Origin: Basidiobolus meristosporus CBS 931.73
Lineage: Eukaryota > Fungi > Basidiobolomycota
Assembly: GCA_002104905.1 (NCBI GenBank)
Contig: MCFE01000759.1
Span: 1 to 38,906, forward strand
Reading direction: 5' to 3'
Length of the DNA: 38,906 nucleotides
Position numbers and translations under genes: made by a program. Positions 1 through 38,906 of the stretch are shown here, piece after piece. The notes beneath the pieces were generated by a model. The model did no database searches. It was not told where the DNA came from and worked only from the letters and a program-made list of their open reading frames with translations. Numbering within the stretch: the first letter of the stretch is position 1; the number at the start of each line of letters is the position of its first letter.

Positions 1-334
1 TCCATTCCCACCCCCCACCAAAACCGGGGAAAATACTAACCGTGGTTATGGCCCCAGTTAAGGTTGGCTTTTCCTTTTTTTTGTTTGAACCGAACAAACG
101 ATGCATCGTTTCCGTGCTTCTATGGTGCTGTCAGAGGGAATGCAAGTGATAGGAGTGAGGATAGCTTATTGCAACTCCCAAATAGTTCGATCCTAGAGAA
201 TTATCGATCTTTCTACACCTATTGTGATCCAGTATTCCTATATATCGTATCATTTGATCAACATTGCTTGATTATTCAACAGTGTCAACTTAACTTACAT
301 AGGTAAAAATCCCCAGATAGAACAAAATATAGAG

Positions 335-405
335 GCGCCGTTAGTACAGTGGTAGAATTGAAGCTTCCCAAGCTTTAGCCCCGGGTTCGATTCCCGGACG
401 GCGCA
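335..405 (+). tRNA. tRNA-Gly(CCC), copy 1 (intact)
   Basis: 71-nt cloverleaf: acceptor GCGCCGT/ACGGCGC, anticodon arm GAAGC-TTCCCAA-GCTTT, T-arm CCGGG-TTCGATT-CCCGG; TTTT 3' of the gene. Confidence 0.96.
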
Positions 406-890
406 GATTATTTTCTTTGATGGCACTCCGCATCATAGCTGTACCTTCATAAGTAAACTGCGTTCATCATATTGTAACATTTGGAGTAAATGCAGAACCT
501 TCAATGAACGATATTTATGATAGGGGATAAGTAAATCCTCGAGTTGATTAATGTCCCGTCGAAACCTCTCAACATTCTTCTATTTGCCAATCGGTTGAAT
601 TCTCAACACCCCATTGTGCCACTTCGAATGACATGGCTCAGCTAAGACCAGATTCACACTGGAGCTAATAAAATCCTACCAAGTTGAGCGGCTGTACTAG
701 CCATGACAAGCCCATAAGTACACCTGACAGTTGGTGGATTTGTTATGAGCGGAGCATGATCGAAGTTGAAAGGTAACCTGACTTGGCTTACTACTTTGAT
801 ACGGGAAAGACTGACAATGTGGGAAAAAGGATGTTTGTGTATCAAGGTACAGCTATGACGCGGAGTGCCATCGGGGAAAAGAAAATAATG

Positions 891-961
891 TGCGCCGTCC
901 GGGAATCGAACCCGGGGCTAAAGCTTGGGAAGCTTCAATTCTACCACTGTACTAACGGCGC
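891..961 (-). tRNA. tRNA-Gly(CCC), copy 2 (intact), convergent with copy 1
   Basis: Exact reverse complement of 335-405; the inverted similarity continues ~45 bp into the 3' flank. Confidence 0.96.
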
Positions 962-1192
962 CTTCACATTGCATGATTCTTGGGCATTTTTTGGCATTCA
1001 CCCCATGCACATCTTCCTTTTCTCTTTCCCAATATTATGGTTACTCTTAGGATCCTACCTTCGCAACCATAGCCTAAAACCCACACTTACTCACAATGTT
1101 GAGTGTTAAAGCCACATACACTCTTGCCTTTTGGTTCACGTGCACTCTTTCGATTTCCTGCCTTTAACCCTTTCTTTTATCCCATCTGGTTA

Positions 1193-1532
1193 GCTATTTG
1201 CTCTGATTGTAGTCATGCTGTATTTGTTGTAGGTCAAGTTATTGCGCTCCTCCCCATCAACAGACACGAAGGCCTAGTTTGTGAGAGTACCGCACCCAAC
1301 TCGATCCTTGAATCTTCAATTTATATACGGCCTAGTGCTTAATCGACGACTTCCTACACGGAACCATCCTCACATAGGTGCTTTTAGATAAATTGTGAAT
1401 AAAATGCGTTGTAAGGAATGGTTGGGATGGATGGGGCCAACATATACTCCATGCGAAATTCCATCACATGTGGGATCACCCATGATTTGGGAGGCGGGAT
1501 TTTTGTGGGCTTCACCCAAATATGTCGATGGA
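1193..1532. repeat. Unclassified 340-bp direct repeat, copy 1
   Basis: Matches 4825-5164 with about 9 substitutions; central ~195 bp identical. Confidence 0.9.
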
Positions 1533-1958
1533 CCCAGAGGTATGGACAGAATCCATGGTCATGAAATATGGCAAGCCAAGATTTTTGCTAGCCGTGGTAA
1601 GGTTTGGATGTGGATTTGTGCAATCGGTCTCTCCTGATAATGGTTCTTTACTCAAGTAGTATGGATACTGCTCTTAGTAGGTAGAATTCACTCTGCACTT
1701 ACATTCCGAACCAACCCAGATTTTTGGTCCGGCTCTAGATGGAATAATCATATTGTCAGAATTGGTTTGTCAGTACATCTATCAACGTATATGAAACATA
1801 TTACGTATCAAAATTGGTTGCCAAGCTTACCTAAGATGTCCTCTAGTGGGCCTCATGAAACATGTAGTGAATGCGCATTCTAAAAATGAAGCTATGGGTA
1901 TACAAATCATTACATCCTTGGAAAATTACCACAGTATTGGTATAAAAAAGAAAAGTTT

Positions 1959-2029
1959 TGCGCCGTCCGGGAATCGAACCCGGGGCTAAAGCTTGGGAAG
2001 CTTCAATTCTACCACTGTACTAACGGCGC
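1959..2029 (-). tRNA. tRNA-Gly(CCC), copy 3 (intact)
   Basis: Identical to copy 1 (reverse complement); T-runs downstream; LTR starts 9 bp upstream. Confidence 0.96.
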
Positions 2030-2038
2030 CTCTATAAT

Positions 2039-2366
2039 TGTTACAGAGTAAAGAGTCACTCGATGTTAAGTGACATCAACGCATACAAAGACGACTTAGT
2101 AGCCAGGGAAAAGCAAATCAAAGACAAATCACCAGACTCACAACAAGGTATAAATACCAAACAAGTAACTAAATAAAAAGGGAGTTTTTGGTTATAGGCA
2201 GAAGAGCGTAGTAGGAACAAATATTAGTTTGAATATATTTCTACAAAGTCACCACCCTAACCTTTTTAAGAGATATTCTTACACTACCCTGTCAAATCTA
2301 CAAGATAACATATAGGTTATCCCTTTTTGTACTCTCTAAAGGACATTACTCTTTAAGTACGTAACA
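2039..2366 (+). mobile_element. LTR, family A (TG...CA), 9 bp upstream of tRNA copy 3
   Basis: TGTTAC...GTAACA termini, TATAAATA and AATAAA; homologs at 2372, 3013, 9782, 18039 and 30215. Confidence 0.9.
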
Positions 2367-2371
2367 GAATT

Positions 2372-2689
2372 TGTTAGTAGGGAGTCAGTTGATGTTAAGT
2401 GACATCAATGCATATAAAGACAACTTAGTAGCCAGGGAAAAGCAAAACCAGACAACTCACCAGACTCACAATAAGGTATAAATACCCATCAAACAATCAA
2501 ATAAAGGGGAAGTTTGGTTAGAAGTAGGTAGAGTGGTAGAAACAAATATTACTTGGAATTTATTTCTACAAGTCACCATCCTATCCTTTTAATAGATATT
2601 CTTACTCTACCCTGTCAAATCTACAAGATAACATACACATTATCCGTTTTTGTACTCTCTAAAGGACATTACTCTTCAAGTACATAACA
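2372..2689 (+). mobile_element. Second family-A LTR in tandem, followed by a putative PBS (TGGGGCTCACAGC at 2694)
   Basis: Homologous to 2039-2366; GAATT on both sides (2367-2371, 2690-2694); gag fragment follows. Confidence 0.88.
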
Positions 2690-2756
2690 GAATTGGGGCT
2701 CACAGCAGGGGTAGTATTAAACAAAAGTAATCTACCTCTCACAAGAAGAACGGGAG

Positions 2757-3012
2757 ATGATCACGCTACAATGGGAACAAAGATTGGCCATGATTAGCAA
2801 TTTCTCCAGATACCAGACCAAGGATCCTTTTGCTTGGCTACGGGAATGTGAAGTTGGTCAAAAGGCAAATCAATGGGATCTAGTAGAACTTCCAATGATG
2901 GCAGGTGCTTATATGAAGGATCTGGCAGCTACTTGGTATGAAGAAAACAAAGGACTTTTGACAGATTGGGAAACCTTTCAGCAAAGATTTAAAGAAAAAT
3001 ACATCACAATGG
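2757..3012 (+). pseudogene. Truncated Ty3/gypsy gag N-terminus
   Basis: DPFAWLRECE...ANQW...TWYEEN...WETFQQRFKEKY aligns with the gag at 25964-26728; cut off by a reverse LTR. Confidence 0.8.
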
Positions 3013-3249
3013 TAAGAATATCTCTTAAAAGATTAGGATGGTGACTTGTAGAAATATATTCAAAGTAATATTTGTTTCTACCGCTCTTCCTACCTCTGAC
3101 CAAGCTTCCCCTTTATTTGATTGTTTGATTGGTATTTATACCTTATTGTGAGTCTGGTGATTTGTCTTGTTTGGCTTTCCCCTGGCTACTAAGTTGTCTT
3201 TGTATGTGTTGATGTCACTTAACATCAAGTAACCCCTTACACTGTAACC
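3013..3249 (-). mobile_element. Partial family-A LTR, reverse orientation
   Basis: Reverse-complement match to most of 2372-2689. Confidence 0.82.
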
Positions 3250-3830
3250 ACATTGAATAAATATAAGCAAGAAAAAGTTGCTAATTTCATTTATTGAGTC
3301 AGGTACAAGAATAATATCAGAGGTAATATAATGAATATATTTGTTGCTCATATCAACCCAACCTCATGAGAAGTCATTCTGGGAAGTAAAAATGATCTTT
3401 GGATTAGGCTGGAGTGATTGCTGTAAATTTTGGGGTTTTCCTAAGCATATTTTACATGTGCTTTTTGCCAAGGCCTAGCAAAGGGGCTTTTGGACAGTTA
3501 ATCAAGTTCTCATTCTGGGCACCTGGCATTTTGGTGAAAAAATATTCATAACAGCAACAATGAAACACAGCTTTGCAATCCCAGTACAATACTGTGAGAG
3601 CTAGGGCCCTGCAGTCAATGCACCTATTTCTTGATTTCTTTTCAATGGCATCTTAGATGTAAATTGAGACCAAAGACCAACTGGTAATATATGGCCATGA
3701 ATAAACACCAGTCTGTTTTGCAACAATAGTTGCTAATAGGTAATGAAGGATTTGTATTCATTTCAACATATTGCAATATTGTTCAAACCAGATGGTGGCT
3801 TAATCAGGTATTATTTGAACAGAGAGTAGG
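3250..3830 (-). pseudogene. Highly degraded retroelement remnants (LTR-I-like piece ~3440-3550; possible RT fragment)
   Basis: 3485-3545 resembles the reverse complement of 11060-11115; minus-strand KKSRNRCIDCRAL resembles the RT motif KKDGxxRxCIDYRAL. Confidence 0.4.
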
Positions 3831-4097
3831 GTAAAAGCAACATCCTTGGTGGGCACTCCGCAAAGCAATGCTGTACACCCAGAAGCGTATTGTTTCCACC
3901 AAAACGCAGCATTTGGAGAAACTGTAGAATCACCAATGGATCAAAGCCTAGCTGCGTGATCTCAGAGTTGACCTGTTTGTCCTCGAAGTGTACCAACTTC
4001 ATTTTTCTTGAGAATTATACGTAGCTCCTTCAAAATTTGGAATGATTTGGTAGTGCAACGGCTTTAGGAGTGCCCATGAGGATTGGAAAAGATCGTA

Positions 4098-4168
4098 TCC
4101 GCCGTCTGGGAATCGAATCCGGGGCCAAAGCTTGGGAAGCTTCAATTGTACCATTGTACTAATGGCGC
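4098..4168 (-). pseudogene. tRNA-Gly(CCC) pseudogene, copy 4
   Basis: 7 substitutions versus copy 1, including C72G, which breaks the first acceptor pair; anticodon arm intact. Confidence 0.85.
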
Positions 4169-4178
4169 CACTAATTAA

Positions 4179-4473
4179 TGTTATGAATCTAAAACTTTGA
4201 CAAGAAGGAAATTGCAGAGTCGGAGAGATACTTGTAAACTGATCAAGAACCTATAAAAGTTGATGTGTTGTTGTAAGTACTAGGGTGGGTTTATATAGGT
4301 ATGTCCCTGGGTAATAGTTTCCGTTGGTGTTGGGCAAACTTCCAAAAGTACCCAAAATGTACTAAGTACATGTAATACCTGAAAATGTCTTTGAAGTTGA
4401 TCTGATATATATTGGTCTTTGGTACTTGTTTGCCCGCTAACGTCTGTTTTGGAATAAAGTGTAATTCACAACA
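4179..4473. mobile_element. Solo LTR (family H), 10 bp upstream of tRNA copy 4
   Basis: TGTTAT...CAACA termini with a perfect 5-bp TSD ATTAA (4174-4178, 4474-4478). Confidence 0.85.
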
Positions 4474-4824
4474 ATTAAAGCTTCTTTCATCTATTACAAT
4501 ATGAGCCCTGAAATCCGGTTAGCGTTACTCAGAATGTTTAGTAATCACAATTGTTCGCACTTTCTCTAGCTTACATCGATGGTAAATATACTTAGGGGTT
4601 AAGACAGACCAGGGAACGGTGGTTCAAATTTGACACCAGTTCCCTTAAAGAAACACTGGACCTCTCTTATGGCTTATTTCCCGAACCCTCTACTTGAATA
4701 AAACCATTCTTAGTACCCACTATCAATATCTACTTGCGCTGGGAACCACAACACATCCTCATCTGTGATTGTGTACTTGCACAAATGAACACCCATTCTC
4801 CCCTTCTCTTATCTCGTGTGATTG

Positions 4825-5164
4825 GCTATTTACTCTGATTGTAGTCGTGTTGTATTTGTTGTAGGTCAAGTTATTGCGCTCCTCCCCATCAACAGACACG
4901 AAGGCCTAGTTTGTGAGAGTACCGCACCCAACTCGATCCTTGAATCTTCAATTTATATACGGCCTAGTGCTTAATCGACGACTTCCTACACGGAACCATC
5001 CTCACATAGGTGCTTTTAGATAAATTGTGAATAAAATGCGTTGTAAGGAGTGGTTGGGATGGATGGGGCCAACATATACTCCATGCGAAATCTCATCACA
5101 TGTGGGATCATCCATGATTTGGGAGACGGGATTTTTGTGGGCTTCACCCAAATATATCGATGGA
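4825..5164. repeat. Unclassified 340-bp direct repeat, copy 2
   Basis: Matches 1193-1532; abuts the broken RNase H of the neighbouring element. Confidence 0.9.
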
Positions 5165-7600
5165 GCTCTCCTTGGTGATCTTGAAAAAGTACTGCCCCAA
5201 CTGCTACATCTGATGCATCCGTTTCCACCGTAAATGGTTTGTTTAGACATGGAGGTTTTAGGACGGAGGCACTGGTGAGGGCTTCCTTCAGTTGACTGAA
5301 TGCCGTTTGACATAATGCTCATTACACCGGTCTTTTCTTTGGGTCCAACCCTCTAATAAAGTTGGACAATGGTGCAGATATGCCTGCAAAACCTCTTATG
5401 AACTTGCGATAGTAAGATGCCCACCCTAGGAACTGTCAAGCTTGTACATTACTTGTGGTTGGCCACTCTCTAATGACTTGTACTTGGTAAGGTCTAGTTT
5501 GATCCCTTCAGCTGACACTATACGGCCGACAAATTTTAGGGAGGTCTTCCCAAACCCATATTTCTTCTTTTTTGTATACAGACGGTTTCTCTTCAAGATT
5601 TCCAGGATTTGTCTGACATGACCTTTGTGACTTGCCTGGTCTGGGCAACAAATTAAAATATCATTTAGGTATACAATTACATATGAGTCTAGATATGAGT
5701 TCAACACCCGGTTCACCATTGCCTGGAAAACTGGGGGAGCATTTACCAATCCAAGAGGCAGCGCCTCGGATTCAAGATTGCTGTATCTGGTGTTAAACGC
5801 GGTTTTGGGAATATTGTCAGATGCAATGCGTATCTGATGATAACTACTCTTGAGATCAATTTTGGAGTTGTATTGGACTGTGTCCAACTAGTTCAAACAT
5901 TCGTCTAGTTAGGGTAATGAACACCAATTCCTTATCGTCACAATATTTAAGGCTCGGTAATCAATGCGCATTTGCGTTTTTCCATCCTTCTTCCTGATGA
6001 ATGATACTGGCGCACCCCATGGAGAGGTACTTGGATGTATCAACTGCTTCTGTAAGAGTTCCTTTGGCTGACGTTTTAATTCTTGCGGTTCCAGTGGGCT
6101 CATTATGTATGGTGAATAACTAATGGATTGAGCCTCCCCTGTCTCTATAACATTTGTAACCTCACATTCTGGTGGTGTGGGAAGGACGCAGAACACCCAG
6201 TTATCATCATAGGTGTTAATTTCCAATGTGACTTTAGCCACTTGGTTGGTTAATTCAATTTGGGCATTAGCCATTTTCACTTAGAACTGGTCAGTTGTTT
6301 CTAATAGAATATCATCGAACTTCAAAAACTTTCGATCAATGTAGCTGATACTGGCTCCGCTATCAATCAGAATTCTGGCTGGTCTTGCTGCCACCGAAGC
6401 CTTGATGAGTCTCAACCAGTGTGGGTTCACATGCAGGTGCTCCGTTGTCCTTTTGATCCTAGCAGGATTGCTACTGCTTAACTTTGGTGTGTGATAAGGT
6501 ATAGCTGTCACTGTTGCTATGGCATTATCATTTGGATTGTCTGTTGTGCTTGGGTCCTACTTACTTTCTTTGAGGGCCTCGTACATCTCGTTCATAACTA
6601 GTGGAGAATTATGCATCATATCTTCCGCTCTAGGGCAGTCTAGGGTTTTGCTTGGTCTCATTCTATCAGCTCTAAGGGGTTCTAATAGTTGGAGTTCGAG
6701 GGGTTCATAGGTTCTTGGTAGTCGTAGTCCGCCAAGTTTATAGGGCTTGCTACATCTTCACTGTTTGTCTTCAATATATTTCTATGGGCCATAGGGTCAC
6801 TGGGGGCATAATCATCAACAATTCTTTCCTCTCGGGGTCCTGGATATATTTCCCTCTTCTGTTTTTTTGGGCGCAGTCATAACTAGGCCATCTATGACTG
6901 CCACCTTCTGCTTTTTTTGTTTCTTGGAACATTCTCTTGAGATGTGTCCTGGCTGGCGATGCCGGAAGCATAGGCATTTACTTCTACATTCTTCACATAA
7001 ATCTTTGCTTAGCTTGGGTAGGTTTAATTGCGCTGCCTGCAAATCTACCTCCATAGGATCAAGCTGATCATACAGGCTGGATGGTGCTATGAACACTTGA
7101 GGTAGCGTGATGATTCTGTTTGTCTTTGATTGAAAGAGCATCTGATCAACTGTTTCTACCATTTGAACGGCCTCTTCAAATGTCAAGGGATCTCGCAGCT
7201 TGACTTATACTTTGGCGCGTGGTTTCAGTCCACATACAACTCGGTCAAGCTTTTCATCCTCCGTTATTGGTGTAATCTGTAGAATGATGTTCCTGAATTC
7301 TGTGCCATATGCAGCAACTGACGTTGTTCGTTGCGTGGTAGTTAATTTATCCCAAGCCAGTTGTAAGTAATTTGATGGCTTGAATTCTGCACATTACTTT
7401 GTTTTGAAACGCTCCCAACCCTTCTGATGGCCTATTGGTTGTTCACATTTCCATTATATGGCTGCATCATCCCGTATAAGTGATATAGCATAATTGACCT
7501 TCTGTACGAGTGTTGATTGCATAGTTTCACCGTAATGGTCTACCACAAATAACCACGCTTAATTGGACTTTGAAAGGTCTTGATGGATTGGTTTTTGTCA
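5165..7600 (-). pseudogene. Degenerate Ty3/gypsy gag-PR-RT-RNaseH, no LTRs found
   Basis: Gag (KPSNYLQLAWDKL, DPLTFEEAV, CCHC knuckle), protease LIDSGAS, RT (IDYRALN, KIDLKSSYHQ, YLND), RNase [14 protein letters not shown]; stops and frameshifts. Confidence 0.9.
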
Positions 7601-7693
7601 AATACTCTTGTATAAGGTTCTGGGTGTTGAGCAACTGTTGTACAATATCATTCTTGCTCATTGTATTATATGGTTCTCTGGCAGTCGCTGTGC

Positions 7694-8195
7694 AGTTGAA
7701 ACTTCTTGTGATCTTCCCTTTGTATTAGCACTTTGGTTCCTACTTCTGGTTCTTGGTCATCTACGTTTTTGTCATATCTTAACTTCATTTGTTGACCTTG
7801 GTCTTTATGCCGTTTTAAAAACCTACTCCCGCTTGTGACCTAACTTCCATTTCTCGTATCCTCCATTCTACTTTATCATCATCGTCTTCAGGATTCCACA
7901 GATTTGGTTGTGTTGTGGCACCTGGAATCTTTGGCTCTTGTCTTTATACCACATAGAATGGTGAATACGCAACAAGTCACATGGGCTTGTATTCTGCATG
8001 CGAAGAGTACCTGCTGAACAAAATCATTTCACTTGTGGTGTATACCTTGAACATAGGTTGCTAGCATTCGGTAAAGCAGCCCGTTAAAACGTTCATTCAC
8101 CCCATTTTTTCTAGGATGAATAGCTGAAGTCTTAAATGTTTGATTCCTTGTAGTTTAACGTAGCTTCCCATTACCCCTTCAATGAAGTTTTGCCA
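7694..8195 (-). pseudogene. Integrase core fragment, inverted relative to its own downstream part
   Basis: Minus strand reads QNFIEG...GVNERFNGL...EDHKKFQL; it joins in frame to WMGP at 8200 (+) through a GCAC microhomology. Confidence 0.7.
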
Positions 8196-8626
8196 GCACT
8201 GGATGGGTCCATTCGTTATAAGTAAAAAAATACCGTTCTCAATGTGTCAGATCGTACATACAAGTGGCGAGATGCAAAGAACGTTAATCTACTGAGACAG
8301 ACTAAAAATAGCTTTACAAGATGGGCCATTCCCGAAAAAAGGGGTTGATACTGTAAAGACAAAGATTCTTCCTGAGAAAAATCAGTTGAAGAAGGGGAGA
8401 ATGTTGTAATAGTTTGAAAGCTGTCCTGAACGAACTGAAGATCTGGGCATATACAGAGGCGTCAGCACCAAATAACACCTAAGTATATGCAAATAGATGG
8501 CCAGATATGAAACAAAACTGTTTGCATGTATTCGGAAAATGTGTTAAATAGCTGATCGCAGGCCAAAATAAAGGCAGACTTGGTTACACCAAACAAAGGA
8601 ACAGGAATAACCCGGATCGCATAGCA
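8196..8626 (+). mobile_element. 3' end of a Ty3/gypsy element: integrase C-terminus, PPT and 3' LTR (8402-8626)
   Basis: HWMGPF...DRLKIALQDGPFPKK; PPT GAAGAAGGGGAGAA; LTR is the reverse complement of 9355-9555. Confidence 0.82.
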
Positions 8627-9555
8627 TTTTCATCTCTCTTCTGTTTTGGACACTCGTAATTTGGTCGTATCTTTCTGCAATCATGTAGGTCTCCTTAGAT
8701 GAGCTAGGATTTTGAAGCTCTACCTCTCTTCTAGTTGCCTTCATAAGTCCACGTGTGTACCGATCAAGTATCTCATCTTCAGCAATTCCCTCAATATCCA
8801 ATAGAATACTCTTGAATTGGTTAGCGAAATTATTAATTGTTTCCTTCTGAACTAGCCGTACAAGTTTGTCTCTGGCACGCTTAGTTGCTGTTACGAGCTT
8901 GAATTCGGTCCTCAATTTTTGTTTGAACCAATTCCACTGATCAACTTCAACTTCATAACCTTCTTGGACTCTCTTCAAGTGAGACCTCCATGATAACAAC
9001 GCTTGTCCCCTGAACAGACTTGATGCGTAATCCACCATTTGTGACTTACTAACGTTTGTAAATTTCAGGTGCTTTTCAACTTGGAAAATCCAAGAATCCA
9101 CATTTGATTTTCCTTCAAACGTGTCAGGCTTTACTAACTTTGCGTGATCGGACCCCATACTTCCATATGCCTTCCAGATATCTTCTGTTGTAGGCAAGTT
9201 CTCTTGCGCACCATATTGCGCCTTTAGCCACTGGTTTCCTTCATTTAATTCTTGCTATTGCTCGCGTAGCAATGCATTGATGTCTTTTCCAGAGCTACAT
9301 CCTTTGGTACTCTTGCTATTGGGAGAACCGCCTTTTGTGTTGCTGCTATCCAAGTGTTATGAACTCCGGGTTGTTCCTATTCCTTTGTTTGATGTAATCA
9401 AGTCTGCCTTTATTTGGCCTGCGATCAACTATTTAACACATTGTTTCATATCTGGCCGTCTATTTGCATATACTTGAGTGTTATTTGGTGCTGGCGCCTC
9501 TGTATATGCCTAGACCTTTAGTTCGCTCAGGTCAGGTTTCAAGCTATTATTACTT
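8627..9555 (-). mobile_element. 5' part of a Ty3/gypsy element (5' LTR ~9355-9555, degenerate PBS, gag), truncated by the opposite-strand relative
   Basis: ORF 8544-9197 (KLVKPDTFEGKSNVDSWIFQVEK...) is homologous to the gags at 12396-13301 and 15905-17692. Confidence 0.85.
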
Positions 9556-9559
9556 GTAA

Positions 9560-9779
9560 TGTTACGCTCGTAGAGGGAAATCCCGGCTAAACAGTAAATC
9601 TCTTGGGATTCCGGTGAGAGTAAGAGTTGATCCAGGATGCAAGGGAGAAGATACTTTATTCGTGTACAAGTCTATCTGTAATAGTTATTCATGGTGTGCT
9701 TTATATGCAGTGTGCTAAATTAAGTTTTAGTGATAAATTAGTAATGGATAGGGTTTCTGGTATACTTTACCCTGTAACA
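9560..9779 (-). mobile_element. Solo LTR, family B (internally deleted)
   Basis: TGTTACGCTCGTAGAGGG...CCCTGTAACA, homologous to 26763-27090. Confidence 0.88.
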
Positions 9780-9781
9780 AG

Positions 9782-10105
9782 TGTTACGTGCTTAAAGAGT
9801 AATGTCCTTTAGAGAGTACAAAAATGGACAACGTGTATGTTATCTTGTAGATTCAACGGGGTAGTGTAAGAATATCTCTTAAAAGGTTAGGGTGGTGACT
9901 TGGTAGAAATGTATTCAAGCTAATATTTGTTTCTACCGCTCTTCCTGCTTCTAACCAAACTTCTCTCTTTATTTGATTGTTTGATTTGTATTTATACCTT
10001 ATTGTGAGTCTGGTGATTTGTCCTGTTTTGCTTTTCCCTGGCTACTAAGTTGTCTTTGTATGCATTGGTGTCACTTAACATCAAGTGACTTCTTACACTG
10101 TAACA
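9782..10105 (-). mobile_element. Solo LTR, family A
   Basis: Reverse complement of the 2372-2689 type; TG...CA. Confidence 0.88.
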
Positions 10106-10108
10106 AGT

Positions 10109-10433
10109 TGTCATGCTCATAGAGGAAAATCCCAGTTAAGCAGTGTATCTTTTGGGTTTCTGGAGAGGGTAGAGTTGATCCAGGTTGGAAGGAAGAAGAT
10201 ACTTTATTTGTGTACAAACCTGTCTGCAATTGTTATTCATGGTGTGCCTTTTAGACTGTGTGTGCTAATTAGGTTTCAGTGATAAATTAGTGATAAATTG
10301 ATGCTAGATAGGGTTTTGGTCAGAGTAACTCTATTTGGGTGCAGATTGGCATGATTGCCTTATATCCATACAGATGGTTGTCTTTTGCAGGGGGCCTACC
10401 ACTTATCCTAGTGGTATATTTTACCCTGTAACA
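10109..10433 (-). mobile_element. Solo LTR, family B
   Basis: Full-length homolog of 26763-27090 with many CG to TG/CA changes. Confidence 0.88.
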
Positions 10434-10436
10434 AGA

Positions 10437-13400
10437 TGTTATGATATTCAGGTCTGGTTCTCCCACTTTGCTGGTGTAACAAGACCTGTCTTTATTTTTA
10501 CCACAGGATCTGCTTTTAACACAATTCCCAATTGCTTGCATAGACTATTGTCTCAAGTTTGCCCAACAGTGAGCATATAATGAAGCATTATCACATGGTG
10601 ACATAACTATATATGTTGTGATCATCTGAATGTTTGGGTTGGGTTTCAGACTGATAACATTTTCCCCTTCTTCAGTTGATTCTTCTCCTAAAGGATCTTC
10701 AGCTTTAAAATACCAAATTTTCTTTTCAGGAAATGGTCCCCCTTGAAGGGCTACTTGGTGGACCAACATTATCTGTATTTGCTCATCAAGGTCTACTAGC
10801 TGATATGTTGAAGACAGCATAACTCTTCTAATTGTGAATGGTCCCATCCAGTATGGTTGAAACTTCTTGTGGTCTTCCTTACGCATTAAGACTCTTGTTC
10901 CTATCTCAAATTCTTGACTGCTTGCATTCTTGTCATTGTTGTAAAAATTTGTAATTCCACCTAAATACTCACCTAACTTAGTCACTTAGATCATTACCTT
11001 CAAATCCTAGAGAATACTGACCAAATTCCTTGTTGGGATTTACTTCAAATATTTTCACCAAAATATCAGGTACCCAGAATATGAGAATTAGAAAAGTTGT
11101 CCAAACAGCCCCAAACTTTGCACAGATGTTCTTGAGACCTTCCTAACCCTATTTTACATGTTTGTTATGCCAAGACCATGTAAAAGTATAAATACTACTT
11201 TTACATTCAATAAATCATCAAGTGAAAACCACATAATCTACTTGTTCTCCCAATCACTTCCAATATCTCCAAGACTCTTACAACAGTCATAACATAAGAT
11301 CATTTGCTGGCCTTGGTTTTCAAGTTGCTTTAACACTTCTTCCCTCTTATGATCTAGACTTTCCAATTCTCTAATCTGTCATTCTGTTTCATCATTTTCA
11401 TCATTGAGGTCCCAAAGATCTGGATGCAATGTGTCACCAGGTATCATGGGTTCCCTCCCATAGACAAGATAAAAGGGCAAGTATCCTGTAGCTATGCAAG
11501 ACTGTATTTGACATGCAAATAGTGCTTGCTGTACAAAATCATCCCATTTATGTTGTGCCCCCTGAACATAAATTGTCAACATTTGGCTAAAGAGCCCATT
11601 GAAGTGTTCATTGACCCCATTTGTTCTGGGGTGAAAGGCGGATGTTTTTAAATGTTTGATCCCCTGTAATTCTATGTAGTTCTTCATGATACCCTCAATG
11701 AAGTGTTGTCCTCTATCTGTGAGAATTTCCTCAGTGCATCCAAACTGTAAAGTGTTATCTTATACAGGAAATTGCTACTTCTTTTGCGGTAGCTTTTCTT
11801 ATTGATTTGGCAATTGGCCACTTTGTTGTGTGGTCAATTGCCATTATTATCCCCTTGTTACCTCTCCTAGTGTTGGCAAGTCTTCCAATGAAGTCTAAAC
11901 TCCATCTACTAAATGCTGGGACTTGGGGTAACAATGTAGCAATGCAGCCTGCTGCTTCCTGCTTTTTATTAACTGACAGTTAGGGTAGAATTGTATGGCC
12001 AGTGCAATACTTTCTGCCATATTTGGCCACAGGTTAGCATATACAGACAATACAGAATTTCTTGGTCTTGATATTTTCTGCACAATACTTCTTCATTAGC
12101 TTGGAACTTATCAAGTTCTTATAATACTAACTCATTGACTTCCATAGTTGTTCCTTCAGGGAAGGTCTGATTGCAACAGTACTCCACCTACTGCCCAAGA
12201 TGAGGCATTTGTTGTCAAATAAAAGATTCTTGTGAAATCAGTACTTTTCAATACTGGTGTGTTCAATAAAGCTTGCTTCAACCCTTGGGATGCTACTTTA
12301 CAGTTTGCTTCTGGAATTATTTTTGCCACTACATCATCACTGAATGTAGGTGTACTCCATGAGACATAAGTTTTCTTTTTAGCTAAGACAGTGTTTTAAG
12401 CTGCTAATTTGACATCTTGGCTCTTTGTTGGTTGGATTAATAACTTGAGTTTCTTTACCAATACTTCAGAGATGTAATTATCACTTAATCCAATGTCTAA
12501 AATAACTTTCACTGGTTGACTACTAATTTCCACCAGCCACTGAATTACCGGCTTTATTGGTTCTTCTATTTGCCAATTAAGCTCTTCCACCATGTGTAAG
12601 ATATGTTGTTCTTTTATTGTATTCAACATTTCTTCAGAGTCTTCTACTTCCACTTTGAACAGCTTATCCTTCTTACACTTAGAACATTCATCAAATTGAT
12701 GGCCTTCTTTTTTGCAACACAGATTGTGTTTCATGCAATATTCTTTGGTTTTTTGATCCAAGATACTGTCAATATCCAACAGCAGATTTTTGAAGTGGTT
12801 AGTAGAACTACTAACTGTTCCTTTTTGGACTAACTTAGCAAGTTTATATCTGGCTTGCTTTGTAGCTGTTATTGGTTTAAACTCTGTTACTGATTCTTGT
12901 TTGAATTCCCTCCATGTCTCAATTTCATCTTCATGACCTTCATTAGACCTTCTTAAATACAATCTCCACCACAATAATGCTCTTTGGAGCGGACTTGAAG
13001 CGTATTCAACTTTCTGAGACTGACCAACATTTGTGAACTTCATATACTTCTCAACTTGAAATATCCAAGTGTCCACATTTGATTTTCCTTCATAAGTTTC
13101 AGGCTTTGCCAACTTTACCCAATTAGATTCCGGACTTCCATATGCCTTCAAAATATCTTCTTTTGTAAGCAAATCTTCTTGTGCACTATATTGTGCCTTC
13201 AGCCACTGGTTCTCTTCCTTTAATTCTTGTAATTGCTCTCTTAACAATGCACTTAAGTCTTCACCAGGGCTACTACCTTCAGTACTCTTACTAGTACTCA
13301 TCTTCTCTTCTTTTTCCAGAGGATTTACAATGAATTGTTGCTACCAGATGTTATGATATTCAGGTCCGGTTCTCCTACTTTGCTGGTGTAACAAGGTCTG

Positions 13401-13525
13401 TTTTTATTTTTAGCGCTGGATCTGCTTTTAACACAATTCCCAATTGCTTGCATAGAATATTGTGACATAACTACTTATGTCATGATCATCTGAATGTACT
13501 GTTTGGGTTTCAGACTATTGTAACA
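10437..13525 (-). mobile_element. Internally deleted Ty3/gypsy element (family C): gag, partial PR, RT deleted, RNase H and IN remnants; 11 bp upstream of tRNA copy 5
   Basis: LTRs 10437-10659 and 13349-13525 (the latter with a deletion); PBS TGGTAGCAAC; PPT next to 10660; gag ORF 12396-13301; IN ORFs 11379-11687 and 10545-10935. Confidence 0.88.
10937..11285 (+). mobile_element. Solo LTR (family I) nested in the family-C integrase
   Basis: TGTTGT...ACAACA with 5-bp TSD GTCAT; removing it restores the in-frame QMILCYDKNAS; TATAAATA and AATAAA inside. Confidence 0.85.
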
Positions 13526-13536
13526 AAAATGTAGAG

Positions 13537-13607
13537 GCGCTGTTAGTACAGTGGTAGAATTGAAGCTTCCCAAGCTTTAGCCCTGGGTTCAATTCCCGGA
13601 CAGCGCA
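13537..13607 (+). tRNA. tRNA-Gly(CCC), copy 5 (4 substitutions; function doubtful)
   Basis: All four differences are CpG transitions (GCGCTGT, CCCTGG, TTCAATT, ACAGCGC); the B-box TTCGA is hit. Confidence 0.8.
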
Positions 13608-14173
13608 TCACCTTTTTCATTTAATCAATGGCATTCCTTGAACCATCACACTACCTCCCAAATTTTGGAGCAACTTTAGAATTTCCAGTAGAAGGGAATC
13701 CATGCACTTTTACCATTTCAACGCCTGTTTTCTGTACCATCAAAGTGAAGAGATTTAAATTTATGAATCATCAATCTTCCAAAAACACACTGGACCAATT
13801 GAAATAATAGGTCAAAATGTGTATGTTTGTAATAGAGTAGTAAGTTAAAGAGCAGAGTGGCCTTGGTATTCTGGTAAACTTAAGGATCAACTGAGCACAA
13901 GTTCCATCAGAGCCCTAAAACTAGGAAATATTGCGGAAACCCACAATAATGGCAGAAATCATTCCGAATCTTGAAGGAGCTATGTAATTGACAAGAAAAA
14001 TGAAGTTGGTGTATTTTGAGCACAAACGGGTCAACGCTGAGATCACCCAACTAGGCTTTGATCCACCGGTGATTTTACAGTTTCTCCAAATGTTGTGTTT
14101 TGATGGATATGATATACTCTTGGTTGTACGGTATTCATTTTTGGAGTGCCTGTAAACGGGAGCAAAAGATTGT
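13608..14173. repeat. 566-bp spacer between convergent tRNAs; reverse complement of 27172-27737
   Basis: Same length and near-identical in opposite orientation; differences mostly CpG transitions. Confidence 0.9.
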
Positions 14174-14244
14174 TGCACCGTCCAGGAATCAAACCCGGGG
14201 CTAAAGCTTGGGAAGCTTCAATTCTACCACTGTACTAACGGCGC
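14174..14244 (-). tRNA. tRNA-Gly(CCC), copy 6 (3 substitutions; function doubtful)
   Basis: All three differences are CpG transitions, including the B-box. Confidence 0.8.
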
Positions 14245-14255
14245 CTCTGTATTTG

Positions 14256-17200
14256 TGTTATGAAATCCAGGCCAGTTCCTGTCCTTCTGTTTGGTGTAAC
14301 AAGGTCTGTCCTTTATTTTAGCATAGGATCTACTTTTTATACATTTCTTGATCATTTGCATACAACTTGTCTTACTTTAGCCCATCAGTCTTTGACCATC
14401 TTTGATGATTTTTGGTGTTGATGCATCTCTATACGCAACAACTTGCTGCCTGTTCTGGTTGGGATTCAGACTTTCATAACATTTTCCCCTTCTTCATTTG
14501 ATTCTTCTCCTGAAGAATCCTTGTCTTTATGGTACCAAACCTTCTTTTTGGGGAATGGTCCGCCTTGCAATGCTATTTTTAGTCTATCTTGGTGGGCTAG
14601 CGTTTTCTGAACTTGGCCACTCATATCTACAAGCTGATATGTTGAGAATGGCATTATTCTACTTACAACAAATGGGCCCATCTAGTACGGTTGAAACTTC
14701 TTGTGGTCCTCCTTTTGTATTAGAACCTTTGTTCCAACTTCCAGCTCTTGGTCACCTACATTTTTATTGTATTGCAATTTCATTTGTTGACCTTGACTTT
14801 CAAGTCTTTTTATCACTTCCTCTTGCTTGTGGCCTAACGCCTCCAATTCTTGTATTCTCCATTCTGCTTTATTGCCTTCATTGTTGAGATTCCAGAGGTT
14901 TGGCTGTACTGTGTCACCTGGGATTTTTGGCTCTCGTCCATATACTAAGTAGAAGGGTGAATACCCTGTAGCTACATGGCATTGTATTTGACGTGTAAAA
15001 AGTGCCTGTTGCACGAATTGTATTGTTGCAAGTATTCTATCCAATGCAGCATTCTTCTTGATAAGGTTTTTTGAGTATTAACAAATCTTAGACTTGCATG
15101 ATATGTCCAGATAATACACTTTTTTCCTTCTAGGTAGCATTGCCACACTTTCAAACAGACAATTATTGCTAATAACTCTTTTTTGTGTGTTGGATATTTA
15201 TGTTCTGCTGCTGAGAGTTTTCTACTTTTGAACGCAATTGGATGCTCCTGTTTGTCCTGATATTGTGACAGTACTCCCCCTATGGCCCATAGTGAAGCAT
15301 TGGTTGTTAAATAGAAGGTTTTTGAATAATCCAAGCTTCTCAACACTGGGGCATTTACTAATGCAACCTTCAACTGTTGGAATGCAACTTCACATATTTT
15401 TGACCAAGTGCATGTCCTTTCTTGCTTCAGTAAGTCCATCAGTGGTGCTGCTATCTGTGCAAAGCCTGCTATAAACTTTTGGTAATATGACGCTAACCCT
15501 AGAAACAATTGTAGCTTGGTTATTGAGTTTGGGTATGGCCACTCTTCTATTTTCTTTACTTTCTTATTGTCAACTTTCAGGCCTTCTGTGGTAATCACAT
15601 GTCCTAAATATTCAATTTCTTTTGTATTGAACTGACATTTTTCCTTGTTTGCTACTAATTTTTCTCTTTGCAAAATATCAAAGACAGTTCACAGATGGTC
15701 TTGATGTTCTGCTAGTGTTTTGCTATATATTAATATATTATCTAGGTATACTAATTTAAATTGATCTAGATATTGATGAAAAATGCTATTCATCAATGTC
15801 ATTAAGGTGGCTAGTGTGTTGGTGAGTCCAAAACTCATTACCACAAACTTGTAATGGCTGTAGCATGTGCAGAATGCTGTTTTCTCATTATCACCTTCTT
15901 GAATTCAGATTTGGTAATAGCCGCCTTTTAGATCTATCTTTGAAAACACCCTTGCATCATTCAGGTTGTCAAACAGTTTGTCAATTTGGGGGAGTGGGTA
16001 CTTGTTTTTGATTGTTGCTGAATTTAGGGCTTGATAGTCCACACACAAGCAAAGTGACCCATCCTTCTTCTTAACAAACAATACCGGTGCTTCAAACAGC
16101 AATTTACTTGGTCTTATATAACCTTTCTCTAACAATTCAGCTAATTGTTTTTTTAATTCTTGTAGCCCCAATGGACTCATCCAGTAAGGCTGTTTTGACA
16201 CCAGTGAGCTGCTTTCTAGATGAATTTTGTGATCCACACTTCTTTTTGGTGGTGAGCCTTTGAGTACTGTGAACACATCTTGGTACTCATCCAAGATACT
16301 TTGGATATCCTGCATGTTGTTGGTTTGCTTGGTGTCTTCATCTAGAATGCTGTATATAAATTCAACATTGCTTTTGTCTACTTTCCTTGTTGCTTTAGAA
16401 AGTTGTGACTTTGTAATTACAAGTACCTCCTCTTCTTTTAGCAGTTCTGTGTTTGGTTTACAGATTACCTGCTGCCTCCCTTCCTTATATACTGCCACTT
16501 CTTGTGTTTGCCAATTGATGACAGGATTTTGTTTGTACAGCCATGATTGTCCTAAAATTACATTGAAGCTTGCATTGGTAATTATTTTTGCAACCACTTC
16601 ATTGCCGTATGTTGGAATGCTCCATTGAAAGTTTGTTTCACTCCCAATTTGTATGGGGCTTTGTGCCACCAACTTTATATACTTTTTTCTAGTTGGTTGT
16701 ACTATAAGCTTCAGCTGCACTGCCAACTTTTTGGATATAAAGTTATCTCTTGCACCACTGTCTAGGATAATCTTCACAGGGCAGTTGTTTACTTGGGCTA
16801 CCCATTGAACAATTGGTTGTGTCTGCTCCTCCTTTTGCTTGTTAAATTGATCCACCATATGTATAATATGATGGTCCTGTATTTCATTCAAGGTTTCTTC
16901 AGTGTCCTCATTATCCTGTTCAGTAGCTTTACTTTTCTTCCATTTGGGGTACTCAAAAAATCTATGACCTTTCTTATTGCACTTAAAGTACAAGTTATGT
17001 TTGATGCAATACTCCTTATCTTTTTGCTTTGGTGTAGACTTCTTGTCAGCTTCATATGCTTCTTTTTTTGTGCTGTGTACATTATCAAACATAATCTGGT
17101 CATATCTTTCTGCAAACCTGTGGGCCTCTTTAAATGAGCTAGGATCTTGAAGCTTCACTTCTTTCCTAGTGGACTTTTGGAGTCCATGTACATATTGATC

Positions 17201-18032
17201 CAGTATTTCATCTTCCAATATTCCATCAATTTCTAGTAGAATACTTTTGAATTCATTGGTATAGCTGCTAACTATTCCCTTCTTAACTAGCTGTGCCAGT
17301 TTATCTCTAGCATGTTTAGTTGCTGTCACAAGCTTGAATTCTGCCTTCAATTCTTGCTTAAACTGGTTCCACTTTTCAATTTCAACTTCAAGTCCTTCTT
17401 GAACACTCTTCATGTGAGACCTCCACCACAATAGCGCCTGTCCCCTGAACAGACTTGATGCATAATCAACCATTTGCATCTTACTAACATTTGTGAATTT
17501 TAGGTATTTTTCAGCCTGAAAAATCCAAGAATCCACAATTGACTTCCCATCAAATGTATCAGGCTTTGCTAACTTTACATGACCGGATTCCAAACTTCCA
17601 TATGCCTTCAGAATATCTTCTTTAGTAGGCAACTCTTCCTGTGCACTATACTGTGCTTTTAGCCACTGGTTCTCTTCTTTCAATTCTTGCAATTGCTCTC
17701 ACAGCAATGCATTAATGTCTTCACCAGGGCTGCTTCCTTTAGTATTCTTGCTAGTACTCATTTTCTTGTAGTTTGGAGGATTATTTGTTGTTTTGCTGTT
17801 ACCAAATGTTATGAAATCCAGGCCAGTTCCTGTCCTTCTGTTTGGTGTAACAAGGTCTGTCCTTTATTTTAGCATAGGATCTACTTTTTATACATTTCTT
17901 GATCATTTGCATACAACTTGTCTTACTTTAGCCCATCAGTCTTTGATCATCTTTGATGATTTTTGGTGTTGACGCATCTCTATATGCAACAACTTGCTGC
18001 CTGTTCTGGTTGCAATTCAGACTTTCATAACA
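14256..18032 (-). mobile_element. Degenerate Ty3/gypsy element (family D): gag-PR-RT-RNaseH, most of IN deleted; 11 bp upstream of tRNA copy 6
   Basis: 226-bp LTRs at 14256-14481 and 17807-18032 (5 differences); PBS TGGTAACAGC; PPT; ORFs 15905-17692, 14972-15673 and 14466-15044; RT motif YLDN; flanks do not match. Confidence 0.92.
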
Positions 18033-19132
18033 AAAATATGTTATGTACTTAAAGAGTAATGTCCTTTAGAGAGTGCAAAAAGGGATAACGTGTATGTTAT
18101 CTTGTAGATTTGATGGGGTAGTGTAAGAATATCTCTTTAAAAGGTTAGGGGGTGACTTTGTCGGAATATGTTCAAGCTAATATTTGTTCCTACTACACTC
18201 TTCTGCCTATAACCAAAACTCCCTTTTTATTTAGTTGCTTGTTTGGTATTTATACCTTATTGTGAGTCTGGTGATTTGTCTTTGATTTGCTTTTCCCTGG
18301 CTACTAAGTCATCTTTGTATGCGTTGTGGTAGGGTAAACATACCTCCCACAGACAAGTTTATTCATATAGTCATTATGATATACTTATCCATATTTTATC
18401 TTATCAGTATTATCCCATTCTTCTTTTGCCCATATTATCAGTATTATCCTCATATGATGTTTACCCTGATTAGTTATTAGCATTAGTTATCCCAGATGTT
18501 ATTCAGCTTTGTGATCAGTAGATGTATCTATATAAGGCAAGTACCCGCGTCAGTACCCGTGACACATGACCTAGGTCTGTGTTACCATCTCTACCATTTC
18601 AATACCATATATGGTATTTCTATGTTGCACAGGTTTCAGACTACTGATTCCTGATTGGTTGAGAGTGCTGTGCCTTTTAGAACCTTCCAGGACATTCTTG
18701 GCATATTTTTAGCTCATAGTGATGTCATCAAGAATTCCACTGATACCTAGAATCTTCTAGAACCTTGTCATTAGTAATCACTTGGCAATCAGGAAAAGTA
18801 TTTAAGGGAAAGCAATCCCTCATCAATAAATCATCCCTTCTATCAGTAACACTTCTACCTTATTGATTAGCAGTTGATCACTGCACCTGCCTTCCACAGT
18901 GCATCTCAGACCTGCCATCAAGGAGCTTTTCAAGGTAGTGCACAAGACACACAGAGGCCTTTGGAGACACTTGGAGCACCTAGGAAGCTAGAGAAGCAGG
19001 AGCTTTTACCATAGTGACATATTGACAAAGACACCAGCAGTTTAGACACAGAGGTTATTGCACCCATCAGACACCTCACAAACCTTGAGTTGTGTAGCTT
19101 CTCCCAGGAGTACCTCTACACCACCACATATT

Positions 19133-19149
19133 TGGCACCCAACGTGGGG
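19133..19149 (+). other. Primer-binding site, tRNA-Lys(CUU) type
   Basis: TGGCACCCAACGTGGGG versus the canonical Lys1,2 PBS TGGCGCCCAACGTGGGG (one CG to CA change). Confidence 0.85.
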
Positions 19150-19202
19150 GGTTTGACTGAACTGCCCCTAGAAGACTTAAGAAAGAACAAATTATCAAGA
19201 CC

Positions 19203-21059
19203 ATGGATCTACCTTTACCAGGAATGCAAGGAACCCCTTTCTTTGATGGAACTAAAGTCAAAGCTTTCATCAAGAGGTGGGAGCTTTTCTGCAGAGCCCA
19301 CAAAATACCTGAGGCCATTATGGCTGAAGAGATGCCCCCCTACAGCACTGATGAGATCATGCTCTCATTATATGAAAGAAATGATCTGCTGACAAATTGG
19401 ACCCTCTTGAAGAGCTACTTGATTGATGAATATGGAGAGAGACAAGTTGACTACACACTTCAAGACTTGGAGAACTTTGCTTATAGCAAGTTTAAGCTGC
19501 TACCATTGAAAGAATACTTGAGTGGCCTTGAGCAAATTGGAGAGTCACTGAAAGCCCAAGGCATTATCACTGATCTGACTTTATCTGCCTATCTGCTCAG
19601 AGCACTACCAGAAGGCCTGGTTAGAAGGATTGAAAACAATCCTACTGTGAAAGCTATGAGTTCACTGCCTGCATTTCAGTTAGCTAAGCAGATTTTACTT
19701 GCCCCTGAAGAAACCTCACCAATCAGAAAGCTTCTTTCAAGCCCAGGACAAAACCAAGATAGCCAAGACATACTTAATCCCAGCAATCAAAGCACTCAAA
19801 TTCAGGAGCTGACACAGCAACTAGAGAAACTCTCTTTGCTACTTGCCAGCAAAGCATATGGTCAGAAGCCAGTAGAGAAAGAAGTCAAATATACATGCAT
19901 GTGGTGTGACTCTGCCAACCATTCCAAGAGAAATTGCCAAGAGCTTCAGTCATTACTATCCACAGGTGATGTCCTATATAGTCCTCAGGGATACATAGTC
20001 AGTAAGCATGGTGACAAATTATCCACAGCATTTGGACAAGGAGGAATGAGAGTTCACTACAAGCAAGTCACCTCTCATACAAGAAAGGTTCACCTCCATG
20101 GAGAAGAAGATCCTGGCTACTTTGATCCAGCTGAAGTTCTGAACTTTGACTATGAGGATCCCAGAGAGGCCCAAGATCATATAGCTTCAATTTATGCTTC
20201 AAAGAGACACCATCCTGAAAAAATGGCTAATCTAGGCCCAGCAACAAAAGTACCAAGATGTGAGCCAGAAGTTGTGATTGAGAAGAAAGCATCACCCCCA
20301 TTAATTCTACAAGAGTCTGCCAAGACCAACTACTACCACATGCAGCCTAAAGTCAAGCAAAATGGTACCCCAGAGGCTCTGACAAGTCATATACTAGGAA
20401 GCAACATATCAATCAAGGTTGGAGAGCTACTCAGTGTATCACCTTCTGTAAGAAAGACTCTGGATGAGCATATCAGAATAAGAAAGCATCCAATTGAAGC
20501 AACTCAAGGCAACCAGGTCAGGACAGTTCAAGGAAGCCAAGATATCAGTAAGCTGCATCAAAGCCAGAAACACTACTACTCAGTGGCAACTGCAACAACT
20601 ACAGGAGCTGTGCATAATCAAGAAATCCTATGTCATATAGACAGTGGATCTGAGATATGTGTGATGCCTTTGGAGGCTTGGAAACAACTACCATGCAAAG
20701 ACCTATTGCCCATAGACACCAATATCAATTGGAGCATGAAGGATGCCAACTCAGGGCAATCAAAGCTTTTAGGAATTATTCACAGCTTCCCTCTCATCAT
20801 TGAAGGAATACCCCATGAGATCCCAGTATTCATTTGTGCAAAGGCTAACTTTGAATTACTTCTTGGAAGACCATGGGAAGTAAAAGCAAGAGCAACTGCA
20901 GTGAACTACCCAGATGGTTCAGCATGGTATACTATATACTCAGAGAGCCCAGGACTAACAGCAACCTTCTGTGGTGTGGACTCAAACAATATCCGATCAA
21001 TGACATCATGTAGATTTCTATCTCAAGAAAGGACAGGTGGCTTCATTGAGGAAGACTGA
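19203..21059 (+). CDS. 618-aa Gag / CCHC knuckle / DUF4100-like / aspartic protease polyprotein; no RT, RNase H or IN
   Basis: Uninterrupted ORF: PFFDG gag N-terminus, CMWCDSANHSKRNC, ELLSVSPSVR, IDSGSEICVM, LLLGRPW; stop 78 bp before the 3' LTR. Confidence 0.9.
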   Translation: MDLPLPGMQGTPFFDGTKVKAFIKRWELFCRAHKIPEAIMAEEMPPYSTDEIMLSLYERNDLLTNWTLLKSYLIDEYGERQVDYTLQDLENFAYSKFKLLPLKEYLSGLEQIGESLKAQGIITDLTLSAYLLRALPEGLVRRIENNPTVKAMSSLPAFQLAKQILLAPEETSPIRKLLSSPGQNQDSQDILNPSNQSTQIQELTQQLEKLSLLLASKAYGQKPVEKEVKYTCMWCDSANHSKRNCQELQSLLSTGDVLYSPQGYIVSKHGDKLSTAFGQGGMRVHYKQVTSHTRKVHLHGEEDPGYFDPAEVLNFDYEDPREAQDHIASIYASKRHHPEKMANLGPATKVPRCEPEVVIEKKASPPLILQESAKTNYYHMQPKVKQNGTPEALTSHILGSNISIKVGELLSVSPSVRKTLDEHIRIRKHPIEATQGNQVRTVQGSQDISKLHQSQKHYYSVATATTTGAVHNQEILCHIDSGSEICVMPLEAWKQLPCKDLLPIDTNINWSMKDANSGQSKLLGIIHSFPLIIEGIPHEIPVFICAKANFELLLGRPWEVKARATAVNYPDGSAWYTIYSESPGLTATFCGVDSNNIRSMTSCRFLSQERTGGFIEED

Positions 21060-21988
21060 GAGAGCACTTTGTTCTCCAAACTTACAGTGGTTAGCTAAAA
21101 AGTTCCCTGAAACTTTTTAGCTCAAGTGGGGGGTGGATGTGGTAGGGTAAACATACCTCCCACAGACAAGTTTATTCATATAGTCATTATGATATACTTA
21201 TCCATATTTTATCTTATCAGTATTATCCCATTCTTCTTTTGCCCATATTATCAGTATTATCCTCATATGATGTTTACCCTGATTAGTTATTAGCATTAGT
21301 TATCCCAGATGTTATTCAGCTTTGTGATCAGTAGATGTATCTATATAAGGCAAGTACCCGCGTCAGTACCCGTGACACATGACCTAGGTCTGTGTTACCA
21401 TCTCTACCATTTCAATACCATATATGGTATTTCTATGTTGCACAGGTTTCAGACTACTGATTCCTGATTGGTTGAGAGTGCTGTGCCTTTTAGAACCTTC
21501 CAGGACATTCTTGGCATATTTTTAGCTCATAGTGATGTCATCAAGAATTCCACTGATACCTAGAATCTTCTAGAACCTTGTCATTAGTAATCACTTGGCA
21601 ATCAGGAAAAGTATTTAAGGGAAAGCAATCCCTCATCAATAAATCATCCCTTCTATCAGTAACACTTCTACCTTATTGATTAGCAGTTGATCACTGCACC
21701 TGCCTTCCACAGTGCATCTCAGACCTGCCATCAAGGAGCTTTTCAAGGTAGTGCACAAGACACACAGAGGCCTTTGGAGACACTTGGAGCACCTAGGAAG
21801 CTAGAGAAGCAGGAGCTTTTACCATAGTGACATATTGACAAAGACACCAGCAGTTTAGACACAGAGGTTATTGCACCCATCAGACACCTCACAAACCTTG
21901 AGTTGTGTAGCTTCTCCCAGGAGTACCTCTACACCACCACAGCGTTGATGTCACTTAACATTGAGTGACTCTTTACTATGTAACAAGT

Positions 21989-24900
21989 TGTTACGCTTGT
22001 AGAGGGAAATCCTGGTTAAGCAGTATATCTCTTGGGATTCCGGAGAGGGTAGAGTTGATCCAGGTTGCAAGGAAGAAGATACTTTATTTGTGTACAAGTC
22101 TGTCTGCAATTGTTATTCATAGTGTGCTTTTTATACTGTGTGTGCTAAATTAGGTTTCAGTGATAAATTGGTGATAAATTGGTGCTAGATAGGGTTTTGG
22201 TTCGAGTAACTCTATTTGGGTGTAGATTGGCGTGATTGCCCTTATATCTGTACAGATGATTGTCTTTTGGCGGAGTACCTACCACTTATCCTACAGGTAT
22301 ACTTTTCCCTGTAACAAATGGTGGGCTCCAGGAGATTGACTCCTGTCAATTGTGGACTTACTCATGCCATGTGCGTGCTGAGTTACCAGATTCATTAACC
22401 TCTGGGACTAGTATCCGGATGTCATGTGCTGGGCATAGATGATCAATGTTTGCAATGTAGGTTGTCCCTTCCCAACCAATTTGTTTGATCATGTATGCAT
22501 CATTTGGAAGGCAGTGTTTTATCTTCCATGGGCCATTCCAACGGCATGCAAACTTGTGGGGTCATTGATTTGGTACTATAAAGCGTAAGACTTGATCTCC
22601 TACCTTGAATGTGAATTTTATTGCAACCTTGCATTGCAACTGGCTCCTTTGGTCACCACTTTGTTGTGCTCTATATGCCGCTTCTTGTCTTGCTGTAGCT
22701 AGCAAGTGGTCAATAGCCTGCATTCTTTGCTGTAGGTCTGTTTCCCAGTCTTGTCCCGGGGTTGCTACCCAGTTTGCTGGTGTGTTTAACTCATAGCCAT
22801 ACAATAGGTAGCTTGGTGTGCAACCTGTTTCTTCATTCTTCATTGTATGGCAAATGAACAATGCTTTCTGCAAGTGCTTGTCCCATTCCTGTGAGTGGTT
22901 GCCAATTTTTCCTATTATTTTCTTCAGGTTTTGATTTAAGCGTTCTACCTGTCCATTGCTTTGTGGTTGATATGGTGTGCTGTGACATTCCCAAATGTTT
23001 AGTGTGGTAAGCACAGCTTTGAAAGCATTGTTCACAAAATGGCTGCCGTTATCACTGAACACCTGCTTTGGACATCCATATAGTGGCACAATCTTGTTTA
23101 GAAAGAAGTCAACTACCACTGCTGCATTTGCATCTTGGCAAGCTTGGCCATTGGCCATCTGGTGGCATAATCTATACCTGTGAGAATATAGCAATTTTCT
23201 CTGCCGGTTTGTTCTAGAGGCCCCACAAAGTCTAGTCCCAGGATATCAAATGGGTTTGTAGCCATCACTATGGGTTTTACTGGGATTGCCTTGGCTGGTT
23301 GGTTTTGGACTTGTTGACATTCCCCACAGTTGGCCACCGCCCATCGGACTATCTCATATAGCTGTGGAGCTGAGTACCTTTTGCGTACTATTTCCCATGT
23401 ATGTTCCACTCCAAAGTGCTGTTGTTTGTGTATTTCTTGCACCTCTACCTTGCCTTGGCCTTGAGGTAAAACTTCTTGACCTGGGTGTTTTCTCAAGAAT
23501 AGCCAGTTCTCTTGGTATATGAACTTCCTGGCGTATTTCCTGATCCTTCTTTGGATTTCTGCAGTGTGACCTTTGGGTATATTCCCTTTGCCAAGTATTG
23601 TAGTGTAGCATAGTAATATTCCAGTGATAAACCTTGAATATTTCTAATCGGCGTTCTTGCGCTGTCTTGTCCTGGCCCTCTATTATCAGTATTCTTGAAA
23701 GTGCATCGGAGGGGTTTTGTTTGCCTTGTCAATATTGGATACTGAAATCATAATCCATCAAGTACATTGACCACCTAGCAATCCGGCCCACTAGGTTGGG
23801 CTGATTGAAGATCAATATAAGGGCTTGGTGGTCAGTAAAAAGGTAAAATGGTGTCCATATAGATAGTGTTGGAAATGTTTTATGGCCCATACTACCGCTA
23901 GTCCTTCAAGGCATGTACTAGAGTAATTTTGTTCCGCTCCTTGTAATTGCTTGCTAGCATAATATATAACCTGTTCCTTCCGTCCAATGATTTCTGCAAT
24001 AGGATTGCCCCTAGTCCTTGTTTTGAGGCGTCAGTTGTGAGAATGAAAGGTGTCTTGAAGTCTGGATAGGCCAAAAATGATGCATGAGTTATCTTGTCCT
24101 TCAGGGTGTCAATGCTTCTTGCTGGCTAATGTCCCAGACAAAAGATTTTGTTTTCTTAATCATAGATGTCTGTGGGTACGCAATTGCAGCAAACTGCTTA
24201 ATGTACTTCCTGTAATACCCACAGAATTAACAAAGGATAGGATTTTGTCTTTTCCTCTAGGGGGATGCATGTTCCTAATTGCTGTCACTTTTGCTTCATC
24301 TACCTCAATTCCCTCTTTTGAAATCACATGTCCCAAATACTTCAGCTGTTTCTTTGCAAAGGAACATTTTTTGATTGCAATTTGATTCCTGAGCTCTGTA
24401 GTTTGCTCAGGCTATCCAAAGGTCTTTCAGATGTTGCTCTAATGTTGGGGAGAATACTAGAACATTGTCAATAAATATCAGCACCAATTTCCATAACTCC
24501 TCCCAAAATATTGTGTTCATGGCCATTGGAAGGTAGCCGGGGCATTCATGAGCCAACGGCATGACTTTGTACTCAAAGTACCCTATTTGGTTATGAAAGC
24601 AGTTTTCTCAATTGATGACGGTTCCATCTTGATCTGCCAGTAGCTGGAAGTTCCATCCAATGTGCTGAAATATTGGGCATCTTGGAGGGTATCCAGGAGC
24701 TCATGCACATAGGGAAGTGGGTAAGCATCTTGTTTTGTGATTGAGTTGAGATGTTGGTGATCAACACAGAATTGCTTTGACCCATCTTTTTGTTTACAAT
24801 CATTACTGGAGAGGTCCAAGCAAATATGATGGCTGGATTACTTGCTGACTCAGCATGGCTTCTAATTCTGTCCGTATAATTTTGTTTTCTTTAGGGGAGA

Positions 24901-27090
24901 CACGGTAATAGTTGGATCGTATAGGTCCTTTGCTCCCTGTATCAATGGTGTAGGTGATTCCTTTTATCTGCCCTAGACGCTTCTGTTCTGATGAGAATAC
25001 ATCTGTATATAGAGCCAAAAGGCTATCCAACCCTTCTGGCTGTACTTCCCTTGAACCTTCACTGGACTCAATGGCCAGTGTAGTGGGGTCCAATGTTAAG
25101 AGTGCCACCCTAAGATCCCCATCTTTGTGGTCAAAGAGTTTGTGTGATACATGTATGTTTGTTGTTAGCCGTCCATTGAGGGTGGGGACGGATAACTCAT
25201 TATTGTCAAAGTCTAACCATAGCTTGTGATAGCATATCCAATCCATTCCCAAAATCAGCGGATATGTGTCCTCCTTAGTAATCATTGCTTTGGCTACCAG
25301 GTTATACCGGCATATATTAACTGGCAGTGAAGATATCATTCCTTGTGTTGCTATGGGCTGTCCCCCAAAAGCAATTACTTGCACTGTGGTACCACTTTCT
25401 GGCTTCAATCCCAGTTGTCCTGATAGTTTTTGGGATATCACACTACACATGGCACCAGTGTCTATAATAGCCTCTAAGGTACATCCATTGACTTCAACAT
25501 TGGCTCTAGCATATGTGTAGCCATTCTGTTTACTGCTCTTTGATAAGGTCTGGATTGTTGGGTCTGCAGATTTGCTTGCTTTGGCTACCATGGTAGGGCT
25601 ATTTGCCCAATGAGAGAGCTCCCAGCATAGTTTTGGAGAGTATTGTAACAGATCAGATATTGACAGGCTGATTACTTGCCAACCTATCTTCTCCACAAGG
25701 GGGTTTGAATTATTGTTTTCAGGCACTTCCTCATGGTCAGTCATGTTCCCCATACCCCTGGCTTGCTTCTTTTGCCCCCTCTGGGAGGGGTCTGGCCATT
25801 CCCGTTTTTCAGCAAGGTTTACTGGAATCCCTTCTGGTGATAATGTTTCCTTGCTGTACTCTAGTACATTAATTTTTGGTGGAGTCAGCTCCACAGGTGA
25901 TGGACTTGGAAGCTGAGAAAGGGGAGTCCGGCAAAATTGGGCAATATGCCCTGGTTGGTTGCATCAATAACAGGTACAGGGTGTGGTGCTTCCCAAGGGT
26001 CTTCCACTGTCCTCCTGGGTTTTCTGCAATCGGTCCAAGACATTCATGCACAGTTTCTCAAACTGAGTGGTTAAAGTGTCCATTGGATTGTCAGGGCATT
26101 TGGGTGTGGCAGTTTCCTCCCTTTCCTTATTCTTGTTAAGGCTTCCCTGGATTACTTCATCTTGGAGTACACTGTCATTCTCTGAACCCAATTGTTCCTC
26201 CTCTTCTGCATAGTCTATAACTTCATCTAGTGTAGCTGGTTTTTGTCGTTTTACATCTCTTCGGATAGATGGTTGCAGGGATTCCACCAATATCCATATT
26301 TTCTCCTTCTCAGTCATATCTCCAATGCGGGTTATCAAACGGCACACTTGGGTAGTGATAGCTGCTACTGTCTCATCCTTTCTTTGTCGTATTTGGTACA
26401 ATTCATGTTTCCAAATGTCCCTCCGATCTTCCGTCACAAATTTTTCATTGAATCGCTGCTTGAACTGTTCCCACAAAGTGAAACCTGTCCGGTGACGATC
26501 ATACCATAGGGCAGCATTGTCCTTGAGAAAAGGAGCCACAATCCGAGGAAGTGCTGCTTCTGGCCATTCATTAGCCAGTTGGCACATCTCCACCTCTCGA
26601 ATCCAATCTACTGGATCTTCTGAGGGTTGGCCATGAAACTTTCCGATGGTCACCAGTCGCCGTTCATAGGTGCGGGATTCACTCATATCACTCTGAAATG
26701 AGATTTGTACCCAGCTGTGCTTCTCCAATAGTCAATCTTCTCCCTGGTATGCTCGCCAAAGTTGTTACGCTCGTAGAGGGAAATCCCGGTTAAGCAGTAT
26801 ATCTCTTGGGATTCCGGAGAGGGTAGAGTTGAACCAGGTTGCAAGGAAGAAGATACTTTATTTGTGTACAAGTCTGTCTGCAATCGTTATTCATAGTGTG
26901 CTTTTTATACTGTGTGTGCTAAATTAGGTTTCAGTGATAAATTGGTGATAAATTGGTGCTAGATAGGGTTTTGGTCCGAGTAACTCTATTTGGGTGTAGA
27001 TCGGCGTGATTGCCCTTATATCCGTACAGATGGTTGTCTTTTGGCGGAGTACCGACCACTTATCCTACAGGTATACTTTTCCCTGTAACA
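21989..27090 (-). mobile_element. Full-length but degenerate Ty3/gypsy element (family B), 10 bp upstream of tRNA copy 7
   Basis: 328-bp LTRs at 21989-22316 and 26763-27090 (9 differences); PBS TGGCGAGCATACCAGGGA; gag 25964-26728, PR IDTGA, RT, RNase H, IN HHCC and DDE pieces; many frameshifts. Confidence 0.93.
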
Positions 27091-27100
27091 AAATATAGAT

Positions 27101-27171
27101 GCGCCGTTAGTACAGTGGTAGAATTGAAGCTTCCCAAGCTTTAGCCCCGGGTTCGATTCCCGGACGGCGCA
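27101..27171 (+). tRNA. tRNA-Gly(CCC), copy 7 (intact)
   Basis: Identical to copy 1. Confidence 0.96.
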
Positions 27172-27737
27172 ATGATCTTTTGCTCCCGTTTACGGGCACT
27201 CCGAAAATGAATACCGTACAACCAAGAGTATATCATGTCCATCAAAACACAACATTTGGAGAAACTGTAAAATCACCAGTGGATCAAAGCCTAGTTGGGT
27301 GATCTCAGCATTGACCCGTTTGTGCTCAAAATACACCAACTTCATTTTTCTTGTCAATTACATAGCTCCTTCAAGATTCGGAATGATTTCTGCTATTATT
27401 GTGGGTTTCCGCAATGTTTCCTAGTTTTAGGGCTCTGATGGAACTTGTGCTCAGTTGATCCTTAAGTTTACCGGAATACCAAGGCCACTCCGCTCTTTAA
27501 CTTACTACTCTATTACTAACATACACATTTCGACCTATTATTTCAATTGGTCCAGTGTGTTTTCGGAAGATTGATGATTCATAAATTTAAATCTCTTCAC
27601 TTTGATGGTACGGAAAACCGGCGTTGAAATGGTACAAGTGCATGGATTCCCTTCTACTGGAAATTCTAAAGTTGCTCCAAAATTTGGGAGGTAGTGTGAC
27701 GGTTTGAGGAATGCCATTGATTAAATGAAAAAGGTGA
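27172..27737. repeat. 566-bp spacer between convergent tRNAs; reverse complement of 13608-14173
   Basis: Direct visual alignment. Confidence 0.9.
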
Positions 27738-27808
27738 TGCGCCGTCCGGGAATCGAACCCGGGGCTAAAGCTTGGGAAGCTTCAATTCTACCACTGTACT
27801 AACGGCGC
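27738..27808 (-). tRNA. tRNA-Gly(CCC), copy 8 (intact)
   Basis: Identical to copy 1 (reverse complement); TTTTT downstream. Confidence 0.96.
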
Positions 27809-27819
27809 CTATGTATTTG

Positions 27820-30212
27820 TGTTGCAAAATTGTTTATTGACGTCAAGTTAGGTGTTCCAAAATTTTCAAGAGTCAAGAGGGTTGTTCTGGGTTTCTGGGC
27901 ATCTGTCCTAACGGTACCTTGAGTTGGTTAATAAATACTGTGTTACTTGGCTGAGGCTTGATCCTAATCTGGCTTGCATGCTAAGCCCTTAATGGGCGAT
28001 ATTGTAACATACCCCCAATCTTGAGAGGATTCTACTTCGTAAGAATCATCCGCAGGATACCAGAACTTGGAGGGCAACGGTTGGTTCTGGTCTAAGCGCG
28101 CTATCTTGAGTTGTTCCTGGTGAACAAGGTCTTTCTTAACTGCTCCTTGTGGAGAGGCCAGCTGAAAAGTATGAAAGGGTCGAGCCTCTTTGATGATGTA
28201 AGGTCCTGTCCAAAGTGGGTCGAATTTCTTGCGCTTGTTGTTCTTTAGTAGTACCCATATTCCTGCTTTGAGTTGTGCATTGTTGACTTTTTCTTCTTGT
28301 CGTTTCTTCATGTTTGTTGCTTGATTTACAAGGTTTCTTGTGGCGTCGAACCTTGCGTGTCCCAATGCATCCAGTTCGCGTCTTCGAAATTCCTCGTAAT
28401 CTTCGTTATTGTCTAGCTTCCATAGGTTGGGTGGTAACGAGTCTCCCGGGATCTTTGGCTCTACTCCGTAGACTAAGTAGAAGGGCGACTTGCCTGTGGC
28501 ATAGTGATTTCGAATTCTGCAGGCAAATAGAGCTTGGTGGATGAACTCGTCCCATTTGTGCGTGGCGCCTTGCACGTATGTGGTTAGTATTTTTCCAAAT
28601 AAGCCGTTAAAACGCTCGTTAGCTCCATTGGTTCTAGGGTGGTATGCGGATGTCTTGAGATGCTTAACTTTCATTTTTTCCAGATAGGAGTTCAGTACTC
28701 TGTCCATGAAATTTGTCCCTCGGTCTGTCAATATTTCTACGGGGCACCCAAATTGCATGAAGATTTCGGTGTAAATAAAGTTGGCTACGGTTGTTGCATA
28801 GGCATTGGGGAGAGCCTTTGCAATACACCATTTGGTGGTGTGTTCGATTGCCGTAAGGATCCATCTGTTTCCTCTTTGTGTTGTGGGTAATTCACCAATA
28901 AAATCGAGGCTCCAACGCGTAAAAGCTGGGACGGGGTTGAGAGGATGTAACGGTGTTACAACTTTGTTCGACGGTTTGGCGAGTTGGCATTGCTGACATG
29001 TTTGAATCGCTTGTGCAATGTCTTTTCGCATTTGTGGCCACCAAGCTCGTCGTTTGATAATGTCATAAGTTCCCTGTGAGCCTAGGTGGCCAAATCCGTT
29101 GTGCATCTTATTGATAGTATCGGCTCGAAATACATGCGGAAGGTATGGTACGGGACCGATGTTTTCTAGATGTCGATACAGTACTTCATCTTCTCCAAAC
29201 GAGAACTTGTGGGCTTTGCTTTTTAGGATATCTTGTATCTCCGTAGGTAGGTCAGCTGGGATGGTACCGGACGACAGGTATTCTGGTAGGTAACTGGGCC
29301 AATCGTGCCGTTGGTCAAGGGTGTTAATAGGTTGCAGGTTGTGGTGTCGTGATAAGGCATCTGCTGTTGTCATGGCTTCAATGAGGGTTTTGGGGTCCCG
29401 GTATTCTACTTCGTGTCGCGTCTGAGGTCGGAGTCCTTGGAGGTAGTATTCTTTCTGCTCGGCGTCTGGCATGTCGGGAATTTCGAGCATTAGCAGACTG
29501 AATTGTTGGTTGTATTCTGTTACTGATTTTGTTTGGTTTAATTTGTACAACTTGTCACGGGCGTTCCGTACGGAGTTGACAGGTATGAATTGTTTACGTA
29601 AGGCCGTGGTGAATTCGTCCCAGGTATTGATACTTGGGAGTATTCTACGACTAATTCCTTGGTTTTGGAGTTTCCACCATAGTGTTGCTTCTTTTCGAAA
29701 AAAGGAGGTTGCGTACTGAATTTTGAATAAGTCAGGGTCATTTGAAAAGGCCAGATATTGCTCCATCTCAAAGATCCAAGTTTCGAGTGTCATGGCTTGC
29801 TTTGTTCCATCAAAAGTGTTTGGTTTTGCTAATTTCAAGGTGTTTCCTACAACTGGTCTGTTCACTGGTTGTGTACTAGATGTAGATAGTCGGAATAATT
29901 GTTTTTCCATCTGATCAATGTATGCTTCCATATCTTCGACCGATTCAAATTTGGGGCGGGACATGTCTGTTGTGCTAATTTCAAGGCTTGGGAGGTGTCA
30001 AGAAGGTAATGTTTGTCGCTGCTACCAGTATGTTACGGAATTGTTTATTGAGGTCAAGTCAGGTGTTCCGGGATTCTCAAGAGTCAAGAGGGTTGTTCTG
30101 GGCCCCTGTCCTAACGGTACCTTGAGTTGGTTAATAAATACTGTGTTACTTGGCTGAGGCTTGATCCTAATCTGGCTTGCATGCTAAGCCCTTAATGGGC
30201 GATATTGTAACA
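27820..30212 (-). mobile_element. 2.4-kb RT-less Gag-integrase LTR element (family G), 11 bp upstream of tRNA copy 8
   Basis: LTRs at 27820-28009 and 30031-30212; PBS TGGTAGCAGCG (30017-30027, initiator-Met type); weak PPT; flanks TTTG/ATTG. Confidence 0.92.
27964..29964 (-). CDS. 666-aa Gag-integrase fusion
   Basis: Open ORF: retrotransposon gag aa 1-~200, ADALSR at aa 201-206, HHCC (HNGFGH...CQQC), DDE (SLDF, LTDRG, NERFN), WTGPY; no PR, RT or RNase H motifs. Confidence 0.9.
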   Translation of the reverse strand: MSRPKFESVEDMEAYIDQMEKQLFRLSTSSTQPVNRPVVGNTLKLAKPNTFDGTKQAMTLETWIFEMEQYLAFSNDPDLFKIQYATSFFRKEATLWWKLQNQGISRRILPSINTWDEFTTALRKQFIPVNSVRNARDKLYKLNQTKSVTEYNQQFSLLMLEIPDMPDAEQKEYYLQGLRPQTRHEVEYRDPKTLIEAMTTADALSRHHNLQPINTLDQRHDWPSYLPEYLSSGTIPADLPTEIQDILKSKAHKFSFGEDEVLYRHLENIGPVPYLPHVFRADTINKMHNGFGHLGSQGTYDIIKRRAWWPQMRKDIAQAIQTCQQCQLAKPSNKVVTPLHPLNPVPAFTRWSLDFIGELPTTQRGNRWILTAIEHTTKWCIAKALPNAYATTVANFIYTEIFMQFGCPVEILTDRGTNFMDRVLNSYLEKMKVKHLKTSAYHPRTNGANERFNGLFGKILTTYVQGATHKWDEFIHQALFACRIRNHYATGKSPFYLVYGVEPKIPGDSLPPNLWKLDNNEDYEEFRRRELDALGHARFDATRNLVNQATNMKKRQEEKVNNAQLKAGIWVLLKNNKRKKFDPLWTGPYIIKEARPFHTFQLASPQGAVKKDLVHQEQLKIARLDQNQPLPSKFWYPADDSYEVESSQDWGYVTISPIKGLACKPD

Positions 30213-30214
30213 AT

Positions 30215-30496
30215 TGCCACCGAGTAAAGAGTCACTCGATGTTAAGTGACATCAAGACGACTCAGTAGCCTGGAAAAAGTAAAAGAGACAAATCACCAGA
30301 CTCACAATAAGGTGTAAATAACAATCAAATAAAGTTCAAGTTTGGTTAGAAGTAGGAAGAGCGGTAGAAACGATTATTACTTTGAATATATTTCTATAAG
30401 TCACCATCCTAACCTTTTAAGAGATATTCTCACACTTCCCCAATCTACGAGATAACATACACGTTATATATTTCCGTACTCTTCGAGTGCGTAACA
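30215..30496 (+). mobile_element. Solo LTR, family A (diverged)
   Basis: GAGTAAAGAGTCACTCGATGTTAAGTGAC start shared with 2039; ends GTAACA. Confidence 0.85.
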
Positions 30497-30499
30497 ATA

Positions 30500-30900
30500 C
30501 CTTGTTGTGGTTAGATCCTTCAAGGCTACAAAGGGGAGAAGATCAAGCGTAACCACTTGAATCGTCAAATAAGAACTGCTTTATTAACTGTGCCTGGCAT
30601 GGTTTATATCATAACCTCTTGTACCTTGTTCTGGGCACTCTGTCCTACATTCCGTGCGATAGTTAATTTTATAGAGACTCGATTCCTGGTAGACCAACTT
30701 TTGTGCTGTACCAACTATTATTGCATGCCATTGTTGTGGTACTAGGGCTTTTCAGCTGTTCAAGCTTCCTGCCATAACAACCAAACCTTCTTTTGGAATC
30801 TTCTTGTATCAATCCCATTGAAATTTATTATACCTTTCATGTCTATTCCCAGCTAGCACTGCCGGGATACTTGCCTTTCGACTACTGCCTTCAGTTTAGG
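30500..30900 (-). pseudogene. Possible very old integrase N-terminal remnant
   Basis: Broken frames give HHCC-like spacing and YLTIQVVTLD, resembling PFDILGLD. Confidence 0.3.
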
Positions 30901-31488
30901 TCTGCTTTCAATTTATGCTTAAAGTATATTTCAGCATTTCTTGTTTTGCCATTTGTATTTGTGCCTTGTTCCGTAAGCGTTTTGCCGATTCGCATCAGGT
31001 TTGACGTTTTTCGGGGATGTTGAGCCCTTGGCGCAATACAATTCCGTGCATTAGGTCATGCTTATGACCTAATACTAGGAGTTCACCGATCTTCCATACT
31101 ATTTTATCTTTGTCATCATCTCGAGCACAAAATATCACCTAATATTCCCGACTCCTTCGGCGACCCAGCACGCCTGACTAAATGCTTGTTCTCGAGGTGA
31201 TGGTCGTATTGACATAGCATTCGATTAGTGTCTAATAAAGGAGTCGCCGATTGAGTTGTGCAGCTACTGCTCGCCTTGTATTTCAGATGGCAGAAATCGA
31301 ACAAGCAATTCGCGAGGTAGTGGTACAGTGTAAAGATGAAGATTTATTAGGATGGATATCAGGCATTGACAGGCTACGTCGTGAGTATATATATAATATG
31401 AATGTTCGTCTGCAAGTATACAAGTGATGTATACCCAGGTTGATTGGTTGAGATGCTACAAGAATTACATACTCAGTGGTGAGAGGAA

Positions 31489-33917
31489 TCAGTCGGATCC
31501 AAGGTTACTAGCACCCAAAGTGGTGATCACCTTGATGATATCTTCGGGTGAATCCACATGCCACAAAGCCTGTGTCTTCTTGTTAGCACTACCAATGGTG
31601 ACTGGGAAGCTTGCCGACTCGGGTAGCTCAGCTTTCCTCAATGCACGGAACATATCCTCGTCTGTTTTGTCGTCACCCGCACAGAAAACGAAGTCGCAAT
31701 CGGTGGTCGCTTTGACAAGCCGCTTAACAATCTCCCCTTTGTTGATGGATACAGGTCGGACCTCCAGGTTCTTCTTCCCCACCAGGATCTCTACTGGCAA
31801 TTTCGATACGACCGCGTTTTCAAGGTGGTTTTGGCATTCTTTAGCTTGGAAGGAGCCATACTCCGGGTCGGCCATTCTATAATGCCATGTCAGAGAGCAC
31901 AGCTTATGCTCAATGAATGAGCCTTGCGTACGCTCAGTGTAATACGTGAAGATCGCCAGCACATCGTTTTTCCAAGAAAGGTCCAAGTCTTCGGTCAGGT
32001 TAATCCATTTACTCTTGTTTTCCGGGTCCGGATACTTAATGAAGCAACCGTGTTCCGCACTCAATCCAAGGTTGGGGACGCCACCTAGCCATTCATCCAA
32101 TGCCGCCTGATCACGTCCAGAGATGACCCAGACGATATTGTGAGGGTCGCTTGTCAGCTTCCGCAGTCCGTCAAGCATCTCTGGGGACGGGAGAGCAGCG
32201 CCAGGCGTCTTACGAATAGCAGTCAAAGTACCATCGTAATCGAAGAGAAGGAGTCTCTTCTTGGAGGACTGGTATTGCTTCACCACAAGGTCTACGTTTA
32301 GGAATGGTGTAGGTGCGGAATGGTCTCCAGAGGCGGAGAGAATCCGGAGTTCCTTGATGAAGTTATTGGCCCAGAACTTGGCAGTGTGTGAAGAGACGTG
32401 ATTATAGAGGAGCAAGTGTTTGATTTGCTTGTCCTCTGAGGACATTGTGAGTGCCTCGTTGATCGAGTCGGCGACTCCCGCGTAGTCCCATGGATTAACC
32501 AAGATCGCGCCGCTGAGAGACCCGGCGGTACCGGTGAATTCACTTAGAATAAGAGGGCCATGGTTCTCTTTTTGGCAGATAACATATTCTTGCGAGGTGG
32601 TATTCATGCCATCTCTGACCGAGGTGATCAGGCCAATGTCCGACAGTCTCAGCAGAGCATAGAACTCCTCTCGATCGATATGAGAGTTGAAGTGATGGAC
32701 AGGCGTGAACTCCAGAGAGCCGTAGGTGCCGTTGATCCGCGAGATCACCTCGGAGACCTTGGACTCCAGCTTAGGAGATTCCCGTTGAGGTGGTGTGGTG
32801 ATTTGGATTAGGACCACCTCGTTTCTCCACTGGGGATATCTTTCCAGGAACTTCTCGAACGCATAAAGCTTCTGTAATACCCCGGTAACCCTGTCCATCT
32901 TGTCTCTGCCAATAATAATCTTCTTGTTCTCGTACATCTCCCGAATGGCCTTCATCTTTTCAATCACCCCGGGAGAGTTTCGGTTGGCCTCTACACTCTT
33001 GACGTCTATACCAATAGGGTAGGTTCCCACAGTAACATAGCCGCCATGATAGTCGACCCCAGTGGGAGTGGACTCCAGGCCTAGCACTCTTGTACAGCTA
33101 CTGATGAAATGTCTGGCATAGGAATACGTCTGGAAACCAATTTGGTTGGCCCCAAGCATGCCCTCCAGAATTTCTTGGCGCTTGGGAGAGCTACGGAAGA
33201 TCTCCGAACTAGGGAATGGTGAGTGAAGGAAGAAACCAATGATTGCATCTGGAATTGCTTGGCGGATCATCCTGGGCACAAGGATTAGATGGTAATCATG
33301 AATCCAAATAATGTCGCCTGGCTTGTAGATCTCCTTGACAGTATCGGCGAACTTTTGGTTGACTTTGACATAATTCGCCCAGTCCTGTGCTTCGCGCGTA
33401 CCGTGGCCTACGGAGTCCCATAAGATATAGTGAAGTAAGGGCCATAAATCTAGGAAAATCAGTTAGAAATCGGTTCGCTTGCCAGAGACGCTCAACTGCA
33501 CGTACCGGTTTTGCAGTACCCCTCATAATGGCCTGCCGCTTCCTTTTCATCCAGGAATACGGGGAGTAGTTTCTCACTCTCCCACAAGAATTTCTTGAGG
33601 GTCTGTTGGTGGTTAGGAGACAAGAAATTCGAGTCCAGTATATCTCCGTTGACGTCCTTTATATCGCCAACACAGCCTACGTGGATGCATTCTTCGGTCT
33701 CCTCAAGTGACCGTAAACCAGCATACATGGCGCTGTGGCCTCTTCTGGGAGCAATTTTCCACTTTGTCTCAGGTGGAGAGGTGGAGAGGACCTTCTCATC
33801 CCCGTGTTTGCTCTCCTTCTGGACCTGCCCCTCGAAACAGCATGCGTGAGGTAGGAAGTGTGTTAGGGTGATAATGCGGCCCTTGGGTTGGTCAGGGAGG
33901 GTTTTTTTGGCTGTCAT
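31489..33917 (-). CDS. TPS2: Trehalose-6-phosphate phosphatase of the TPS complex (GT20 plus HAD phosphatase), 790 aa, exons 33917-33506 and 33449-31489
   Basis: 56-nt GT-AG intron joins YCKT-D-LWPLLHY in frame; WIHDYHL, FFLHSPFPSSE, VRDGMNTTS, intact LFDYDGTL, GDDKTDEDMF. Confidence 0.93.
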
Positions 33918-34172
33918 TTGGTAAAGTGTAAGGAGATTAGGGAGGAATAATTAGAGCAGAGACAAGAATAGTAACCAACGTCAGCAGCAGCAATGGTATA
34001 TATATCGGTAGAGGCAGATGCCCTCGACTTGCCCAAACTGGATCATTTATCAAGTTAAATTTCTCGGTTTGTTGGAATCCTTTCTAGATTTGGACTAATA
34101 ATTGTGGCATTTGGATGGGATTCCATTAGCGCTCATCGAGATTTTGCTCGCGACGTCTTTGAAAGCACGCTC

Positions 34173-34209
34173 ACGTCATTTATCTAAAAGCGCATCAACG
34201 CCAACGTCA
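34173..34209 (-). promoter_or_regulatory. Two CRE/ATF half-sites (TGACGT) upstream of TPS2
   Basis: ACGTCA at 34173-34178 and 34204-34209, ~255-290 bp upstream of the ATG; motif match only. Confidence 0.3.
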
Positions 34210-34611
34210 CTTTGAAAAGCCACCCCGGACTATCATGCTAATCAGAGCTTATCCAGCATCGATACTGGCATCGAAATGGGCACAAACAAATCCATCTCTT
34301 TCCTCAATCGTATCACTTGCAGTTGTACTCCACTGCTCTCTGCTACTACACTACCTTGCTAAATAAGTCACACCAATGACATCAGGGAGGTTCGGAGTTT
34401 GGGTGTTGATTTTTCATTCTAGCAAGATCTGGAAGTGATTCCTGACTTACCCAAATTGGCCAGAACTAGCTTATGTCATAGTAATTTATTATCATCATCT
34501 TGGAATGATGTAAAGACAACCTTAAAATGTAGGCTGCTGGGATAAGTGCCATCCTTACATAACCCAACATCATAATTGATCCCCAGAACATTAACCTTGG
34601 TTGGGATTTCG

Positions 34612-34955
34612 CTAGTCTTTGGCGCTGGTGACTTTTTGTACGGCCTCCTTGATCTCCTGCTTGAAGTCTGAGGCGGTGTTTGAAATGGCGCTCTTGGCCT
34701 CGGCAGATCCTTCTTTCAAGTTGTTTCGAACCTTCTCGAAAGTCTCGCCTTGTTCTTTTAATGCTTTGTCGTGGGCCTCCTGTGCCTCTCTGGAGTAGGT
34801 GGTTAGGGTTTTAGCGCGCCAGGTGGACAAGGGCTAGTTTAGGAATGGACTGACCTGGCCATGTGTTCCAAGGGGGGTCCGAATATGTAAAGGCCTGAAA
34901 GAACACCAACACCGCCCGCCATCAATACTGCACCATACCTCCTAAGGAATTCCAT
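34612..34955 (-). CDS. 92-aa single-pass membrane microprotein (PIGBOS1-like N-terminus), exons 34955-34855 and 34789-34612
   Basis: ATG exon MEFLRRYGAVLMAGGVGVLSGLYIFGPPLEHMAR, 65-nt GT-AG intron with CTAAC, in-frame charged helical tail. Confidence 0.8.
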
Positions 34956-35084
34956 TTCTTGTCGTTAAGGGAGAGGATACGTGGATTTAGTGTTCGCGAG
35001 AATGTGTCTCTTGGAAATGATGTTTTTGGGGGAGGGGAGCCTCATAATCCTTAAAAAGATTTCCACCTACTTTGCTCCGCCAGT

Positions 35085-35092
35085 TGACGTCA
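35085..35092. promoter_or_regulatory. Perfect CRE palindrome TGACGTCA
   Basis: 130 bp upstream of the microprotein ATG; motif match only. Confidence 0.3.
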
Positions 35093-35374
35093 CATCGCGT
35101 GGCCACCTTGGATCACCTAAACCATGCTAACATGGACTCTGGATAATCCGCGCTAAATTGGGTTATGCTGGCTAACAGATTGATTTCAATGACTTTTACT
35201 ATGGGAAAAACTCCTGTGATCCAATAGGAATCCATGAAAATACTGGATTTGATAGTGGGATTAGTCTTATTACTATGAGTACGAAAGGGCACGGGATACA
35301 TGAGGGAAGCAAGTTCACGGTTTACAGCTATTTTCAGGGTTTTTACAATTGGATCAATGTGATTCATGATTGGT

Positions 35375-37536
35375 TCACTCGACTTGATCGACGGGCTCGG
35401 TAGTAGTAGCATTGGGCTCTGCCTCGACCGGTGCTGGTGCCTGTGCCTGTGCCGGTGGTGGACTTGGCTGCGAGGAAGAGGCGGATAGTTTTTGCTGCTG
35501 TTGCTGACGTAGCATGGCGGTCAAAGTTTCCCGGTTTCTCTTTTCCCTCATACGCTCCAGCTCTTCAGTGCCACCGGTCTTTCGAAGTTTCTTGGAGCCT
35601 ACGAAATCATTCAGTTCGGCCTCGAACTCGTCCACTTTGTTTTCCAGCTCCCAGCGACGCAGTTTTTCCGACTGGGCCATCGCCCGCATACGCCGATCGG
35701 AGTTGGGATCGACGCAGGCAATCTCTTGGAACACGTTCCCCAGGACATCATGCTTCTCTTCGATCGACGCCACATCGATGATGATCGGCTTCACGGCGGT
35801 TTTGGCCTTCAGCTCCAATATCTTACCCAGCTGCTCCAACAAAGTCTGGGACTCCTTGTGTTCATCCTCGAGGTCGTTCAGTAGAGCCTGATGCTTCTTC
35901 AGGAACTCTTGACAGCTGATGATATGCTTGAGCTCCTCCTCGAAATTCTTCTTCCATCCAGGAGTCACCTCGTCCACGTAATTCCTTTGTCCAACCAATT
36001 CCTCCGCAATGGCTCTGGATTCCTTAAACGCGAAATCCACCTGGAACTTGCTAGGCTTACCATTCTTGATCACAAGGGCTTTCATGTCGTCGATGATGTC
36101 CTGAAGATCGTGCATCCTGTCGTACACTGAGATGGCCTTTTGCTCGAGCTTATTGATCCCGGCGTCGATGACTGTGCGGGAGCTCTGTGGGGTTTTCTCC
36201 AACTTCTCTTTGAATATCTTGGTGCTGGTGGCCAGGTTGGTCAGCATGCTGTTGGCCTCCGTTTGGTATTCGCTGTAGAGTTGCTTGACCACGCTGAGTT
36301 CGGTTCGCAGGGAACGGATCTCATTCTGAAATTGACGCACCTTCTCTTGCGGCAGGGTGGAGCTGTTGGAGACAATGCCGCGGCCATTTCCATTACCTAC
36401 TACCAAGCGGCTATCGACTGACCCTATGGCAGCGATCGTGTTGCTTCGATGGAGGCCTCCTTCGGGAATTACCGCGGCAAGGTTTCCCGGTTTACACAGG
36501 GACTTCAGTTCCTTCAACTCGTTGGCAACCATGGCAAATCCGTCATCCACCTGTTTCTGAAGTGAGTCGACTTTCGATTCGGAAGGGGCTGTTCAAGATA
36601 GAGTGAAGACAAGACGTTTAGCGAAGGTTGAAGAATCCCGACGGCTCCTACGGTTTACCTGGTAGGTGGAATCTCAAGTGGGACTTGTCCATCAGATCCT
36701 GCACATCCTCAAGTTCGTACCACACACGAGCGTCCTTGTCCTCGACGTAGATGGGTGGGAGCTTGTCCTGTTCAAATGAGCACCCGAATTTCTCCACAAA
36801 CAGTTGGCCCAGCTGAGAGAGGGTGGGGCTTTCTGGAAGGGTGGCCTTCTTTACCTGTTGCTCGAATTCAAGGAAGATCGTTTTCTCCTCTGCGAAGGAA
36901 ATAATCGGGGTCAAGCAGGGTTAGTACTGGTTCTAAAAGCGTCGGGATGGTGGACGTCTTGGTACCTTTTTTCTGCTCGGTCTGGGGTAGAGGGGCCGAG
37001 TTGGTTTCGATAGGGGCCACTTGCTCCGGGTTGGTTTCAGGTTGGCCGGGAGCTGGGTAAGTCGGTTGCAGGCTGGGTTCAGTCTGAGGGGTTTCCATAG
37101 GAATTGGGGTGTGTGGAGGAATTAAAGATTCTGGCCGGGCTTCTCTTAGGGTGCTGACCCGTTCTGGTGGTGAGGAGCTACGGCCATAGGTATGCGAGCG
37201 ATGGATGGCTGTGTATCGGTTATTGTTATGGCTTGGTAAACCAGCATCTGCGGTATCGAGGGTGGGAGGTGCCGGTGGATTCACTACAGGATAAGGTGAA
37301 GGTTCATATCCAGTAGGATAATCCGGCGTCCGAGGCATGTAATTCTGGTAAGTTTGGTTAGGGTATGGAGGCAGATGTCCTGAAGGAGGGTAATTTGGCT
37401 GAGGATAGCCTTGTTGATTCCAGGTTCCAGCATTTTCAGCAGTGTTCGGGTGCGGATACTCCCATGTTTGAGGATGGGTAGCTGCGCGAGGAGGCGAAGT
37501 GTGCTGGGAATAATACCGTTGGTAATCGTCAGCCAT
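35375..37536 (-). CDS. BUD6: Bud6/AIP3-family actin-interacting polarity protein, 671 aa, exons 37536-36966, 36889-36659 and 36588-35375
   Basis: Two GT-AG introns (76 nt with TACTAAC; 70 nt) keep the frame; TIFLEF..KK..LP, IYVED....VWYELEDV.DL, WKKNFEEELKHI, FEAELNDFV...KLRKTGGTEELER. Confidence 0.85.
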
Positions 37537-38215
37537 GTGAAGGTATGTAGACTAAAGGTGGTGCGAGAATACTTGAGTCGGATAAGAAAAGGTGATTGGG
37601 GCTTGGTCCAGATGTTCCAAGTCGGTGGACTTGTCCTTGTTGAAGTGAACTCAGTTGATTGGGGGTAAATTATCTGATAGTAAAAAGGATACTTTTGAGC
37701 CAATCATAGCTGGCTGACTCCTTTACGTTATGGATTTTTAGGGAGCTCTGATTTTCAAAATCTAACCTGTTTACAACGGAAACCTTCAAGCTAGCCATCT
37801 GCAAACTCCACCATAGCACCACAACAGTTATTTTGAATGGTGAGTGCATACCAGATTCACTGTATTGGAGTGGCCATATCTGTGCTTATGCATGTACCCT
37901 CGAAGCAAGCCTTATTATAAAGATGGGTTAACGATCTCACCGAAGTGAATTGTCAGCAGATGAATTGTTGCAAAACAATGTTCAGAAATTATTACATAGA
38001 GTATAGATCTGAAGCCATCACAAGGTTTTCTAGTTGAAAACTACCAAAAACTTCGAAGCGCAGTTCAATAATTTAATTACACTAGCCTAAGGCACATCAA
38101 GGTTGCAGGATGGAAGGTTAGGGATAGGAGTAGGAAAGGAGTAAAGGAAACATGGAGGGATAAATACAGGAGAGAACTCATTAGCGACTAAAAACTATAT
38201 GTACATTAACGACAA

Positions 38216-38906
38216 TCAGTGAGATATGCTGATCTCTTTAAGGTGTGATTGCTTATCTTCGTATCCCGCCTCTAATTCTTCGCCCATAGTTATACGATCT
38301 TCCTCCGTTTCTCTGCCGAAATCGTTCTCCCACTTGGCCAGTATCACTGTGGCGAGGCAGTTTCCCACGATGTTGATAGCGGTTCGTCCCATATCCATCA
38401 AAGCATCAATCCCCATGATCACTGCTACTGCTTCAAGAGGCAGATTATAGTTCTTGAGAGTGGCGGCTAGAATGACCAGAGACGCACGTGGTACGGCAGC
38501 CACTCCCTTGGAGGTTAACATCAACGTAAACATCATGGCCATTTGTTGACTCAGTGGCATGTCGATTCCGTCTGCCTGTACGGCAAAGATAGATGCTAGT
38601 GCAAGATAGAGTGTAGTGCCCGCCAAGTTGAATGAGTAGCCAACTGGCATCACGAAAGCGGCAATACTCTTGGGAACCCCAAAGGCTTGAAGATTTTCCA
38701 TGGCCATAGGGAGCACTGCCTCAGACGATGCAGTGGAAAATCCTATGAGGGTGGGGCGCCAGGTGCATCTTACAAAGCCTTTGAATGGAATACGGGTCAA
38801 GATAATGCTGGGGACCAGAACCACTAGGATGAATAGAATGAGTGAAAGGTAAAAGCATCCCAGAAGTTTCCCTAAGGTTGCTAAAATTCCAATCCCGTTC
38901 TTCCCA
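38216..38906 (-). CDS. Dicarboxylate/amino acid:cation symporter (DAACS/SLC1, GltP-like); 5' part lies outside the window
   Basis: FSTASSEAVLP (HP1), GYSFNLAGTTLY (TM7), TSKGVAAVPRAS (HP2), DMGRTAINIVGN (TM8); open and intronless to the window edge. Confidence 0.92.
   Translation of the reverse strand, partial: GKNGIGILATLGKLLGCFYLSLILFILVVLVPSIILTRIPFKGFVRCTWRPTLIGFSTASSEAVLPMAMENLQAFGVPKSIAAFVMPVGYSFNLAGTTLYLALASIFAVQADGIDMPLSQQMAMMFTLMLTSKGVAAVPRASLVILAATLKNYNLPLEAVAVIMGIDALMDMGRTAINIVGNCLATVILAKWENDFGRETEEDRITMGEELEAGYEDKQSHLKEISISH

Follow-up and report, generated by a model that had tools for sequence, protein, structure and literature searches.

Ty3/gypsy retrotransposons stacked at a near-constant distance upstream of tRNA-Gly(CCC) genes in Basidiobolus meristosporus

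Why should the LTRs of several retrotransposon families end at almost the same distance from the genes of a single tRNA? The question is raised by contig MCFE01000759.1 of Basidiobolus meristosporus CBS 931.73 (assembly GCA_002104905.1), the whole of which (38.9 kb) is the window analyzed here. Precise targeting of Pol III-transcribed genes by LTR retrotransposons is textbook safe-haven integration. The reading that we favor, with a probability of about 0.82, is that Ty3/gypsy integration is directed to a set position immediately 5′ of tRNA genes transcribed by Pol III, building stacks of elements. What is observed here comprises the junction positions, the identities of the elements, one pair of filled and empty sites, and the target-site duplications.

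ARAGORN and Rfam find seven intact tRNA-Gly(CCC) genes in the window, to which one decayed copy can be added. All eight belong to one tRNA-Gly(CCC) family, and are arranged as follows.

335-405 (+) and 891-961 (-): convergent tRNA-Gly(CCC) pair, unit P0, span 335-961 (ARAGORN, Rfam)
1959-2029 (-): tRNA-Gly(CCC) (ARAGORN, Rfam), with a 9-bp leader at 2030-2038 (CTCTATAAT) and then LTR A#1
3851-4168 (-): decayed tRNA pair unit, including a tRNA-Gly pseudogene at about 4099-4168 recognized by similarity alone
13537-13607 (+) and 14174-14244 (-): tRNA-Gly(CCC) pair, unit P1, span 13537-14244 (ARAGORN, Rfam)
27101-27171 (+) and 27738-27808 (-): tRNA-Gly(CCC) pair, unit P2, span 27101-27808 (ARAGORN, Rfam)

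The spacer of P1 is 566 bp and is inverted relative to P2. The pseudogene, on the minus strand, is called by neither ARAGORN nor Rfam. A leader of 10-11 bp, with the consensus (A/C)AAAT(A/G)(T/C)AGAG, is common to seven of the eight copies. No LTR was recognizable at -10 from the P0 tRNAs at 335 and 891 in a sensitive blastn search of their flanks, and these sites look either unoccupied or undeterminable. A repeat at 1168-1532 and 4800-5164 was considered as an LTR pair and rejected; it is host DNA with an Afu_182-like small RNA gene.

The elements between these genes are, by their sequence, Ty3/gypsy (Metaviridae) LTR retrotransposons. They match Retrotrans_gag/Ty3_capsid, RVP_2, RVT_1, RT_RNaseH, Integrase_H2C2 and rve in Pfam, and follow the order Gag, PR, RT, RNase H, integrase (for B and D on the minus strand, from a tblastn map). 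PBS-like sites beginning TGG lie 2-4 nt past U5, and the LTRs are paired in B, C, D and G.

2039-2366 (+): LTR A#1, TGTTACAG...GTAACA, its U3 end facing the tRNA, followed by GAATT at 2367-2371
2372-3017 (+): A#2 unit, with LTR 2372-2689, GAAT, PBS-like TGGGGCTCAC from 2694 and a Gag fragment at 2772-3017
4179-4791: H, LTR-like, 10 bp from the pseudogene
9560-10433 (all -): solo-LTR stack, B'' 9560-9779, AG, A 9782-10105, AGT, B' 10109-10433
10437-13525 (-): element C, Gag 12396-13301, integrase remnants 10668-12029
14256-18032 (-): element D, 226-bp LTRs (14256-14481 and 17807-18032, 97.8% identical), Gag-PR-RT 15905-17692, RNase H 14972-15673
18039-21985 (-): solo LTR A in two parts, 18039-18324 and 21942-21985, split by X804 and flanked by a perfect duplication of 5 bp (AAATA)
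18325-21941 (+): X804, identical 804-bp LTRs, duplication GCGT
21989-27090 (-): element B, 328-bp LTRs (21989-22316 and 26763-27090, 97.3% identical), remnants of Gag, PR, RT, RNase H and integrase
27820-30212 (-): element G, one 666-aa Gag-integrase ORF at 27964-29964, non-autonomous
30215-30496 (+): older A LTR, displaced outward by G and 9 bp from the tRNA before G arrived

LTR A is present in six copies, and the A#2 unit is interrupted by an inverted partial copy, A#3 (3012-3248). The LTR pairs of G and C are 94% and about 85% identical, respectively, and the integrase core of D is deleted. H begins with TGTTATGAA, identical over 9 nt to the start of D; sensitive blastn found no second copy in the window, and its status as an LTR is unconfirmed.

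How many lineages are represented? The Gag of B matches the fragment associated with A at 41% identity, Gag is 47% identical between C and D and 35% between C/D and G, while integrase identity between the A/B and C/D/G lineages is 27%. The elements fall into two or more deep lineages, A/B and C/D/G, with H perhaps belonging to the latter. The initial annotation had described six unrelated families. Several Ty3/gypsy lineages are indeed present, but their unrelatedness does not survive the Gag identities of 35-47%, the TGTTA...TAACA termini common to all families (the U5 end of G, GCAACA, is the exception) and the uncertain status of H. Among 1.8 billion representatives searched with the integrase of B, none exceeded about 44% identity, which left B unplaced by this means.

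We define the gap as the distance in the sequence from the LTR end to the mature tRNA 5′ end. Re-reading the six junctions gives the same values of 9-11 bp, in both orientations, that had been noted initially, involving five or six LTR types.

LTR A#1, start 2039: gap 9 bp (CTCTATAAT)
H, start 4179: gap 10 bp, adjoining the decayed tRNA copy
C, end of 5′ LTR 13525: gap 11 bp (AAAATGTAGAG) to the tRNA at 13537
D, start 14256: gap 11 bp
B, end of 5′ LTR 27090: gap 10 bp (AAATATAGAT) to the tRNA at 27101
G, start of 3′ LTR 27820: gap 11 bp (CTATGTATTTG) to the tRNA at 27738

By our own arithmetic (about 30 LTR termini, eight tRNA copies by three positions, 38.9 kb), some 0.02 such junctions would be expected by chance, compared with the 5-6 seen. 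The ends of B, C, D and G at these junctions are natural LTR termini, since the same terminus is found on the second LTR copy, beside the PBS or PPT.

Behind these elements further LTRs abut, with the spacings of 2-6 bp that the initial annotation had given. The stack at 9560-10437 reads B''/AG/A/AGT/B'/AGA/C, that at 18033-18038 reads D/AAAATA/A, and that at 30213-30214 reads G/AT/A. At the distal end of B this element meets A through AGT (21986-21988), so that the A/AGT/B junction is present twice, with 88% identity across 380 bp. The junctions therefore need not all be independent events, and some may stem from duplication or conversion.

[quoted passage not shown] The position would be dictated from the tRNA side, remaining constant whether host sequence or the LTR of another family lies upstream. 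A newcomer would thus land next to the tRNA, on the near side of the element already there, which is moved outward, and repeated arrivals would generate nested stacks and the multi-kb blocks of transposable elements between the tRNA pair units. By analogy with known systems, the integrase might be tethered to the Pol III pre-initiation machinery (TFIIIB/TFIIIC), via a determinant other than the vestigial chromodomain of Ty3. A common, 3-bp-wide window at the Pol III start site had been proposed from the outset; its use by several lineages in both orientations is borne out, while the tethering to TFIIIB and the start site is an analogy drawn from Ty3.

That the elements stacked through successive insertions at a single site is supported by a second contig of the same assembly, MCFE01000087.1, which is collinear with the window and near-identical. 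Direct comparison shows that it lacks the 5.1-kb element B, and reads A-LTR/AAATACAGAG/tRNA where the window reads A-LTR/AGT/B/AAATATAGAT/tRNA. Its A LTR lies exactly 10 bp from the tRNA, touching the leader directly, and has a perfect 5-bp target-site duplication, providing a clean empty site for B. This is what would be expected if arrivals push older elements outward, as first suggested. The block between tRNA pairs is 4.05 kb in MCFE01000087.1 and 12.86 kb in the window. Outward stacking had been invoked to explain blocks of ~9 kb and ~13 kb between tRNA pairs; the insertion of B agrees with that, but 3.6 kb of the latter block is X804, which inserted into an A LTR. X804 is the youngest element, lies about 4 kb from the nearest tRNA and is not tRNA-targeted.

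The target-site duplications bear on how the site is chosen. Exact duplications are found for A (AAATA, 5 bp) and X804 (GCGT), with a near-duplication for G (ATTTG/ATT-G). That of A indicates insertion at -10 within an earlier junction of D, 11 bp and tRNA. That of G extends 2 nt into the start of the older A LTR, indicating that the site was picked by distance from the tRNA and not by the content upstream. For B, C and D a search for simple 4-5-bp duplications found none. D is bordered by an 11-bp tRNA leader on each side and has no target-site duplication; the leaders on both sides indicate that this locus has been reshaped by recombination. By comparison with the empty site, the insertion of B added only 3 nt besides the element, corresponding to 3 nt of unprocessed U5 end. 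More tentatively, B, B', C and A#1 may have been finished non-canonically, the tRNA-proximal end being precise while the distal U5 end retains unprocessed nucleotides of the U5-PBS spacer, without duplication. Such an outcome is that expected of one-ended integration followed by end joining. The presence or absence of B could in principle reflect ectopic conversion between the A LTR and tRNA repeats instead of new insertion.

Could the junctions have arisen in other ways? It is very unlikely that one or a few were copied by segmental duplication, or that a palindromic tRNA pair unit moved beside LTRs. The tRNA pair units have been duplicated and inverted, and the repeated A/AGT/B junction, the two near-identical contigs and the leaders flanking D all lend themselves to such an account. 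Yet the LTRs that touch the tRNAs differ in family, sequence and orientation, they end at natural termini, the empty site of B is clean, and A has its own duplication inside the leader. Also very unlikely is random or only regional integration followed by purifying selection sparing copies in harmless spots beside tRNA genes. TE-rich, gene-poor blocks do gather many kinds of insertion, and X804 is present without tRNA spacing. But selection cannot yield single-nucleotide precision, with 5-6 sites falling in a 3-bp window and B lying exactly at the boundary of A LTR and leader, and sites a few bp farther upstream would be equally harmless.

A rival closer to the favored reading is that the integrases read the DNA sequence of the shared leader and not the Pol III machinery. 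The targets in the window are all one tRNA-Gly(CCC) with a shared leader, so that the window alone fits recognition of either a Pol III complex or the leader; the AAATA duplication of A also falls within it. Two integrase lineages only 27% identical would however have to recognize the same short AT-rich motif, and the leaders vary at several positions between occupied sites. We consider leader recognition unlikely, and prefer direction of integration by the tRNA gene.

What, then, might provide the tether? The absence of a chromodomain from the integrase C-termini, remarked at the start, is borne out. A Pfam scan of the 666-aa ORF of G gave no match to the Chromo domain at E ≤ 0.01, and in its AlphaFold model the integrase has SH3 strands at 301-352 and then a stretch of about 45 residues for which no fold is predicted, pLDDT being <50 from residue 371. 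The tails after the SH3-like domain are about 30 aa in D and about 20 aa in B, too short for a chromodomain. The tail motif P..WY.P was rejected as a sufficient targeting determinant; it is present also in relatives from Lichtheimia that lie away from tRNA genes. Among the copies sampled, the integrase relatives in Lichtheimia, Absidia and Rotaria (the closer relatives of C/D/G, from Mucorales and rotifers) do not adjoin tRNA genes, and thus adjacency is not a general by-product of the clade or of the method. For relatives on two ENA contigs and in Parasitella, a tRNA lies within 300 bp, with a spacing of 92 bp on one ENA contig. On the other ENA contig and in Parasitella the LTR is not definable, and we draw no conclusion from these relatives. 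A more ambitious proposal is that two deep lineages hit the same nucleotide-precise Pol III target without a chromodomain, either by repeated gain in Basidiobolus or from an old chromodomain-free tethering distinct from the ruler of Ty3, combined with non-canonical completion; this we offer tentatively, as a possibility that we rather doubt.

How general is the habit? Precise Pol III targeting has so far come from ascomycete yeasts (Ty3, Tj1 and elements of Candida and Yarrowia) and dictyostelid amoebae, and a link to genome compactness has been drawn (PMC5911963, PMC5006619). The habit itself is known from Ty3 and Tj1; for this early-diverging part of the fungal tree we found no report in the literature searched. 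A zoopagomycete host with several lineages together would broaden the known range of the trait, and would account for tRNA clusters of this genome lying within multi-kb blocks of transposable elements. Integrases that reach the spot used by Ty3 without a chromodomain ruler would make the measurement of distance from the tRNA testable in a second, independent system, and the two near-identical contigs offer natural before/after pairs for how insertions are completed.

Ty3 of Saccharomyces cerevisiae is positioned by TFIIIB, with a vestigial chromodomain after the SH3 domain acting as a ruler on Brf1 (PMC8632968). The Basidiobolus elements share with it the order Gag-PR-RT-RNase H-integrase and a target only a few bp wide in front of tRNA genes, entered in both orientations, and the modeled integrase fold resembles that of Ty3 (7q5b, TM 0.59). 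Yet integrase identity to Ty3 is about 22%, no closer than to foamy-virus integrase, and in place of the vestigial chromodomain there are the ~45 disordered residues of G and the short tails of D and B. Ty3 makes a 5-bp target duplication, the length found here for A. The hosts are a budding yeast and a zoopagomycete. Tj1 of Schizosaccharomyces japonicus, another Ty3/gypsy element, inserts upstream of tRNAs, at 5-11 bp from their mature 5′ ends (PMC4600332), and its host has ten gypsy families that cluster with tRNA genes in a manner reminiscent of the stacks described here. Tj1 inserted in the tRNA orientation only, in contrast to both orientations here, and its targeting was established experimentally whereas ours is deduced from genomic copies and one filled/empty pair. 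DGLT-A of Dictyostelium discoideum is also a Ty3/gypsy element found upstream of tRNA genes in either orientation, viewed as convergent Pol III targeting (PMC5006619, PMC5911963). Its window, 13-33 bp upstream, is both broader and farther from the gene than the 9-11 bp of the Basidiobolus elements, and its host is an amoebozoan whose genome is compact.

The tRNA-facing LTR ends in this contig lie at closely similar distances from tRNA-Gly(CCC) genes. Seven such genes are found in the window, for which ARAGORN and Rfam are concordant, and a decayed eighth copy at ~4099-4168 is recognized by similarity evidence only. Three convergent pair units hold six of the seven intact genes, the unpaired gene being at 1959-2029:

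335-961, convergent pair unit P0
13537-14244, convergent pair unit P1
27101-27808, convergent pair unit P2

With the junctions read from the sequence, the LTR end is 9 bp from the mature tRNA 5′ end for A#1 (a copy of family A), 10 bp for B and 11 bp for each of C, D and G, and 10 bp separate the LTR-like stretch H (4179-4791) from the decayed tRNA copy. These are the values that the initial annotation had given for A, H, C, D, B and G (9, 10, 11, 11, 10 and 11 bp). Given ~30 LTR termini in 38.9 kb, by our own arithmetic ~0.02 such junctions would be expected by chance. The tRNA-facing terminus of B, C, D and G recurs at the second LTR of the same element, beside a PBS-like or polypurine stretch, and thus these are natural LTR ends. 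No recognizable LTR was found upstream of the tRNAs at 335 and 891 by sensitive blastn. A 365-bp direct repeat (1168-1532 and 4800-5164, 95.6% identical) resembles an LTR pair. We reject that assignment; it is host DNA, with a small RNA gene in both copies:

1227-1418 and 4859-5050, minus strand, Afu_182-like small RNA genes (Rfam, slightly above the gathering score)

Comparison with a second contig of the same assembly, MCFE01000087.1 (L010, 177 kb), provides empty sites. When reverse-complemented it is collinear with window positions 12053-38906, and the two have four host genes in common. One open reading frame in the window matches a known protein of the species:

31489-33279, minus strand, ORF with 100% full-length identity to B. 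meristosporus CBS 931.73 protein K493DRAFT_211498

The contigs are 99.8% identical in the gene part and 96.4-99.1% in the transposable element part. The 1-3.6% divergence in the element and tRNA part is mostly transitions, many at CpG; in the stretch from P1 to D, 30 of 47 transitions are at CpG. The two contigs may represent haplotypes or derive from a recent duplication, the repeats decaying faster.

Element B is missing from L010, where the site reads A-LTR...CTCTGTAACA/AAATACAGAG/tRNA, while the window has A-LTR...GTAACA/AGT/B/AAATATAGAT/tRNA. Thus B entered exactly where the A LTR met the 10-bp leader, pushing A 5.1 kb outward. That new arrivals displace older elements in this way had been proposed from the window alone, and the A LTR standing directly at the leader in L010 bears this out. 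The P1-P2 block measures 12.86 kb in the window and 4.05 kb in L010. The A solo LTR at this site has a perfect 5-bp duplication, with D/A-AAATA on one side and AAATA-CAGAG/tRNA on the other. AAATA spans -10 to -6, within the leader, and therefore D once stood 11 bp from the tRNA at 27101, before A arrived. Comparison of the two contigs thus makes D the first to arrive, A the second and B the third, with all three landing points within 1 bp of the same position. In front of the tRNA at 27738, the flanks of G read ATTTG and ATT-G, a near-duplication that takes in the first two bases of the older A LTR. The site of the G integrase was therefore set by distance from the tRNA. Cutting into whatever DNA stood upstream would be expected if the gene, or its transcription complex, anchored a ruler.

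The contigs differ in other respects too. The element X804 (18325-21941), with identical 804-bp LTRs and one 618-aa ORF with a weak DUF4100 match, is missing from L010, where the empty site reveals a 4-bp duplication, GCGT. It is thus a very recent non-autonomous LTR insertion; it is not tRNA-targeted, because the A solo LTR that it split lies some 4-5 kb away from the closest tRNAs. The internal deletions of D differ: in the window the integrase core has been lost, in L010 Gag-PR. An 874-bp stretch at 30378-31251 (an A LTR end and adjoining DNA) is present in the window and missing from L010, and its breaks show neither a clear duplication nor microhomology. P1 and P2 are 95% identical over 737 nt (13518-14254 against 27091-27827), with the 566-bp inter-tRNA spacer inverted. 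The same orientations are found in L010, so the spacer flip predates the split of the two contigs.

Not all of the junctions carry a normal duplication. The empty site shows that the B insertion added just three nucleotides, AGT (21986-21988), with no target duplication. This is the reverse complement of ACT, the spacer between the U5 end of B and its PBS. A retained U5-PBS spacer is also seen at the solo LTR B′ (ACT, 10106-10108) and at C (TC, 10434-10436), and A#1 is followed by GAAT (2367-2371), the same as the spacer before the PBS behind the copy A#2. In all four cases (B, B′, C and A#1) the spacer-keeping U5 end is distal to the tRNA. The tRNA-facing U5 ends, those of D and G, are clean. 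On one reading, the proximal end was joined by the targeted integrase and the distal, unprocessed cDNA end by host end joining. On another, the A/AGT/B junction formed once and then spread through conversion; it is indeed present twice, at 88% identity, but the LTRs of B itself are much younger than that identity would imply. D also lacks a duplication, and has 11-bp tRNA-Gly leaders on both flanks (14245-14255 and 18033-18038, read together with L010) in mirror orientation. Recombination between two D copies, one in front of each of the two facing tRNAs, probably produced it.

The Pfam domains found are Ty3-type capsid/Gag, aspartic protease, reverse transcriptase, RNase H, integrase zinc finger and integrase core, and by a tblastn map B, C and D carry them on the minus strand in gypsy order. 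The 2.4-kb element G, which is non-autonomous, has a single intact Gag-integrase ORF of 666 aa, likewise intact in L010 at 98.8% amino-acid identity. The LTR pairs are 97.8% identical in D, 97.3% in B, 94% in G and ~85% in C. At the protein level C is close to D (Gag 47%), with G more distant from both (Gag 35%, integrase 45%), and B has 23-27% identity to C, D and G; B Gag and a Gag fragment behind A#2 share 41% identity. These Gag and integrase identities separate the elements into A/B and C/D/G, two deep lineages. H has the same first nine bases as D and probably groups with C/D/G. The elements had been described as six unrelated families, which is too strong given their related proteins and the TGTTA...TAACA ends common to all families, but at least two deeply diverged lineages are present.

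How general is this habit? The nearest integrases are only ~50% identical, from Mucorales, rotifers and unidentified contigs, and a search of 1.8 billion representatives gave none close to that of B. We found no tRNA adjacency at three Lichtheimia loci, one Absidia locus or the Rotaria loci, the last being one element at one place in three assemblies. Gypsy fragments do lie between two divergent tRNA-Gly(TCC) genes within positions 1-11700 of a contig (L005) from JGI metagenome 3300046529:

163-233, minus strand, tRNA-Gly(TCC)
11555-11625, plus strand, tRNA-Gly(TCC)

The mutual homology of these genes ends 10-11 bp upstream, and the contig may be a further case of the same targeting habit. In a 2018 review (PMC5911963), the gypsy elements listed as Pol III-targeting come from ascomycete yeasts and Dictyostelium only, and our full-text literature search returned no report of tRNA-targeting retrotransposons in Basidiobolus or Zoopagomycota. 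The filled and empty pair of sites, the missing chromodomain and the spacer-retaining junctions are most worth following.

The model of the G integrase (27 homologues, pLDDT 83) has zinc-finger, catalytic and SH3-like domains, and is about equally similar to the foamy-virus and Ty3 integrases. No fold is predicted for the ~45 residues at its C-terminal end, where pLDDT is below 50 from residue 371 on, and the tails of D (~30 aa) and B (~20 aa) leave too little room for a chromodomain, in agreement with the initial annotation, which had seen none. A tail motif P..WY.P is common to C, D and G and is present too in the Lichtheimia relatives. We reject it as a sufficient targeting determinant, because the Lichtheimia elements that bear it do not adjoin tRNA genes. 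In Ty3, positioning depends on the integrase C-terminal domain and a vestigial chromodomain, which contact TBP and Brf1 (PMC8632968). For Tj1 the insertion point is 5-11 bp ahead of the mature tRNA end (PMC4600332), a spacing that the Basidiobolus elements match. Given this match, the most likely mechanism would be that the intasome is tethered to the Pol III pre-initiation complex.

What the first reader, a model, noticed from the sequence alone, without database searches (positions are those of the whole stretch)
18325..21941. The same element is almost CpG-free, with its few CpGs at functional positions
Seen (manual count): 8 CpGs in 3617 bp, against roughly 150 expected at ~42% GC (my estimate). 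Three per LTR cluster in GTACCCGCGTCAGTACCCGTGAC right behind the TATATAA box (18529-18559), one is in the PBS, and one in the 1857-bp ORF. That one is a CGA codon where C to T would create a stop. The ORF is otherwise open and the LTRs look identical, so the loss predates this insertion. Inference: a lineage that survived repeated 5mC deamination and now offers almost no CpG target, so it may escape methylation silencing. The retained promoter CpGs may be a transcription-factor site.
Basis: partly seen in the sequence, partly recalled or inferred. Interest (0 to 1): 0.82.

Follow-up and report, generated by a model that had tools for sequence, protein, structure and literature searches.

The report
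CpG-free young fungal LTR retrotransposon
A recently inserted jumping gene in the fungus Basidiobolus meristosporus has lost almost all its CG dinucleotides, but it inherited this state from a fast CG-to-TG/CA decay that affects the whole transposon-rich compartment of this genome, so it is not shown to be a private trick for escaping silencing.

Summary
The count is right. There are 8 CpG in 3617 bp against 157 expected (O/E 0.05), and 1 in the 1857-bp ORF. The two 804-bp LTRs are identical and the ORF is open.

The window is a whole contig of Basidiobolus meristosporus CBS 931.73. A sister contig carries the empty target site, a single GCGT, so the insertion is very young and the CpG loss predates it.

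The CpG deficit (-120) is matched by a TpG+CpA surplus (+110). The same protein written in host codons would carry about 88 CpG.

The element is not special in this respect. Neighbouring old transposon blocks have O/E 0.02-0.13, while genes and tRNA-adjacent transposons keep 0.75-0.88. Paired copies show ongoing decay that depends on position. It is 20-80 times faster at CpG than elsewhere and strongly favours TCG.

Nine of ten surviving CpG strands in the element are non-TCG, so slow-decay context explains much of their retention. Diverged LTR variants have lost the promoter CpGs.

Escape from methylation is untested. The literature lists DNMT1, UHRF1 and Dim2-like genes for this fungus, but I found no 5mC data.

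Other notes of this scan already flagged CpG-poor domains and CpG-centred insertion sites elsewhere in this genome. This copy's GCGT target fits that pattern.

The parts
18321..18324 (+). Left copy of the 4-bp target site duplication, GCGT, centred on a CpG
   Evidence: The sister contig L004 and in-window paralogues (9782-10434; reverse complement of 2038-2376) show one uninterrupted GCGT or its decayed form GCAT / GTGT. Empty-site joints 18320 to 21942 were seen in runs X1, X2 and X4.
18325..19128 (+). 5' LTR, 804 bp, with TGTGG...CCACA termini and 3 CpG against 32 expected
   Evidence: It is 100% identical to the 3' LTR.
18529..18535 (+). TATATAA box in the LTR (putative promoter; no RNA evidence)
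   Evidence: Sequence read. A second TATA-like TATTTAA at about 18800 and an AATAAA at 18826 leave the U3/R/U5 borders unassigned.
18541..18563 (+). Tandem GTACCCG motif holding the three LTR CpGs (18546, 18548, 18558), repeated at 21354-21376
   Evidence: Diverged LTR variants in runs X2 and X4 read ...GTACCTGTGAC......GTACCCATAAC... and ...GTACTTGCA..., so their CpGs have decayed (tables 5c and 7).
19133..19149 (+). PBS-like 17-mer, TGG-initial, 4 nt after the LTR, containing the CpG at 19143. The priming tRNA is not identified.
   Evidence: The only tRNA genes in reach are tRNA-Gly(CCC), and they do not match.
19203..21059 (+). Single ORF of 618 aa: Gag-like N-terminus, CCHC zinc knuckle, DUF4100-like segment and aspartic protease with DSG. 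There is no RT, RNase H or integrase. It holds 1 CpG (O/E 0.01).
   Evidence: The nearest relatives are Ty3-type Gag-PR-RT-RH-IN polyproteins at 25-28% identity.
20994..20996 (+). The only CpG codon, CGA (Arg). C to T gives TGA; G to A gives CAA.
   Evidence: Its minus strand is the only TCG-context strand left in the element.
21124..21137 (+). Polypurine tract next to the 3' LTR
   Evidence: Sequence read.
21138..21941 (+). 3' LTR, identical to the 5' LTR
21942..21945 (+). Right copy of the target site duplication, GCGT
18039..18324 (.). Left half of the host repeat (an older LTR, here called X) that was split by the insertion. The right half is 21942-21984.
10001..26250 (.). CpG-poor transposon domain in which the element sits (O/E 0.02-0.3). 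It is interrupted by a partly decayed tRNA-Gly pair at 13518-14254 and bounded by tRNA-Gly genes at 27100-27808.

Best explanation
The stretch is a very young, non-autonomous Gag-protease LTR retrotransposon of Ty3 ancestry. It belongs to a highly repeated family of Basidiobolus meristosporus. Its near-absence of CpG was inherited from its source copy. The family has spent enough time in the transposon-rich compartment of this genome to reach the compartment's mutational equilibrium. In that compartment CpG decays to TpG/CpA 20-80 times faster than other sites change, with a TCG preference. The family keeps producing copies with an open Gag-protease frame, which suggests selection among source copies, though selection was not tested. 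The most likely cause of the decay (inferred, not shown) is CpG methylation by the DNMT1/UHRF1-type machinery reported for this fungus, followed by deamination. The decay depends on chromatin position, since tRNA-adjacent DNA is spared, and not on repetitiveness. The few surviving CpGs are mostly in slow-decay (non-TCG) contexts. The PBS CpG is probably held by complementarity to the primer tRNA. The CGA codon is held by selection or by chance. The promoter cluster may be a protein-binding site, may have been kept unmethylated, or both. Being CpG-free removes the substrate for CG maintenance methylation, but this is a by-product of the decay and is not shown to be an adaptation.
For: Shown by tool results: (1) Counts, identical LTRs and an open ORF. 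(2) CpG deficit of -120 against a TpG+CpA surplus of +110, with normal GpC. (3) Complete CpG avoidance in all codon contexts, not explained by codon usage. (4) An empty site in the sister contig L004 and in paralogues, and thousands of family pieces at 80-100% identity in runs X2 and X4 whose listed variants restore a CpG at only 1 of 32 sites. (5) Neighbouring blocks are equally depleted, while genes and tRNA-adjacent transposons have O/E 0.75-0.88. (6) Decay in place, dependent on position. In element B the inner LTR lost 5 CpG and the tRNA-side LTR lost 0. In the tRNA-spacer duplicate the split is 15 against 2. In the window-versus-L004 block 13462-15019 there are 22 and 8 CpG losses against 26 other differences. 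(7) TCG bias: 23 of 26 TCG strands decayed against 48 of 125 VCG strands (P 2e-6). Survivors in depleted DNA are 6.8% TCG against 30% in CpG-rich DNA (P 6e-11). (8) Ty3-type relatives in other fungi keep O/E 0.59-0.81, so the depletion is imposed by the host. From the literature: B. meristosporus has DNMT1 (ORX99839), two Dim2-like proteins, UHRF1 and HELLS (PMC10538959). The organism was confirmed by a 100% protein match.
Against: No 5mC measurement for this fungus was found, so methylation of these domains is inferred only. As far as I recall, spontaneous 5mC deamination in mammals does not favour TCG. The TCG bias could therefore point to an enzymatic deaminase or a RIP-like process instead. 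Non-CpG divergence between the two sister contigs is also about 15 times higher in transposon blocks than in the gene block, which plain CpG methylation does not explain. Only 40 of about 190 variant sites from the read lay were visible, and no second full copy of the family could be fetched.
Confidence: 0.7

Rival explanations
1. Adaptive escape. Selection favoured CpG-free variants because they cannot be held silent by CG maintenance methylation. The retained promoter CpGs are a needed transcription-factor site.
For: The family is young and abundant. The element offers only 8 methylatable CpGs. The three LTR CpGs sit in a tandem GTACCCG motif just after the TATA box, and the surrounding motif is recognisable in diverged LTR variants. 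[quoted passage not shown]
Against: Dead, fragmented neighbours are just as CpG-free, so no selection is needed to reach this state. At the measured rates a lineage becomes CpG-free within a few percent of neutral divergence. Diverged LTR variants have lost the promoter CpGs. The host also has Dim2-like enzymes (PMC10538959), and the Neurospora Dim2 enzyme methylates non-CG sites as well (from memory). A young CpG-rich transposon (27893-30212, LTRs 98% identical, O/E 0.81-0.88) also looks recently active.
Confidence: 0.2
2. A homology-dependent, RIP-like premeiotic hypermutation with a TpCpG preference, as proposed for Pucciniomycotina, removed CpGs from repeated DNA. No standing methylation is involved.
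For: There is a strong TCG preference in both decay events and survivors, which matches the TpCpG pattern described in PMC3318451. The CpG to non-CpG rate ratio is very high.
Against: Two LTRs of one element, and duplicated tRNA-spacer units, decayed very unequally according to position. The CpG-rich Gag-integrase transposon shows repeated LTR-like pieces yet keeps O/E 0.81-0.88. The classical RIP signature is absent: TpA O/E is 0.77 and CpA 1.35.
Confidence: 0.15
3. The element arrived by horizontal transfer from a CpG-poor donor genome and is CpG-free for that reason.
For: No close protein relatives exist in the databases; the best is 28% identity. One distant relative from an unidentified sample has O/E 0.19.
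Against: Unrelated families next to it show the same depletion, with decay seen in place. The family has thousands of diverged pieces in the host. The nearest relatives found sit in fungal-type Ty3 polyproteins with a DUF4100 segment and O/E 0.59-0.81.
Confidence: 0.03

Closest known systems
Methylation-driven CpG depletion of transposable elements (vertebrates; Agaricomycotina and Ustilaginomycotina as discussed in Horns et al. 2012, PMC3318451)
   Same: CpG-specific deficit with a matching TpG/CpA surplus, confined to transposon-rich DNA, while genes keep their CpG. The host carries a DNMT1-type enzyme.
   Different: The depletion is more extreme (O/E 0.01-0.05, against about 0.2 in vertebrates, a figure from memory). 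The borders at tRNA genes are sharp. The decay shows a TCG preference. The host is an early-diverging fungus (Zoopagomycota) for which I found no 5mC data.
TpCpG 'RIP-like' hypermutation of repeats in Pucciniomycotina (Horns et al. 2012, PMC3318451)
   Same: C-to-T changes in repeats are concentrated at CpG preceded by T.
   Different: The fungal phylum is different. Here all CpG contexts are eventually lost, and the decay follows position (distance from tRNA genes), not repeat status. Homology dependence is not shown in either case.
ONSEN / ATCOPIA78 of Arabidopsis, whose promoter lacks CG and CHG sites (Cavrak et al. 2014, PMC3907296)
   Same: An active LTR retrotransposon that offers almost no symmetric methylation sites.
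   Different: In ONSEN the LTR promoter is the part free of such sites, and methylation was measured. Here the whole body is CpG-free, yet the only LTR CpGs sit at the putative promoter, and nothing was measured.
Non-autonomous Gag-only or Gag-protease LTR elements (TR-GAG type) derived from Ty3/gypsy elements
   Same: LTRs, PBS, PPT and a Gag-type ORF are retained; RT, RNase H and integrase are missing. The element must be mobilised in trans.
   Different: It keeps a protease domain. The autonomous partner was not found in the window.
Sequence-specific integration of Drosophila ZAM / Tirant-type gypsy elements at CG-rich short targets
   Same: A 4-bp duplication of a CpG-centred target (GCGT) in CpG-starved DNA.
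   Different: Only one insertion was scored here, plus two partial flanks from read contigs. The enzyme is supplied in trans and is unknown.

Membership tests
LTR retrotransposon | Direct long terminal repeats with TG...CA ends, flanked by a short target site duplication | tested here: met
   804-bp identical LTRs with TGTGG...CCACA ends and a 4-bp GCGT duplication. The empty site is present in L004.
LTR retrotransposon | Primer binding site after the 5' LTR and polypurine tract before the 3' LTR | tested here: inconclusive
   A TGG-initial 17-mer lies 4 nt after the LTR, and a purine-rich tract abuts the 3' LTR. The matching tRNA was not found.
Ty3/gypsy (Metaviridae) lineage | Gag with CCHC knuckle and a retroviral-type aspartic protease, homologous to polyproteins ordered PR-RT-RH-IN | tested here: met
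   CCHC and DSG motifs. Pfam hits are weak: DUF4100 and Asp_protease. There are 114 hits at E<=1e-10, the best at 25-28% identity. Of the 6 top hits scanned, 4 carry RT, and 2 of those carry the full PR-RT-RH-IN order.
Autonomous Ty3/gypsy element | Own reverse transcriptase, RNase H and integrase | tested here: not met
   The ORF stops 78 bp before the 3' LTR. No RT or IN domain is present in any frame of 19129-21137.
5mC-deamination CpG decay of transposons | CpG deficit balanced by TpG/CpA surplus, other dinucleotides normal | tested here: met
   -120 against +110; GpC O/E 1.03.
5mC-deamination CpG decay of transposons | Host encodes a CpG maintenance methyltransferase | not tested
   Taken from PMC10538959, supplement 1: DNMT1 ORX99839 and UHRF1 ORX90637. 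The genes are not in this window.
5mC-deamination CpG decay of transposons | The depleted DNA is methylated at its CpGs | not testable with these tools
   No bisulfite or nanopore data could be reached, and no paper with 5mC data for Basidiobolus was found.
Classical RIP (Neurospora type) | C-to-T mainly at CpA, giving TpA excess, CpA/TpG deficit and AT enrichment | tested here: not met
   TpA O/E 0.77, CpA 1.35, TpG 1.28; GC 41.7% against 42.3% for the window.
TpCpG RIP-like hypermutation (Pucciniomycotina) | Excess C-to-T at TCG over VCG in repeats | tested here: met
   23 of 26 against 48 of 125 (P 2e-6). The TCG share of survivors is 6.8% against 30%.
TpCpG RIP-like hypermutation (Pucciniomycotina) | Dependence on sequence duplication, not on position | tested here: not met
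   Equally duplicated LTRs and tRNA-spacer units decay unequally according to position.
ONSEN-like methylation evasion | Promoter devoid of symmetric methylation sites, with measured failure of maintenance methylation | tested here: inconclusive
   The body is nearly CpG-free, but the three LTR CpGs lie exactly at the putative promoter. Methylation and expression were not measurable.

The most novel reading that the evidence does not exclude
The TGTGG...CCACA LTR group is mobilised by an integrase that picks 4-bp targets centred on CpG. This copy used GCGT in DNA with only about 1.2% such sites. A CpG-free body would then make the family immune both to CG methylation and to insertions by its own kind. 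The TCG-biased, position-dependent CpG decay that produced this state would be an undescribed genome-defence mutator of early-diverging fungi, working like the TpCpG process of rust and smut relatives.
Probability: 0.2. Interest if true: 0.75.

Novelty: new member of a known kind. Interest (0 to 1): 0.45.

Why it matters
It gives a clean, datable example of an active retrotransposon lineage that has already run to CpG zero. The example includes an empty allele-like site, identical LTRs and an intact ORF. It also shows that an early-diverging fungus has a two-compartment genome: a transposon interior where CpG decays fast and with a TCG bias, and tRNA-adjacent and genic DNA where CpG is kept. 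Fungal 5mC work has centred on Dikarya, and early-diverging fungi are mostly discussed for 6mA. A culturable Zoopagomycota species with such a strong CpG footprint would be a useful test case for how DNMT1-type methylation, mutation and transposon evolution interact. For the narrow claim of escape from silencing, the result is sobering, because the state can be reached by mutation alone.

Tried and rejected
1. The word-based protein search with the 618-aa ORF found nothing. The exhaustive search found only distant relatives at 28% identity or less. No second copy of the family could therefore be fetched as DNA, and per-copy O/E for the family could not be computed.

2. A metagenome scan with the 19-nt LTR end gave one chance hit in unrelated CpG-rich DNA.

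3. BLAST of the element against the rest of the window and against L003 and L004 found no further copies or fragments. tblastn found no related Gag in the window, so the autonomous partner is not here.

4. No sequencing run on record as RNA holds the element. The transcription start, and hence the position of the GTACCCG motif relative to it, is unknown. The depth figures are sums over contigs and were not used as copy numbers.

5. PBS: no tRNA in reach matches it, and there is no self-complementary match in the LTR at 3 mismatches or fewer.

6. Post-insertion decay followed by LTR homogenisation was rejected. It would need perfect conversion over 804 bp, and it conflicts with the CpG-free variants of other copies.

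7. A findings search by sequence returned nothing.

Full report
**Observation**

The stretch 18325-21941 holds exactly 8 CpG, at 18546, 18548, 18558, 19143, 20994, 21359, 21361 and 21371. Base composition predicts 156.6, so O/E is 0.051. GpC is normal at 0.99.

The two LTRs (18325-19128 and 21138-21941) are 804 bp long and identical. The termini are TGTGG...CCACA and the flanking duplication is GCGT. A TGG-initial PBS-like 17-mer starts 4 nt after the 5' LTR, and a purine tract abuts the 3' LTR.

The single ORF (19203-21059, 618 aa) has a Gag-like N-terminus, a CCHC knuckle, a DUF4100-like segment and an aspartic protease with DSG. It has no RT or integrase.

**How strong the depletion is**

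- In the ORF, none of the 174 codons that precede a G-initial codon ends in C. 36 are expected (P about 3e-18).
- 22 of 23 Arg codons are AGR, and no NCG codon exists.
- The same protein written with host-gene codon usage would carry 88 CpG (range 68-111).
- Permuting the ORF's own synonymous codons gives 32 (range 18-45). One is observed.
- In the unique 2813 bp the CpG deficit is -120 and the TpG+CpA surplus is +110. That is the signature of C-to-T change at CpG on either strand.
- TpA is not in excess (0.77), so this is not classical RIP.

**Organism and context**

The trehalose-phosphate synthase/phosphatase exon at 31489-33276 is 100% identical to a protein of Basidiobolus meristosporus CBS 931.73. 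The window is the whole contig MCFE01000759.1 of assembly GCA_002104905.1.

The window is bimodal for CpG:

| Region | CpG O/E |
|---|---|
| Genes, and transposons next to tRNA-Gly genes | 0.75-0.88 |
| Block 2250-3750 | near zero |
| Block 10001-13000 | 0.05 |
| Block 14250-18324 | 0.13 |
| Focal element 18325-21941 | 0.05 |
| 22-26 kb | 0.2-0.3 |

The depleted blocks are older Ty3-type elements with broken frames. Low CpG is therefore the background of a transposon compartment. It is neither genome-wide nor private to this element. Other first-stage notes of this scan saw the same sharp domains elsewhere in the genome.

**Age of the insertion**

A second contig of the same assembly (MCFE01000087.1, locus L004) is collinear with the window. 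Identity is 99.82% in the gene block, 98.4% over the Gag-integrase element and tRNA pair, and 96.4-97.2% in the transposon blocks.

L004 carries the uninterrupted host repeat with a single GCGT at the insertion point. Two in-window paralogues also show the empty site, one intact and one decayed to GCAT. A third, partial paralogue has GTGT. Contigs of three public runs contain empty-site joints as well.

The insertion is thus younger than the split of the two contigs. Zero differences in 804 bp bounds its per-lineage age at about 0.19% divergence.

**Did the CpG loss precede insertion?**

Yes, for three reasons.

1. If about 22 CpG per LTR had decayed after insertion, each going to TpG or CpA independently, identical outcomes in both LTRs would have P about 1e-7.
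2. Even at the fastest decay measured here (see below), the age bound allows 7-14% loss, not 95%.
3. Runs X2 and X4 hold about 4500 contig pieces each at 80-100% identity, so the family is large and diversified. Of the 32 best-supported variant sites inside the element, only one creates a CpG. In the 5' flank, 3 of 6 do.

Ty3-type relatives in other fungal assemblies (25-28% identity) keep O/E 0.59-0.81. One relative from an unidentified sample has 0.19. The depletion is therefore imposed in this host.

**The decay process around the element**

Three internal comparisons show decay in place.

1. In the neighbouring element B, the LTR facing the transposon interior (21985-22318) has lost 5 CpG relative to its partner next to the tRNA gene (26759-27092), which lost none. 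There are 4 other differences.
2. The tRNA-Gly pair plus spacer at 13518-14254 has 15 CpG-to-TpG/CpA changes relative to its inverted copy at 27091-27827, against 2 in the other direction.
3. Between the window and L004, block 13462-15019 shows 22 losses in the window, 8 in L004 and 26 other differences.

From these counts CpG decays 20-80 times faster than other sites in this compartment. At such rates a lineage reaches CpG equilibrium within a few percent of neutral divergence, so an open reading frame can easily be kept by selection among source copies.

The unequal fate of equally duplicated sequences argues for a position-dependent (chromatin or methylation domain) process with tRNA genes at the borders. 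It argues against a purely homology-dependent one.

**An unexpected bias**

Pooling the polarised events, 23 of 26 TCG strands decayed against 48 of 125 VCG strands (P 2e-6). Independently, only 6.8% of CpG strands surviving in the depleted blocks are TCG, against 30% in CpG-rich DNA (P 6e-11).

This resembles the TpCpG hypermutation reported for Pucciniomycotina (PMC3318451). As far as I recall, it is not what spontaneous 5mC deamination shows in mammals.

It also bears on the claim about functional positions. Nine of the ten strands of the element's five distinct CpGs are non-TCG, so their survival is partly what the mutation bias predicts. The one TCG strand is the minus strand of the CGA codon.

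**The retained CpGs**

- PBS CpG: its position is right, and complementarity to a primer tRNA would preserve it. The tRNA was not identified.
- The three LTR CpGs lie in a tandem GTACCCG motif 6-28 bp after TATATAA. From memory, TTACCCG is the core of yeast Reb1-type Myb sites, so a protein-binding site is a fair lead.
- However, diverged LTR variants in the runs keep the surrounding motif and read TpG or CpA at these places (tables 5c and 7). There is no RNA evidence for the start site.

**Mechanism and the escape idea**

Funabiki et al. 2023 (PMC10538959, source data) list DNMT1, two Dim2-like proteins, UHRF1 and HELLS for B. meristosporus. They list no DNMT3 or DNMT5, and they give no experimental 5mC entry. 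I found no methylome for this fungus.

Methylation followed by deamination is therefore the most likely cause, but it is inferred.

An element without CpG cannot carry CG maintenance methylation. The parallel is ONSEN, whose promoter lacks CG and CHG sites (PMC3907296). Three points count against an adaptive reading here:

- Dead neighbours reached the same state.
- The only LTR CpGs are at the putative promoter, the opposite of ONSEN.
- Dim2-like enzymes and histone-based silencing do not need CpG.

I therefore rate adaptive escape as possible but unsupported.

**Target site**

The duplicated target GCGT is centred on a CpG, in a host repeat where only 1.2% of positions are. Two further 3' flanks of other copies in run X1 read GCGG and GTGC (table 7).

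Earlier notes of this scan report CpG-centred 4-bp targets for LTR families of this genome, including a TGTGG...CCACA group. My single scored event agrees with them but adds little weight.

**Verdict**

The inherited-loss inference is well supported. The element-specific and adaptive parts are not. This is a clear new example of a known kind of process, in an under-studied fungal lineage, with a TCG bias and compartment borders worth following up.

Noticed in passing
window 18321-18324 / 21942-21945; L004:15760-15830: The insertion duplicated a CpG-centred 4-bp target (GCGT) in CpG-starved DNA, where the chance of hitting such a site is about 0.012. Flanks of two other copies in run X1 read GCGG and GTGC. 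This fits earlier notes that the TGTGG...CCACA LTR group inserts at N-CG-N.
   Followed up: partly
window 12053-18326 and 27076-38906 against L004:4823-22240: A sister contig of the same assembly (MCFE01000087.1) is collinear with the window. It lacks the focal element, element B (21985-27092) and an 875-bp piece (30377-31252). Divergence rises from 0.18% in the genes, through 1.55% at the Gag-integrase element, to 2.8-3.6% in the transposon blocks. Non-CpG sites rise too, by about 15-fold, and this is unexplained.
   Followed up: partly
window 13462-16539 against L004:16641-20588: The window haplotype, which carries two extra transposon insertions nearby, lost more CpGs than the sister contig in the shared flanking blocks (22 against 8, and 10 against 2). 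It looks as if the decaying domain had spread or intensified after the insertions.
   Followed up: no
window 335-405, 890-961, 1959-2029, 13537-13607, 14174-14244, 27100-27172, 27738-27808: There are seven tRNA-Gly(CCC) genes, mostly in inverted pairs with a spacer of about 566 bp. LTR ends lie 9-11 bp upstream of the mature tRNA 5' end (for example LTR-A at 14256, LTR-B at 27092 and the X LTR in L004). This is Ty3-like targeting of Pol III genes. DNA next to these tRNA genes keeps its CpG.
   Followed up: partly
window 13537-13607: The tRNA-Gly copy inside the CpG-poor domain differs from the copy at 335-405 at four CpG sites, all changed to TpG/CpA. Some of these lie in stems and the T-loop, so this copy is probably decaying as a gene.
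   Followed up: no
window 27893-30212: A young RT-less element with LTR pieces 98% identical encodes an in-frame Gag-integrase ORF (27964-29964). It keeps CpG O/E 0.81-0.88 directly beside a tRNA gene, in contrast to the CpG-free focal element.
   Followed up: partly
window 18520-19128 (table 2): In the public runs the 3' two-thirds of the LTR is covered by far more contig pieces than the internal region or the first 200 bp of the LTR. This suggests many solo LTRs, or an R-U5 part shared with other subfamilies, possibly the autonomous partner.
   Followed up: no
L004:1-3500: This is another CpG-free block (O/E 0.00-0.12) without long ORFs, beyond the gene cluster on the sister contig. It is not related to the focal element.
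   Followed up: no
L008 (Logan ERR14656589 contig): A distant Gag-PR-RT-RH-IN relative (30% identity) from an unidentified sample also has low CpG (O/E 0.19).
   Followed up: no

Follow-up and report, generated by a model that had tools for sequence, protein, structure and literature searches.

The mouse IAP I-delta-1 (1Δ1) element carries an internal deletion leading to an in-frame gag-pol fusion ORF, and it needs the gag and pol of full-length copies (PMC6466679). It is a high-copy and demonstrably active element, the fusion protein of which acts in cis (PMC6466679). Plant TR-GAG, LARD, BARE-2 and other defective LTR elements form families with either GAG/PROT or remnants of RT, RH or INT (PMC13570524). 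Such partly coding non-autonomous LTR elements reveal which functions are needed in cis and which ones can be borrowed.

The element described here is LTR-bounded and of the Ty3/Gypsy type. It spans 2,393 bp on the minus strand (27820-30212) of the window, i.e., the whole stretch of 38,906 nucleotides that was analysed, and a single ORF joins a Gag capsid directly to an integrase. It is probably a young, low-copy, non-autonomous derivative of a Ty3/Gypsy (Metaviridae) element, formed by an in-frame internal deletion, with an ORF left intact by chance and youth.

The comparison with the known systems leads to the following points: (i) the closest analogue in possible mode of action would be mouse IAP I-delta-1, which also combines an internal deletion, an in-frame fusion ORF and a non-autonomous status, whereas the present fungal Ty3-type element has about two copies, codes for capsid and integrase only and has entirely lost RT; (ii) yeast Ty3 (Metaviridae) shares with it a Ty3_capsid Gag, an integrase with HHCC, DDE and GPY motifs, an initiator-type putative primer binding site (PBS) and an insertion site located a few nt before a tRNA gene, but the present element is without PR, RT, RNase H and NC, and its integrase is just distantly related; (iii) TR-GAG, LARD and BARE-2 similarly keep LTR, PBS, polypurine tract (PPT) and a partial coding capacity, whereas they have kept either just Gag or decayed fragments of pol, and an intact capsid-integrase ORF is outside the described categories (PMC13570524). 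A full-text search of the literature for gag-integrase retrotransposons gives a sole match, which concerns Arabidopsis AtCOPIA4.

A tRNA-targeting family with an intact capsid-integrase fusion would offer a natural way of testing whether the choice of target follows the integrase-encoding RNA. The locus is a clean, datable in-frame deletion derivative in an early-diverging fungus. It is useful as a marker and for annotation, but does not attest a new strategy.

Organization of the element

The layout is LTR-PBS-ORF-PPT-LTR, with putative PBS and PPT, at a Pol III target. Both LTRs start with TGTTAC and end with AACA, i.e., TG...CA-type ends flank the interior. The 5' LTR (30031..30212, minus strand) has 182 nt and TGTTAC...GTAACA ends; the 3' LTR (27820..28009, minus strand) has 190 nt and TGTTAC...AACA ends. 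A PBS-like stretch, TGGTAGCAGCG (30017..30027, minus strand), is located 3 nt past the 5' LTR. It is consistent with the 3' end of an A1:U72 (initiator-type) tRNA and is taken as a putative primer site, the window containing no initiator-Met tRNA gene with which to compare it. On the other side, a G-rich polypurine-tract-like stretch read off the sequence, AAGATTGGGGGTA (28010..28024, minus strand), abuts the 3' LTR on its upstream side; the PPT candidate GATTGGGGG precedes the 3' LTR. A decayed form of the PBS-like stretch is also seen 2 nt past the 5' LTR of a neighbouring element (17794-17804).

The interior is filled by a single ORF of 666 aa (27964..29964, minus strand), which remains open throughout 2 kb with no internal stop; its last 14 codons and its stop codon fall inside the 3' LTR. 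Three parts can be distinguished on the minus strand: (i) a Gag part with a Ty3-type capsid domain recognized by Pfam (residues 1-200, 29365..29964); (ii) the junction ADALSR (residues 201-206, 29347..29364), which is the closing motif of RNase H in full-length relatives; (iii) the integrase, which includes the N-terminal extension (DWP) and extends to the C-terminus (27964..29346), recognized by Pfam and by its motifs.

Domains of the fusion protein

The capsid region, residues 44-202, matches Ty3_capsid (PF19259, 1.5e-15) and Retrotrans_gag (PF03732, 6.7e-16). Positions 10-168 of the 198 of the Ty3_capsid model are matched, and Retrotrans_gag is complete. Integrase_H2C2 is found at residues 276-332 and rve at residues 349-443. 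The HHCC motif corresponds to residues 288-326 (29103..28987), the catalytic residues are D354 (28905), D414 (28725) and E450 (28617), and GPY is at residues 587-589 (28206..28198). Sequence similarity further links the integrase with the Ty3 integrase core (PDB 7q5b, Gag-Pol chain; E 2e-21).

PR, RT and RNase H have no Pfam match in the 666-aa ORF, and a motif check of the same ORF finds no CCHC zinc knuckle. The element is thus a derivative and no autonomous member of Ty3/Gypsy (Metaviridae), since only ADALSR and the integrase are left of the order PR-RT-RH-IN. The earlier note had described an in-frame capsid-integrase fusion at ADALSR, the absence of PR, RT and RNase H, and complete HHCC, DDE and GPY motifs; Pfam, the motif positions and the alignment to full-length Pol agree with it on all of this.

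The junction and the deletion

With BLASTP, ADALSR aligns to the VADALSR that closes RNase H in the nearest full-length relatives, i.e., at about residue 710-716 of a Pol of 1,146-1,164 aa. The Pol homology of these relatives begins at ADALSR and continues to the end of the integrase, with 44-48% identity to the fusion over the integrase. On the Gag side, the homology to three independent Gags stops at Ala201, and at that point, where the earlier note proposed similar ADA-coding sequences, the related Gags have just the Ala in common. In one related Gag the zinc knuckle lies about 65 residues past the equivalent of Ala201. These two observations indicate that the capsid is retained and that the spacer and NC are lost.

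The nearest full-length elements are two metagenome contigs (L001 and L002) with a Gag ORF of 311-313 aa and a Pol of 1,160-1,164 aa. In both of them Pol is in another frame than Gag, and the two ORFs overlap by 7 nt. The missing interval, projected on L001, is 878-3282, i.e., 2,405 nt; the size of about 2.4 kb given to the deletion is thus measured on the nearest full-length relatives. This number is not divisible by three, as needed to shift Pol into the Gag frame. Since Gag and Pol are in different frames in the nearest full-length relatives, an in-frame join is about a 1-in-3 event.

A contig of another study, under another organism label (X4), allows the pol-side breakpoint to be placed. 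This contig of 2,317 nt is about 95% identical to 28127-29366, stops matching at 29366, i.e., 2 nt beyond the Ala201 codon, and then continues for 1,088 nt unlike this Gag. Its integrase is dead, with 2 stops and 2 frameshifts (a 10-nt and a 1-nt deletion). Gag and leader of the present element are without coverage in X4. The contig may represent a decayed full-length relative with RNase H upstream of the breakpoint, and the end of its match supports the deletion origin advanced in the earlier note.

A single deletion of about 2.4 kb would have taken the C-terminus of Gag (spacer and zinc knuckle), the protease, RT and almost all of RNase H. The same event would have placed the capsid in one frame with the complete integrase and with ADALSR, the tail of RNase H. 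The likeliest cause would be a template switch by RT or an illegitimate recombination, with very little homology, located around the Ala codon. With its LTRs and the putative PBS and PPT kept, the element could in principle be copied by a helper RT, if transcribed. The fusion is without NC, the part that normally handles RNA, and the proposal of the earlier note that the element keeps packaging is therefore doubtful.

Copy number and variants

Logan contigs were used. X1 and X2 are two runs of one sample, and X3 is a third run of the same study with another organism label. The junction is crossed by contigs of X1, X2 and X3, one of which (X1/X2) has 2,232 nt, while X3 gives a 334-nt contig over the junction with zero differences. 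As contigs of three public runs span it, the junction is no assembly artefact.

The contig depth is 180-208 in the interior of the element and 89-95 in the unique flank (30401-30700), i.e., about 2x, a depth of Logan contigs being a rough guide and not a copy number. A contig made of 107 nt of LTR and 167 nt of interior reaches a depth of 259, a value compatible with four LTRs and two interiors. Within the ORF, the contigs listed differ from the window copy at about 10 sites, and X1 contigs break at two of these, as two near-identical versions would give. The junction is thus probably present in about two near-identical copies in this genome, and the halving of the depth outside the element suggests that their flanks differ. 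Should the two copies be located next to different tRNA genes, at least one transposition of the deleted form must have taken place.

About two copies with the same junction also speak in favour of a functional, trans-mobilised «minimal» parasite, the capsid of which enters helper particles and which brings its tRNA-targeting integrase in cis while RT and protease are borrowed. This explanation is unlikely, though several properties speak for it. The LTRs and the putative PBS and PPT are intact, no integrase motif is missing, the CpGs have been kept and Pfam finds a complete capsid domain. The gag-pol fusion of IAP I-delta-1, acting in cis, is a precedent (PMC6466679), and the sequence past ADALSR is kept, so that a helper protease might free the integrase.

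On the contrary, several results argue against mobilisation. A second copy, of the kind that the earlier note had proposed to search for, is probably there, but amplification beyond it is not apparent, since by contig depth the LTRs fit two elements only, with no solo-LTR excess. The 10 variants (4 synonymous and 6 non-synonymous) reveal no detectable constraint on the fusion, i.e., no purifying selection is seen, for a small number of sites. NC and its zinc knuckle are lost, and no element-bearing run is recorded as RNA. It should be added that X3, with a contig total of just 27 Mb, may be either RNA or thin DNA.

The element may yet be a selected and self-targeting parasite. A more specific form of this reading is unlikely: a live «semi-autonomous» parasite that would have transposed after the deletion to a second tRNA gene, with a capsid entering helper particles and its own Pol III-targeting integrase acting in cis. 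Such a parasite would correspond, in a fungus, to IAP I-delta-1, with RT fully shed.

In X3, a 101-nt «GT..AG skip» at 28581-28683 was considered and rejected. It is an effect of the alignment, sits at the very high-copy integrase core (28585-28681) and has a shorter side of 29 nt.

Search for a parent or helper

Contig matches were considered from 85% identity. At this threshold neither a close full-length parent, as envisaged in the earlier note, nor a helper, as a mobilised element would need, is found among the X1/X2 contigs listed, in which the junction-flanking bins hold just the element's own contig; contigs do not amount to proof of absence. The only extra depth in X1/X2 is over the leader and the first Gag codons (29749-30039), a hint of relatives.

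CpG content and age

With CpG o/e ratios of 0.81 (whole element) and 0.88 (ORF), the element falls in the range of the host ORFs (0.77-0.90), whereas the window's three other LTR elements have 0.05-0.29. The retention of CpGs read in the earlier note is thus confirmed. A host-like CpG content beside CpG-stripped neighbours could mean that this copy is unmethylated or expressed. Among the 10 variants described above, 5 are at CpG, and the window copy keeps the CpG at all five sites.

Between the two LTRs the first 107 nt show no difference, and U3 is identical. The last 75 nt contain 11 substitutions as well as a slippage indel of 8 nt, and 8 of these 11 substitutions read as C>T or G>A in the 3' LTR relative to the 5' one. 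The LTR divergence was dropped as an age clock, for which so uneven a pattern, with all differences in the last 75 nt, makes it useless. The element is young, as indicated by the identity of U3 in both LTRs, the retained CpGs and the intact ORF. For the deletion derivative preferred here, the open frame is most simply accounted for by youth and the 1-in-3 chance of an in-frame join rather than by selection. What speaks against this reading is that the ORF has stayed free of stops over 2 kb in spite of the 11 positions at which the LTR ends differ.

Target site and flanks

The Pol III target is a tRNA-Gly(CCC) gene (27738..27808, minus strand) oriented like the element. The 11-nt spacer CAAATACATAG (27809..27819, minus strand) separates the end of the 3' LTR from the 5' end of the mature tRNA, in accordance with the position at -11 indicated in the earlier note. 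Four other tRNA-Gly genes of the window each have an LTR end 9-11 nt upstream. Judging from this insertion distance, the element probably belongs to the Ty3/Gypsy elements that integrate at Pol III start sites.

The 5' flank of the element is an older high-copy LTR remnant (30223..30440, no strand assigned). At a paralogous tRNA (1959-2029) the same older LTR ends 9 nt from the gene, and the Gag-integrase element was thus inserted between the older LTR and the tRNA, i.e., by stacking. The putative target duplication is imperfect: CAAT (30213-30216) on one side and CAAAT in the spacer (27809-27819) on the other. The spacer arithmetic, with reference to the paralogous site, permits a target duplication of 4-5 bp.

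Stacking upstream of these tRNA genes being demonstrable, an unequal or illegitimate recombination at the DNA level between two elements stacked at one tRNA gene, with LTRs from different insertions, has to be weighed. It would account for LTRs that are the same for 107 nt and then differ at 11 of the last 75 nt plus the 8-nt indel, and for the imperfect target duplication. It is nonetheless improbable: a perfectly identical U3 is unexpected from two independent insertions, CAAT/CAAAT still resembles a duplication with a 1-nt slip, and the C>T or G>A differences into the 3' LTR (8 of 11) could result from local deamination.

Homologues of the fusion

No protein more than 50% identical is found in 5.8 billion clusters and 1.84 billion representatives. 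The best match of a word-based protein search has 48% identity, and none of the 120 matches listed in that search has Gag and integrase without RT. The exact 666-aa product is not on record in an exact-protein look-up, the exact 30-nt junction has 0 matches in metagenome contigs, and a megablast of the element against a plasmid collection gives nothing.

Domestication as a host gene, with an exapted capsid-integrase protein, or a chimeric assembly, which the long intact ORF and the host-like CpG could evoke, is already largely refuted and hardly credible, because the locus has LTRs, a putative PBS and PPT and an insertion at a tRNA site where an LTR-free locus would be expected, independent contigs span the junction, the X4 relative is a dead copy, and neither protein collection gave a homologue of the same capsid-integrase architecture above 31% identity.

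A junction-centred query of 302 aa finds no close relative in the exhaustive representative search, which gives only a spliced model (P0201) and an independent case (P0171). The latter is a contiguous ORF of 566 aa from another eukaryotic assembly (NCBI GCA_054655295.1, L003 4001-5701). It has the same combination of Ty3_capsid, Integrase_H2C2 and rve without PR, RT and RH, but it is 28% identical to the present fusion and its junction is another one, with no ADALSR. P0171 is an independent event in another family; Gag-integrase fusions thus arise more than once. This ORF is located inside direct repeats of 269 nt, 99% identical, the starts of which are 7.2 kb apart, together with other content.

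Elements compared with the capsid-integrase fusion

A contiguous Gag+integrase ORF of 566 aa, without protease, RT or RNase H, is found at positions 4001-5701 of contig BAAHLN010000028.1 (assembly GCA_054655295.1), and is independent of the fusion element of the window (27820-30212, minus strand). This ORF precedes a chromodomain ORF and is enclosed by direct repeats of 269 nt (99% identical, starts 7.2 kb apart).

The closest full-length relatives of the window element are carried by two JGI metagenome contigs (L001, 221-4632, and L002, 1555-5984), with an identity of 44-46% for integrase and 26-28% for Gag. In both, Gag and Pol are encoded in different frames, with a 7-nt overlap of their ORFs, which implies a programmed frameshift.

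In the genome itself, the depth of Logan contigs was used as a rough guide to copy number. The two runs of one sample (X1 and X2) have a surplus of ~1-3 copy equivalents at 29749-30039, limited to the leader and the first ~70 Gag codons. The 5' end of the window element is also present in some other element of the genome, and the latter may be its missing relative or helper.

It must be noted that depth also rises, to ~9,600 in X1 and ~2,200 in X2, over ~100 nt of the integrase core (28585-28681, HPRTNGANERFN), a stretch that recurs, with at least 85% identity, in many further Ty3-type families of this genome. This recurrence explains the loose contig ends and the spurious 101-nt «GT..AG skip» observed in X3 (a third run of the same study, under another organism label).

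LTRs, primer binding sites and tRNA-Gly genes

When the 3' LTR (27820-28009) is compared with the 5' LTR (30031-30212), no difference is seen across the first 107 nt, i.e., to and slightly beyond a TATTTATTAA box, while the final 75 nt contain 11 differing positions and an 8-nt slippage indel. Eight of these 11 differences are C>T or G>A in the direction from the 5' to the 3' LTR version, non-CpG CCC>TTT runs included. Judged from the sequence, this uneven divergence looks like either a U3 vs. R-U5 split or local deamination.

A CpG-decayed version of the PBS of the window element (a PBS-like sequence 3 nt past the 5' LTR) is located at 17794-17804 (TGGTAACAGCA), 2 nt past the 5' LTR of a neighbouring LTR element, and a candidate one at 13336-13346 (TGGTAGCAACA), likewise in a neighbouring LTR element. 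These decayed versions suggest that the same tRNA may prime several LTR families in the window.

The window contains seven tRNA-Gly(CCC) genes, and in all five that were inspected an LTR ends 9-11 nt upstream. A 737-nt unit, made of a tRNA-Gly, a spacer of ~566 nt and a second tRNA-Gly in inverted orientation, occurs twice (13518-14254 and 27091-27827); the two occurrences are mutually inverted and share 95% identity.
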